From assembly GCF_006345805.1 (NCBI RefSeq), contig NC_043010.1, positions 32,178,001-32,242,000 of the forward strand: a stretch of 64,000 nt of DNA, in the 5' to 3' direction. The translations under genes and the position numbers were made by a program. Numbering within the stretch: the first letter of the stretch is position 1; each line of letters begins with the position of its first letter. Shown here piece by piece: positions 1-64,000 of this stretch. The stretch comes from Octopus sinensis. Its lineage: Eukaryota. Below the pieces are notes generated by a model, which saw nothing but the letters and a program-made list of their open reading frames with translations, made no database searches and was not told the origin of the DNA.

Positions 1-464
1 ATTTCAAAATACAGTGACAACAATACTTCAACAATAAAACTAAAAGAAGAGAAGTAAAGTTGCTATGGCACAGGATCTTGTGTAAATAGTTAAATTACAA
101 ATCAGAATGACTCTTGTTAAAACAAAGAGATGGCAATGCTGTGTTTGTTTAATGCTGCTATTGTTAGTTTAAATTTTATCACTGAACAAACCAATATTTT
201 CACCAAAATATTACTTTATTAGGTGCTTATTTTATCATATTTTGTCAGTTATTGAATTATATTTTTATGTGTTATTTTTGCTTCATAGTTCTATGGCACA
301 TGCTACAGTTTAATTGTTTCAAGAGTGAGAGAAGACCATAATGGGGATTGGCACTAAACAAATAGTTATCAACACCATCCTTACTTCTTTTATAAAAAAA
401 AATCATGATGGTAATAACAATAATAACAATAATAATCATAATAATAATAATAATAATAATAATA

Positions 465-794
465 AACTCAGATACCAGGAAACCCCAAAATGGCCGAAAT
501 TCAAAAGATAGTGCTCATGGGAACTGCTCATATCCTACGCAAAATACTTTCTATGTAATCTCAAGGTTTAAAACAAACATAATTTTCGTATGTTTTTTTT
601 AGGCATTCACTAGTACAACACTAAGTACCAAACCAAATATATGGCACCCTAGGCATAACACCAACACGAACTTCCAACTTGTTGTCTCTTGAGATCTCTG
701 GGTGAGACTTGGAGCCAGCTTGTGCAAATGTAAAGCAAAAGTCAAACATAGAATAATAATAATAAAAATAATAATGATAATAATAATAATAATA
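465..794 (+). mobile_element. 5'-truncated R4/Dong-clade (RLE) LINE 3' end inserted in a (TAA)n tract
   Basis: 469-558 translates QIPGNPKMAEIQKIVLMGTAHILRKILSM*, the typical C-terminus of R4/Dong ORFs. It is followed by a ~190-nt 3'UTR, with (AAT)n on both flanks (~410-465 and 751-794). Confidence 0.85.
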
Positions 795-1631
795 CTTTCG
801 TAACAACATTGAGTAACAACATTAAAGCTTACTCAGTTGTTGGTGTTGTTTAGCCCATGTCACACTTGACTCAGTAACTATGTTAAAAAGTGTTCCAGCC
901 ATGACAATGTGATAATTTTAAATATGTAGGACTATTTTTATCTAATGAATTTTAAAACTTATTAGATGGGTTATTGATATTTGATTAGACAGATTTTGGT
1001 TGTATGCTGTTACCCTGTTCTCATATTAAATGTATTTGAAGTTTTCAAGGAGACCATTTATTTATACATAGATGTTAAAATGATTACAAATGATTACAAT
1101 AGTTTCTTGCCAGAGACTGTATTGCTGATTCCAGTTGTGAGTTATGTATATTGGCCAAGAATTAGATAGCTACATCTTTGTGTGGGGCAAACAGTGAGAA
1201 TTAAGAATGTCTTGTGTCTGTGCTTGGAAAAGTGAGAATATTGCATTCATGGAAGGTGAAGGGATTGCATCAACACTTGAGGGGTCATAATGTATTCATC
1301 GAGGCTAAAAGTTCTAACAGAGTGAACCTGGCTGCATTTTATTGTGACACCAGTATTAAGTGTGAGAAAATGATAGATAGTAAGAGGTGGATAAATAATG
1401 AGAGTAAACGATAGTAAATATCAAATGGCCAGTGGGGAGTACAGGTAGAGTTTATGGGATTCATGCAGATCTGATGAAGTCCCTTAAATTTTATATCTCT
1501 AGATGGTGAGGGAGGTGGGGGATAAGCATGAAAGAGAGAGAGAGAGAGAGAGAGTGCATGTGTGTGACAGAGGAGCAGATTTTGAGAGAGAGAGTCTGAT
1601 AGGTCTTAGGGCATTTTTAATTATGCTGGAA

Positions 1632-1671
<40 letters not shown>

Positions 1672-3714
1672 TACATTGCTTCACAATGTCAACTTATTGA
1701 TATTCAAAATGAACAATAACCATATCAGTATCACATGTGTGGAACAGCCATAGTTACTGTCCTTCTTTCCCCTCTGATTCATAGCTAAAATATGTTAAAT
1801 GCTTATTATTATCTTTCTAAAGCATCTTTTCCATGCATCTTTTCAATGCAGAAACAAGTCTTTCACCTATCAATTTCTTACCACCACCACCACCACCACC
1901 ACCACCATCATGGTCATTGTCATCATTTTCATCATCATCATCATTATAAATATCACTGAATTTTCAATAATGATAAATGAATCGGAAATAATAATGTAGT
2001 GTGGAGTGGGGCAATGAATAATTTTTAATTCAATAATTGCATTGTTGATAATTGCATAATTAATACAGGGTTGTCTAATGTGATGATATCTTGATGGTGG
2101 CGGTGGCTGTGCTGGTAATAATGATGAGGGAATGTAAATGGTAGAGTGATTTGGCAATAAAAGAATGAAATGTTTGGTCAGGTAAGGTAATGGAGGAGAT
2201 AGTGCTGGTGGTAGTGAAGACATTTGGCAGAAGAATAAAGGTATTGGTAGGGATGGTGATATGCATGTCGTGGTTGCGCATTATTGGAGTTTGAAGTAAT
2301 GATGACAGTGTTGGTATTAGCATTGATGATGGTGATGTAATGCTATTAATGCAATATTATGATATTTTACCTTCATAGTTTCATTCAATGCTGCCATCTG
2401 AAACAAATGAACATTTTTATATTGCTTCATTACTCTTTATTGGTTCTTAGTCTTTGACTGTGGCCATGCTGGGGCATCATTTGCAAGTATATTTACTCAA
2501 TTATATTGACCCCACTACTTAATCTGGTACTTAATTTAGTTTTGTCTTGTCTTGGTTTATCGTGAGTCACATCTCATTTAGAGAGTTATTTCCCCTCATG
2601 GAGAAAATATCACAAAGAATTTACAGTGACTTACACCAGCATATACATAACACACACACACACATAGTAAAATGTGGCATGGAAGGATGATAACAGGACA
2701 TACAAAAGATATGGACACACTACATACATACCTACATCTATCTATGTATCTGTACATCTGTCTGTTAGCCTGTTTATCTATCTATTTATAGATAGATATC
2801 GTAGTATGTGGTTGGAAGCCCAACACCATGCCATATATAATCAAGTGGAAAATTGTAGAAAAATCCATGCCATCTAAGAAATGCAACTTATATATAGTTG
2901 AAAGATCACATATCCCTTTTAACTTTAAAAATTCCACTGCGCTGCTGAATTCCAGATCTGAAATTTTCAGCAAATGCAGACATATGGACAAAATTGCTTT
3001 TGGTGAATTGAAGTACTCCACCCTCTCCTGATTAAACAGCTGTATCACAAACTTTGGACCCCTCTGCATTGATTCATTCTGTAATTAACTTTATTATGGC
3101 TTTACAGACAAAGGGTACATAACTCTCTTCTTCTTTTCTTTTTCCATTTTTTTCACCCTTCCACATTTTACATCCACCTTCTCATTTTTTTCTTGTGATT
3201 TCCCTTCTTCTAGCGCCCTGATTTGTATAGGCCTTGTTCTCAGAGCCTGAACATTTAAAGTTTAATTAAAAAAACTAAACATTAAAAATAAAAAGTAATA
3301 TATATATGTACATACATTTTTTTGTGTACTCATATATATGCATCTCTATATATTTACCTCCATTTGTTGCAGTTTATATGCAATAAAATAATGTGCAATA
3401 AAATAATGTGCATGTGTATGACTAGCTGTCTGTATAGACATATGCAATGCTGTTTTTGCTTTTAGTGTAAATTGTCTGTGAGAAGAAACCAGTTTAAATA
3501 ATGTCTATAACAACATTCTTATTTTAAATCCAAGTTGTATCTTTCCATTTTTCCCTACAAAAGCTGTGTTTTATTCATTTTATATATGTACACATGTGTG
3601 GTTTTGTCTTTATGTATCATTGTACTAAATGTATCTAAGTTTAAGTATGTGATGATGTGTGTATGTATGTAAATGTTTATGTATGTTGAAGGGGGAATTA
3701 AACCAGATGTTTTT

Positions 3715-4400
3715 CCTTTTACTATTCTTATGTTGGATGGGTTGCTATTGAAGTTTGGTTTGTGGTCTTTCCTGGTTATATATGAGCATTTTGGTATAAA
3801 TGTATCTACTCTTATCTATTTTAAGTTTAGTGACTATTTCTTTGGTTGTGGTGTTAAAGCTACATATTTCGTTTTCTTGTATGCCTTGAAGATTGCTTTA
3901 GAAAGAAAGTGGTAGAGTTTGTTTGCCTCATCTGATTTTACAAATATATTTGGGCTTGTTTTAATGTGGTTGATTTTCTGTTTCAGCTGCTTTTCCAGTT
4001 TTTTGTTTTGCTTGTTGAATTTCATTCTGTTGATCATTATAAATAGGTAATCTTCAAAGGGTTGTAACAATGGGTTAGGTGGCAGACATTTGGCTGTCTT
4101 AAATCCATAATTGTTGGGGAACTGTTCTTCCTTTTGATCATTTCCATAATGATAAATTTTCCATCAGTGACTTTTGATGAAGTGTTTTGTTTTTTGTAGT
4201 AATACTTTTTGGTAGGTTTTGGTTGGTTTTTTAGGTAATACTTTTTGATACGTTTGACATTTTTTTTATAGAGAAGTGTATTGGGTGGTGCTGCAACTTT
4301 TCCTATTTTACAGTTTATGTTATGAAAGCACTCATGTCAGAACAGAGCTATTATATTGTTTGTCTTTATGTTTAGGTTTAATAAAAACAATTTTACATTA
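3715..4400 (-). pseudogene. Neptune-type Penelope-like element, N-terminal/RT-proximal remnant
   Basis: Minus strand reads NYGFKTAKCLPPNPLLQPFEDYLFIMINRMKF...IFVKSDEANKLY and YITRKDHKPNFNSNPSNIRI. These match PLE motifs YGF..PP...FExDL, V.ADKT.NLY and ITLKDHKPNF..NP..RLI. Frames are disrupted. Confidence 0.75.
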
Positions 4401-4797
4401 ATCTGTTGTTGTTGTATGCCTGTAGATTGTTTTTGTTGTTGAATGTTGTTATTATTGTATTAGTCAGTCACTTACACAATATCTAAGTTATTTCAGCAAG
4501 TAAAGGCAATAGCTCTATACATATTTAAGCTTTATTATGATCTCATTAGAAAAATATAGACATTACCATACTTATTAAAATATTTATGTGAAATTTTGAA
4601 AATTTCTTAGTAAATATTCAAGGCTCTTAACATTGGAAAGCAGTATAGTTTAGAGAATAAGTAATTCATAGTCACCATTTGCATGGAAAAAAATCTGTAC
4701 TTAAGTGTTAACATATTTCATGTAGGAAAAACAAAATCTATAGAAAATAAAACCCAAAATTTATAATTGCTAAGTTTCATTTTTATTTTATTTCCAG

Positions 4798-4862
4798 GTG
4801 ATATTCGTTCTTACTCGTGATCATGATCCTTCTGGACAAGTCGTGGAGAGCTCACTTTGGCA
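4798..4862 (+). CDS. Candidate internal coding exon (65 nt) of an unidentified host gene
   Basis: Strong acceptor (tttcatttttattttatttccag|) and donor (CA|gtaagt). Only one frame is open: VIFVLTRDHDPSGQVVESSLW(H/Q). The sequence is non-repetitive with several CpGs in an AT-rich context. The protein is not recognised. Confidence 0.6.
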
Positions 4863-5154
4863 GTAAGTATACATTTAAAAATATAATTAGCAAATCCCAG
4901 TCCTTCCTCTTATAAATCTCATCCCACTGAAATTCTCTCTTTGCCCTGTTTTTTTTTCTGCAGCCACCAATTTACAGCTATTCAAGAAGAATCTTGACTG
5001 GGTCAATGTCACAGATATTGTGGCAAACTCTCCAGTTGTAAATGACAGACAAGAGTTCCACAACTTCTTGCTGAACAACATGCACAGATAATTTATTTGT
5101 AGTGATCAAATAGTTGCCAGGATAAAATGTGTTGGAAATAGTTCAAGGATCTAG

Positions 5155-5570
5155 TACCACTGCTGGTAACAAAAGTTTTTCCCACAGAGTGAAAGGTAGA
5201 TTGTATGATGGTTATGCTAGAGCTGCATGGTAGTGAAACATGGGCCTTGAATGCAGAGGATTTGAGAAAACTGGAAAGGAAGGAAATTACCTTGTTTCAT
5301 ATGATGTGTAATGTAATTGTATGAATGACAAAATTAGATGTGTTGAGAGAAAAAAATTAGAATTAGATGTAGTATACAGGTGTAGTATGCAGGTGGAGCC
5401 TAGTATGCATATGGATGAGGACAGCTGCATAAGTAAATGCTAATCACTTAATTTATTGGAATTTGTGGAAGAGAGAGACCTAGAAAGAAATGGGATGAAA
5501 TGGTGAAAACTGATCTCAGTACCTTAAAGCACGTGGAGGAGATGACAAAGGACTGGGATGACTGAGAAAA
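5155..5570 (+). mobile_element. Degenerate RTE-clade LINE 3' fragment
   Basis: Reads LLVTK..RVKGRLYD..MLE.LHGSETWAL and TCGRERPRKKWDE-like motifs; homologous to 53400-53800. Confidence 0.75.
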
Positions 5571-6729
5571 TGTACCTATCTTGCTAAAACAGATCCTGCG
5601 AGTCTATTGTATATATATGTGCACAGCCTCAATTTTGTTATCACCTCCCTCAATTTTGCCATTACCACACGCACTCTCTCTCTTCATCACATGCCTAATT
5701 GCAGTATTCTGCTGTGTGCTACATGTGAGTAGAATGGCATACTTCACCGGTTTTTCCTTGATGCACTTGTCCTTCACACTACCCACAACCATTTCATTCT
5801 TAATACTACTCTCTACTCCTCCACATTTATCACTCTTCTGTTCTATCAAGTGATCTCTGCCTAATTGCTATTTGGTAATTGTAACACATCCCCTACAGGT
5901 GAAGATAATTGTAATAAATCAATAATTTATGTTGGATAGTATTTGATATACCTGTATTTGCCCAGTTATTCAAAGACATGCTGCAAGCCACTCTCAGTTA
6001 TTTCTCTTAACTTATTTTTGTTTCAATTATGCTAATTACTTGGGTCATAAGTTAGCCTTGGTAATGCGACCTACTCTTTTGTATGTGTATAAATCCCTTT
6101 GTTACTTGGGATAACATGAGACAATTTTTGTGCTGATGATGTCTCCAGAAAATAATAAGCCTGACTGTTTTGTTAATGACATATCAACTTCAAGGAATTT
6201 TTGAATCTTGAGATTATCTGCTCTTCTCACATGGAGCAGATCTCAATTGCTATTCTGGTAATTGTAAGACATTCTCTCGAGGCTGAGATTATTTTAATAA
6301 TGCAAGAATTTATGTTATGCGATTTGATGTACCTGTATTTGTCCATTCAGTTGCAGTACATATTCATCCTAAATGCACAAAAATTCTACATTAGAGGACA
6401 TTAGGACACTTACCCAGCAGAAACATGTGTCAGATTGGAATTTAATGAGAATAATACACTCATGCATGCAGACACACATGCACACAGAGTAAGAGAGATA
6501 GAGAGAGAACACTATAGCACTATGAATGTTTTACATGCTGTTTTGGTGTGGTTTTTCTCTTCCACATTTATCATGTTTGCTGTCACAAGTGTGTAGCAGC
6601 TGAAGTGTTGGAAATAGTAACCAAATCTCCCCCAAATAACAATGTGTCGTTTTAAAAAAAATTAATAAACACTTAGACTCACCTAAACTGATGGGATGAT
6701 CACGGCAAGAATAGGGATAAAAGCAAAAG

Positions 6730-7045
6730 TATTATCATCAGCAGCACGACCATCATCATATTATGGTTATCATCATCACAATCACCATTATTATCATAAT
6801 CGTTTTCATCATCATCATCATCATCTTCATCATCATCATCATCTTCTTCGTCATCATCATCATTCTCTTCCTCCTCCTCTTCTTCATCATCATCATCATC
6901 ATCATCATCATTCTCTTCCTCCTCCTCTTCATCATCATCATCATCATTCTCTTCCTCCTCCTCTTCATCATCATTATCAGCAGCAGTATCACCATCATGT
7001 TTCTACCATGATGACTGCCACCACCACCATCATCATCACCATATC
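6730..7045. repeat. (CAT)n microsatellite with three higher-order units containing cattctcttcctcctcctctt
   Basis: Direct reading; this tract produces the spurious poly-His/Ile/Met ORFs. Confidence 0.9.
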
Positions 7046-8141
7046 AATTTCCACAGACCTCTGGGTCATCAAAATTTATTTCTGATATCTGTGGTATTAA
7101 TGGATGTGAGATAACTCACCCTTGGATCGGACAGTAGGTTACTATTGGTAAATTTCCTGCAATAAGAATTCAACTCACCTCTGAAAATCAATGAAGCATT
7201 TCTCAGTTTTGAAATTCTGCCATCACTATAACTGGCGAATATTTCCTTCTGCTACTTTCACTGCTGCCATTGCAAACACCTACCACCTATCACTACCGAC
7301 ACTACCACCACAAAAACTCCTCACACACCATTATCACTATCATAGCACCATTACAACTACCACCACAACAACACAATCTCCGTTATAACTAACACTACTA
7401 CAGACACTACCACCCCTACAAGCATATCACTACCACCATCTCTGTCAAATGAAAACTGATATTACTTTTCTTACAATTGCCACCACCACCTCAAGTACCA
7501 GTAGTACTAATACCATTGCCTTCAGTACTACACAACTAACACCAATCTAGTTCCACAACCATTATTATCGCTACCAGCATCACAACCTACACCACCACCA
7601 CCACCACGACCATCACGACGACGATGACGACGACGACCACCACCACCACAACCACCACCACTACTACTACTAGGAGTTTCACTACAATCACCACAACTCC
7701 CATTACTACCATCACAACCCCTACTGTTATGGCCACTAATTTCTCAACACCCACTCACTCACATCCTATCACCACTCCCCACTCATCACTACCACCACCA
7801 TTATAAAGGAACAAAAGACGAAAAACAAAAAACAACCTCCTGTCAAATCTTCAGTTGGCAGTTAAATGAAGACTTGTTGGTGCTCTGCCATTTCTGTAGA
7901 ATGTCATGTCTGAAACAGTGAAGAATTCTAAATTATTTCTTTGTTAGATTTTCAGAGTGACATGAGCATTTCTTCTGAATGTTAACAGCAAAATTTTATT
8001 GTTAGGAATAATGAAAATAGCAATAACAATTAGAACTATAGCAATAATAACAATAACAATTTCTTTATTAGCCACAAGGGTGACAACTGATAGCAAGCTA
8101 TTAATAATGGTTTCAGATTTGGGACCTACTATTAATAATAA

Positions 8142-8367
8142 TACTCTTTTACTCTTTTACTTGTTTCAGTCATTTGATGGTGGTCATGCTGGAGCATCAC
8201 CTTTAGTTGAGCAAATTGACCCCAGGACTTATTCTTTGTAAGCCTTGTACTTATTCTATCGGTCACTTTGCTGAACCGCTAAGTTACGGGGATGTAAACA
8301 CACCAGCATCGGTTGTCAAGCAATGTTGTGGGGACAAACATAGACAGACATAAACATATACACACAC

Positions 8368-8410
<43 letters not shown>

Positions 8411-8530
8411 TACGACGGGCTTCTTTCAGTTTCTGCCTACCAAATCCACTCACAAGGCTTTGGTTGACCCGAGGCTATAGTTGAAGACACTTGCCCAAGG
8501 TGCCACATAGTGGGACTGAACCTGGAACCA
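8142..8530 (-). mobile_element. tRNA-derived SINE (family B, internal TA/CA microsatellite, AAAAGAGT tail), 5'-truncated
   Basis: Reverse complement gives tggttccaggttcagtcccac...gccttgtgagtggatttggtagg...aactgaaagaagcccgtcg...tgactgaaacaagtaaaagagtaaaagagta. Other copies lie at 12554, 42600, 60582 and 61720. Confidence 0.85.
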
Positions 8531-8991
8531 ATTTTACAACCTTCATCCAATTTCCAAAATTCTTTGCTTATTTAAAGCCTCATCTGAACACATACAATTT
8601 TGCTTAGATACATGTGTATGCATTCTTACAAACACATAACCTCGTGTAGTTGCATTATTAATTTCAGTTTTAATTTTTACTCATTATCTATCAAATTAGC
8701 TCTTAGAAATAAATTCTATAGGAAATTTGGTATAAACAGGAGTACATTGGTGTGAACACAAACTGTTTGTGATACTCATCATATCAAAATTTTGCTCAAG
8801 TCCTTATAATCAAAGTAAAGAGAAGCTTTTGACTGACTGTTTAATTTTCAGCTTCACATTTTATCACAAACCCTCTGGTGAATTCTAAAGATCAACCAGC
8901 ACAAGTCTACCCACTCCCTAACAATTATAGGAAAATGCATGGTTTTCTCTCTTTCATCCTCCTTTTTTGTTCTCTTTTCCCACCAACTATA

Positions 8992-9850
8992 TGAGGTCTG
9001 ATCAATAAGTATCTGGACTGTTGCCATAGTAATGAAGCTAAAGCATGCAGAGTGAAGCCACCTGGCAAAGATTGACCTTGAAGAATGCTGTGCTTGCACT
9101 CAAAGTTCTAACATTCTAATTCACTTCTGCTGGTTACAGCAGTGCTTGGAAGGAAGGTGTGTAGCATGTGATCATTGCATTGACTATGACAGAGGAAGTT
9201 GTCATGACAATACCTGCTCAGAAGCCTGCGCAAAGTTGCAGAAAGTGTATGGAGAGGAGTGTATGAGCTTCACACAAGTGTACAAGTGGTTCAGACGTTT
9301 CCAAGATGGCTGAAAAATGTTGATATTGATGAACGTTTTGGGAGACTCGCAACCAGCAAAACTGAGAAAAACATCATAGATGTGTGCAGCTGTGAGGGGA
9401 AATTGTCAAATTGCCTGAGGATGTGCAGATTAGTTACGGTTTAGTTCAGTCCATAATCACTGAAGATTTGGGTATGAGATGCATGTCTGTCAAGTTTGTG
9501 CCAAAACTGCTTTCAATATTCGGGTTTCAGTTGCACAAGATCTTGATTGTGTTGAGAATGATGAAAGTTTTTGAAAACTTTGCGTAGGCCTCTGTGCAGG
9601 TATCACCAAGCTTTTGGCAAAATTTGATGCGGATTCTCTAGTCAACTTTATCTGTTATGGTTAATGCAGCAATCACATGCTACACACCTTCCTTCCAATC
9701 ACTGCTGTAAACAGCGGAAGTAAGCTAGAATGTTAAAACTTAATGAGCAAGAACTGCAGAGTTTGAGGTTAATGTGTGCCAAGTGGCTTCACTCTGTATA
9801 CTTTAGCTTCGTTACTGTAGCAACAGTCTATATACTTACTGATCAGATCA
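8992..9850 (+). mobile_element. Non-autonomous mariner derivative made of two inverted 5' ends
   Basis: Ends are TA|tgaggtctgatcaataagtat ... atacttactgatcagatca|TA. Inverted arms span about 8992-9240 and 9575-9850. Internal + strand mariner N-terminus reads QVYKWFRRFQDG and MRCMSVKFVPKLLS; the right arm on - reads IKFCQKLGDTCTEAY. Confidence 0.85.
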
Positions 9851-10275
9851 TATATATTGTTCCCATTCAGGTTTCCATTATACTTGCCTATATATTCCAA
9901 ACAATAGATGACATATCCAGTCTGATGACGGCGAATGTGAAATTCAAACAACTAGTTATGAGACACTACCTGTCATAACCACACGCTCTCTCTCTCTCTC
10001 TCTCTCTCTTTCACACACACACACACACACACATACACACTTTCACAGTCTCATTACTACATGGGTTCTTGATGAACATTCAATACAGACGTGAATCACA
10101 TTTTGTCTTTTGCTCAAGAAAGTTGATAATTTATATTAAGCTGATTGCTTTATCTCACACATACACATATATGTGTATCATAATGTAAGAGTTGTAACGT
10201 ATATAAAAATATATTTTATGAAGTGGAAATATTAACCAATAAAGAATTCAGTACATTGGGTAGAGTGGACAGTTA

Positions 10276-11909
10276 CACTGGCAAAAATAAATTTAAGACC
10301 GATGATAAAAGTTCTATTTCTTACAAAATATATTATTACACCATACAAATTATTTTTATCTTTTACCCCTTATGCAGAATTTATTTCTCTTTCAAATGAT
10401 GCAGACAATAACTATTTTTATACAACTTGAAGAATTCTAATGCTAAATTAATATAAATGTTTCAAATTTACTGGCAAAATTAGTTTAAGACCACATTGTT
10501 ATAATTTTATTTAACGCTTAAGATTGTAGCAAAAATGAGCAACAAGAATGAAATACATATTAGTACTTTGTACCGTAGCCTTTATTCTTAATAATAGCTG
10601 AACAACACTTCAGCATTGAATTCGCTAAGTAATTACAAAATTCTATGGGAATTTTTTGCCATATTTCATTGATGTAATCGAATAATTTTTTAGATTGGAT
10701 GGTTTTTTTTAGCATGGACTCTTTTGGAATCGTAATTCCACAAGTTCTTGATCAGATTCAGGTCTGGGCTCTGGGGAGGCCATTCGATTACACCAATATT
10801 ATAGTGACCAAAAAATTCCATAACCTTTTTGATTTTGTTCACAGGACTATTTTCCTGCTGAGGAATAGCCCCTGGAGACATTTGGTGAGTCAAATATGGC
10901 ACAACATTATCCTTTAGAAGATTCATATAACCTACACTATTTAGCTTTCCATCAACTTTAACTAGTGGGCCAACACTAAAGTTACTAAAAGCTGTCCACA
11001 CCATCACACTCCCACCCCACTTGCGCCATCTTTTTCATGCCTTTCAGATGGAATTCCTCAGTTGGTTGACATCTGACATATGTTTTACCATCTGATCCAA
11101 ATATACAGAAGCATGACTCGTCACTCCAAAGGACCCTGCACCAATCTTTGGCAGTCCATTGAGCATGACTTTTTGGGAAATTCAGGCGTTTGAGTTGATT
11201 TCTTTTGGATATTATTGTTTTTTTTCCTAGTGATTTGTCCATGTAGTCCAAATTCTCTCAAATGGTTGCGGACGGTTTGTGGTGTAAAAATAGCACCATT
11301 CTCGTTGGACACTTGTTTACAAATGTCAACAGCTGTCAGCATTCGGTTGCCTTCCGAAAGTCCTTGGATTTGATGGTCCAACTGCACCGTCATTTTTCTT
11401 GGGGAGCCAGACCTTTGCTGATCTTTATATTGACCAGTCTCTGAGTATAACTTTCATGCTTGCACACAAACCGTTTTACTGCACTTTAGTTGCTTGCTGA
11501 TGTTTGAAAAGGAAACCTTTTTGCTGGTGGAGTAATATGATTTTTGCTCTCGTGACTGGACTGAGGCTACGCTGTTTTCCCATTATTAATCAATTGTATA
11601 ATAACGTTAAATCATAACACTACATAGTGCAGTTAGGCTTGTTGTGTGACCACCCATTATGGCAAAAAAATTTGCATACATATTACATGGTCTTAAACTA
11701 ATTTTGCTGGTAAATTTAAAACGTTTATATTAATTTAGCATTAGAATTCTTCAAGTTGTATAAAAATAGTTATTGTCTGCATCATTCGAAAGAGAAATAA
11801 ATTTTGCATAAGGTGTAAAAGATAAAGATAATTTGTATGGTGTTAGTAACAGTATATTTTGTAAGAAATAGAACTTTTATCATCGGTCTTACATTTATTT
11901 TTGCCAGTG
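10276..11909 (-). mobile_element. Full-length (1634 bp) Tc1 element with long IR/DR-type TIRs
   Basis: TA TSD at 10274-10275 and 11910-11911. TIRs of ~220 bp (10276-10493 and 11688-11909) each carry an outer and inner direct repeat ggcaaaa(a)t..tttaagacc. Confidence 0.95.
10560..11583 (-). pseudogene. Tc1 DD34E transposase pseudogene
   Basis: Runs from MGKQRSLSP to KNKGYGTKY* with several frameshifts. WSDES is intact; QQENSP...(34 aa)...SPDLNLIKNLW shows the second D changed to E and the catalytic E changed to K. Confidence 0.92.
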
Positions 11910-12553
11910 TATGTTTACAATGTCAAAATTTGACAGACTTCAGTATTTTGCCTTGGTCTTGGCTGTTAACAGTTGTCGTGTGCGTGTGTCTTTACATATA
12001 CATACATTCACATATACAAGTTGTGCCATACCTAACTAATGACAGTCTTACCTCTCAGACATTCTACCAATCTCTATTAATACAGCTGGGGAATATATGT
12101 GGTTTCCTTGTGGGATGGTCATTAATACAAAGAAAATACCCATCCCCTCACAACATGAGGTGGGAATAGAAATTTTTGAAATTTTGGAATTACAAGGAAA
12201 AAATGCATAGAGTTCACCTATTTATTTTTTGTGTGTGTGTTTACTTATTACAAGTGATTACAATTTTTAATTGCTAGTTACCTTGTATAGCATTATTTCA
12301 TTATTTATAGAAATCGTCGACATTTCACTTATTAATGAGACATTTCATTAGAATTAAAGATGGAATTAATCACAATTTGGAGAAAATTCATGGAATTTAT
12401 TTTCTTTTTTTTCCTTCAAAGAACATTAGTTTAGGAATTGAGAAAAAGATAGAATGTTCTTTGCATTTACATACAGAATAATTGCAATTTTCAAAGGAAA
12501 TTCTACCAGCTGGTAATGTTATATTTTAAGCAATGAACAAATATGTACCTACA

Positions 12554-12800
12554 GAGGTGCAAGCATGGCTGTGTAGTTGTGAAGTTTATTTCACGACTGG
12601 ATGGTATGAGGTTCAGTTCCAATGCGTGGCACTTTCAACAACTGTTTTCTTCTGTAGTCACTTGTTGACCAAAACCCTATGAGGGGATTTCTAGATTGAA
12701 TCTGAAAGAAGCCTGTTATACATGTTTGTGTGTGTGTGTGTGTGAATGCATGCATGAATAGATAGTTATGTGTGCACACGTGTGTTTCTGTATTTGTTTA
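12554..12800 (+). mobile_element. Degenerate tRNA-derived SINE (family B)
   Basis: ggtgcaagcatggctgtgtag...ggttcagttccaatgcgtggcac...ctgaaagaagcctg; homologous to 8142-8530. Confidence 0.7.
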
Positions 12801-12807
12801 CATTTGT

Positions 12808-13130
12808 CATCATCATCATTGTTTAATGTCCATTTTCCATGCTAGCAAGGGTTGGATGGTTTGACTGGGGTTTGGAAAGCCGGGAGGCTGTGTTAGGCTC
12901 CAGTCTGATCTGGCAGTGTTTCTACAGCTGGATGCTTTTCCTAACGCCAACCACTCCATGAGTGTAGTGGGTGTTTTTTACGTGCCAGCAGCACAGGGGC
13001 CAGAGGAGGCTGGCAACGGCCACACTCAGTTGGTGCTTTTTATGTGCCACCAGCAAGGAAGCCAGTCAAGGTGGCACTAGCATCGGCCATGTTTGGATGG
13101 TGCTTTTTACATGCCACCGGCATGGGTATC
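12808..13130 (-). mobile_element. RTE-LINE 3'UTR / RTE-tailed SINE fragment with (GAT)n tail
   Basis: Reverse complement gives tggcacgtaaaaaacacccactacactc..ggttggcgttaggaaaagcatccagctgtagaaac...ggacattaaacaatgatgatg, the same motif as the RTE 3' end at 54200-54343. Confidence 0.75.
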
Positions 13131-14337
13131 ACAACTATAATTTACATTTGATTTTCATTTTGATGTTGATGTACTTGACTCAATATGTGCTTTCTGAAAA
13201 TTGCTGTGCTACAAATTTTGATGTTATTGTCATTTCTCCTGGTAATTAATCTGCCATTGCTTCATGCCTTTGTGTGAAATAAGAGATCCCTTGCTTGTAA
13301 AACAGGAAGGGCATCCAAGTATAAAACAATGCCTCAATAACATGTTCGTCAAACTCATTCTTTCATAGAAAAACTGACATGGAAACAATGTATACATATG
13401 TGTGTGTATATGTATGTATGTGTGATTGACTTGATTGTTATCAATTTCCATGTAGTTCTTCAACCCTTCAGTAAAACATACCATTACATTAACCATATAT
13501 TTCTTGATACGATCCTTCTGTCATACCACTTACTCCACCATCAAATTCTCTAACAATCAACAAATTTATCAAAAATATTTTGTTTATTCCAGTCATTGAT
13601 TCATCTGTTTTTTTCCAGTGTCACTGTTTGATTGTGTTGGTAGTGCTTTGAATTAGAATACCATTGCCATCATCATTGATGACATTATCAGTATCATCAG
13701 CAGTAGCATCATTATCATCACCTTCAACAGTATCAGTGCAATCATTCTTACATCTGTCACTATCACCATTGACTGTAATAGCATTGTTAGCATATCTGAC
13801 TGTCTCTTCTTCCACTTCACCTGTTTCCTTCATCTCTCAATTCCTCTTCTATCTCTACTTCCTCATCAGTCACATCTTGATCATTACCATCACCAATACT
13901 GACAGTCATTATTGCTTTCATTACTTTATCGCCAAAGCTATCCATATTGGCATCCAGCCAGTGGCACATTATGGGTTGTGAAATTGTGGTATAGCACAGA
14001 TAGTGGTATGGTGGTGTTGTGAATATTGTAATACAATCATATAGTATGGGCAGTGGTATACTGGTGTATTAAACACTATGATAATGTGTTGCAGACAATG
14101 AAACCTAGTGTACAAAACATTCTATAAACTGATCATGTGTTACTTTCCTTTTTCACTCTCCTTCCATACTTCATCGTTAATCTTTGTGGCTACACTAATA
14201 ATATCTAATTATTTAATTTTCTAAGTTTTCCAAGTTTACTAAGTGTAATGTTCTGTGACATTGATTTGCTATATGTTTCCCTTATTTCTTGATGCTTTAT
14301 TTTCAACCAACTTTGCTATATATTATTCTACTAATAT

Positions 14338-14960
14338 TGCTATATACACTCTACCAACACTGGTATATACAGTCTTCTAACATAATTATATACACTCTAT
14401 CAACACTGATATGTATTCACCCATTACAAGTATATAGACTGTACCAACATGAGTATAAACACTCTAACGACACTGGTGTATACAATCTACCAAGACTAGT
14501 ATATACATTACAAATACTGATGTAAACAGTTTACCAGCATTATCATATTGACTCTACCAATGCTGGTATATACAGTTTAACAACAGTGATATGTGCACTC
14601 TAACAAGACTGATATATACTCTCTACCAACACACTCTAACAACATTAATATATACTCAGTCTACCAACATTGGTTTACACACTCTCTATTAATACTGATA
14701 TACACAGACAGCTATTGATATATATATATATACTCTACCAACACTGATATATGTAGTCTGTCAACATTATTATATGCACTCTATTACCAGTAATATGTGT
14801 AATCTTCCAACACTAGTATATACACTCTTCTGACACTGTTATATATAGTTTACCAATATTATTACTTACACTCTAGCAACACTGGTATGTGCACTCTTGC
14901 AACATTGTTATATACCTTCTATTAACACTATTGAATACATGCTTCTAACACTCTACCACC
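14338..14960. repeat. Degenerate 23-bp minisatellite, consensus ~TATATACACTCTACCAACACTGG
   Basis: The unit recurs with ~23-bp period over ~620 bp (roughly 25 or more diverged copies). Confidence 0.85.
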
Positions 14961-15028
14961 CCAGCTGCATGTATTCTGAATACTTTATAACAGCTTATTA
15001 ACACTTCTTCACATTGTAATCTATCGTA

Positions 15029-15813
15029 TGAGAAAGTAACTAGAAACGTTCTCTGTGGGACAACCCTATTGTACTTTAGGCTTCCACCACTAGAAGCCAC
15101 TTGATGCAACCCTCAGGCATCAGTCTGCTGACTGGCATTAATGGTGAAGTTGGACTGCCACATGGTGCATCTTTGTTTTGCAGTGCTTCTCCCATGTTTG
15201 TCGATTTTTGCGAGCGTACTTCCATGATATTCTGTTTTCTGCTGGGGAAAACAGTGGCCAAAACAGTTGTCATGATTCAAACAGCTTACAAAGATGCTGC
15301 CATGAGCAAAGCACAAAATTATAAATGGTTTCCATGCTTTAGAAATGGTTACTTGTCTCTTGAAGATCAAACTTGTTCTGGACAACTGTTGACCTCCCAA
15401 ACGAATGAAAACATCATGAAAATTCATGAACTGATCAAGGAATTGTGAATGAAAAGTGTTGGAGGAAATTTGTGCCTCACTTGCTCACAGAAGATCTAAA
15501 GCAGTCACAACTGAATGCATGTTGTGAACTGAAAGAACAGTTGGAAATTGATCCTGACCTTTTTCCAAATGTTATCACTGGTGTCAAAAGCTGGTGCTAC
15601 GGAATTCGCAGATGTGGAAGAGGTGAAGAAAAAAATGATGGAAACATTAAAAGGCATCACTTTGCAAGAGTTTCAGTACTACTTCAAGCAGTGGAAAATG
15701 CATCTGGACTTATACATTGGAGAATACCTTGAAGGCAATAAAAGTGTAAACATGTAAAACTAAGTGAATAAAATAATATTGAAAAATTCTGGTTCCTTTT
15801 GGGAACCCCCTTG
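15029..15813 (+). mobile_element. Internally deleted mariner element
   Basis: Fragments FCFLLGKT..KWF..FRNG..LEDQ..SG, KFVPHLLTE..VITGVKSWCYG are joined directly to the C-terminal FADVEEVKKK..GEYLEG. The right TIR ends ..ttttgggaacccccttg|TA; the left TIR is partly decayed. Confidence 0.85.
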
Positions 15814-15989
15814 TATATTGTTCAGTTTCCTGGTGTGACTCTTAATTTCTTTCAATTTATTTATGATCCAATGAAAGAACACTACTAACTTTCTCATATT
15901 ATTATTGGTATCATCGTACTCAAGAAGACCTACTGACCACAGCAGAATTAATATCTAAAGCCAAGGTGCAACATAAAAGCATTGGAGTG

Positions 15990-16195
15990 GGTGTTAGTGC
16001 CATGTAAAAAGTACTTATGTTGGTGCCACATAAAAAGTATCCAGTGCACTGAGTAAAGTGGTTGGTGTTAAGAAGGTTATCCTGCTGTAGAAACCAAGCC
16101 AAAGCAGATCTGGTGCAGCCCCCAGGCTTGCCAGTTCTTGCCAAGCTGTCCAACCCATAAAATGAATGTTAAATGTTGATAATGATAATGATGAC
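15990..16195 (+). mobile_element. RTE 3'UTR / RTE-tailed SINE fragment
   Basis: ggtgccacataaaaagtatccagt...gtaaagtggttggtgttaagaagg...aaaccaagccaaagcaga...gttaaatgttgataatgat; nearly the same as 45830-46010. Confidence 0.7.
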
Positions 16196-17552
16196 TCTGC
16201 CACTGCCACTGGTGATGATGTTAGGGTTGCTGTTGTCCTTAGCATTTTCAAGTGTAATTTTTCTTTAGAAATTTGAAAAAATGATCTATAATTCTTTGAA
16301 GTAAGCTTACCCTTGATATCCAGGTGTATACAAAACAAAGAAGATCTGGTTTTATAGTTATTTTCCTAGTCATTTCCACACCTAACAATTCTACTTTTAA
16401 AATGGCCACTGAACACATCTACAGTACTTGATAAAACATTCCAATAACAGAGGGAATAAAACACAGCACAAAAACAAAGTATATGACTGGATGTACAGAA
16501 AAAAGTAAAGACATGAACATTTAATAAAAATAACAAGTATGTCAAGACATCCTCTCAACCAAGAAAAGAAACAGTTATTGGCACTATCTGCTGTACTTTC
16601 CACATGAAAAACTTAGACAAAATACAGGCTGAAATTGTTATACATATCTGTGACTATACATTTTTGCCCCTGTACATGAGGCAAAGATATACAAGTGTGA
16701 TGATAAAAGATATTGGATATGATGTAGATCCATGGCTAAGTATTAACATTGTATTGCAGTGTGGGTGAGTTGCAAGAGCCAATGGAAAGTAACATGAGGC
16801 CAGGGTGCCTTAAAATAGATTTACCAGCCTTAACGACCCCACAAAGCCAGAAAGCCATTGTAAAACTGTACCCAAATGAGGGAACTGAGACATGAGCCAT
16901 GATATTAATGCTACAGGACAAAAAGTATTGTTGATACATTTGTCATTTTAAGAATCATTTCAGAACCCCTTGCCCCAAAGAACTAGAAAGACACGTAAGA
17001 AACACAGAAACAAAAGTAATGAAGGCTAACAGAAACATTAACAATAGTAAGAAGCCCCAGCTTCTGGAGCACCCTCAATCAAAACTCTGAAAAAAGCAGT
17101 AAAAAATAATTTTATTCGCAATCCTGGAAAGAAGTGAGTAATGATTCTATTGTCTAACAACAGAAACTAGTAACACCATCCTAACATCTTGTGATGAGGA
17201 AGAAATACTAGGCTCACATGTTGAATTGGTAAAATAAGAACTTTTCTGGAGAGTTTCCAGTGACTAGTTCAAATGCATATACAAAAGTAAGAAGACCGTG
17301 ATCATGAGGGCCAATCTGGGGATTAATTATTTAGACTTGCTGAACTGTAGGAGTAATGTTTGTTGGTGACAAGTAATGTTGCTATCTGTGTGACTGGATC
17401 TTGTAATATGGGTAAATTCACAGTACCATAAACATAGATATATCCAAAGAAGTTGGTTGATAAAATAAAGTGACTGTTTCTTTCTTGAAAGTTAAGGTCT
17501 TTCAAATGCCGACAAGCAAAACGAAAATCAACATCATCATCATCATCCTGCA

Positions 17553-17760
17553 AGCTGACAGCACTGTTTTTGCATTTGACAAAATGCTTAGCAATATTTC
17601 CTCCAGCTTTATTGTTCTGAGTTCAAATACCACCAATATTTTGCCTTTTGTCCTTTTGGGGGGCAATGAAATGAGTACAAGTTAAGCACTGATGTAGATG
17701 TAATCAACTTGTCTCCTCCCTAAGAAATTTTTCAGGCTTTGTGCCTAGAGTAGAAAGGGT
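17553..17760 (+). mobile_element. Degenerate tRNA-derived SINE (family A)
   Basis: aaatgcttagcaatatttc...ttctgagttcaaatac...gtgcctagagtagaaaggg; homologous to 42876-43072. Confidence 0.7.
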
Positions 17761-17829
17761 TATTATTATTGTTGCTGTTAACATTATTCACAGTGTGCAC
17801 AAATGTTTTACATTCGCAATCAATGTCCT

Positions 17830-19790
17830 TAATACAGGGTCACTACCAGTTTCCTTAGATATTGAGGTCTTTTCTTACAATCCTTACTGTTCCCAATAGA
17901 GCAGATTTCTGAGTTAATGCTACTCTCATAGTTACACAACTTTCAATCAAGAAACTGTTTAGTCTGTTAGTGACAATACCTAGGGCACCTAAAACAACTG
18001 GGATTACTTTTGTAGAAACCTCCTACACTCTTCACATTTCCTTAACCAAATCCTGGTATTTTCTTATTTCCTTCTAACTATGAGTGCTACATTCATATTC
18101 ACAGACATAGCCACATCTATAACGATGCACTCTTTTTTCCCCCTTGTCCAGAATGATAATATCTGGCATCTTGCATGAAGTTTGTGATTAAGTCTGTACA
18201 TTAAAATTCCATAAAACTCTATGCTAGCCATTCTCTGTTACACTATCTGGTTAATGTTGGTACCATTTTCTTCCTACTTTAAATCCTATTTGCTGTAACG
18301 TGTCCTAGTATAAGTGTATTGGCCAAACAATTGAGTCTGCACCTGTTTTCTTCTGGCTAAAGGACTCCATAATGGATTCCTCCTTCTCATTACATACTCT
18401 GCACTTCGCACTTTTCACAGAATGTCTGTTTTTGCCTTAATGATATTTGTTCCAATGACTGGCTTTGAGCAGCCATTATGAGTCCTGTTTCTGAAGTTCT
18501 CCTTTCTTCACTCATAACCAAGACTCATCTGCTGCAATGTCCTGAGTTTGTCTGAGATGCTAACCATGTAGTTCATTTCCCCAGATATTTCTTTCTTGCT
18601 CTTGTTTTCTTTTTGTATTCCATTGCAGTCTATGCAGCTTCTTTCTCCTCTCTTCTGGCAGCTGAAATCAGTCTTTCTAAGTTGCTTCTCACATTCTCTT
18701 CTATGTGACATTTTGCCATTCCTACACATTCTTCTGTTGATATCACTCCTTTTCCCCCTCCTTCCATTGTATAACAAAGAACACTGTCTCTGGTTTTACG
18801 ATTTGCCTCTTAATTCTTCCTCAGTCCATTTAAGGAAAGCTGCAGAATATCATATTAGAGACACCTCCTATGTGTTTGCTGCAGAGATGTTTTCCCTCCT
18901 TACAGTTTTGAGGTATTCATTTCTCACTTCTTTCATTTCTTGACAGAGACTTCTCTCTACTTCCAACACACTTAGGCACTTGTAACTGTCACTCTCATTT
19001 ATTGTTTGAATTGATGTCTAATCTTGGAGTTTAATCTCTTCTGATTCAGATATTTTTCTTCTCATTACTAGCACCACACATTTATCTATTTAAGACTCCA
19101 TACTAATGTCATCATTCACAACTATAACAGTCTGGACTAATGAAACTAAAGCCTCTTCACTTTTGGCAAATAATTTCAAGTCATCCATAAACAGGAGGTG
19201 GTTTATTTTCTATGGCATTATTTAGCCCTTCTCAAGGTCCAAGTAAGAGGGATAAGAGCAACCACAAATAGCAGTGGTGAGAGTGTATCCCCTAGGGATA
19301 TTTCCCTACTTGTGCTGACTTCACCTAACTAATCTTGACCTTGTGTTAGTATAGTTCTCCATTTTGGCAAACTGTTTTGCAAAAGCTGGACAACATTCCC
19401 AGCCAAATATATTGAGGCATTGTGCCTTTTAGTAATCAACCCATACAGTTGCTAAGTGTTTCTCCTGTCATTTGTCCCTAGAACCTTTCCTATATCCTTT
19501 CTATTCTTCTGGTAGTAGATCTCCCTCCTCATGATACTTGTTATTTCCTTTGAAATAACACCTCTGAGCAAATTCCACATCAGTGAAAGGCAAGTTACTA
19601 GTCAGTAGTTGCTTAGAATATTTCTTTTATTTTGATCTTTCAATATCAACACTGTCCTACCTTTTGTTATCCTTCAGAAACATTTGTCTCAATACAACTA
19701 TTTAGTTGTGTGCTCATTTTATCATGAAGCGCAGTGAAATGTTTTAGCAAAAATCCCTGAACCAAATCTGGTTCAGGGGTCTACCAATTT
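17830..19790 (-). pseudogene. R4/Dong-clade LINE remnant (RT to RLE C-terminus)
   Basis: Minus-strand motifs appear in the expected order: PDLVQGF, LLPEE*KG, ATVWVDY*KA, GDTLSPLLFVVAL, KINHLLFMDDLKLFA (~19165-19210), and C-terminal TQKSALLGTVRIVRK. Many stops and frameshifts. Confidence 0.9.
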
Positions 19791-19794
19791 TGGT

Positions 19795-20000
19795 AAGCTG
19801 ACAGAATTGTTAGCATGTTGGGTATAATATGATTAGTGACATTTTATCTGTCTTTATGTTCTGAGTTCAAATTCTGCTATAGTTGACTTTGGCTTTCATC
19901 CTTTCAGGGTTGATAAAATAAGTACTAGTCAAGAACTGGAGTCAATATAATTGACTTAACCCATCTTCCAAAATTGTTGGTTGTGTGCCAAAATTTGAAA
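19795..20000 (+). mobile_element. tRNA-derived SINE (family A), degenerate
   Basis: agctgacagaattgttagcatg...ttctgagttcaaattctgc...tttcatcctttcagggttgataaaataagtac. Confidence 0.75.
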
Positions 20001-21649
20001 CCATTTTATATCAAGATAAACAGTGTATGACCTTTCAGGTGGGGCCCAGTTAGAATTTTCTTTTTTCTTCAGCTTAAGTAGCCCATCCCGCTCGAAAGGT
20101 CCCTGAATAAGGATTGTTTAAGGATATTGAACAAAACACCCATGTTTCCAGAGGTGAATTATTCAAACTCCAAATAATTCGTATCGACACATGGTTATGA
20201 TGCTTCCCCACTACTTCTGCTCATGATCAGAGATGAACATATCATCAGCCACTAAGGGACATGCTCAACTGGTTAAGGTCAAACAACTGACAAGCAAATC
20301 AGTGGTATGGAGCTGAATATTTGCTGTATTCCATTTTTATACCAACACAAAACATATACATGATAACACTTCCAATGAGTTAAGATCAGAAGCCATGAGA
20401 GCCACTGTCCGGTACTGCATCAGGGCATTTATTATTATTATTATCATTATTATTATTGAGTGAGAGAGCAATGCATGCCATCAAAGTGACACTGGGGTAC
20501 AAATATATGAAGCCATATATATTCATCATGCCTACTTGTCTCATAAGGGTATATCATCATCATTCATGCTTTGCTTTGGTAATCTGATATTTCGTTTTTG
20601 ACACCAAAACAAAGAATTGTATTTATCTCCAAAATTATCTATAGGTTACGGCATCAAAATGGAAAGTTATTAGAGTGTTGAATATAATGTATTATGGTAT
20701 TTGTTCTGATACCCTGTACTGTGAATGCAAATCCTTCAACATCAACTTTGCTTTTCATCCTTTCAGGATTGATAAAAAAAACACAAAAAACTAAAGCACC
20801 AATGGGTTGGATTGGCAGAACTATCAGAAGATCAAACAAGATATCCTGTAGTATCTCCTGTGCCTCTTTATATTTTAGCAGCAACACCTGCCTGCAATGA
20901 TACTGATGCTAAGGTGTATTAGACCAAAGTGGTGGCCTGTTCCTTGATTAAACATTTGTGTCATGGACAGGAGAGATTTATTTGAATGGTCAACTGTCAT
21001 TTTTCTTCAAAAAGCCTTTTACTAACCTGAAGATATATGATCAGTCTCCCTTAACACATGTTTATTGTTATATTCAAATACTTTATAGGAATGTGTTAAC
21101 AATATTTGCAAACAAAACATTGCTATTTTCTGTGCCAGTTCTTCTAGATAACCTGGAAATGTCATCATGGATGCGGTAGTGCATGATTGTATTTTATATC
21201 ATGTTGAAATAAAATGTTGAGCCTTAAGTATTTTGATACCACCTCACCTGAGACCATCCAAGTCTCAGGTGAGGTGTCATTATTAAACTGTTTATATTCA
21301 AATTAAAACTTTGCATCAATTTGATGCCGGAACTTTTCATTAAATCGTTACAAACACCAGCTGGTAGTATCAATAAATGAAAAAGTTAGCTGTTTTACAG
21401 AATTCCACCAAAGATTAGATTACTTTAAAAATAAATTGAAACATATGGCCATCATATTTCATTGATAGATATAAAAATACGAAACAGTTAGCTGTCACAT
21501 TGTCTTCAGCAGCTGAGTGAGTGTCACTCCTTAACTTCATAATTTGCTTTTTCTTCATATTGCAGTCATTTATTGTTGCTATGTATATTATCAAATTTAT
21601 TCTTATAATTCTTTCTTCTTCTCATCCTTCAGTAAAATTTCATCTTTAT

Positions 21650-22100
21650 TTTGTGTTTTTTTCTACCCAACCAAAATCAACTCATTGCAGTGTTTTGTAT
21701 TTGTTTTTGTCTTATATTCTATAGAATATATTCTGTGGAACATGAGTGCAGTGTCTTATGCTATTTTTTCTCCATGTTGTATAAAGACTTGAGTTCGTGT
21801 AATGGGGTGGAGTTATATATTTGTTGGTATCATTTTTTAATCATCCCAAAGGTATCTGTTGCTATGGCAATTGTTTCTGTTTTCAGTCCCTACATTTCAG
21901 TTATCTTTATTTCTTATTATTTATATTTTGACAGTTTCTCTCTTCTAGAAAAATATTGTCATTTGTTAAAACTGACACATGGATTAGGAGGTATTTGTTT
22001 TCCTTACAATCTTTGACAATGTTATTTAACCAATTTCCCTCAATGTTCCTGGTATGTCCCTGAATATGGTTCTGTGCTTTTCTTGGGAACTTTCTGGTGT
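21650..22100 (-). mobile_element. Old R4/Dong LINE 3' fragment
   Basis: Minus strand reads EIKITEM*GLKTETIAIATDTFGMIKK, matching the RLE-domain EIxxxRMWxLKTETIPIIVGALGMIKK motif. Confidence 0.6.
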
Positions 22101-22217
22101 ATGTTTATACCAGCACTTTTCTGTTTGTCTTTCTTAATACTAGCATAATCCTCTGTCTAGGAAACCTTAAAATCTGTTACACACACACACACACACACAC
22201 ATACACACACACACACA

Positions 22218-22253
<36 letters not shown>

Positions 22254-22256
<3 letters not shown>

Positions 22257-23463
22257 CATGAATAATGTGGTTTTTTCAATTGCATAAACTAAAAGTCAGA
22301 GGGGGACAGGATAAACCACCTGCATCAACTTGCTATAAAAGCAGGTAGAAATTTTACATTGTGCTCATTCTTAGAGCAAGTTTTGAAGAGTGCAGTTCAA
22401 TTTTAACAGTTATTTTTCCAAAGGAAGTGACAAAGAAGCATATTTGGCATATTTTGCTTTATGCAAAATGCAATGGAAAGTGCAAGGAATAGTATTGCAG
22501 TATATGGGGATTGGACAATAAATGTAAGTCAGTGTCAACAGTGGTTCCAGAAATTCTGAGCCAGAAACTACAGCCTAGAAGAAAAGCCTCGTCCTGGAAG
22601 ATCTCATCCTGCAAACCCTGGTGGAACAAAATCCCATTGTAATTGTTGAATAACTAGCAGAGAAGCTTGGATTTGAACATTCAACTATTCATCGACACCT
22701 GTGTGCCGTCAGAAAAGTTAGCAAATTGGGTCAATGGGTTCCTCACAAACTTTCCGAGCCTAATCTCACACTGAGTGTGAATGTGTGCTCTTCTTTGCTG
22801 TCACATCTCACGAATAAACCTTTTTTGGAGCCAATAATGACTGGTTTAAAAATGTGAAGTGCTAAAGATGATGGGTAGGGAAAGGAGAAACACTGGCACC
22901 CCAGGCTAAAGATGGTTTTCACCCATGTAAAGTGTTGTTATTTGTTTGGTGGGATATGAAAGGTTTAGTCTACTTTAAACTTTTAAACCAAAACCAAATG
23001 ATAACAAAGAAGATCTACTGCTAGCAGCTTAAGTCAGCTCTAGAAGGAAAATGATCATCTTTGGTTTCAAGACAAAAGGTGTTCTTCCATCAGGATAAAG
23101 CTCAGCCACATACAGTGAGGATACCATTTGAAAGGCTGGAGCAGTTTGAATGGGAAACGATGCCCCACTCACCATATTCACTGGACATTGCCCCATCTGA
23201 TTATCATTTATTCTGTAGTCTTCAAAATCATTTGAGCAGAAAAAATATGAATTCTGTAGACGAGGTTAGAAGAGTACTGGAAGAATATTTTTCATCAGGG
23301 ACAAGTGAATTTTAGAAGAGGGGCCTTGCAAGTCTACCAGATAGATGGAAGAGCTTTGTAGAAAATGGAGAGTATATTTTAGATTGAAAGAAAACTTTGT
23401 TTATCTTAATTTTGTAAAATAAAAGAAGTATAAAAAACCGCATTATTTATGGGATGACTTGAT
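22254..23463 (+). mobile_element. Near full-length mariner (DD34D), decayed
   Basis: TIR remnants catgaataatgtggttttt and aaaaaccgcattatttatgggatgac. The transposase remnant includes WVPHKL and HQDKAQPH...(34)...YSLDIAPSDYHLF. Flanked by (CA)n and (TA)n. Confidence 0.9.
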
Positions 23464-23478
23464 ATATTTATATACATA

Positions 23479-23553
<75 letters not shown>

Positions 23554-24031
23554 TAGTGAACAAAAAAGGAGAACAATTAATATTTTTTTTTTATGTCGGA
23601 AAAGCTAGTGAATGTATATATTTGTAATTGGTTTCGTAAACACGGTTAGCCATTACCTAAATTCTCTGAAAAATCTAAGTTTGTACAATGGTCTTAATAA
23701 AACTTAATAAGAACAATCACTAGTTTCGTCGAAATGTCTCATGAGCAAAATAAGAGAACAATTAGATTCCTTCAGAAATTTCTGGAAATTTCAAACACTG
23801 TTTACATTTGCAGACTCAATGATCGATTGCTTGGAAGTGACCGGGAGCTGGCATCCAGTGGGGTGGTCAGTGAAGTAGTCCTCTTCATTAGATGCAGGTG
23901 GAGTGTTGTGGAATAGTGCATATAACCTGATACAGTGCACAAAGCCATAAATATCAACACGAGTCTGAAATTTGTTACTGGATGGAGTGAGGGAAGGGTG
24001 TATATATATATAGATATATATATAGAGAGAG

Positions 24032-24082
<51 letters not shown>

Positions 24083-24474
24083 TATATGTATATATATATA
24101 TATTATATATATAGAGAGAGAGAGAGATATGTATATATATATATATATAGGATAGGCTTCTTTTATAAATGTTACATGAGCATATCTGTGTGTATGTGTG
24201 TAACTGATTATATAAATATAATTTATGATAAAAATTTAGTATCATTTTGATAAAAAATCTCATTACAGTTCACTTGCATCTAGTATCTCTAACTGTCAGT
24301 CATTCCCAATCTATTGGTTGTTTTTGTTTCTCTCATTTCCATTTCAAATGCAAACAGTTAACTGAACAACTAAGTAAGGACATTATTATAGCAAGAGAAT
24401 GGAAACACTGAGACAAAGGTAAAAAAATGAAGAGAATGACTCTAGCTCATGTTGAATGATTTATAGAAAGTATA

Positions 24475-24910
24475 AATAGCAACATATGGATGCGAGACCA
24501 GGACACTAAAGAAAGCTGATCAGAAGAGAATTAATGCATTCGAGCTTTGGTGTTGGAGAAGGCTTTTACGGATTCCATGGAAAGCGAGGCTCACCAATGG
24601 AGAAGTTCTCATGCAGATCAGGCCGAAAATGTCGCTAGAAGCTAGGATCACCAAGCATAGATTGGCATAATTCGGTCATATTATGCGGAGAAAATCCCTG
24701 GAGAAGGACATCATGCTCGGAATGGTCAGTGGCAAGAGAGGAAGAGGCCGACCAAGAACCCGCTGGTTTGACACCATCAAGAGTGATACCGGAATGGACA
24801 TAGCCAATCTGAAAGAAGCGGCCCAGGATAGAACTGACTGGAGGACACTGATCCAACAAGTAACCGAGAGTCGACTTTGACTGAGCGGATAGCTAGATAG
24901 ATAGATAGAT
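24475..24910 (+). mobile_element. 5'-truncated RTE LINE, BovB-like 3' end with (GATA)n tail
   Basis: YGCETRTLKKADQKRINAFELWCWRRLLRIPW...LA*FGHIMRRKSLEKDIMLGMVSGKRGRGRPRTRWFDTI...VTESRL*LSG; CpG-rich with few lesions. Confidence 0.9.
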
Positions 24911-25679
24911 AAATCTTATAAATGGGAGCAAATCCAACAGCTTCAAATGCTAAAGTGTTACTCACAAAAAAAAGGTATTTATAGACATATAGCATATTAT
25001 ATATATATATATGGATATTATTATCCATGTCTCTTTTACTCCATCATGTTGGATGTTAGCTATGAAAGGGCTTTTGTTGTCAATACCTTACAATGTCATT
25101 CTGCTGTCCATTCAGTTTAGTCTTCAGTTGTGTTGTTTTAACAATTCGTGTTACCATTTCTCCATTCTACTCACACCTGTTTCTTATCTCAGCTCCTCTT
25201 TTATATTTTTGCACCCGCCCCACCGAAAGAGAAAACAGTTTTATTTTTCTTGTAACTATGTCTATTAGTTTTTCTTTATTCTTTACTACATATGTTTATA
25301 GTCCAACCATAGATATGTTATAACTGCATTTTAGTTACAGAAAACACCTTTAACTGCTTTGAATACATATGTGTGTGTGCATGTGTGTGTGTGTGTGTGC
25401 ATGCGTGTGTGTGTGTGTGTGAGAGAGAGAAATTGATAAATATAATCTTACAGAATAGTTTTTTTGTATCTCAAATACAGTCGTTTTTCTTATTATTTTA
25501 AACTTGAATCTTGCTAATTCCCTTAGCTTCTAGCTGAGAGTAGAATATATCTCTAACTTATTGATGCAGCTCTAGAGTATTCCTGTCTATTACTTTATAT
25601 ATTTATGTATTTATTATTATTCTTATCATTATTTCCATTTCACTTCTCAGAGCTCTCAATTTTACTTGCTCTGGTTAAT

Positions 25680-26313
25680 TCTGTAAGAGCAGACAGCAAC
25701 ATGTTGCCAAAGGTCTCACAGGTCCCCATAATACTTAACACTCAAATATCAATATCAAAATTTTTGCATTCTTTTGAGTATGTTTGACTCTTATGTCAAT
25801 TCCAATTTTTCCACCAAATTTATCAAACCTGCCTGTTAATGCCTCCAGTGCCCCAACTATTGGGATGACAGTTATTCCTTTCATCACCCACATTAATGCT
25901 ATTTTGTACTTTTCAATTTTTTCCTTCTTGTGCATTCCCAGGTGTGGCTATATCTGTGATCTTGGTTTCTTCCTTTTGTCCACTACTACAAGGTGTGGTT
26001 TCCAAGAATCACTCATGGAGCCACACTGGATTGTAAAATCCCATAAGATCTTATACTCATTATTCTCAGTGACATTTTCTGATTCATGCTCATACCATTT
26101 CTGTATTCTTTCAAGACCATACTTCTCTAATGAGCAAACTGAGCTTCTTTTTGTATTCCTTTTGGGCAAGCTTGTTACACTCACTCACAATATGTGTGAT
26201 TGTTTCATTTTTTCTGCCACACATCCTACAAAGGGGTGATTCACTGCTCTTGTCTATTTTGAATTTGGTGTGATTAGTTCTCAGAGCTTGTTCTTGAGCA
26301 TTGCATATCAATG
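25680..26313 (-). pseudogene. R4/Dong LINE zinc knuckle + RLE endonuclease remnant
   Basis: ICNAQEQALRTN..CRMCGRKNETITHIVSEC (CCHC), KWYEHE..ILWDFTIQ..KPHLVVVDK, and KEKIEKYK..VIPIVGAL. Confidence 0.92.
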
Positions 26314-26987
26314 GAAGACTTAAAATAAGTAATCCTCAATCAAAATTACTTTTATTTAATAATATATATATATATACATACAACTCTTCCACTAAGTTCC
26401 ACAAAATATTTCATCCTCACCGCCATACTTATTTCTATGAGATTATCTGTTGCCATTCTCTCCCTCATAACTACCAAATGAGAGGTATCACTGACTTGAA
26501 TTTTGAAATGCCTTTTTGTCAAGTATCAATTTGTTAAAAAAGCTTTATTTATAACAGTATTAACAAATGGAATATTTTACCACGAAAGTTAAAAAACATT
26601 TTTGCGCTGTCAAATTTCAAAAAATTATTAAAAACCCACCTGCTGCTGAACCAAACACATTTATAAACTTTATTTTATAGACCTACAGCATTTATAACAT
26701 TTGTAATATTTTATATTTCCAAACTTAAAGAGATTTACTTTTTATATATGTTTTTGACTGCCTTGCTAAGGAAGTTTCTTTTTTTATAATTATTGATCTA
26801 TTTATTTTTTTATTTTTTGACCTCCTACCAAGTTGCCCAAATCAGCAAAGCTGCCAAAGGGCTTAATTTGATTATTTATGTAATTTCTGGAAAAAATTTT
26901 TGTAATCTTTACTTATTGTAATCTATAAAGAAAAATATTCAAAGTGAATTGGATTAATAATAATAATAATTATTATTTTAAAAAATT

Positions 26988-27780
26988 CCTCAGTGCATCT
27001 TTTCAGTTCACTTTTCCAGGTATTGGTCTCTCTTTCCCTTCCATTTCTTTGATATTCATTTTTATTTTCCAGTAGTTTAATCTTTTCTCCATTTTGTTTT
27101 TTAAATGTTTTTGGGTGTGTCACATTTTCACTTGGCATCATGTTGCTATTTCTAACAGCAACAACCAAAAGTTCAATCTGCTGTTTGATGTACCATCCCA
27201 GAATGTTTTCCTCATTGACATCACAGATCTTGCATCCTGTGAGACCTCTTCCTACGTTATATCTATACATATGCAGTCTATCGATATCACTTTTAGGATG
27301 CAGTTCTTTGTTCATTGTCATCATTTTCCTGGTTTTTCTATCCTTTTCCTCAAGTTGTTCTTTGTCCACCAAACAACACCTGTACTGTATTGTATTAAGG
27401 AAACAGCCCATGCATTCATTGCCCTGATAGTAGACTCCTTCCATTGAGTCTACTATCCATAATTAATTTGGATCTCCTGAGGTATTCCCATGTAAAGCTT
27501 TCCTTCATCTTACTCCCCTTGATTTTGTCGTACATATCCATCCATCCCAACATCTTTGATTCTCTTGCTATTAGGTAGTTCTACACCATCAGAAGACACC
27601 GCTTTGCTTTTTTTTTATAATAAGAATACCACATTTTTTAATCTCAAATTCCATCCTGATATACTTACTGAATATCTGTACTGTCTGACATCTGGAATGT
27701 TGTCATATGTTCATTGCCTTCTACCAGCTGAACACTGCAATAGGTGGAAGTTCCACTTTAACAATATTTAGAGAGCTAGT
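26988..27780 (-). pseudogene. R4/Dong LINE RT-thumb region (upstream half of the 25680-26313 element)
   Basis: DRKTRKMMTMNKELHPKSDIDRLH...GRGL, ending in SELKRCTE, which joins in frame to (A)LICNAQEQ at 26313. Confidence 0.85.
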
Positions 27781-27962
27781 GGTGGATAAGAATGATGATA
27801 TTCTTGGGGAAACTCTTGGCATTGACAAGGTTGAATTATGGTCTGTTCAGTAGAACTTGAAGACCAAGGATTGCTATGGATAACTTTTAGAAATATTTGG
27901 CCTAGCAGCACTACTGAGAGACACTACTAGTTAAAAATAGACTCTACAAGCATGGAAATACC

Positions 27963-28195
27963 TATTTCTTTACTACCCACAAGGGGCTAAACATAGAGGG
28001 AACAAACAAGGACAGACAAAGGGATTAAGTCGATTACATCTACCCCAGCGTGTAACTGGTACTTAATTTATCGCCCCCGAAAGGATGAAAGACAACGTCG
28101 ACCTCGGCGGAATTTGAACTCAGAACGTAGCAGCTGACGAAATACCGCTAAGCATTTCGCCCGGCGTGCTAACGTTTCTGCCAGCTCGCCTCCTT
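27963..28195 (-). mobile_element. Young tRNA-derived SINE (family A) with 16-bp TSD
   Basis: CpG-rich; B-box-like gagttcaaattcc. TSD caagcatggaaatacc at 27947-27962 and 28196-28211. Confidence 0.92.
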
Positions 28196-29344
28196 CAAGC
28201 ATGGAAATACCACCAAGCAGCACTGTCAAAGATGCATGCAGAGTGATAAAATCATGCAGCATGCAGTAATGTAGTGTTCAAGCATTGCTGACTTGTGGAG
28301 TTATGTTGTATGTAGGATGGATATCGCTATCAGCTGAATACATACTGTAGATAATCTTGCAAGTATTATAACATAGCATCCTATATCTTCTCACATTTAG
28401 AATTTCCAGCTTATTCTTAAGATTCTCACAATTTCTGTTGTTATTTCTCCTTTTTCCTCATAACTAGATATCCTTGCAGTATATTTGTATTTGTCTTGTA
28501 CACAGAAAACCAGTTTTGCTTGTTTTGGTGCTATTTTATTAATTTTCCATTATTATTTATCTGATTACTTTGGTAGTTTTACAGTGGGTAATAAGTTTTC
28601 TACTACCCTGCATTCGTGATAAATATAATCTTTCTCTGTTAGATTTTGGGCTGCGTATTCTAAATGTAGTCAATTTTCTTCCTTTATATCTAGTGTTGCT
28701 ATGTCCAACTGAGAATTGCATAACCATGTATCATTACTGAGATAGCTACAGTATTGGTGTCTCTTAGTTTACTTTTTGCATTTAACTCTGTTTTAACATT
28801 TAAATTCCTACAGTGATCTCTTTCCTGTTAGAAACTAGAGATTTTGATGAAAATGCAGTTAGTCCAGTATAAAAGCATAACTATGGTATAAATTTGAATG
28901 AAAGTTGGTGATAGGATGTAATGATTGTTGGTGTACATTGGGAATATATGATTTACCTGTTGTCATATCATTGTCACGTGTAGAATATAGTTAAGACAAT
29001 TACAGGTAAATGTTTTTACATATATTGAAGATATTGGTTTCTAGGCATCATTTTTCTATCCTGGAACTGAATTTGTGCTCAGAATTCTCTGTAACTTGAA
29101 AACTGCACAACTTCCATTAGCAAAAGTATTCAGAGATACACTTTCCTCTTTTCTATTGATGTAACGAAAGTGACATCGTCTTGTTGATGTGCATACCTTG
29201 TCGTTTCAGCGTACATCTTGGCAAAACTTTTCTTCAGGAAAATGTTAGAGAAAATGTTTAGTAAGTTTTGCTTCAAAGTTCAACTATTTTGTAAGGCTCA
29301 CATTACTAATGGAAACATCACCTTGTGTGCATTGGGAGCATGAA

Positions 29345-32300
29345 ATGAGTTGTAATAAATAGAGATTGACTCTATTCATTGAAATGAACAACTTTTTGAC
29401 TGTATGTCTGTCTTCCTCATTCAGAATATGCAGAAATACAAAAATTCAAAATTAGAAATGAAAATCCTGCATTACTTTCTGGACAAAAAGGCGTCATCAG
29501 TTTTCACCTGTTCATAACTTGTAGCAAGGAAACAGAAAAAAATGAAGAAAGAAAGAAAAAAAAAAAGAACCCAGTCAAAAAGTTTTGTGTAAATCTGATG
29601 GAATTTCCCTGTCAATTTGTTCATTGCTCCAGGGCATGACATTAGTAATTTACAAATATATTTATCTTTATGTGTTTTAAGAACTGAAAATGCAATGACT
29701 TCAGAATATTTTCTGACAATCAGTACTTTCAGGTGTTCCTTAAATTTACAGCTGTTTGATAAAATGTTTGGCAAGTTCTGTTGAATTATTGTTATTGTGC
29801 CTGACATCATAGCTATAACCATTGAATCTTTATTTAATTTTTCTTTTGCGCAACCAAGATATATCAAGTTATGATTCATACATTCTGCTGTAAGCACCAA
29901 ATGGAAATTTTTGAAGGTCTCATCTTCAGTATAAATCATAACATTTCTGTTATAATTTACTATGGAGTGGACTTATTTTTTTACACAATGAACAGGGCTT
30001 ACCTTGCTTGCAACTGTTTTTAGGGATACAGTATTCAGAAACTCCAATGGAGTTTTTATTAAGATAGGGGCTAACATCTGAAGAAATATTTGCATGAAAT
30101 AAGGATATTTTTCTGAAATATGTTGGTAACTTTAATGGACATTTTAGAAATACCAGCGAAATTTCAGTGTCAGTTAATCACTAAAGGAATACAGTCATAA
30201 ATTTTACTTCATATGCTAAAATTAGGAGTGAAAGTTTGATTTTCTTTGCTAATTTTAGCTATGTCATTTGCAATTTCCTTCAGTTGTGATTCACAACAAC
30301 TTTTGACACAATGGTACACAAAAGTATTTGCATGTTTCTGATAACCCTCTATGTCAGTACAAATCTGTTTTATCTTCAGAAACTGGGATTTTGGATTTGA
30401 CTTATTGTCTCATGTGGATGGTTGGAACATGATATCAGGCACACTAACAGTAGGTATCACTATGAATTTTTGAAAATATTTAAATGTAATTTCTACTGTA
30501 CTTTTTCTTGGAAAGTATGCAAAAAGAAACATTTTGATACCTCATTTGTGAAATTTGGATGAATATTTTAGGAAATAGGACAGGTCAAATGGTCAGTGAA
30601 TTGGTTGAAATCTTGTCTGATTGCTCTAAATGGTAATTAGCCATATTTGTGATGTCATATTTTTAAATCTGAGGTGATAAGCATCTCCAAATTACACAAA
30701 TTAATAGTGTCCATGGTATAGCAGTTGCCTTTTCTTTTTCTTTTTTCAGGTTCTTGAAAATAAAACTTTTTTTGGCAATATTTATGTAAAGTTTGTATTG
30801 TTACATGTAATAAACTGTTGATTTCATGTTGTTCTCAGACCTAGCTAAATCAAAAAATACAAACTACAGGGACTTGAGTTTTAATATATTTGTAGTAGGT
30901 ATAGAACTAAATATTTTCTGAGATTTGGGGGCATGATATCATTTCAATAAAATTTTAATGGACTATTAAAAATGGTGGAGTTTTGAATCAGGATGCCCAC
31001 ATAAGTTGGATTTTCTCCTTTTTGACTGGTATTTTTCCAATGTATTTTTTCACCACTGCCTTGAAAATGATGGGGGAGAAGGAGTGAACTTTTTATGAAA
31101 AAATTTTTTTTTGAAAATTAATGTTTTTTTTTCACCTGCCCTCTTGACCGATTTTGGCCAATATATTTTTTTTATACTACACACGTGAAAACAATGGGTG
31201 AAACCTTTACAGAAAAAAACGGAAAATATTTTCAAACAAAAGGTGTCTGATTTAATGGAGATTTAGCTGTTGTTTCTAGTACATTCCACGACCACCTGGC
31301 ACCTTTCACAGAATTGTATGCAGACCTAGATTAAAAAACAACAAAATATGAAAACTAATTCCTTCATTTAGCATTAGAAACATCTGTAACTTAGAATAAA
31401 CTCATTTATAGGAGCAAGAGATTAAAAAAGAACAATCCAAAATGAACTAGCACTACTTGTGAATATATAATCACTACCACAAATTATCTGACTATATTCA
31501 AAATCAAGGGGAAAAAATCACTTCAGACTTTAATAATCTACAAATAATATTCATTGCACAATATAATTTTTATTGATGAAATTTGACCAATATTTCTCAA
31601 ATGAAAATTAAATTTACATGTACAAGAATATCTGCTAGGTAAAATTTGGATGTTGCTCTCCACAGCAAGAGGGAATAAACAATAGATGATTCCATGCTAA
31701 TTTTGGACTCTAGAAGACTTATGTAGCTCAATTTAGTGCAATTTTCATAGAAATATGTTTACTTAGTAATTAATTTGTCCATTTGAAATTCTTCTCTAGC
31801 TCAATATTCGAAGCCTTAGATTCATGTTCCATTTGACTTCTCAACATGCATTAATCCTATATGAGCAACTGTGGTAGCACTATCCTCTTTATTGATTTTG
31901 CACTTTTAGCCACATCATGACCAGATTTGGCAGTGACTGTTTATATTTGTGAGAAATTGTTCTTTCTTATGATATAAAAATCTCAAAGAAAATATGTTCT
32001 TTTCACTTTTCATAATGATTATCTGACCTACCTCCATTGATTTCTGTAACAAAATAAAGCAGAAAAAGTCCTCTTTAGGACTGTGTGATTTTCAGCACAA
32101 ATCAAGTTATAATGCCTCAGTGCATTGAAGTAGGATGAAAGCTGTCATCTAGCAGTCAAAAATATAAAAACTGGACAAAGTTTGTGAATGGGCAGAAATA
32201 TCATGATGATTGAAGGGCACTGGCACAAAATGTGACAGATTTTGATCAAAACTATATGAGAAGAAAGAACTTTCTAATGATATATAATTTTCCACCGAAA

Positions 32301-32878
32301 AAAAAAATATTTTGACACGAAAATGATCAAGCAAAGAGTGTGTGTTTCTGCATGGCCAAACTGTGCTTGTCTTCCTTCTACAATGCTCTATAGTGATAAT
32401 AGTGATACATAATAACAATAATTTGATGAAACTTGTTGAATATTTTCTGAAATAGTTGTAAATTTGAGAAACACCTGAAAGTATACATTCTCAGAAAATA
32501 TTCTGTTACCATTGTACTTTCGGTCCTAAAAGCACATGAGAATAAATATATTTGTGAATTACTAATGTTACTCCTTGGGGGAATGAACAAAATGGTAGAA
32601 TTCCATCACATTTACACAAAACTGTTTGACTAAGTGTTCTCTTTCCTGTTTTCCATGTTCTTACTTTCTTCTTTTCTCTTTCTTTTCTTTGTTACCAGTT
32701 GTGAACAAGTGAAAATTAATGACATCACTTTGTCTAGAGAGGAATACAGGCTTATTCCACTTCAAATTTTAAATTACTGTATTCTGCATATTCCTCATTT
32801 TGAACCCAGGGAAGACAGACATATTGAAATTTTGTTCAATTCAATAATTAGAGTCAATCTGTATTTATTACACATCAT
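29345..32878. repeat. Diverged ~480-bp inverted repeat pair (29345-29825 / 32380-32878)
   Basis: Examples are gtcaaaaagttttgtgtaaatctgatggaatt versus aattccatcacatttacacaaaactgtttgac, and tactttcaggtgtt versus aacacctgaaagta. The ORF track mirrors this (TSYEQVKTDD on -, TSCEQVKIND on +). Confidence 0.8.
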
Positions 32879-33246
32879 ACTGTCCTCTTCCTCCTCATCT
32901 TCTTCCTCTTCTCCTTCTTCCTCTTCCTCCAGTATGGATATAAAATGGTTTTCCATTGTTTTTTCTTCATGATAACTGCGAAATTCTGACAAAAGGTCCG
33001 TGTCAGATAGTAGCTTTCTAATATGAGTTATTCTAAGGAGGAAAGATTTTAGGAGTACTTGCATGTTTGCCTTGATATTCAGCTGTTCCAGGTAATATGA
33101 TTTTTTTTTTTTTTAAGGATTGAACCTAATGCTTCGAGGAGAACTGGTACAACTTTCACTTTTGTTTCTGGATATCTCTACTTTTAAATCTTTTGAGATT
33201 CTCTTTACTTACTTGTTTGCAATATATATATATATATATATATATA

Positions 33247-33462
33247 TTGGTAAAAACGGTAAGATAACAAAAGAAAGAAAGAGACCTCAATATTATGTAA
33301 ATAGAGGAATTTATCTGTAAAATAATATGTGACAATTATTCAGTAGCCAAGATAAAACTCTGAGTTTCGGAGTTTCGGAGATGGTGGTGTGGATTTCCAC
33401 CTCGGCGTCCGAAACTCAGAGTTTTATCTTGGCTACTGAATAATTGTCACATATTATTTTAC

Positions 33463-33467
<5 letters not shown>
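33247..33467. mobile_element. PLE-like terminal fragment with perfect 60-bp inverted repeat
   Basis: Arms 33312-33371 and 33408-33467 are exact reverse complements around a 36-nt spacer; the element lies between (TA)n tracts. Confidence 0.75.
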
Positions 33468-33511
<44 letters not shown>

Positions 33512-33734
33512 ATATATATTTGTCTGAAAGGATTAAAACATCTGTTATAAGGCATTCTCTTTTTTATTATCATGTATGATGATCTTTGGTTTCTTGTGAA
33601 ATGTTTAATTGTTTTATCTGTCTCATGTCTTGGTTTACCAGGGTCATTCACACCTTTTCCTGATACATGAGTGTACAACTTGTTTGAAGTATTATAGTCA
33701 TACTTTTTTTTAGAAAATGTTGAATTTAAATAGA

Positions 33735-34000
33735 AGCAAGTCTTACCATGACATCATTTGTATTCCTTCTGCACTAACATTTCATGGCCTTCTGCAAGAT
33801 AATCAATATTTCCTACTTGCACTTGTTTAACAAACAAAATGATGGAGTAAATACTGTTGTTCACTGAAATAATGTTTAGTACCCTGATCTTGAGCAGCCA
33901 CCCACAAACTCTCAGTTTTTCTCTTTAAATCTTTGAAGCCACTCCCACAATGAGTCAGGATTTTTCACATTCTTGATGTCTCCATGGCACTGTTCAAGTA
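33735..34000 (-). mobile_element. Highly decayed R4/Dong LINE fragment
   Basis: Minus strand reads DLKRKTESLWVAAQDQG and MLVQKEYK*CHGK (compare AQEQA and LAQKEYKRRHDK). Confidence 0.6.
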
Positions 34001-35201
34001 ACAGCATTTCTTTCAGCATTCCCTTTCTTTCACAAATTGTTCTGCTTTGGTAAGTTTTCTTCTATTCAAGTAAGTCCTAGTTCTATTGCAGCAGATTATA
34101 TTATTATTTTTGTCTTATATAAGAAACCATCATTTGGAATTGATTCCATGCTACAAATGCTGATTTTATCTGATTTTTTTTCTTTTTGCAACAAGTCATA
34201 TAGATGCTGTGACCGTTTTTTTTCCAACTACAATTTATCATCATATTTTTCATTCTTATTCATAGTATCGATAGTGTACATATTGTCAGGATCTCTCCTT
34301 AAAACTGTGGAGCCATTTAAGCTTTATCTATTTATGCTTAATAAAACCTGTGAAAGTCATAATGAAATTCTTGGTTTCAGCTCTCGTTGCTAACATTGTT
34401 GCTTCATTTCAACACTGCCATTTTTTCTTCTTCCAGATCCAAAGATTATGGAGGGACATTCAAGAGAATTAATTTCACAGAAAATGCTCTGATATATTAT
34501 TATTTTACATCTAATGTCAATCACAACAAGGTTTGTGTTTTATATCTCCATTAGAATTTTAGATTTATTATTCCATTCTTGCATGATTCGGATCTTGTTT
34601 TGCGAAAGCAAATGCTTTTTTTTTCCTTACAGCATTTCCTACAATAAACTATGAAGTTGAATCTGTTCTTATTTGTTTAGCTTCCTTTTCATAATAGTAG
34701 GGGTGTGAGTTGAGTAAAATTTGACTGCATTGTTGATTCATGGAATAAGAACCGAAACTGCTCTTCTTGTTAGTTAAGCAGTGTTATGTACTCAGTAGTA
34801 CAGCACAATGACTACTATGGTAAGAGGTGACCAACACCTGTACAGTTTAAGTTGGTTGGCCATTTGGTCTTCTACCTTAAACTGTACAGTTGGTGGTTTC
34901 TTTACACATCCAGCTCCTCCTTGTTGTTGATTCATTTTCTTTCTTTTTTCTTTACCTTGTTACTGTCAAAATTTCGGTGTGTTTGACATGTTTGCTGTAT
35001 TTGTGTCCATGCATACACAAATGCATGTTTATGTTGTATAAAACTCACCTTGAGATAACCATACACTAATATTTTTACAGTAAAGCTGTTATATGAAAAC
35101 GTTTATGTGAGAATATAATTTTGCATTTTCATTTTCATATTTTGATACATGATAGTAATATTTACCTTCTATGTTAAAAACTAAAATTGATTTCATTCAA
35201 G

Positions 35202-35232
<31 letters not shown>

Positions 35233-35459
35233 GTATGTATGTATGTATGTATGTATGTATGTATGTATGAGTGGATGTATGTATGTATGTATGTATGTAA
35301 GTATGTATGTATGTATGTATATATATATATATGTATGTATTAATCAAAAATATATTAATCAAGTATATATTAATCACCTACACCACTAAATGGTATATAC
35401 AGGTGCTTACAATTATCAAGTATTCACCCTGAATTTATGTATGTATATATATATATATA

Positions 35460-36055
35460 AGTTCTTTTCATCTGGGAAGAATCAGATCATCCTGCAGCTC
35501 AACAAGATGCCTCAGCTTGTTCAGGAGTTTCTTTGCCTTACTTAAGCAGTTCTCATTGACCTTGTCTATCGGAATTTGTCCCTTGTGCCTCTTGTATGAG
35601 TGGTAGCCAAAGTTTCTCATTCAGAGCCAGTTTCATGGTGATGACTCCAACACCCATCTCACTCACCAAAGCCTAGATTCCCTTACTTGGATCATCCATC
35701 ACCTTGTCCTGCAGGTGTTGGATGAATTCTGCCATGTGAACACTGTCAGAATGCCTGCTGTGTCCCTTCCTACATCTCACAGCTTCGTAGTCTCCATTGC
35801 AGCTGTCTGTATCATGTCTTACAACCTTTACAGTGTTCCCTGAGCATTGAGCTGCAATCATGATGTCAACATTTTATTATCTGATGCAAATCATCATGAT
35901 ACATATAACTCTTTTCCAGTATTCAGATGGCTTCCAATCCTCCATATCAGCTAACTTTTTTTCAACTACAACTGTAATTCTTATGCTGTTGACTGTTCAC
36001 CAATGCATCAAGCTGTTCCTGAAAAGAGAAGACAAAATATTGTTAGAGTCCACCT
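35460..36055 (-). mobile_element. Truncated Tc1/mariner-superfamily (maT/rosa-like) transposase 5' part
   Basis: Minus strand reads ..EFIQHLQDKVMDDPSKGI, RALVSEMGV, SYKRHKGQ, KAKKLLNKLRH, then breaks at (TA)n near the first catalytic D region. Subfamily assignment is tentative. Confidence 0.65.
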
Positions 36056-37676
36056 AAACACTGTGTGTGTGTGTGTGCATGTGCATGTGTGCATGTGTGA
36101 ACCCTAAAATGTATACAGAAAATTCCCAGAGTTTTTCAAATACATGATCAATGGCAGAGAGAAAACAAATTATAATCTAAAGCATGTGGGTAATGTAGAT
36201 AATATGTTGTTAACAATCAGTGAACTGTCAAAAATGAAGGTGTAAAGATGGAAGCAGTTAAATAAAACTGGGCATCAAATTGTTCCCCTAGAGCCCGCTG
36301 TTTTATCCTGTTGTGTGCAGACAACACAAAACTCTAGCTAACATTAATTTTTAAATGAAAAACATTGCCAAGCAAATTAAATCATCCAGTATTCCTCTTG
36401 TCCATTACAAAGGGCGAATGGACAAGGCATTGTGAAATTGTAGTTAGAAAAAGTAGTTACAACATCTATATGGCCTATTGCTAAAAGAAAAGGATAGAAA
36501 CAGCATTTGTAGTATGGAATCAAATCCAACCCCACAAAATGGAAGCAATGAAGAAGAATAATTGAGTGATTAAAAACTAAAATGGCAGCAATTCTCAGCA
36601 TTTTAATGTTGCAGTTACAACCAGTGAATACATCTTTCAACAAACCACTACAAATGTTTTGAACAAGTGGAAGTGGAGTGGAACAAGGCTGAAAGAATTC
36701 ACTGTGACTTAAGTATGTCAAAGTGGTTAAGTCATAGGCAGCTAGAAATAATAACCACACTCTTACAAAAAATGTTGACTCGGTAAGAAAGTGGCTAACA
36801 ATAAGATAATCTTCTTTATGAAGATAACAATAATCCAGAAACAGCTAACAACAGTGACTTTGGTGTAGATGACAACAATAATTTATGCTTTGATAGATAT
36901 ATATTTAGTAAATTAAACATGGGGTCTTCAGGTATCTGTGATATCCTTGAGAAACATATTTCATATTATAGATTAATCTTAAAATGAGGAGGTGATGGAA
37001 ATCTCTTTCTTTTTATTAGTGACATTTTCTGTTCCTCTCTTACACACACTCTTCTTCTTATTATAATGGAGTTGAATAGTTTGGATTTTGATAAACCCTG
37101 TGGATAGTTCATAGTAACCATCTCTGATAATAATTTTTTTTTAATATTCAGCTATTATGTTCTTAATTATAGAGTTTACAAGTACATTCTTTCATAATAT
37201 ATTTATCATTCATTAAAATTTTTTTTCCAAAATATACCTTGCTAATTATAGGATCTGTCACATCACTTTTGATGTTTTATGAACTGAGAATTATGGTACT
37301 TATTGATTGGTTTTTAAAGTCTTTCACAACACAATTGTGGCTTTTTATAATTGTTCTCCATTGAAAAGGACACAGTTGTATTGGACAAAGCATTTTAGTT
37401 CTGACTGAACGTGCTTATATAATAAACAACTGCAAGTTACTATTTTAGAATGAATAACTGTTATTCCAATCACAGAGGATGACTGGAACCTGTGAGCTAA
37501 CAAATAATGTGCTCATAAGTTTACTCTATTCTTTTATATATGTTTACTTGCTTATGACAGCCCAAGGTGGTGACAGCATCAGTCTAGGACATTCATTCTC
37601 CCCCACCTCTGGCACATTGTCTCTCATGTAAGAGGACATGGCTGACAAGATCAATATGAGAGAGGCACTGACAACA

Positions 37677-38110
37677 CTGGCTGTTTGTACACATGCATCA
37701 TACAGTCTACCATTTACTCTGGGCAAGAAGCCTTTTGTCACCAGCAGAGGTAGGAGCTCTCTGAACTTTGCCCAGGCTATTCTTATTCTAGCAGCTACAC
37801 TATCAGAGTATCCAGCCCTGCTACTGACTTGGTCCCCTAGGCAACAGAAGCTATCATCAACTACTTGTAGTTTTTCTCTCTGGAATGTGACAGAAGCTGT
37901 TCTCTACACATTTTCAGTGTTTATAGCACCTGAGCATTTGCCACATACAAAAACTATCATCCCAGTTAGCTTTCCTTTGATATTATTGCACCTCTTATGT
38001 GTCCATAGCTTACACTGGGTGCATCTTATGGAGTTTCTGCCTACACCTTTTCTACAGATCGAGCAGGGCCAGATACCTCAAGGGATTTATGGTTTGTCTG
38101 TCTTCCTACT
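37677..38110 (-). mobile_element. RTE LINE fragment
   Basis: Minus strand reads ARIRIAWAKFRELLPLLVTKG..RVNGRLYDACVQT; homologous to 53100-53500. Confidence 0.85.
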
Positions 38111-38723
38111 CTTTTGTAGTTGATAATTTTCTTCCATTATTTTGAAAAACTTGAATATTTTGAATGCTCCATTTCCACATTTGGTACCTGTAAAATTCAC
38201 ATCAGAAGAAGAAATAATGCAGGTAACAAAATGCAAAGATTCTTGTGGGGTGCGTGAAATAATTGAACAGAGTAATACCAAAAAATTAAAGAATGGGTAA
38301 GAATTGAAGGTTAATGCAAAAATGGATTGCAAGACAAAGCATCTCAGTTATGCATCAGGATTTGTATCATTTTGTTTTTTAAGACTTGTTTTATATAATC
38401 AATAATTTTTAATGCAAGGAAATTTTTCTTCATATATCATCTACTAAATAAATGGAACTGTATGTGTGTCAAGCCCTGAAGGGCTCTGAAACAGTGCAAC
38501 CTTGAGAAAAACGAATTTGATTTTTGAAATCTGTCCCAAAGAGAATGTTACCCATAAATAATAATAATAAATATAATTTACTACGAGATATAACTCAAAT
38601 TTTAGATTTAAAAAAACTCTATCTGTCACCATCAATCTCTCTATCTCTATATATTTACCTCACTCTTTATCATTCTCTCTCTCCCCCTCTCTCTCTCTTT
38701 CTCACTCACTCTCTCTCTTTCAC

Positions 38724-38773
<50 letters not shown>

Positions 38774-40198
38774 ATATAATATATATATATATATATACAT
38801 GTATATATATATACATATATATATATACATATGTATTAACTCATAGTTTCTTTCATTTTGTTTAAAACCTCATCTTCTAATGTTATGATACGCAGCTATC
38901 ATGTATTTATCCTGTCTTCTGTTTAGGTAAAAAATGATGAAACTTTAATTCTCTGTAATATTTTTCTAAACTTTTTGCTGGAATTAATGAATCACAAAAT
39001 CAGATTCAATGTGAAAAGCTACATCAGTATACCAAATTGTCAATGTCTTTCATTTTTCACTTTTCTTAAAGTAGACTTCCCCATCTCTCTATATATATTT
39101 ACCACACTCTTTCTCACTCTCTGTAAAAGTATAGTACTCATGCCAAGTGTGTGTGTGTGTGTGTATGTTTGTCCATGTGTGTGTGTGTGCATGTAAGAAG
39201 TTCCATCATAGTAAAAGAATGGTTTAAAAAAGTATATGAAAGATAATTTATTTTAATAGCATACTTTTCTGTAATATTTTTCTAACACACACACACACAT
39301 ACACACATGCATGCACACACACACACGAACATGCTTGGTGCTGGATGGGGTGGTTAAAAATTTAAATTAAAAAACCTTTGTAGTTGCTTAAATCCTAACA
39401 GGTTGACCACCACATCATCATTCCTTAAAATGTGCTTATGGGGAGAGGAAAATATTGAAAAACTTTAATATTTACAACGTGAAATAATTCAACTTTTATA
39501 TTAACAAGTACCAGGTGATTGTTGGATGTGCTAGAAACAACAGCCAACTCTCCCTTAAATCACCTTTTGTCTTAAAATTATTTTGAAATTGTAAGCTGAA
39601 ACAAATTCCAGATTTGGACTGTTTGTAATTTTAAAAAACATTTCGAAAATATCCCAGAAATTTTAGGATTCATAGGGGATGCAGGATTAATAATAAAAAA
39701 AATTAATTTTATTTTTGTTTATAAATTATGCCTCATTTACTGTTTGAAAATAAAGGAAGTGGGAATTGTAATGAGGTTTTCCGAATTCCAAAACATTATT
39801 TTTTTCTACTTTCAAAGATTCTCCCATCATTTTTGAGTGTGTAGTGTAAAAAAAAAGTTGGACAAAACCAGTAATGAGTTGAGGAGTAGGGGAGGGAGTT
39901 GAAAAAAATAAATTTTCTGAAAAATTTGTTTTTTCTTTTATTGGAAAGGCATCTCCAATTGTTTTAAGTGCACAGAGCAAAAAAAAAATATTGGACAAAA
40001 CTGATCTCGAAGTGAGGAGGGAGATTCATAAATTTCAAAAAATGTTTTTCATAAAATGCTTCCCTCCATCATGTGCAAACAAAAAAATTGAAAAACTCTT
40101 GTCAAACAGAGAAAACCCTACTTATGTGGGTGTGCAATTCTGAAAGTCCATCAAGGTCTATTGTGAAAATTAGCTGGCAACAACGGAATACTCAGATA

Positions 40199-40237
<39 letters not shown>

Positions 40238-40644
40238 AACACACATACATATCCTTTTCTCCTTTCTTTTCACTTTTTCTCTCTCTTTCACTTCATTCTT
40301 TTTTCCCTTCTCAATCTCATTGCGAACCAGATTGTGCCATCATTTTCAATCATTCTATTTCATTCCCTAGCTTTCCTTTGACCTCAAAATCATCATGTAA
40401 AACACTTATCTTATATTTGATATCATATTTTTCTTTGTCTTGCTTCTTGTAGTATTTTTTTTCTTTTTAACATGTTTATTTTTTGGCATATTCATCCTCA
40501 GCATGCACTTCTTTTTCTTTATATGTCTGTGCTTTTTCAAGCATGTGCATTTGATTGTTGAACTTCATGTAACTATGATTTTTGTCATCTCTTTGTTGCA
40601 TAGTCTTTCTTGTGTGTGAGTGTGTGTATGTGTGACCTTGAAGA

Positions 40645-40719
40645 GGTTTTGGGGGTCTGATGACATGCGATAAAGCTAAACCCTTTATGGGCAGGAAACC
40701 CAGGATAATCCCATAAACC
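40645..40719 (+). ncRNA. Type-I hammerhead ribozyme motif (degenerate stem III)
   Basis: Stem I ggttttgggggt/atcccataaacc; CTGATGA at 40657-40663; bulged stem II (tgc/gca, ataaag/ctttat); GAAA at 40695-40698; stem III A-CCCAGGA-T with a C.A mismatch; H17=A40707. Confidence 0.65.
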
Positions 40720-41253
40720 AGCCTTCCCCATTGAAATATTCACTGCTCTTCCTCTTAGAGTGTGCTTCATCTCTGGATTTATGTTTTCTACAAACAATAT
40801 ATATATTTATATATATATGCACACATATACGTGTATATATATGCACATATACATTTATGCATGTATGTACATCAATATTTTTTTTTCTTTGCCGTAAGGC
40901 ACAATTCCTAACACGCCAGTTGAATTCAATTCGTTTCCTAGTCGAGAGACACCTGTTGTGATGTCCTGTTATTATTATTATTATTATTGTTTTTTCGTAT
41001 TATTTTTATATTTATATTCATGTAACATCGTCCGTTTTTCCGTCCTTGTTTTGTATACATTCGAAACTTTTTGCCAAGGAATCTAATGCTGTTAGCTTGG
41101 GGCTGGCCAGATTGGAGCAATCTCAAGATTAATCAACCGAAATTGCGAGGATGATCTGGTTCTTGACTAAAGATTAAAGGCTTCGAATGACCCATCCATG
41201 TTTTTTGTATCGTCTTCTGGATGTTTTGCGTTCTTGTTCCATTTTGTATTTTC

Positions 41254-41308
<55 letters not shown>

Positions 41309-41311
<3 letters not shown>

Positions 41312-41702
41312 TATTTTATAAGCTTAAATCTTATAAGCAATAAATGTGCAATGACTAAATAAAATAGTCTAATAATGGGGCATATAAGCCCTTGATGGAA
41401 AAGCGTAGGTTTTCCCATATGTGTGGGACTCGAACCCACACCTCTTTGTTTTCATGCTACCATTACACTAGCACATCAACCTGCTACATTCCGTCAGATT
41501 TAAGAACTATAATTAGTTCATAGTGCTGTTTTTGTAAACAAACTTTCATGTGCTTTTATTGTGAAGGTATTTGTTAAGCAGTGTCGATTTTTACACTTCT
41601 GTAAGTAATAATAATAGTAAGGGCTTATATGTCCCATCATTAGACCATTTTCTTTAGTCATTGCTTGGTGATTGCTTATAAGCTTTAAACTTATAAATAC
41701 TA
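41309..41702. mobile_element. ~390-bp element with ~85-bp imperfect TIRs enclosing a tRNA-like sequence
   Basis: Arms at 41309-41393 and 41619-41702 (..gcaatgactaaa..atggggcatataagccctt / aagggcttatatgtcccat..tttagtcattgc). Minus strand 41417-41477 has A-box TAGTGTAATGG and B-box GGTTCGAGTCC. Confidence 0.8.
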
Positions 41703-42599
41703 TAATTATTATTTACAGAATAGTAAAAATTGATACTGCTTACAAAAACCTTCACCTCTCTCTCTTTCTCTCCCCCCCTCTCTCTCTCTCTTTCTCTCCC
41801 CCTCTCTCTCTCTCTTTCTCTCTCTCTCTCTTTCTCTCTCTCTCTTTCTCTCTCTCTCTATATATATATATATCGAGAGAGAGGGAGAGAGAAAGGCAGT
41901 TTTCATCTATTAAACTCTGTCAGTTAACCTGTCACTATAGTAGGAAACAATTTTGTATGATGGTGCAGAGTGGAATCAAAATGAGAATTACATCGTTGTT
42001 AAGCAAACTTCTTAATCACACAAAACATTTAGTACTAATTGCAATAGGCATGACAGTTGAAATATTTGTTGGAAAATAATTTGGAAGTTGTCATGGGCAT
42101 GCCTTTCCAAAGTGACAAAATAAATAATCTACTTTCTTGTGATTTGAACTAAAAAAAAAAAAAGATAGTGATCAGAGGAAAGCATTTATTTAATCACACT
42201 ACCACTTCTGAATGTAACAAACAGAAACTATTAGATTTGTTCATTTGTTTAAGCTGAGCGTGAGCCAAATACTGCAAAACATTCTGTTGTTTTGTACCAG
42301 CTAATGTGCAAAAATAATAAATTCTCTGATTTTTTTCTGCTTTTTCCCCTCTATTACTGTTCCACTGTTCCACATGTTTATTTGCCAATAAACCACTTTG
42401 ATATTTTCCAGTAACATGATATATATATGTTATTCCACTCTGTTTTAACTCTTTTTTAGTTTTTAAAATACAAAGTTGTAATTGCATTAGTCAAGCTAAT
42501 ATTCATCTTTTAAAAATATTTCCAGGTAATGGGAACTTATTTTTACATATTTAAGTTTAAGTTAATGTAAACATAACTTTATGTATAAGGAATTCATTT

Positions 42600-42775
42600 C
42601 ACCACCACATAGCTTCAAGTTTAATCCAACTGCATGGTACCTTTTACAAGTCTCTTCTACAATAGCCTCAGTTGATAGAAGCCTTGTGAGTGAAATTTTG
42701 CTGATGAAAATGGCCAGAATTCTGTTGTTAAGGCCACAGTTTTTTTTTGTGCATATGTGCATGTGTTTGTGTTAA
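42600..42775 (-). mobile_element. Degenerate SINE family B fragment
   Basis: ccacatagcttcaagtttaatccaactgcatggtacc...tcttctacaatagcctc..gccttgtgagtgaaatttt; homologous to other family B copies. The strand call is uncertain because the motif reads on + as written. Confidence 0.5.
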
Positions 42776-42875
42776 ACCAGGTGACATAATTCATCTCCTG
42801 GTTTAAAACCACCAGTTTGTCTATTTCTGTGTACCCTAAGTGGAGCCTTTTCTGATGTAATTATTCAGGCCAAGC

Positions 42876-43072
42876 AAGGCAGTGAGCTGGCAGGTGAAAT
42901 GCTTAGTGGTATTTTGTTTGTCTTTACATTCTGGGTTCAAGTTCCGTCGAGGTCAACTTTGCCTTCCATCTTTTCCGAGTTTATAAATTAAGTACCAGTT
43001 GCATACTGGGGTCGATCTAATTGACTGGTCCCCTCCCCCAAAATTTTAAGCCATGTGCCTAGAGTAGAAAAA
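42876..43072 (+). mobile_element. tRNA-derived SINE (family A) with 15-bp TSD
   Basis: aggcagtgagctggcag...ggttcaagttccg...; TSD aattattcaggccaa at 42859-42873 and 43073-43087. Confidence 0.85.
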
Positions 43073-43806
43073 AATTATTCAGGCCAAATTACTAGTATGA
43101 GGAAAACTTCCACCTTTTTCCCCATTTGTCTTTGAAACCCTGAAAAAGTCAAGAGTACCATCCTAACTTTATAGGATAATCCACTCAAAGGAGTTTCTTT
43201 CTGTTTTTTGATGACATCTTTGAGTATTGTATGATGAATGCTTATATTTCATTGTATTTTAAATCACTTTCTTTTATATAATGTTATGATGATTTTAGTG
43301 AGCTAAATGTTCATTGAGGAAAATATTCCTAAGTATAAGGAAATATATTTTTATTTTACTTCAGTAAACATACCCATACACACACACACACACACACACA
43401 CGTATATTTATTGTATGCATGTTTAGGCATGTATACACACAAATTCCTTTATATATAGATATATTTTTTTAATATTAGATCTTTAAAGAAATTCAAAAAG
43501 AAGTTTTTTAAGAAGATATGGAAAAAAGTCAATAAAACATGGATATTTCGTAGAAAATGTGAAGCAAATAGCAACAAACATCTTTTATTATCATAGGCAA
43601 ACTCACACTTCCGGTGATTTCTTAACAAAGACTACTGCTATATTCTATAAAGGATATTCATTTCTTTGACATGTATGCATATGTGTATTTATGTGTGTGT
43701 GTGTGCGTGTGTGTGTGTATATACACATATATATATATATATCTGTGTATGTGTGTGTATGCATAAATATATATTTATATACATACATGTATGTGTGTGT
43801 ATGCAC

Positions 43807-43859
<53 letters not shown>

Positions 43860-44496
43860 GTGATTGTAGATATATATATGTATGCATATGTGTCCTTTAA
43901 ACATTTTCTGTCCAATATTCAGCAGAATAATTCTTTTCATAAGTCTTTTTCTTTTTGATATTTCCATCTCTTATGGCTTTGAAATTTTCAAATGAAATGA
44001 TTTGATTTAGGAAATTTTTTTTCTGTAACTTCTAAGGAAATCAACTCCTTTTATCAGCAACAATCATACTAAAAAAATCCGCTTTCTGTGTATATCTCCT
44101 TCAGTTCTACTTCAATATTCTTTTGTGGCTTTTTGTATATTTGTTTAGTTTTGCTTTTGAAAATCAGGTTTTATTTATTCAATTAATTATTATTATATTA
44201 GAAATTTCTCATAACCATCATTTTCATCATCATATTTCCATCATCATCGTCATGATCATCATCATTATCATCACCACCACAACTACCAGCCATCATTGAC
44301 ATTGTTGTCGTTATTATCATTGTCACCACTGCAATCACCATTGTCCTCCTCCTTCTCACCACCATTAATCATTATTGATATTAGTGTTCTTTCCCTGCAC
44401 AACTGAATGCAACTATTTTTGTTTTGTTATCATATAGAATCTATTCTCCAATAATAAGTGTATGTGCAGTGCCTTGTAGCATTATTCTCTGTATGT

Positions 44497-44545
<49 letters not shown>

Positions 44546-44732
44546 GTATAAATGCATGTGTATGTCTTGGGATTCTTGTTATGCATAAGTCTACATCTTT
44601 TTCATTCAGTTGTAAGACACCTGTTGTTATCTAATCTTTCAGTAGACAACTATTTGTCTTGCAATCTTTCAGAATTTATCACTCTTCATCTATCTTTTGT
44701 CTATCTACCTGTCCCTCTCTTTCTCTCTCTCT

Positions 44733-44792
<60 letters not shown>

Positions 44793-44865
44793 GCATGTAT
44801 GTAATGCAGAAGAAATGTGAAGGCTAGAGAGGAATGAAGCTAGTATGCTCCACTGGATGTACAAT

Positions 44866-45441
44866 GTGGTTCTAGGAACATTTATGCCACAGGAAAACTT
44901 GCCGCAGGAAACTTTGCCATATAGGAAATTTTGCCGTAAGATAATATCGCCATATAGATAATTTTGAAGATATGGCAGGCAACCTGATTAGAGAAATTGC
45001 AGTTCTGAAAAAAATTGCTTTATATATATATATATGTGTGTGTTTTTCATACTTCCGTTTTAGATCTAACTAATTTTTTTGTTTTCTTTTTGCTCTTTGT
45101 AAACGTTATCATATTTATTACTTTTTTATTTAAGCAGAATTTTTTTTTGAAAACATATTTTAGGTTGCTTTATTTTTGCACCCACTGTAGCTTTGCCATA
45201 ATAATATAATAAATATGTTGGTTGAAGCAATTATATACCAAGGGATTAGTTCATCTTTTTTGGGAGCAGGGAATTGTCTTATGGCAAAATTTCCTATGTG
45301 GCGAGCTTGCCTATGGCAAAATTTTCTATGTGGCGAGCTTGCCTATGGCAAAATTTTCTATGCAGTGAACCTATGGCCAAAACTCCTAAGGCGAATTTTC
45401 CTGCAGCAAAAATATTTGCAGTAAAATTTTTGGATACAGTG
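44866..45441. mobile_element. Non-autonomous foldback-like DNA element with inverted arrays of ~15-bp subterminal repeats (second copy ~46787-47360)
   Basis: The left end has repeats GGAAA(A)(C/T)TTGCC(G/A); the right end has inverted TATGGCAAAATTT(T)CT / GGCGAATTTTCC arrays. Exact ends are uncertain. Confidence 0.65.
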
Positions 45442-45474
45442 CGATATCAGTGTATATGTACAAGTGAGTCCTAC

Positions 45475-46010
45475 TATATTGAGAGAAAATTAGGTATGAG
45501 AAAAATTAGATGCAGTGTGCATTAGAGAAGACTCTGCTGGCTTGGTCATGTGATGTGTATGGATGTAGACAGTTACATAAAGAAATGCTGATCACTTGAT
45601 GTCAGCGGAACTTGTAGAAGAGTTTCATTCCCAAGAAGATGTGGAATGAAATATTGACGGTTAATTTCAAGAGCCTTACAAAGGAGATGGCAAAGGATTG
45701 AGATATCTGGCACCTTGCTGTACTCAGAAAGACCTGTTCACCACAGCAGAATTGATATCCTTAGCCACTTTGGTTAATGCTCTCCTCCCAGCTGAGGAGA
45801 TTTTTGTCTTGCAAGTTACTTGGTGACCCTGTCAGTGTTGGTGCCACATAAAAGCATCCAGTACACTCTGTAAAGTGGTTGGTGTTAAGAAGGGCATCCA
45901 GCAGTAGAAACCAAGCCAAAACACATGCCTGGGACCTGGTACAGCTCTCCAGCTTGCCAACTCTAGCTAGCCAGCTCCAACCCATGTCAACATAGAAAAT
46001 AATGTTAAAT
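45475..46010 (+). mobile_element. RTE LINE 3' end plus 3'UTR fragment (duplicated at ~47394-47930)
   Basis: LREKLGMRKIRCSVH*RRLCWLGHVMCMD-like translation followed by the RTE 3'UTR motif. Confidence 0.75.
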
Positions 46011-46210
46011 GTATGTGTGTGTGTGTGTGTGCACACACACAAACACACACACACACAGTTTCCTGTACTTATATATACACCATTGTGCTTAGAAAATGTT
46101 ACTGCAACTACAATATCCTTACGTATCTCACGTCTGTTTTCATTCCTCCACTTCACTCTGTATTTCATATCTTCTCTATCGTAACTATTACTTGAAAATT
46201 TTCTCACACA

Positions 46211-46258
46211 GTCTCTGATGAAGGGATATATAAAATATCCTGGAAACAGCTGTAAGAC
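46211..46258 (+). ncRNA. Minimal type-I hammerhead ribozyme (PLE-type), copy 1
   Basis: GTCT-CTGATGA-a[GGGATAT ataaa ATATCCT]g-GAA-ACAGCTGT-A|AGAC. Stem I is GTCT/AGAC, stem II is 7 bp, and stem III is the palindrome ACAGCTGT. Predicted cleavage after A46254 (GUA). Confidence 0.85.
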
Positions 46259-46336
46259 CTTCTCTTTTTAAATGTTCTGAAAACTATTCACAGCCTTGGA
46301 ATTTTTTATCTCATTGTGTTAATTTATATATGTATG

Positions 46337-46372
<36 letters not shown>

Positions 46373-46409
46373 GTGTGTGTGTGTGTGTGTGTGTATGTTT
46401 GTATGTGTA

Positions 46410-46457
<48 letters not shown>

Positions 46458-46648
46458 GTATAAATGCATGTGTATGTCTTGGGATTCTTGTTATGCATAA
46501 GTCTACATCTTTTTCATTCAGTTGTAAGACACCTGTTGTTATCTAATCTTTCAGTAGACAACTATTTGTCTTGCAATCTTTCAGAATTTATCACTCTTCA
46601 TCTATCTTTTGTCTATCTACCTGTCCCTCTCTTTCTCTCTCTCTCTCC

Positions 46649-46713
<65 letters not shown>

Positions 46714-48131
46714 GCATGTATGTAATGCAGAAGAAATGTGAAGGCTAGAGAGGAATGAAGCTAGTATGCTCCACTGGATGTACAATGTGGTTCTAGGAAC
46801 ATTTATGCCACAGGAAAACTTGCCGCAGGAAACTTTGCCATATAGGAAATTTTGCCGTAAGATAATATCGCCATATAGATAATTTTGAAGATATGGCAGG
46901 CAACCTGATTAGAGAAATTGCAGTTCTGAAAAAAATTGCTTTATATATATATATATGTGTGTTTTTCATACTTCCGTTTTAGATCTAACTAATTTTTTTG
47001 TTTTCTTTTTGCTCTTTGTAAACGTTATCATATTTATTACTTTTTTATTTAAGCAGAATTTTTTTTTGAAAACATATTTTAGGTTGCTTTATTTTTGCAC
47101 CCACTGTAGCTTTGCCATAATAATATAATAAATATGTTGGTTGAAGCAATTATATACCAAGGGATTAGTTCATCTTTTTTGGGAGCAGGGAATTGTCTTA
47201 TGGCAAAATTTCCTATGTGGCGAGCTTGCCTATGGCAAAATTTTCTATGTGGCGAGCTTGCCTATGGCAAAATTTTCTATGCAGTGAACCTATGGCCAAA
47301 ACTCCTAAGGCGAATTTTCCTGCAGCAAAAATATTTGCAGTAAAATTTTTGGATACAGTGCGATATCAGTGTATATGTACAATTGAGTGCTACTATATTG
47401 AGAGAAAATTAGGTATGAGAAAAATTAGATGCAGTGTGCATTAGAGAAGACTCTGCTGGCTTGGTCATGTGATGTGTATGGATGTAGACAGTTACATAAA
47501 GAAATGCTGATCACTTGATGTCAGCGGAACTTGTAGAAGAGTTTCATTCCCAAGAAGATGTGGAATGAAATATTGACGGTTAATTTCAAGAGCCTTACAA
47601 AGGAGATGGCAAAGGATTGAGATATCTGGCACCTTGCTGTACTCAGAAAGACCTGTTCACCACAGCAGAATTGATATCCTTAGCCACTTTGGTTAATGCT
47701 CTCCTCCCAGCTGAGGAGATTTTTGTCTTGCAAGTTACTTGGTGACCCTGTCAGTGTTGGTGCCACATAAAAGCATCCAGTACACTCTGTAAAGTGGTTG
47801 GTGTTAAGAAGGGCATCCAGCAGTAGAAACCAAGCCAAAACACATGCCTGGGACCTGGTACAGCTCTCCAGCTTGCCAACTCTAGCTAGCCAGCTCCAAC
47901 CCATGTCAACATAGAAAATAATGTTAAATGTATGTGTGTGTGTGTGTGTGCACACACACAAACACACACACACACACAGTTTCCTGTACTTATATATACA
48001 CCATTGTGCTTAGAAAATGTTACTGCAACTACAATATCCTTACGTATCTCACGTCTGTTTTCATTCCTCCACTTCACTCTGTATTTCATATCTTCTCTAT
48101 CGTAACTATTACTTGAAAATTTTCTCACACA

Positions 48132-48179
48132 GTCTCTGATGAAGGGATATATAAAATATCCTGGAAACAGCTGTAAGAC
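48132..48179 (+). ncRNA. Minimal type-I hammerhead ribozyme (PLE-type), copy 2
   Basis: Identical to 46211-46258, 1921 bp downstream in the duplicated unit. Confidence 0.85.
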
Positions 48180-48257
48180 CTTCTCTTTTTAAATGTTCTG
48201 AAAACTATTCACAGCCTTGGAATTTTTTATCTCATTGTGTTAATTTATATATGTATG

Positions 48258-48259
<2 letters not shown>

Positions 48260-48318
<59 letters not shown>

Positions 48319-48585
48319 TTGTATGTGTATATATATATATATATATATATAAGAATAATTTTATAACTTCGTTCAACTGAAAAGCATTTCTGTTAAACCA
48401 AAGAACAAAAATGAAAATAGGACTGCAACAGGAAGTGTTCATGTGACACCAAAGTGAAAGAAGAAATAAACTGAAAGGTATAATGAATAAGCGGTCCAAT
48501 CGGTCAAAACAGCTTTGTAATTTAGTTGTTTTGACCGATTGGAGCATTTATTCATTATACCTTTCAATTTTATATATATATATAT

Positions 48586-48621
<36 letters not shown>

Positions 48622-48894
48622 GTGTGTGTGTGTGTGTGTGTGTATGTTTGTATGTGTATATATATATATATATATATATAAGAATAATTTTATAACTTCG
48701 TTCAACTGAAAAGCATTTCTGTTAAACCAAAGAACAAAAATGAAAATAGGACTGCAACAGGAAGTGTTCATGTGACACCAAAGTGAAAGAAGAAATAAAC
48801 TGAAAGGTATAATGAATAAGCGGTCCAATCGGTCAAAACAGCTTTGTAATTTAGTTGTTTTGACCGATTGGAGCATTTATTCATTATACCTTTC

Positions 48895-48905
<11 letters not shown>
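48260..48905. repeat. 329-bp tandem duplication, each unit with a ~95-nt hairpin
   Basis: 48351-48570 equals 48680-48899. Hairpins at 48472-48566 and 48801-48895 have ~43-bp arms with ~4 mismatches. Confidence 0.95.
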
Positions 48906-48937
<32 letters not shown>

Positions 48938-48941
<4 letters not shown>

Positions 48942-50200
48942 GAATGTACATTAAAGATTTCCCCTGATCCAGTTCTGATTATTGTAGGAAACGGAACTTG
49001 TACAGGTATAATCATACATGTCTCCACATGTCACTTTGTAATTTGCAGCTTTTGACTTGTATTTGTTTGTTTTTTATGGCTGCTGAAATGAATTAAGGTG
49101 TTATAACATAGGCAGCTCAATGCAGAACAGTGATCAGGTTCTTATACTTGAAAAGTCGTACACCAAAGAGACTTTCAATTATACGATATAGTCAAGCACT
49201 GGCATCACCAATCCAAATGTGTTTGGACATTGGTGGTAGCTGCTCCAATTCCTGGATGACCACATTCCGCCATTGATGACAACATCATCCATAAAGTAAA
49301 AGCCACCACTTTGGAGGATCACTGCATAACTATTCGGCAACTAGCCCAAAAAGTGAAGAGAATTATAGGGTCCATGGAAAAAATCCTTCATGACCATTTG
49401 CTCGTGCAGAAGTTATCTGCATGATGGATTCCCTGGATGCTCACACTTTTTCAGAAGAAGGTACGAGTCAATTGCTCCCAGGCTTTTTTGGCAATGTACC
49501 AAGAAAATGAGGAGGACTATTTTGTCAGACTTATCACACAGGATGAAACATGGGTCCATCACTATGACCTTGAGACTAAAGCCCAGTCAAAGTAATGAAA
49601 GCATGATAATTCATCACCTCCAAAGAAGGCTTGTGTCCAACCCTCAGCAGGCAAGGTGATGCTCACAGTCATTTGGGACGACCAACATGGAGTAGTGATG
49701 AGGAATTTTCTGGTACTGGACAACACAATCAACAGGACATATTATGCTTCTCTGCTTCAGAAATTATGGGACGCCATCAAAGCAGAGAGGCATGGCATGC
49801 TAACCAGAGTAGTCCACCTCCTCCAAGACAACACCCCAGTTCACAATGCACATGTTACACAGATGAAAACACATTCCTGCTGCTATGAAATCCTTCTTCA
49901 TCACCCTTACTCTCCTGACCTCACACCATCTGACTTCCACTTCTTTCCAACCATGAAATCTTTTTTGAAGGGGGAGCACTTTTACAGATGATGATGAACT
50001 TATTTCTGAGGTAAGGTTTTGGCTTCAGATGCAACCTACTGACTTCTACAGACAAGGTTTTCACAGCTGCATAAAGCTATGGGAGAAGTGTGTCACCATT
50101 GGTGGTGGCTATGCATTGAAGGGCTAATAATTATGCCAAGTTTTATTTATCCCAGTTCTTGGGAGATGGATCAGGGGAAATCTTTAATGAACACCTGTCA
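48938..50200 (+). mobile_element. Full-length mariner (DD34D), decayed
   Basis: TIR core cattaaagatttcccctgatcca at both ends. The transposase remnant includes WIPWMLT, ITQDETWVHHYD and LQDNTPVH...(34)...YSPDLTPSDFHFF. Confidence 0.92.
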
Positions 50201-50789
50201 TGTGTATATATATATATACTAGATGTATCCACCTTGATCCATTGGGTCATGAACATTCCTAGTTGAAAATATTGATGCATGGCAGGAATGGGAAAAGTAC
50301 CATTTTGAACTTCATGCAATTCTTAAATAATACAGTTCTCCTGCCTTTGGTGTGACAACATAAACATGGCCGAGTGTTTCCTCTTTGAAAACATTCAAAT
50401 TGCCTTCAGCATTTTTTCCTCACTTTCTTCTTTGCCATTCTTTGTTACTACTGTTCCAAGTGAAATGCATGAGTACTTTAGCATAATGTAATATTTTGCA
50501 AAGTCATCATCAATGCAAAATAAAAAGAATTCTGTCAATGTTGTTCTCATATGTCATTCATTAACAGCCATATATACATCCTCATTATTTCTGAGCAATA
50601 TTCTTTGTTTATCCGGTAGATGAACTTGCAGTCTCACTATTGCAGATGTTCTTTCAAGAAGTGAAAATCCTAATATGGATGCAACTGCTTCCGATGGTTC
50701 AATATACTTACCCATTAGATATTGACCAATTTTGTTGTCTTTATCTGAACAGCAGCTTGGTCATTTCCTTTCTGTGTGTACTTGATGAA

Positions 50790-51023
50790 ACCTATTTCTT
50801 TACTGCCCACAAGGGGCTAAACAGAGAGGGGACAAACAAGGACAGACAAAGGGATTAAGCCGATTACATCGACCCCAGTGCAAAACTGGTACTTTATTTA
50901 TCGACCCCGAAAGGATGAAAGGCAAAGTCGGCCTCGGCAGAATTTGAACTCAGAACATTACGACAGACGAAATACTGCTAAGTATTTCGCCCAGCACGCT
51001 AATGTTTCTGGCAGCTTGCTGCC
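50790..51023 (-). mobile_element. tRNA-derived SINE (family A) with 14-bp TSD
   Basis: Same family as 27963-28195; TSD tgtgtacttgatga at 50775-50788 and 51027-51040. Confidence 0.9.
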
Positions 51024-52029
51024 CTCTGTGTACTTGATGATATACTTAATTTACCTCACTGAGGCAATGATTTCAATGCTGCAAAGGTACAGCCCACTTA
51101 TTGTTGTTTTTTTTTCCATTCTTATGAGATTTAACTCCTCCCATTGCATCTGATCTTTGTCTATAAAGAGATAGCCTCTCTGTTTATCTGCCTTTTGGTT
51201 AAGATGATAAAGATTGATATTGTATTTTAAATACTAATTTTCCTCTTTAAGACAAACAAGTCAGATACCTGTGATTATCATAAAAATATCTCATAAAAAT
51301 AAAGGAAGAATTTCTTTCAGTTTAATGCACTCCAAAACTTACATAAATGATTGAGGGAACAATAAAAAAAAAAAGGTAAGAAAAAAAGGTCTGCTGGTGG
51401 CAGCTGCCTCTTTGAAGTGTCATCATTTTCAACTTGATTTTTTTTTCATAAAGCGGAAATGACTAATTTATTTGTAATCTTTATCATTTTAATCAAATGG
51501 CAGGAAAACAGACAGCCTTTGAGATTTTGCATAATATATATACACATAAAAGTATGTACACATATACCTACAAGTTTACCATTTTACCTTAAAACATTTA
51601 GTAGTTCTAACATATTTTGGCCAAAAATACCTCTTTTCAAATTATGGAAGAGAATAGGAGAAAGTCTGGTTTCATTTCTGCATCTGGAATGTATTTTCTC
51701 ATGTGTGTGTGTGTGTGCGTGTGCATGCACACATGCGTGCACGTGTGAGTGAGTGACTGAATGAGTGTGTTTGTGTGCACGCATGTGCATGCATGCACAC
51801 ACACAAATGATATTATTAATTAAAATCTATTTTTGCCAATTCTTTAGATCAGCACCGATTTAATTGAATTTCAATTGTTATGATTAATTTTACACTAATC
51901 AATTGTAATTAGCTTTAATTACACAGTCAAATATCACAGAGAATATCATATATTTAATGAATTGATGATTTGCTAAAACATCGTGAAATTTCAGTAAATC
52001 ACTAAAATTTTCAACTATATTGCTCTCTT

Positions 52030-52108
<79 letters not shown>

Positions 52109-52166
52109 GTATATATATACATGTACATATATATATATATATATATATATACATACATATATATAC

Positions 52167-52216
<50 letters not shown>

Positions 52217-52252
52217 ATATATATATATATACATGTATATATATATATATAG

Positions 52253-52309
<57 letters not shown>

Positions 52310-52313
<4 letters not shown>

Positions 52314-52683
52314 GGCAGTTTGTCTGTGCATGTTTCTGTGTGTCTGTTTTCTCGTACCCTCACCCTGACCACGGCTTTCAACCGATTCTGATGAAACTTG
52401 ACACACGCATAGCCCAATGTCATAATTCAAAACTAACGCAGCGAAAATTTTGAAAAGTTCCCCCAGTTCTGAAAAAAATCGATTAATTCGACATGGGGTC
52501 GAGAATAAAAAAAAACAAACCACAGACTGTCTAGGGGACGCAACTCAACCTTTTTTTACTCTCAAAAAAAAAATTACCATCATTTTTTTTCCATTTTTTT
52601 GCTATTTTTTGGCTATAACTCTCTAAAGATGCTTTATAGTTATTTCCCTTACAAACCTGAGCAACGCCGGGCGATACTGCTAG
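52310..52683 (+). mobile_element. Non-autonomous Helitron
   Basis: 5' (TA)n-aaacggcagtttgtctg with GTCT-type repeats; 3' GC hairpin cctgagc-aac-gccggg followed by CTAG|T at 52680-52683; no TSD. Confidence 0.85.
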
Positions 52684-52784
52684 TATATATATATATATAT
52701 ATATATATAAACACAATCAAAATATACAACAGGATATCAAGAAGTGATGCAGTACGACCGTTTCAAATGGCTCCATTTAATTGA

Positions 52785-54343
52785 ACAATGCAATCATTCA
52801 TCCACATACAGGGATGCTGTCAGAAAGGTGAGGATTGGCAATGAGTATAGCGATGATTTCAAGGTATAAGTAAGGGTTCGCCAAGGTTCATCATAGCCCT
52901 CCAGACAATAACAGAGAAATTTAAGACAGGCTGCTCCTGGGAGCTGATGACCTTGTTTTTAAAGCAAAATCCCTACCAGAACTAGAGAAATTTAAGCTGT
53001 GGAAACAAGGTTGAGAATCAAAAGGCATTAGCGATAACCTAGCAAAAACCAAAGCCCTTAGTAAGTAAGTAAGCAGAAAAATCACAAATTCCTTCAGGTA
53101 GATGGCCTTGCTCGATCTGTAGATAAAGCATAGGTAGAAAGATGTATCTGGCATAAGCTTTGGACACATAAAAGGTGCAGCAATATCAAAGGAAGTTTAA
53201 CTGGGAAAATAGTTCCTGTGTGTGGAAGATTCACAGGTACAGTAAACCCCCAAAATGTACAGAAAATAGACTCGATCAAATGCCAATGAGGTTTGCTAGA
53301 GGTAGTTGATAGCTTCTGTTATCTAGTTGATCAAGCCAGTAGCAGGGGTGGATGCTTCAAGGGCATAGCTGCAAGAATAAGAATAGCCTGGGCAAAGTTC
53401 AGTGCGCTCTTTCTTCGCTTGGCAACAAAGGGCCTCTCCCTCAGAATAAAAGGCAGACTGTATGATGCCTGTGTGCAAATGGCTATGCTACACAGCAATG
53501 AAACATGAGTGGTGACCATCGAGGATATATATATGCTTGAAAGAAACAAAGCTAGAATGCTTTGCTGAATGTGCAATGCCAGTGTACATGTACGACAGAG
53601 TGTAAGCATCTTAAGAGAAAAGTTGGGCATAAGAAGCATAAAATGTAGTGTGCAAGAGAGATGACTGCACTAGTATGGACAAGGACAGCTGTGTAAAAAA
53701 TTGCCAATATTTAGCTGTAGAGGGAACCTGTGAAAAAAGGTAGACCCAGGAAGGCATTGGAAGAGGTGGTGAAGCATGATCTTTGAACGTTGGGCCTCAC
53801 AGAAACAATGGCTGGTGATTGAGAGCTTTGAGTTGACCCATCAGGCCAAGTGGAATCATACTTGTGGCTGCTGCCTATTTCATGCAACCAGAACTCATGC
53901 TGCTGGCATGTAAATATCACCTTCAAGCGGTAGGCTCACAGAATCAACTGGCACTCGTGCTGGTGGCATATGAAAAGCACCTGCTGAGTGTTGGGCCTCA
54001 TGGAGGTAATGTGTCTGATGCTGGCTCATGTAACTGGTATCCATACTGGTGGCACATAAAAAGCACCTTTCAAGTGTTGGGCTTCATAGAGGCAATGACA
54101 AATGACCAAGACCTTTGGCAATATGCCATGCTTGAGAAGTAAGATCTATTGAGCCAAGTGAAATCGTAGTCCTGGCGAATATTAGTGTCACTCAACTGGC
54201 ATCCATGTCTGTGGCACATAAAAAACCCATTACACTCTTGGAGTGATTGGCATTAGAAAAAGCATCCAGCCACAGAAACCATGCCAAATCAGACTGGAGT
54301 CTGATGAAGCTAGCATGGACAACGGACGTTAAATGATGATGAT
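52785..54343 (+). mobile_element. 5'-truncated RTE LINE (RT C-terminal half to 3' tail)
   Basis: VRQGS, ITEKFKTGCSWE..DDLV, EVVDSFCYL..ARIRIAWAKF..RLYDACVQMAMLHSNET, GRPRKALEE; the 3'UTR ends gacgttaaatgatgatgat. Confidence 0.9.
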
Positions 54344-54606
54344 ATACACACACACACACACACACACATATATTTAATATTATAATTATTAGGGAAGATT
54401 AATTCCGAGTACACAGGAATGACATATTCAAATTAAAGGTACTAAAGTGAACTTCTCTCAATATTTTATTCATATATATAAAAGTAGTTTTAGAGACAGA
54501 ACCACTATCCACTCAATCAACATTGAAAGATATTATACCCGACTGAGCCATAAAATATTAAATATGATACTATATTTGTTTAGAATCCCATACTTTCTAT
54601 TTTAAA

Positions 54607-54703
54607 GACTACACATGTTTCATGACAGTATGTTGGTATTGTTGAGATATAAGGTCTCTAGTTTCAATACACAGTTAGATCGAAGTACTCCAATCTTCAG
54701 GTC
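54607..54703 (-). ncRNA. Type-I hammerhead ribozyme with extended stem II
   Basis: Minus strand: GAC-CTGAAGA-t[tggagta...gtattg..gaga/tctc..caatac...tactgtca]t-GAA-ACATGTGT-A|GTC. Confidence 0.8.
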
Positions 54704-55583
54704 AGGATTCTACACATTTATTACTCTACATCCTATATGACTCTATGATAATTGAAATTATTTGACTACAAATCGTTAACATAATTTTACTTGACAAATT
54801 AATGACTAAAAATAAAAATAATTAATGAACCTTAAAAATTTAAGGAATTAAAGAGAATAAAAAATATGAAATAAAAATAATGAACAAAATGAATGTTAAC
54901 TTATCTATTTGGGGTTCCCTCCCAACGAAAATTAATCATGGCTACATCTTACAAATAACGTACAGTCCACATGTAAGAGAGGTAATTCTAATTATTATTA
55001 GAGAGTTCTTAGAATGTATTTATTACTTTATATATTTACCGTGTATGAACAGTACACATTAAACTACCCTATAGTTAACATAATACAGTCAGGTGATTCG
55101 GAAACAAATGTATCATGGGAACTGGCCAATCCCCTCACTAGCTATTCACTCAACCCACATGCCACCACCAACAATCAACCAGGCCTCCTGACACTCAAAC
55201 AGTAAGTTCCTTCTTTAGACCCCCAATTCAAATATTTTGGGATACATAAAAATTTTTCTTTTTTTATGTTTATATAAATTCTATATTATTTAATATCTAT
55301 TACTTATACTATTATTCTTAAAAATTAGACATTACATTTTAGTTAAATTTCTAAATTTAAGTTTAAAAATTTCAACTAAAAAAGTGTAATGTACAACTGA
55401 AAATTTAATTAAAAATCTAAAATATCCGAAATTAACCAAATAATATCTTATATTTTTGTATGACTAAGTACTACATTTTAGTTATTTTAAATAATGGTAT
55501 ATAATTATAACTTTTATCTAAAAAAATGACTGAATTTTAATCCTTTAAAATTAGATTTTGTTTATTTACTAAAGCATCCAATC

Positions 55584-56060
55584 TTATCTCATCGTATTAA
55601 TTAAACAATTAAGCTTATGTTTGCATTTAATTTTTCTTTCATTCTGGGTATTAAGCAATGTTGTTTTGGCCTTTAAGATTTCCATAAATTCGTGAGTACA
55701 CAACAGACAGAACTTATTCCCTATTCTATATGATTTAGTTTTCCATATTATCTCCTACCTTAGATTGTATTTAATTTCTTTAGATTTTAGACGCCAAATA
55801 TATTCATTTAAGCCTGTCGAGTTCATTAATTTTTTATTTTTAAAAGAGTACAAATGCTGCGCTATTCTTTGCTTAATTTTATTCGATGTAGATCCAATTT
55901 ATGGTGTATATGAATTTTCCCCATTATTGTTATTATTACCTTCCCTTTGACCATTCCTATCTTCATTTAAAGACACCACACATTTGTATACTACCTCCTT
56001 TAAGTTACATTTATTATTAAGTTACAATTATTTTTATCCCTACAATTACAGTTTGTTGAG
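55584..56060 (-). pseudogene. PLE GIY-YIG endonuclease remnant
   Basis: CNCRDKNNC..NKCNLKEVVYKCVV...*IGSTSNKIKQRIAQHLYSFKN..NSTGLNEYIWRLK..*EII..CLLCTHE..LLN..E..CKHK; stops replace the YIG Tyr and a conserved Trp. Confidence 0.88.
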
Positions 56061-56309
56061 TTATTACCATTATTATTGGGATATTTATTTAGTTTATTGA
56101 GATAAAATTTATTCAGCTTATATTTATCTAATGATGAGATAATATTACCTACATTACTAGTAGTCGAATATCAAACTTAACATCAGTTAAAACTTGACAT
56201 CAAACAACTAAGTAAAGAAATAATAAAACAGACATATGAGTAAACCAAAGAAACAATTGGTAGCATTTGTATGCAACATAAACCACAAAACTATAAAAAA
56301 ATATTGGTT

Positions 56310-56490
56310 TTGACACAAAGCCAGCAAGTTTGGGGAAGGGAGTAACATGATTACATCGACCCCAGTGCTGAACAGGTACATATTTTGTTGACCCCCAAAT
56401 TGGTGGAATTTGAATGCAGAGCGTAAAGATGGACAAAATGCAACGAAGCATTTTACCCACCATGCTAAAGATTCTACCAGCTTGCCACCT
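56310..56490 (-). mobile_element. Degenerate SINE (family A)
   Basis: Reverse complement gives aggtggcaagctggtagaatctttagcatg...ctgcattcaaattccacc...cactggggtcgatgtaatc. Confidence 0.7.
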
Positions 56491-57534
56491 ATTTAAAACA
56501 AATATTATACTGAGGAATAAGCAGTATCAACAACAACAGGTGCACTACAGCTTATGCTACAATAGCAACTTCTACTAATATACACTCCCTTTGCTAGAAA
56601 ATCACCCCTCAAAGGACCACACAAAACAGCAGGAACACAAATCCTTCCATCTTGACCATCATTATATGGAAATCTAAAAAACTGAAAACCCTCAGAGCAC
56701 AGCAAATTTACAGACATACACATGTATTTTCTGGAGGAATCATTGCACTCCCCAACATCTTCAGCTATTCCTACCTTGAGTCAGCAATGAGCCTCTATGC
56801 GGTCACTCAACTTGCAAGAAATAGCTCCCTGCATTTGTTGAAATGGCCACTATGGATAATGCATTCCCAGCTCCCTGCACACAGAAAATAGACCGGATGG
56901 TCCAACTAGACTGTCTCCATTGTGAACACCACCAGAATCTGTGCCCTATCCTAAAAGTATGCAGTAATAAACTGGACATGTCACACTGCAGCCCCATATG
57001 ATCTATCACAGTCTGTCAGAGTGTGTGCAACCTACAAGTGTAAAAATATATACTAGACAGCAGAGAGAGGGTACTATGTATAGACTTTGAAGCTGCCCCC
57101 TGTGTGATTGCTCATGACACACTAAAGTATAGTCCTCAGTTGGAGGGAGACTTAGTGATGGATCTGTAAGGAGGTGATGGATCCGTAATGAGCAAGGTCA
57201 GTGTTCAGCTTACTACCTCTATTTTCTAGGACTAATTGATTTAGAATTGACTTGAAGTGATAGGGACAACAATAATAGCTAGTAATACAACATCAATAAA
57301 TAGTAACAAGAACAACAGCAATGATTTTATCATCGTTTGTTGTTGTTCATATTAATATGTTTATTGTTGATGTTATTGTTGTTAGCGTCATTAAGTTTTA
57401 TTGCTGTTATTGTTAGTGTCAGAATGTTTTAATGTTGTTGCTGATATGTTCAAGAAAGTGACTTGATAGCTAATATTTTACAGAAATGACAAAAGGAAAT
57501 GTTATCATCTTTCAGTGATCAACTCTTACATCAT

Positions 57535-57678
57535 GTATGATGATGGTGATGATGATGACAGTAATAATAGTAATAATAATAATAATGATAATAATAATAA
57601 TAATAATAACGATAATGATAATAATAATGATGATAATTTCATTTATTTGCCATAAGTGCGAAGGATGAAGGGGATAAA

Positions 57679-57730
<52 letters not shown>

Positions 57731-57780
57731 TAATAATAATGGTAGTAATGATGATGATGATGATGATGATGATGACCTGT
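57535..57780. repeat. (GAT)n/(AAT)n microsatellites
   Basis: Direct reading. Confidence 0.95.
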
Positions 57781-58136
57781 AGTAATGTTGCTGCTATGGC
57801 TGATGTTAGTGGTAGTGGTGATGGTAGTGATGGTATTAGTAATAACAGTTGCAGTAGAAGCAGTATTTAGTTTTATTTATAACAAAATCTCCTGCAGGGA
57901 AAGTTAAAAGGTATCCATCACACCAGTCTAGCCTGACCTGACCTGACACCTCCTTCCCTATCTCTTAAATTCTGCCAATGTCTTCAGTAAGTGACATTTC
58001 ACTTGTATTGGTTACAATTCCAAATGAACACACTGTACAATCTATAATTTATAAGGCTGCTTCCTGAGACCTCATCTAGTACTTACACATATAGGTATAT
58101 TGCAAACTTACTCATAATGCACATACACTCACATGT

Positions 58137-58199
<63 letters not shown>

Positions 58200-58355
58200 T
58201 ATATATGTATATATGTATGCATGTATATATATATATGTATATATATATATGTAAGTATATATATTATGTATATATATATATATATGTATATATATGTATA
58301 TATATATATGTGTGTGTGTATATATGTGTGTGTGTATATGTGTATATGTATGTAT

Positions 58356-58663
58356 ATCATCTTTCTCCTTTCTCCAACCAGTCCATCAGATGTAGTTACA
58401 CATCGCTGGTCACAATGCGTTCGCATTGTTTTAGCCTTTGAATGACGCCACCCCGCTGGCTAAGCGAGCTGGCCAACAGAAGAAAGAGTGGGAGAAAGAG
58501 TGGTGAAAGAGTACAGCAGGGATCACCACCCCCTGCTGGAGCCTCGTGGAGCTTTTAGGTGTTTTCGCTCAATAAACACTCACAACGCTCGGTCTGGGAA
58601 TCGAAACCGCGATCCTACAACCGCGAGTCCGCTGCCCTAACCATTGGGCCATTGCACCTCCAC
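58356..58663 (-). mobile_element. tRNA-derived SINE (third family)
   Basis: Reverse complement begins gtggaggtgcaatggcccaatggttagggcagcggactcgcggttgtaggatcgcggtttcgattccc (A and B boxes); CpG-rich; flanked by TA/TG repeats. Confidence 0.88.
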
Positions 58664-58830
58664 GTGTATGTATATATGTTTGTATATATATATATGTGTG
58701 TATATATATGTATATGTATGTATATGTATATATGCATGTATGTGTATATATGGTATATCAAATTATAGTTTGTTATACCTGTAAGTTGAAATATATAATG
58801 ATAGATAAAATTATAAATGGGGGATAGGTG

Positions 58831-58924
58831 GATCTGAAGATTGGGGTTGTATATAAGGGGAGGTTCTGTAAGAGACTGGGTGCCTCAAGAACATAGCATA
58901 CAACCTCATGAAAGACGTGTAGTC
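58831..58924 (+). ncRNA. Type-I hammerhead ribozyme with extended stem II
   Basis: GAT-CTGAAGA-t[TGGGGTTGTAT...ATACAACCTCA]t-GAA-AGACGTGT-A|GTC. Stem II is 11 bp; stem III is one substitution from the palindrome ACACGTGT. Confidence 0.8.
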
Positions 58925-59151
58925 GACAACTTTGAATAGTAAGTTTTAAATATAATATTCTATAACATGGTTGAATTTATATTCTGATTTGATGAATTTA
59001 TGGGGATTTTTGTCTCTAATGATACTTTGATATATATGTATTTATTTATTGAGAATAATTCAACTTAATATTCTTAACTTGAATATCTCATCCCTGTGAT
59101 GCTGATATTCCCTTATTATTATAAAAAATATATATGTACATATATATATAT

Positions 59152-59187
<36 letters not shown>

Positions 59188-59255
59188 GGTGTATATATAT
59201 ATGTATATATATATGTGTGTGTGTATATATATATATATGTATATATACATATATG

Positions 59256-59286
<31 letters not shown>

Positions 59287-59341
59287 GTATATATAGTTGT
59301 ATATATATATATGTATATATATATATGTATATATATAGTTG

Positions 59342-59372
<31 letters not shown>

Positions 59373-59392
59373 GTACATATATATATATGTAC

Positions 59393-59423
<31 letters not shown>

Positions 59424-59442
59424 TATATCTATATATATATAT

Positions 59443-59473
<31 letters not shown>

Positions 59474-60581
59474 CACATATATATATGTCTTAGAGGAAAA
59501 ATCAAAACTAATGCTGAACGAGTCATTTAGAATATTTAATTAGGGTAAGGTGAATTTGAAGTCTGACAGCCATTTTTGGGATAACCCAAGCAGTAGATTA
59601 GTACGTCCATGCACTTGGTATTCCATCATCAGAGACAGGGCATGAATATTTTAGACAGGGAAAAATTTACAGTTTATTCTAAACAACTTTTAAGTCCACT
59701 CAAAAAGCTCCCACTATATTATTTAATAACACGTTCGATTCTTCTGTTCTTCTCCACCATCTCCCTCCTCCTTTGCCTCCTCCTCATCATCCTCATCATT
59801 ATTGCCATCACCATCATTGCTATCATTACAGTCGTCAATATCACTAAATTTCCATCACTATCATCATCATCATCATCATCATCAACATCATCATCATCAT
59901 CATCAGAACCACTACCCTTACTGCTATCACTACCTGTGCTCTCACCATCACCACCACCACCACCACCACAAACATCACTATTAATATCAATAGATTTCTT
60001 AATCTGATGTTGACATTTTGTTATCATGCTGGCTTGTCACTCCAAAATGGTAATGTGCAACTGTGAAGGTGAGTGCAGCAGTGCAGGTGGCAGTATGAGT
60101 GCAGCAGTGCAGATGACAGTGTAAATGCTGCAGTAATATATTTTGTGCTTTTTAATTTACTATCTAGTCTCTTTGATCTGTAGCATCACAACAGCAGCAC
60201 ATTGAATAGTTTATCTTCTACCATGGCCTTCTCTGTATGTAGTACTCTATTGTTCAGAATTAACTCACTGTGTACATTATGTTTCCATTCAAATAGTTAT
60301 GGACACCAGCAGAGCAAGATAGTTGTTGTGACAGGGTGTAATATCATGTTGAACTAAGTGTCTCTTGTCTAATGATAAGCATACAAATTTTAGTCTGTTT
60401 CTACACATAATATGACCTCAACGTGACAATTTTAATTTTGGTGTTAGTTAATATTAGATTTGAAAACAAATTAAGTGATCAGATTATTTCAGGAGACTGC
60501 AAGAACAAAAGTAGAAAAAAGATTACTTACCAACTCTTGTGGGTTTCTGGTGTTCACCTAGAACACCCATCGTTTATGTAG

Positions 60582-60737
60582 GGCATAGGAGTGACTGTGT
60601 GGTAAGATGTTTGCTTCCCAACCACATGATTCTAGGTTGTCCCATTGTGTGACACTTTGGCCAAGAGTCTTCTATTATGGCCCCAGCCCAACAAAAGTTT
60701 TGTGAGTAGATTTGGTAGGTGGAAACTGAAAGAAGCC

Positions 60738-60745
<8 letters not shown>
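60582..60745 (+). mobile_element. SINE family B, 5' part
   Basis: ggcataggagtgactgtgtggtaagatgtttgcttcccaaccacatg...ggaaactgaaagaagccc, running into (TA)n. Confidence 0.85.
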
Positions 60746-60785
<40 letters not shown>

Positions 60786-60794
60786 TATATATAT

Positions 60795-60829
<35 letters not shown>

Positions 60830-60860
60830 TATTAATAATAATAATAATAATAATAATGAT

Positions 60861-60921
<61 letters not shown>

Positions 60922-61173
60922 TGAGGGAATATTATTCCAAACTTACAGGGAAAAATTCAATTTAGAAATACTAAATCAAATTTCACAAAAATATAATATA
61001 TATATATATATAAATTAGAAAAAAGACACCTTTTATCAATTCAATAATGAAGAATTAAATTATACCATTTAGAAAAATTACATATTATAGAAAGATTAAA
61101 TATAAGATAAAACATATAACAATGATTAATTAATGTGCGAAATAATAAATAAACATGTATATATTTGGTAGAA

Positions 61174-61283
61174 TAATGACACATGTTTCGTGGCTATATT
61201 TAAGAAATGATAATAGTAATAATAGTAGTAGTAGTAGTAGTAGTAAAATCACTTCATTATAAATATAGCCACTCTTCAGGTTA
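61174..61283 (-). ncRNA. Type-I hammerhead ribozyme with microsatellite in loop II
   Basis: Minus strand: TAAC-CTGAAGA-[GTGGCTATATTTA...(CTA)n...TAAATATAGCCAC]-GAA-ACATGTGT-C|ATTA. Stem II is a perfect 13 bp, the triplet is GUC, and the first pair of stem I is a C.A mismatch. Confidence 0.82.
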
Positions 61284-61614
61284 AAGATAAAAAGAATAAA
61301 ATAATTAATTAGATAAATTAATAAATATATGTAAATAATCTTGTAAAATACTAAATATCTTAGCAAGTATATTCTTGTTTAAATTTTAAAAAATAGAATA
61401 AAAAATAAGATACAATTAATTAAAATATTTAAAACATATATATATATATATATTATTCAAAGAAATTCCAACTCTGTTTTTTATGTTTTATTTATATTCT
61501 TTATAATATTAATGTAGAATATAGAATATAGAGTATAAATAATATATATATAGTAAAATGAAATGAAGTATTGATTGTCTTATTGAATAGATAAAATATT
61601 GAATATAAAATATT

Positions 61615-61661
61615 TAGGGACTAGTATACTTTCTTGCATTATAGCAATCTTCAAGGTTCTA
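61615..61661 (-). ncRNA. Minimal type-I hammerhead motif, decayed
   Basis: Minus strand: tagaacc-TTGAAGA-TTGC tataat GCAA-GAA-AGTATACT-A|gtcccta. Stem III is a perfect palindrome; C3 is altered and stem I is imperfect. Confidence 0.6.
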
Positions 61662-61719
61662 GTTTGTGACAGGAGTGTTTCAACACACACACACACACAT
61701 ATATATATAATCTTCTATT

Positions 61720-62165
61720 TTTCACTTGTTTCAGTCATTGGACTGCAGCCATGCTAGGACACTACCTTGAAGAATTTTTAGTCAAATGAATCAACCCAAG
61801 TACTTATTTTTTTAAAGCCTGATACTTATTTTATTGGTCTATTTTGCTGAACTGCTAAGTTATGGGGACATAAACGCACCAAAGCCTTGTGAGTGGATTT
61901 GGGAGATAGAAATTGAAAGAAGCCCATCATGTGTGTGTGTGTGAGTGTGTTGTTTGTGTGTGTATGTGTGTCTGTCTCCACCACCATCACTTGACAACCA
62001 GTACAGGTGTGTTTATGCCCCTATAACTTAGCAGTTCCGCAAAAGAGACTAATAGAATAGGTACTAGGCTTAAAAGTGGTCAATTTTCTTGACTAAAAAA
62101 CACTTCAAGGTAATGCCCCAACATGGCCACATTCAAATGACTGAAACAAGTAAAAGACAAAAGAT
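61720..62165. mobile_element. Head-to-head fusion of two truncated family-B SINEs
   Basis: 61720-61881 is a SINE 3' part on -, and 61878-62165 is a 5'-truncated copy on +; the junction shares ACCA. Confidence 0.8.
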
Positions 62166-62971
62166 AATAAGGCCAGGGGTGATAAGTCAAGAACTTAAGT
62201 GACAGATGAAGGTTTTATGCAATAGGCTGACCTCGGAAGAATGACAGACAGATACAGCAATGGGAATCAAAATAGATAGATAAGTAGAGAGGTAGCAGTG
62301 TTGTAGGTGTAAAAAGAAAGAGGGTATCACATTAAAGACCTAGAAGTGTTTGGTTAAACAGGCTATAAATATTTAAGTGACTATCTCACCCTCTTTGCTG
62401 AACCACTTCCCATTGGCTTTCCTTTATCTCCATACATTTCTCACTCTTCCCACTACATCTGTCTCTCCCTTTCTTGCTCTTGCAACATCCTCATCCACAT
62501 GTCATCTCCATTGTTCTTGCAATCTCTATGCACTCACCTTTCCTATTCTTCAGGCCCCACTCCTACTTACCATTATGTCACTTGAAGGGCCAACCTGAAA
62601 CTTCATAACTGCCATCTTCTTCTCTCCAGATTCTCTTCTACTTCTAAAAGCCTGTTCTCACTCCTTCTAGCATACTTTATCCTCTCATCATTTAACATAA
62701 AACCGTCCCCCTCTCTACTGTAGTCTCACTTATTCGAAAGAAATCTTAATATTACAAAGCTACATGGTGACCCTATTCGTACTGGTGCCACGAAAAATGC
62801 AACTGTTATATTCTGTGGAGTGAGTGGTTGGCAAAACCTTGCCAAAGCAGATACTGGACAACAATGCAGTCCTCTGATCGGTGGAATCTTGAAGTGTTGA
62901 ACTCATGTCAGTATGGAAGAAAGATGTTCAAAGGTGACTATGGGGATGATGGTATACAAACATATTTATTA

Positions 62972-63197
62972 AAGGCGGTGACAGAAACGTTAGCACGCCG
63001 GGCGAAATGCATAGCCGTATTTCGTCTGTCGTTACGTTGTGAGTTCAAATTCCACCAAGGTCGACTTTGCCCTTCATCCTTTCGGGGTCGATAAAGTACC
63101 AGTTACGCACTGGGGTCGATGTAATCGACTTAATACCTATGTCTGTCCTTGTTTGTCCCCTCTATGTTTAGCCCCGTGTGGGTAATAAAGAAATAGG
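62972..63197 (+). mobile_element. tRNA-derived SINE (family A)
   Basis: aggcggtgacagaaacgttagcacgccgggcgaaatg...gagttcaaattcc...taaagaaatagg; same family as 27963. Confidence 0.9.
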
Positions 63198-63349
63198 TAT
63201 ACAAACACACATATATGTGTGTGAGTGTGAGTGTGTATGTATGTGTGCTTGTTTGTGTGTATGCCTGTCTGCCTGTCTGTCTCTGTATGTATGTTTGTAT
63301 GTATGTATATTTGTATGTATGTATGTTTGCATGTATGTATGTATGCATA

Positions 63350-63398
<49 letters not shown>

Positions 63399-63716
63399 AT
63401 GAATGTTGCAGTATGGAAGGGTAAAATTGTAATCTTTATGGAAAACATCTTCAATTTTCAATTTTTTGCTTTTAAAATCTGTTCTAATGCTGTAAAATAA
63501 AACTTCTTATCAATTGTTGAATTCATTTATGTTCTGCAAAAATTCAGTGGCCCTTTACAGAGTTTGTACTAAAGATTACTCCCAGTATTTAAATCTTTCA
63601 AGATAATCCATTTGTGTTCAATATTTGAGTTTTATCAGAATATCAAAATTAATCAAATATGACAGCCATTCCATGAGCATAGGCAAGTATCTATCTCTTT
63701 CTCCCTCTCTCTCTCA

Positions 63717-63748
<32 letters not shown>

Positions 63749-64000
63749 GCACACACACACACACACATATATATATATGCATATATATATATATGTGCAC
63801 ATATGTGTGTGCGTGTGTGTATATATAATATGTATATAAATTGTGTTTGATGATGTTTGTTTGTGTATGTATGGGTATCCCATACTCTGACAGAGTACTT
63901 AGCTTTAGAAATTGTTCTCAATCTTAAGCTGTTTCTTTTTGACATAATCCACTAAGCATTCAATATAACAAAATTTTCAAAAACTAAACTGTAATCAAAT

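Follow-up and report, generated by a model that had tools for sequence, protein, structure and literature searches.

Hammerhead motifs from six Penelope-like element families in a 64-kb window of the Octopus sinensis genome

Hammerhead ribozymes are known from Penelope-like elements (PLEs; PMC4209133, PMC8557442, PMC11167929). Their role in these elements is still open (PMC8557442, PMC7761336, PMC11167929). The hammerhead of an anole PLE required protein for cleavage, in vitro insertion did not depend on that cleavage, and RNA-seq ends were absent from the cut site (PMC11167929). A supplement lists Hydra-1_Obim, a Hydra-clade element with a hammerhead from Octopus bimaculoides (PMC8557442), and 235 Hammerhead_1 matches are reported in giant squid (PMC6962438). 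Hence, the question of whether cephalopod hammerheads of this kind have been described, left open by an earlier sequence-only reading of the locus, is answered. PLE hammerheads are already published and the window studied here, a 64,000-nucleotide stretch of Octopus sinensis DNA, adds nothing new in kind.

The motifs share many properties with Hydra-clade PLEs (PMC8557442). [quoted passage not shown] The published Hydra motif table (PMC8557442) often shows U.U at the stem II base and U at the cleavage site, which also occur here. By eye, however, the Hydra-1_Obim motif differs from those of all five Hydra-type families of the window. Furthermore, loop II spans 3–10 nt in the 26 Hydra rows of table S2 (PMC8557442), whereas domain II of families 4, 5 and 6 measures 69–83 nt and folds as a long interrupted hairpin. 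Loops of 29 and 35 nt, the maximum in that table, belong to spike-moss PLE-X elements. Family 7 resembles Neptune/Nematis-type PLEs in its CX2-5CxxC linker and CCHH motif, with Neptune and Nematis not separated (PMC8557442).

The metazoan minimal PLE hammerheads of Cervera and de la Pena (2014; PMC4209133) are likewise present in thousands, dispersed, mostly solitary and divided into many families. A short helix I, palindromic helix III and extra nucleotide before stem II are also shared, as are opposite-strand pairs 100–700 bp apart and the small number of motifs that lie within full elements. Those hammerheads conserve G10.1-C11.1 and have a helix II of 7–8 bp. Here, only family 6 has G10.1-C11.1; in the other five families its place is taken by a 1x1 mismatch or a wobble (U.U, U.U, A.G, U.G and C.A), and many motifs have a long domain II. 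Metazoan non-LTR retrozymes (PMC7229834) also carry type-I hammerheads in short AT-rich repeats, and an axolotl family has the same U.U at the stem II base. Retrozymes, however, lie in head-to-tail arrays, make the canonical contacts between loops 1 and 2 and yield circles in abundance, whereas our motifs are the 3′ ends of reverse transcriptase (RT)-encoding elements, solitary or inverted. Topology and core equal those of Rfam Hammerhead_1 (RF00163), but the model does not score the window motifs.

Seven motifs from six insertions

All seven motifs of the earlier reading were found, with position and strand as given there (Table 1). However, they derive from six insertion events. The motifs at 46211 and 48132 are one insertion doubled, because both sit inside a 1.9-kb tandem duplication with halves (44490-46432 and 46400-48351) that are 98.8% identical. 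A relaxed type-I descriptor matched the window 5 times, whereas 200 local dinucleotide shuffles averaged 0.08 matches and never gave more than 1. A stricter descriptor gave 3 matches against 0.12. At the scale of the window, the motifs are thus above chance. The relaxed descriptor did not match the motifs at 40645 and 61615, which have a bulged stem II and a broken stem I, respectively.

A CUGANGA core had been assigned to all seven motifs. The motif at 61615 does not have it; it reads CUUGAAGA, as its family does. The core halves are separated by 69–83 nt in three window motifs. Stem III had also been called palindromic in most motifs. This is true of ACAGCTGT (2 copies) and AGTATACT, but ACATGTGT, AGACGTGT and ACCCAGGAT are imperfect, being decayed versions of the palindromes ACACGTGT and ACCCAGGGT. 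Damage is present in five of the seven window copies, often at CpG. A candidate nested double hammerhead at 40637 was rejected; the sequence upstream is not part of family 1. Contigs of four sets that match 60930-61700 overlap families 6 and 7 in part; contigs give no ends, strand or level and so count neither for nor against expression or cleavage.

Table 1. Features of the window. Cut sites are predictions.
Feature	Position	Strand	Parent type	Cut after	Details
Family 1 element 3′ end, 5′-truncated	40641..40800	+			Stops at (TA)n; matches reach 40825 including the repeat
Family 1 hammerhead	40652..40712	+	Hydra-type	40707	Stem I of 5 bp, extended distally; 4-bp stem III, 1-nt loop; C-G at 15.2/16.2 broken; stem II damaged
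Tandem duplication in assembly, 1.9-kb	44490..48351	.			Doubled family 2 copy plus unrelated repeats
Family 2 hammerhead	46211..46258	+	Hydra-type	46254	Core intact; 4-bp stem I; 7-bp stem II over A.G mismatch; perfect palindromic stem III
Family 2 hammerhead, second identical copy	48132..48179	+		48175	
Family 4 hammerhead	54606..54704	-		54610	72-nt domain II, U.U at base; C>T in stem III
Family 4 element 3′ UTR	54705..55616	-			EN-to-hammerhead collinear with L158, L159, L161, L168, L184
C-terminal GIY-YIG endonuclease, broken	55617..56100	-	Hydra-type PLE		CxCX5C linker, CxxC, CxH; stops and frameshift; tblastn E 5e-15 across 55617-56021
Family 5 hammerhead	58831..58924	+	Hydra-type, sister of family 4	58921	69-nt domain II, 11-bp stem over U.U; stem III broken at 15.2
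Family 6 hammerhead	61174..61283	-	Hydra-type	61178	Canonical G10.1-C11.1; 13-bp stem II; 83-nt domain II; break in the first pair of stem I; C>T in stem III
Family 7 element 3′ end, 5′-truncated	61450..61684	-			Ends in (TA)n run adjoining family 6 copy
Family 7 hammerhead-like motif	61617..61660	-	Neptune-type	61622	One extra core U; 3-bp stem II; stem III a palindrome; damage to stem I in this copy

Parent elements of the six families

Each family is a dispersed repeat, with at least 193 to at least 2574 first-look candidates per family, figures that are not copy numbers. A GIY-YIG EN was found for all six families and RT remnants for families 4 and 5; all are broken. The EN lies upstream on the same strand of family 4 in the window and at 8 of 29 other loci. 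The same arrangement occurs at 4/29 loci of family 5 and 5/30 of family 6, with an inverted one in 4 for family 6. For family 1 the link is a single locus of 25 (L093). For family 2, the EN sits at an inversion junction (L282, E 7e-14), and forward EN-end remnants were identified by eye in L283 and L277. Family 7 has an EN upstream in L286 and L287, and in 3 further loci by coordinates. The proposal of several diverged hammerhead-bearing Penelope-like families is therefore borne out, with six families and an EN upstream of each.

In an EN tree, five families fell on the Hydra side and family 7 on the Neptune side (93/96; long branches); clades were called by comparison with this genome's own PLEs and with motifs from the literature rather than with reference sequences. 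The Hydra EN traits (C-terminal position, CxCX5C, CxxC, CxH, no CCHH) are present in the window remnant and agree with the tree. Family 2 retains remnants of CxxC and CxH in L282. Further marks of the Hydra clade are DKT replacing DKG and an RWK motif; L160 shows DKT upstream of an end that resembles family 5, and that region is missing in the other families. L287 and a sister of family 7 (L268/L291) have the Neptune/Nematis EN traits: CX2-5CxxC linker, CCHH and C-terminal position. An origin from Naiads was rejected, since the ENs here are C-terminal and Naiads are without canonical hammerheads.

Another Hydra family of the same genome has intact elements (L216-L218), in which a 727-aa ORF has a hammerhead on both sides. 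The hammerhead of these elements has a 2-bp stem II, below the reach of our descriptors. For the six window families we saw neither hammerheads in both pLTRs of one partial tandem nor an intact ORF, the dedicated ORF search having covered family 7. Pfam returned no relevant family for three Hydra-type ORFs and hence was unusable for classing them.

The copies also have Penelope traits: 5′ truncation, inverted partial copies and an optional tail of 30–40 nt, the last in families 2 and 7. Inverted partial copies accompany 3–7 of 25–30 loci in families 2, 4, 5, 6 and 7. The corresponding count for family 1, 21/25, was set aside because the hairpin within the motif inflates it; in this family, 40 full matches are accompanied by 14 partial ones on the opposite strand. 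A dinucleotide repeat lies at the 3′ end of 15–25 of 25–30 loci. Consistent with the earlier suggestion of insertion into microsatellites, the families end at microsatellites. We conclude that the window motifs are almost certainly PLE hammerheads.

Core, stem III and predicted cleavage

The CUGANGA / GAAA / UH core is the majority sequence of families 1, 2, 4, 5 and 6, and is intact in 7/25, 20/25, 22/30, 18/25 and 22/25 sampled copies, respectively. Among 42 stem I/III pairs, 8 are weak in the window and Watson-Crick in the family majority; there are 0 cases of the reverse. The imperfect palindromes in the window are thus mutated perfect ones. Across eight families, Watson-Crick pairs number 30/32 in stem I and 23/23 in stem III, compared with 14.4 and 11.6 after permutation, although the families are related and the stems were picked by eye, so that the values are not clean probabilities. 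The fold comprises three helices and opens at stem I, and compensatory changes are present. Stem II pairs with both bases changed (5 vs 3.7 expected; 100/500 shuffles) are not significant alone. Within families, core and flank mismatch rates are 0.076/0.074, 0.018/0.036, 0.027/0.056, 0.044/0.049, 0.012/0.031 and 0.023/0.014. Hence, the core is not clearly better conserved than its flanks, and these rates give no sign of selection after insertion. This is the expected result for dead copies.

Stem III had been described as dimer-type, and folding calculations agree. In the monomer, stem III forms with a probability of 0.09 or less. The self-duplex is predicted at -7 to -12 kcal/mol for intact copies and -4 to -6 kcal/mol for four damaged window copies. 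In these models, stem III needs two molecules to be stable.

The explanation we favour, and consider likely as a whole, is that the motifs are minimal type-I hammerheads in the pLTRs of six PLE families, mostly decayed, and assisted by dimerisation or protein when intact. The motifs belong to repeat families, lie downstream of endonucleases and have decayed. Intact family members would, with good probability, cleave as dimers or with help from protein. In an intact element, transcription over a pLTR-ORF-pLTR tandem would bring two motifs together, and the two copies would likely pair via the palindromic stem III. Cutting of the RNA is predicted to be weak, or to occur with the element's protein, and cleavage after NUH would trim the precursor. 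At AT-rich nicks, reverse transcription starting from the 3′ end may leave for the most part short 3′ ends, often accompanied by a partial copy in inverted orientation. The window copies would be such truncated leftovers beside (TA)n repeats. Several observations count against this explanation: G10.1-C11.1 is missing from five of six families and the core of family 7 contains an additional base; the EN link is one locus for family 1 and an inversion for family 2; the core does not clearly exceed its flanks in conservation; no intact ORF was seen for the six families, as described above; and the findings on the anole PLE (PMC11167929) also weigh on this side.

Activity of the window copies themselves is improbable, and the isolated ones are likely inert. 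A dimer in cis would be possible only for the identical 46211/48132 pair, if co-transcribed. The families had been proposed as a potential source of self-cleaved or circular RNAs. Judged by sequence, this is doubtful for the window copies because five of the seven are damaged and isolated.

Alternative readings and genome-wide abundance

The hammerhead-shaped RNAs could instead be PLE-borne binding elements, for RT recognition or dimerisation, with cleavage absent or incidental. The CUUGAAGA core of family 7, found in 22/25 sampled copies, departs from CUGANGA, and the family has spread to at least 421 exact extra-U copies genome-wide compared with 4 with a canonical core. Consistent with a binding role, insertions near C3 impaired cleavage of saltern hammerheads (PMC3088659), core mutants left in vitro insertion unaffected (PMC11167929) and the structured long domain II is retained across subfamilies. 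However, the full catalytic core and NUH are retained in at least eight families with differing stems, and published PLE hammerheads cut weakly as dimers or with protein. We consider binding alone quite unlikely.

The sister of family 7 has an intact 775-aa ORF (GxKF, DKG, RVT_1, GIY-YIG) and a canonical hammerhead in the homologous 3′ end; family 7 differs by its extra U and a stem III that is 2 nt longer. This pair, canonical and +1 core, is matched test material. Similarly, natural long-domain-II variants with compensatory changes provide a large test set. A joint reading is conceivable, though we would not bet on it: in a distinct class of minimal hammerheads, domain II may have grown into an interrupted hairpin of 45–90 nt that docks the element's protein, making a protein-gated ribozyme whose copies with intact cores, over 13,000 in number, escape Rfam, and the extra-U family, multiplied to hundreds of copies beside its canonical sister, may be a natural experiment in which cleavage proves dispensable for PLE spread. 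Neither a 45–75 nt domain II nor an extra-U core was found in the literature searched; Lunse et al. 2017 and Arkhipova et al. 2017 may cover them.

The sequence-only reading also allowed for retrozymes, which are non-autonomous, made of short tandem repeats and processed into monomers that become circles. Most copies are indeed short and non-coding, two 333-bp units occur at one locus (L289) and mussel has retrozymes (PMC7229834). A sharp 5′ edge is common to family 7 copies (25 loci sampled). This edge partly reflects that of the query, and longer copies exist (L139, L286, L287); a 17-nt search for these longer copies matched its own locus alone. All six families continue upstream into a PLE endonuclease. 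A same-strand second copy lies within 1.5 kb at only 2/155 loci, and the doubled copies examined are local duplications including unrelated flank or (TA)n. We saw no array of three or more units, nor the head-to-tail 150–450 bp non-coding arrays that define non-LTR retrozymes. The retrozyme reading is already largely refuted and is very improbable.

Could the 21-kb cluster be a host-selected locus, with several ribozymes processing one transcript? Six insertions fall in 21 kb and the first 40 kb has no complete one. Two independent pattern matches compare with ~0.4 expected per 64 kb (P ~0.05, post hoc). However, 383,782 bases of flank elsewhere contain 17 further motifs, or 2.8 per 64 kb, equal to the 3 in the window. 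The window cluster is not denser than other PLE-adjacent DNA. Strands are also mixed, and the damage described above affects most copies. Selection by the host is thus extremely unlikely.

Chance matches in AT-rich repetitive DNA have a negligible probability: cores and stems are short and Rfam gives no match, but the shuffles, the pairing restored in family majorities and reversed patterns refute this reading. Genome-wide, the pattern with a structured long domain II (45–75 nt) found 13,434 motifs compared with 9 in the reversed control, and a second pattern 2,411 compared with 9. In an Rfam search at E<=1, no hammerhead family was among the 120 window matches listed. At the gathering score, none was found at 6 loci with intact relatives. 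Genome-wide, Hammerhead_1 matched 7 of 74 scored candidates, while hammerhead pattern matches exceed 15,000. Rfam therefore badly undercounts hammerheads in such genomes.

Hammerhead motifs and their repeat families

All seven hammerhead motifs named in a sequence-only reading are present in the window, and they exceed chance. A relaxed type-I descriptor matched five times, compared with 0.08 (maximum 1) in 200 block-wise dinucleotide shuffles. The motifs at 40645 and 61615 were not matched by this descriptor, and an Rfam scan detected none of the seven. Those at 46211 and 48132 represent a single insertion; a 1.9-kb duplication, its copies 98.8% identical, doubled it along with unrelated repeats.

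Every window motif is a member of a dispersed repeat family. First-look candidates numbered 1845, 2196, 289, 193, 2574 and 1243 for families 1, 2, 4, 5, 6 and 7, respectively, in a genome of 2.72 Gb. Per family, 40 candidates were scored and 25–30 fetched, all picked for likeness to the window copy. Of the 155 loci, seven lie in the window and 14 overlap others or nearly duplicate them; the flanks of the remaining 134 were searched with one descriptor, masking the focal family. The 383,782 bases held 17 further motifs, compared with 0.35 in shuffles. Scaled to 64 kb this is 2.8 motifs, and the window has 3, though sampled flanks adjoin Penelope-like element (PLE) insertions and may be motif-richer than average DNA. 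Genome-wide, exact patterns identified 2,411 motifs with 8–38 nt between core halves and 13,434 with 45–75 nt, with nine in the reversed control for each; the sets of stem III allowed differ between the two patterns, and neither pattern checks stems I or II. Separately, seven Hammerhead_1 matches exceeded the gathering score in the assembly (C16:25146363-25146839 and five other places), two of them on the same strand 431 bp apart. These are candidate canonical hammerheads or true retrozymes.

Parent elements and arrangement of copies

Several diverged hammerhead-bearing PLE families had been proposed, and each window family could be tied to a PLE endonuclease (EN). Upstream of the 54607 motif lies the C-terminal remnant of a disrupted GIY-YIG EN; it carries CxCX5C, CxxC and CxH, the Hydra-clade pattern given in section 11 of PMC8557442. 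Between this remnant and the motif runs a 3′ UTR that is collinear with sequence at five other loci. Among 29 other loci found with the window EN, the same-strand downstream end was family 4-like in eight and family 5 in four. For family 6, EN lay upstream on the same strand at 5/30 loci, and PLE protein was inverted at 4/30. Family 1 had EN immediately upstream at 1/25 loci. In addition, near-identical loci on unplaced contigs (L098–L102, L104, L105) join the start of a Hydra ORF to the 3′ end of family 1. This fusion is an internally deleted derivative within a larger repeated block; by eye, the L099 ORF start resembles the published Hydra-1_Obim protein. For family 2, EN was found at the inversion junction of one in ten long copies, and forward EN-end remnants were read by eye in two more. 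For family 7, EN with a CX4CxxC linker and CCHH sits ~230 nt upstream of the motif at loci L286 and L287, and EN is upstream in three further places by coordinates. Four inverted pairs were sampled from the 45–75 nt class, and two of them also held a Hydra-type EN remnant.

In an EN tree, families 1, 2, 4, 5 and 6 group with Hydra-type elements and family 7 with Neptune-type elements; the split has support of 93/96, with long branches and this genome's own elements as the comparison set. In one intact Hydra family (L216–L218), a hammerhead lies to each side of a 727-aa ORF. The Neptune-type sister of family 7 is also intact (775-aa RT-EN ORF, canonical core). Among 150 scored EN matches, no open frame longer than 232 aa occurred in those 80–84% identical to that of family 7. 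At the other end of the range from the long-domain families, the L216–L218 motif, with 25 copies among fetched loci, has a stem II of just 2 bp, which sits on an A.A mismatch.

A retrozyme origin, also suggested by the sequence-only reading, fits poorly. Retrozymes form arrays, as described in PMC7229834; here, a second same-strand copy within 1.5 kb occurred at only 2/155 loci, and the arrangement is PLE-like instead. Inverted partial copies were present at 7/25, 7/30, 7/25, 3/25 and 6/25 loci (families 2, 4, 5, 6 and 7), and families 2 and 7 have optional 3′ tails. Such features are among the PLE marks in PMC8557442 and PMC11167929. The suggested insertion at microsatellites held, with a dinucleotide repeat at the 3′ end of 132/155 loci.

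Hammerhead motifs and other elements in the window
Feature	Position	Strand	Detail
Motif, family 1	40645	+	
Motifs, family 2	46211, 48132	+	
Motif, family 4	54607	-	
Motif, family 5	58831	+	
Motif, family 6	61174	-	
Motif, family 7	61615	-	
Inverted pair of 3′ ends	33250-33465		seventh hammerhead-bearing family
Broken Hydra-type ORF piece	2825-3010	+	EN end
Broken Hydra-type ORF piece	3666-4295	-	N-terminal region
Short match to 3′ tail region of another long-domain-II family (L296)	35379-35460	-	without ribozyme
Tc1 and mariner transposase remnants	10274-11911, 15080-15732, 49200-50100		Pfam DDE_3, HTH_Tnp_Tc3_2, HTH_48, Transposase_1
220-bp inverted ends	10274-10493 and 11688-11911		
Weak tRNA-like match	41415-41477	-	under gathering score (Rfam)

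Both ends of the seventh family's pair are broken off within the ribozyme and lack the CUGANGA half. The optional tail is present on one of them, and (TA)n lies at either side. No hammerhead was found near the two Hydra-type ORF pieces. The tRNA-like match, possibly a SINE head, sits within an inverted repeat (41309-41393 and 41619-41702). Near-perfect, microsatellite-bounded tandem doublings occur locally at 48240-48932 (329 bp) and at loci L287, L288 and L289 (1387, 504 and 333 bp). These may be slippage or assembly errors.

Decay, pairing and proposed role

In the family majorities the core is complete, stem I spans 3–5 bp and stem III is a perfect palindrome. Stems I and III were compared at 42 pairs, of which 32 are Watson-Crick in window copy and majority alike. 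Eight more are Watson-Crick in the majority and either broken or wobble in the window copy, with no case of the reverse; one is G.U in both and one unpaired in both. The core and stems I and III are intact in 1/25, 19/25, 16/30, 9/25, 11/25 and 14/25 copies of families 1, 2, 4, 5, 6 and 7. In the five families having CpG, these positions depart from the majority at 13–29%, compared with 3–7% at other flank positions.

The sequence-only reading had looked to core conservation and stem covariation. Pairing and covariation were found across families; within families, the core was not clearly better conserved than flanks, consistent with dead copies that decay neutrally. Across the six window families and two found by protein search, 30/32 stem I and 23/23 stem III pairs are Watson-Crick, compared with 14.4 and 11.6 for permuted 3′ strands, an excess inflated because the families are related and the motifs hand-picked. 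When ten sequences from families 4 and 5 and from intermediates were aligned, 91.7% of cells paired, with changes on both sides at 5/11 stem II pairs. The covariation score exceeded all 500 shuffles, with the structure drawn from these same sequences; the count of stem II pairs changed on both sides was not above shuffles (100 of 500). Among family 2 relatives, two bases at the stem II foot differ between subfamilies (A.A, A.G, U.U, C.A, U.A), which suggests an unconstrained 1x1 loop adjoining the core.

Folding calculations favour stem III pairing between strands, bearing out its description as dimer-type. The probability of stem III in the monomer fold was at most 0.09 in all 14 sequences. 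Self-pairing of the stem III strand was -7 to -12 kcal/mol for intact 8–9 nt palindromes, -4.8 kcal/mol for the 6-nt palindrome of family 7's sister and -4 to -6 kcal/mol in four damaged window copies. A stem weak in the monomer and stable strand-to-strand agrees with the dimer model outlined in PMC4209133, where the lone motif was uncleaved and dimers were cleaved weakly. According to PMC11167929, an anole PLE hammerhead depended on the protein of its element, and insertion in vitro did not require the hammerhead. Taken together, weak dimer cleavage and the need for protein suggest that, in living elements, hammerheads would likely trim tandem precursor RNA, either weakly or with help from protein. 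Copies in the window are probably passengers.

Structural variants and known hammerheads

We conclude that the window motifs are real, explained and known in kind. Two structural variants are notable: a long domain II (the sequence between core halves, including stem II) and an extra core U. Long domain II is the commonest form by pattern count. The extra U of family 7 has 421 exact matches, compared with four for the canonical core. Positions within the motifs follow the customary hammerhead numbering.

The literature search found no study devoted to octopus hammerheads, and the examined text of a 2026 octopus repeat annotation (PMC13282606) does not mention them. Neither variant had a match in the literature examined, limited to parts of some sources; Lunse 2017, Arkhipova 2017 and the PMC4209133 supplements may cover both. 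PMC8557442 and PMC4209133 already describe PLE hammerheads, including one from Octopus, as well as their palindromic stem III and U.U at the base of stem II. Unlike the long domain II here, the Hydra rows seen in PMC8557442 file S2 (n=26) have a loop II of 3–10 nt; spike-moss elements in that file have loops of 29–35 nt. Insertions near C3 are known in saltern hammerheads and impair them, as reported in PMC3088659.

Follow-up and report, generated by a model that had tools for sequence, protein, structure and literature searches.

Likely broken tails of Hydra-type Penelope-like elements, with long-stem hammerheads and a shared 3' terminus, in Octopus sinensis DNA

In the 64-kb stretch of Octopus sinensis DNA analysed here (the window), three elements, A, B and C, share a 3' terminus downstream of a type I hammerhead ribozyme with a long stem II. 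These are likely broken tails of Hydra-type Penelope-like elements (PLEs), rather than a separate class of mini-elements. On the reading that we consider probable, A is a dead, 5'-truncated Hydra-clade copy and B a truncated member of a longer, multi-copy family that shares this end, B and C likely being tail-end copies of two sister Hydra families, apparently left short when reverse transcription, which would have started at the shared terminus with a nicked TA-rich repeat as primer, stopped early. The element type, the hammerhead, the (TA)n targets and the optional tail have all been published already; the departures from published Hydra elements are the length of stem II and a long 3' region.

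The shared terminus and the hammerheads

A pattern for the terminus matched exactly three times in the window, at 54391-54431 (minus strand), 59079-59113 (plus) and 60924-60960 (minus), and a hammerhead core with a 60-90 nt spacer also exactly three times, at 54611-54700 (minus), 58834-58920 (plus) and 61179-61279 (minus); each pattern gave 0 matches in 100 shuffles. Because both patterns had been fitted to the sequences of A, B and C, these shuffle counts overstate the case, and the real support for the observation is that the two patterns coincide in the same orientation three times out of three. The cleavage nucleotide lies 219 nt (A), 192 nt (B) and 254 nt (C; 61178 to 60924) from the terminal TTCCCT, and stem II measures 69-83 nt, in agreement with the initial annotation, which had noticed a terminal motif at three sites, some 190-250 nt downstream of a long-stem-II hammerhead. 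The motif in its earlier form, with a 10-16 nt gap, finds A and C only; B is missing 6 nt inside it.

The common terminus is about 80 nt long and contains an 11-bp hairpin. In A (54388..54480, minus) an internal TATATA (54480-54473) is followed by the tail with the hairpin (54452-54426) and a small terminal hairpin; in C (60921..61008, minus) an internal TA run is followed by the tail with the hairpin (60981-60955) and again a small terminal hairpin; and in B (59030..59116, plus) there are an internal TATATA and the tail with the hairpin (59058-59084), with a 6-nt deletion near 59102 relative to contigs of the B family. Pairwise identity is 66-73%, and in each of the three pairs 0 of 1000 shuffles aligned as well. 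Outside the tail, no pair among A, B and C aligns over the 60 nt upstream of the cores, the upstream parts of B and C do not match the long 3' region of A, and similarity of C to A/B between the cleavage site and TATATA is undetectable (118 and 502 of 1000 shuffles as good). A metagenome scan with the tail motif returned 118 matches, none of them preceded within 400 nt by a hammerhead-like core; we take these as chance hits, meaning that the tail motif alone is not specific.

All three elements have the type I core (CUGANGA / GAAA / UH) with stems I-III, bearing out the annotation's view of them as real hammerhead cores of Penelope-like origin. The hammerhead of A (54607..54703, minus; core 54700-54694; predicted cleavage after 54610) has a stem II of 72 nt whose base helix is decayed. 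That of B (58831..58924, plus; core 58834-58840; predicted cleavage after 58921) has a 69-nt stem II and differs from its family at 58833 and 58914, in stems I and III. In C (61175..61282, minus; core 61279-61273; predicted cleavage after 61178), the 83-nt stem II consists of a 13-bp and an 8-bp helix and a loop with an (ACT)n run, and the first pair of stem I is mismatched. Each genomic hammerhead is thus flawed, A at the base of stem II, B in stem III and C in stem I, and the genomic copies themselves are probably inert; an intact form is seen in B-family contigs.

Stem II of C folds far more stably than its shuffles (z -6.4; 0/500 as stable) and that of B somewhat more so (z -2.3; 9/500). 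For A the value was z +0.9, with 407/500 shuffles as stable, and its long stem II forms only when the base pair is forced (-5.8 vs -7.2 kcal/mol for the free fold). The claim that pairing is kept in stem II consequently stands for B and C and not for A as it is now, while the claim that the stem II sequences differ completely applies to C and not to A versus B, which are homologous there (60% identity; 0/1000 shuffles). Conservation of structure rather than sequence was also an overstatement, since sequence conservation is likewise seen in the tails and between stem II of A and that of B, and the tail hairpin of the three sequences covaries no more than shuffles do (30/33 cells paired, one pair changed on both sides, 335/500 shuffles as high). 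We take the long stem II to be a family trait. Rfam reported no hammerhead in the window, nor on B alone or on the short-stem hammerhead D alone; as it misses short-stem D as well, its silence is uninformative on stem length.

Element A and its clade

Element A (54388..56190, minus; 5' boundary approximate) consists of a linker and endonuclease remnant, a 1.2-kb 3' non-coding region, the hammerhead and the tail. The linker (56003..56170, minus), found in the list of open reading frames, carries CxCx5C at 56050-56024 and a frameshift near 56015, and matched P0096 by BLASTP (E 6e-5). The GIY-YIG remnant (55584..56018, minus) contains two in-frame stops, its conserved E being preceded by CxxC and its conserved N followed by CxH (best match E 1e-18, 42%). 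From the stop codon to the hammerhead run about 880 nt of non-coding sequence (54704..55583, minus), where nested insertions are possible. Only A, among the three, holds a coding remnant, as had been noted before; the idea that it is an autonomous element, on the other hand, is not compatible with the missing reverse transcriptase (RT), the two stops and the frameshift. No intact close relative of its protein was found: word-based homologue searches were empty and the best HMMER matches were 32-46% identical. Pfam matched neither the A protein nor its full-length relatives, and in a cluster look-up 7/7 relatives had no name.

The initial annotation assigned A to Neptune, a clade that, like Hydra, combines a C-terminal GIY-YIG endonuclease and its cysteine linker with microsatellite targeting and a hammerhead at the 3' end. 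The linker of A, however, is CxCx5C, defined for the Hydra clade (PMC8557442, section 11), and not the Neptune finger CX2-5CxxC. Around the conserved E and N stand CxxC and CxH, and CCHH is absent from the endonuclease, its second histidine missing, as in Hydra (by eye against the Fig. S2/S7 rows); published Neptune rows are unlike A and Hydra rows like it. One stray cysteine of A, two residues after the first tyrosine motif, stands where published Hydra rows mostly have alanine. Among the top 150 matches to the A protein, CxxC..E occurred in 143 and N..CxH in 135. CxCx5C was present in 23 of the 58 matches long enough upstream, a Neptune-type finger without CxCx5C in 0/58, and neither motif in 35/58, with a crude anchor. 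Two full-length matches have DKT and lack a literal RWK, A itself holding no RT. The Neptune reading is thus largely refuted already, and we give it next to no probability.

Other features agree with Hydra. A type I hammerhead stands near the 3' end, albeit with a longer stem II than in any listed member, and the core context of A, B and C (U.U or G-C at the stem II base, ACA..UGU stem III) fits the published Hydra rows by eye. (TA)n is a known insertion target of Hydra elements, and TA-type repeats flank B and C on both sides; the 3' end of A adjoins a short TA run followed by (TG)n, and its 5' end has no repeat. A putative link of B and C to a Hydra ORF runs only via the shared tail and core context.

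Elements B and C: truncated tails or independent units

Element B (58764..59116, plus) is a 5'-truncated copy of a multi-copy sister family, lying between TA-rich microsatellites. In 4/4 read runs, B-family contigs extend past its 5' junction with shared sequence: loose ends at 58764/58766 lead into one common upstream sequence (2-3 contigs per row, agreement 0.93-1.0, median 17-72 letters), and a further 275-285 letters upstream are covered by three of the contigs listed. That sequence occurs nowhere else in the window. The initial annotation had taken B for a discrete element made of a terminal repeat only (pLTR-only), proposing truncation and size class as the test; with the junction crossed in all four runs, this reading fails for B. 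At close to 100% of depth, the family contigs restore stems I and III of B as well as two pairs of stem II (58833, 58914, 58883, 58897). Polymorphisms in the stem II helices kept the pairing in three listed rows and broke it in two (26 more stand beside those listed), as expected from random transitions, and hence give no evidence of selection on the stem II of B. In two runs, loose ends were also found at the internal TATATA (59030 in X4 and X5; 59036 in X5), which fits tail-less and tail-first copies. Contig depth, which is not copy number, rises at the tail start in X1, X3 and X5 and not in X4, a result carried by one or two short contigs.

Element C (60921..61435, minus) is a non-coding fragment with hammerhead and tail from a third, more distant family, with (TA)n at its 5' junction and (ATT)n/(TA)n at its 3' end. 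The adjacent 61450-61680 showed no convincing match to C or A. The short hammerhead copies in the window (B, C and D) all begin between 70 and 155 nt upstream of the core, perhaps a closer agreement than chance would give, but the copies were found through the core.

Could B and C derive from true non-autonomous families (longer, in the case of B, than the copy seen here), having lost the ORF, kept hammerhead and tail, and relied on an A-like Hydra element for mobilisation in trans? Identity reaches 66-73% between the tails while the sequence upstream of the cores cannot be aligned, both junctions of C with microsatellites are clean, and PLE derivatives sharing 3' ends with autonomous families have already been published for Chlamys. 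No ORF was seen upstream on B-family contigs either, so the parent of B could be a longer non-coding family. Nevertheless, the 5' end of B itself does not mark the end of its family, a discrete size class could not be demonstrated, and the long 3' non-coding region explains the missing ORF without an extra assumption: with 1.2 kb of it in A, any short truncated copy would lack an ORF. We therefore regard this origin as unlikely. Much less probable still is that B and C are monomers of non-LTR retrozymes, i.e., tandem hammerhead repeats giving rise to small circular RNAs. The metazoan examples (Cervera and de la Pena 2020, PMC7229834; Li et al. 2026, 10.64898/2026.07.22.740005) are likewise non-coding, a few hundred bases long, equipped with a type I hammerhead and descended from PLE terminal repeats, and the 350-515 nt size and pLTR origin would fit. 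Yet their definition requires tandem units in which two or more hammerheads follow one another, as well as circular RNAs, whereas the window holds single, dispersed elements with one hammerhead each, A and C being 6.5 kb apart and B on the other strand. Among the listed joints, none connects the 3' end of B with its own 5' end; a PLE-type tail closes the unit, and B, as part of a family that extends upstream, is no discrete monomer. Since none of the three is in tandem, they are not retrozymes, and the 'retrozyme-like' label of the initial annotation fails at least for B.

Relation to known elements and implications

Within the Hydra clade (Craig et al. 2021, PMC8557442; Hydra-2_Amil, Hydra-1_Obim, Penelope-1_NV), our elements find counterparts for the CxCx5C linker, for CxxC/CxH around E and N without CCHH, for a type I hammerhead at the 3' end with a basal U.U or G-C in stem II and 3-4 bp in stem III, and for (TA)n targets; the ends of Hydra-2_Amil, Hydra-2_Ajap and Hydra-1_Crog also show, by eye, a TA run and then a hairpin. 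The stem II region, in contrast, is 69-83 nt here vs 12-26 nt in all 26 rows that File S2 gives for Hydra (25 of 27 families listed), roughly threefold the length known from relatives. Non-coding sequence at the 3' end amounts to ~1.2 kb in A vs ~0.2 kb in Hydra-1_Obim, and our terminal motif is absent from the ends of the six consensus sequences compared. A precedent for a long stem II (~48-54 nt, flagged as deviating) exists in Selaginella PLE-X (File S2 of PMC8557442), although this is a plant, endonuclease-less, rDNA-targeted element of another clade. A literature search by title and abstract, covering few subscription journals, brought up no report of long-stem-II PLE hammerheads.

As a model for mechanism we used the Anolis Poseidon element PAc (Frangieh et al. 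2024, PMC11167929), which has AT-rich targets and whose RT starts internally, in vitro, at two sites bracketing an optional tail, giving tailed and tail-less copies. PAc belongs to a different clade, and its tail, 30-40 nt long, lies within the beginning of the ORF, while ours is ~80 nt with no ORF seen. By analogy, the RT-endonuclease protein would bind its own RNA at the conserved hairpin tail and nick (TA)n DNA; cDNA would then start either at the tail end or at the internal TATATA ~80 nt upstream, yielding both tailed and tail-less copies. Published PLE copies mostly lack their 5' part and have an optional tail. Given the length of the 3' non-coding region here (1.2 kb in A), most truncated copies would keep hammerhead and tail and lack an ORF. 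Its stems I and III being 3 bp long and its loop III palindromic, the hammerhead may have weak cleaving activity on read-through or tandem transcripts, probably after dimerising or assisted by a protein; that of PAc is active only with protein (PMC11167929).

The published core search for PLE hammerheads uses a 7-17 nt spacer. A stem II of 70-80 nt falls outside this range, meaning that PLE ribozyme counts may miss whole families. The conservation of the tail across three diverged families, in turn, points to an RNA element as a possible binding and start site of the RT; in the literature examined, RT start at an RNA tail has so far been described in vitro for one Poseidon element. A bolder scenario, which we hold to be rather doubtful, is that a Hydra sub-lineage fixed a three-helix stem II extension together with the ~80-nt hairpin tail as an RT docking and initiation signal, the tail being common to several families, some of them (C, or a longer parent of B) being genuinely non-coding and mobilised in trans. 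If this were true, the three families would constitute a natural covariation set for the RNA signal recognised by PLE reverse transcriptases.

Hammerheads and 3′ tails

The window is AT-rich (GC 27–38%) and rich in microsatellites, and would fit an octopus genome. Three long-spacer hammerhead cores were found in it, against none in 100 shuffles, and the same held for a terminal motif. Both patterns had been fitted after the fact to these sequences, so the evidence lies in their falling together: core and motif occurred in the same orientation in element A, a decayed Penelope-like element (PLE) remnant (54388–56190, minus strand; core start at 54700), in B (58764–59116, plus strand; 58834) and in C (60921–61435, minus strand; 61279). 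The initial annotation of three hammerhead elements with a common 3′ terminus thus held.

The stem II region measured 72 nt in A, 69 nt in B and 83 nt in C, while the predicted cleavage nucleotide lay 219, 192 and 254 nt, respectively, from the terminus. Each element had an internal TATATA, followed by a tail of 80–85 nt. The tails were pairwise 66–73% identical (0/1000 shuffles as good) and showed an 11-bp hairpin, with 30 of 33 cells paired, plus a small terminal hairpin; covariation among the three sequences was not above that in shuffles. Between cleavage site and TATATA, A resembled B (0/1000 shuffles as good) and C was unlike either (118 and 502 of 1000 shuffles as good against A and B), and the 60 nt that precede the cores did not align in any pair.

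The stem II sequences had been described as completely different, with pairing kept. However, those of A and B were 60% identical (0/1000 shuffles as good), meaning that they are homologous, and were built alike, with a base helix, a middle helix and a short GAGA/UCUC hairpin; by eye, two compensatory pairs appear to differ in the middle helix. Stem II of C had helices of 13 and 8 bp and a loop enlarged by an (ACT)n run. Pairing stood for B and C, for which only 9 and 0 of 500 shuffles were as stable, but not for A (407/500), whose base helix has decayed.

A fourth, intact-looking hammerhead (4-bp stem I) was present at 46211–46258(+) and 48132–48179(+), its two copies stemming from a 1.95-kb tandem duplication (about 44490–46430 and 46400–48351, 98.9% identical). 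Its 21-nt stem II is of the ordinary short kind, unlike those of A, B and C. It sits in a ~270-bp piece flanked by microsatellites, which stops at a TA run and lacks the tail. Also nearby were a decayed DNA-transposon transposase (about 49240–50100, plus strand; Pfam PF01359, E 7.8e-6), presumably mariner-like by its motifs, and, by translation, a decayed C-terminal piece of a LINE reverse transcriptase (53200–53700, plus strand), which we take to be RTE-like. The AT-rich stretch 61450–61680, between the (TA)n at the 5′ junction of C and a (CA)n run, did not convincingly match A or C.

Clade and anatomy of element A

The coding remnant of A, on the minus strand, comprises a linker with CxCx5C at its end (56050–56024) and, beyond a frameshift, a GIY-YIG endonuclease interrupted by two stops, which has CxxC ahead of the conserved E and CxH behind the conserved N. 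According to Craig et al. (2021; PMC8557442), these motifs, together with loss of CCHH, define the Hydra clade. A HMMER search with the A protein gave 1735 hits at E ≤ 0.001; among the best 150, CxxC..E was present in 143 and N..CxH in 135. CxCx5C occurred in 23 of the 58 that reached far enough upstream, a Neptune finger without CxCx5C in none, and neither motif, with the anchor used, in 35. Judged by these motifs, A is a Hydra-clade element and not the Neptune PLE first proposed.

A starts near 56190 and has no RT, which makes it a dead fragment. Its hammerhead follows the stop codon at a distance of about 880 nt, and its 3′ non-coding region totals 1.2 kb, compared with about 0.2 kb in Hydra-1_Obim.

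Hydra-like ORF remnants also lie, in opposite orientations, at 2816–3016(+), an endonuclease C-terminus (tblastn E 2e-7), and at 3747–4360(-), an N-terminal part (tblastn E 7e-6). The N-terminal piece has a TA run and a hairpin in front, near 4350; no hammerhead core was found downstream of the endonuclease stub in the window.

Truncation of element B

Contigs related to B were matched at 80% likeness in 4 of 24 listed sequencing runs (four samples, three studies), one of which, X1, may be the source of the window's own sequence. With 63–114 contigs per run, most of them <99% alike, the family of B is a multi-copy one. At the 5′ junction of B (58764/58766), the loose ends among the rows listed, a listing that leaves out 78 more (2–3 contigs per row, agreement 0.93–1.0), ran, in all four runs, into one common sequence, different from B's own microsatellite flank. 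B, supposed to be a discrete short element, is consequently a 5′-truncated copy.

At 58833, 58914, 58883 and 58897 nearly 100% of the family depth carried a letter other than B's, and each of these letters re-forms a base pair of stem I, III or II, which indicates that the family has an intact core, a palindromic loop III and the long stem II. Near 59102 the contigs were longer than B by 6 bases, giving the family the small terminal hairpin of A and C. In runs X4 and X5, some contigs had loose ends at TATATA (59030, 59036), which fits copies that stop or start there. Strand-switch joints at 58847/59006 and 58855/58933 (X3, X4, X5) are as expected from the inverted 5′-truncated pieces described for PLE insertions.

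Origin of the short copies

B and C have TA-type flanks. By analogy with Frangieh et al. (2024; PMC11167929), an RT-endonuclease would bind the RNA near its 3′ end and nick AT-rich DNA, cDNA would start at either of two sites bracketing the tail, and early termination would leave short 3′ copies. Given the 1.2-kb non-coding 3′ region, such copies would carry hammerhead and tail without ORF. Early termination would account for B and C, with no need for a separate element class. At least three of the listed family contigs do extend 275–285 letters beyond the junction of B, a stretch that may be shared in whole or in part, and no ORF was seen upstream on family contigs; still, we consider it unlikely that B derives from a longer non-coding family or that C is non-autonomous. 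That B and C are retrozymes, as hammerhead-bearing elements without ORF might suggest, is far less probable: retrozymes, as defined by Li et al. (2026 preprint, 10.64898/2026.07.22.740005) and Cervera and de la Pena (2020; PMC7229834), consist of tandem units that carry two or more hammerheads, whereas none of A, B and C is tandem in the window.

Stems I and III are short, and cleavage would therefore probably be weak and dimer- or protein-assisted, as reported for PLE hammerheads (Cervera and de la Pena 2014; PMC4209133). As a guess, the next tandem unit might begin with the tail; this draws on the N-terminal Hydra-like remnant near 4350, whose TA run and hairpin upstream of the ORF resemble, by eye, the start of the published Hydra-1_Ajap.

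In File S2 of Craig et al. (PMC8557442), by our own count, the stem II region is 12–26 nt in all 26 Hydra rows, as opposed to 69–83 nt in A, B and C. The file lists 25 of 27 Hydra families, so this range is not mainly a descriptor artefact. Two Selaginella PLE-X elements in it, with stem II of about 48–54 nt, offer a long-stem precedent. The literature searched contained no account of a Hydra hammerhead with such a stem; the family may be catalogued in Repbase or Dfam, outside our search. A, B and C are real. They are for the most part ordinary PLE debris, with A, and probably B and C, placed in Hydra instead of Neptune, and their unusual ribozyme stem and conserved tail are worth a genome-wide look.
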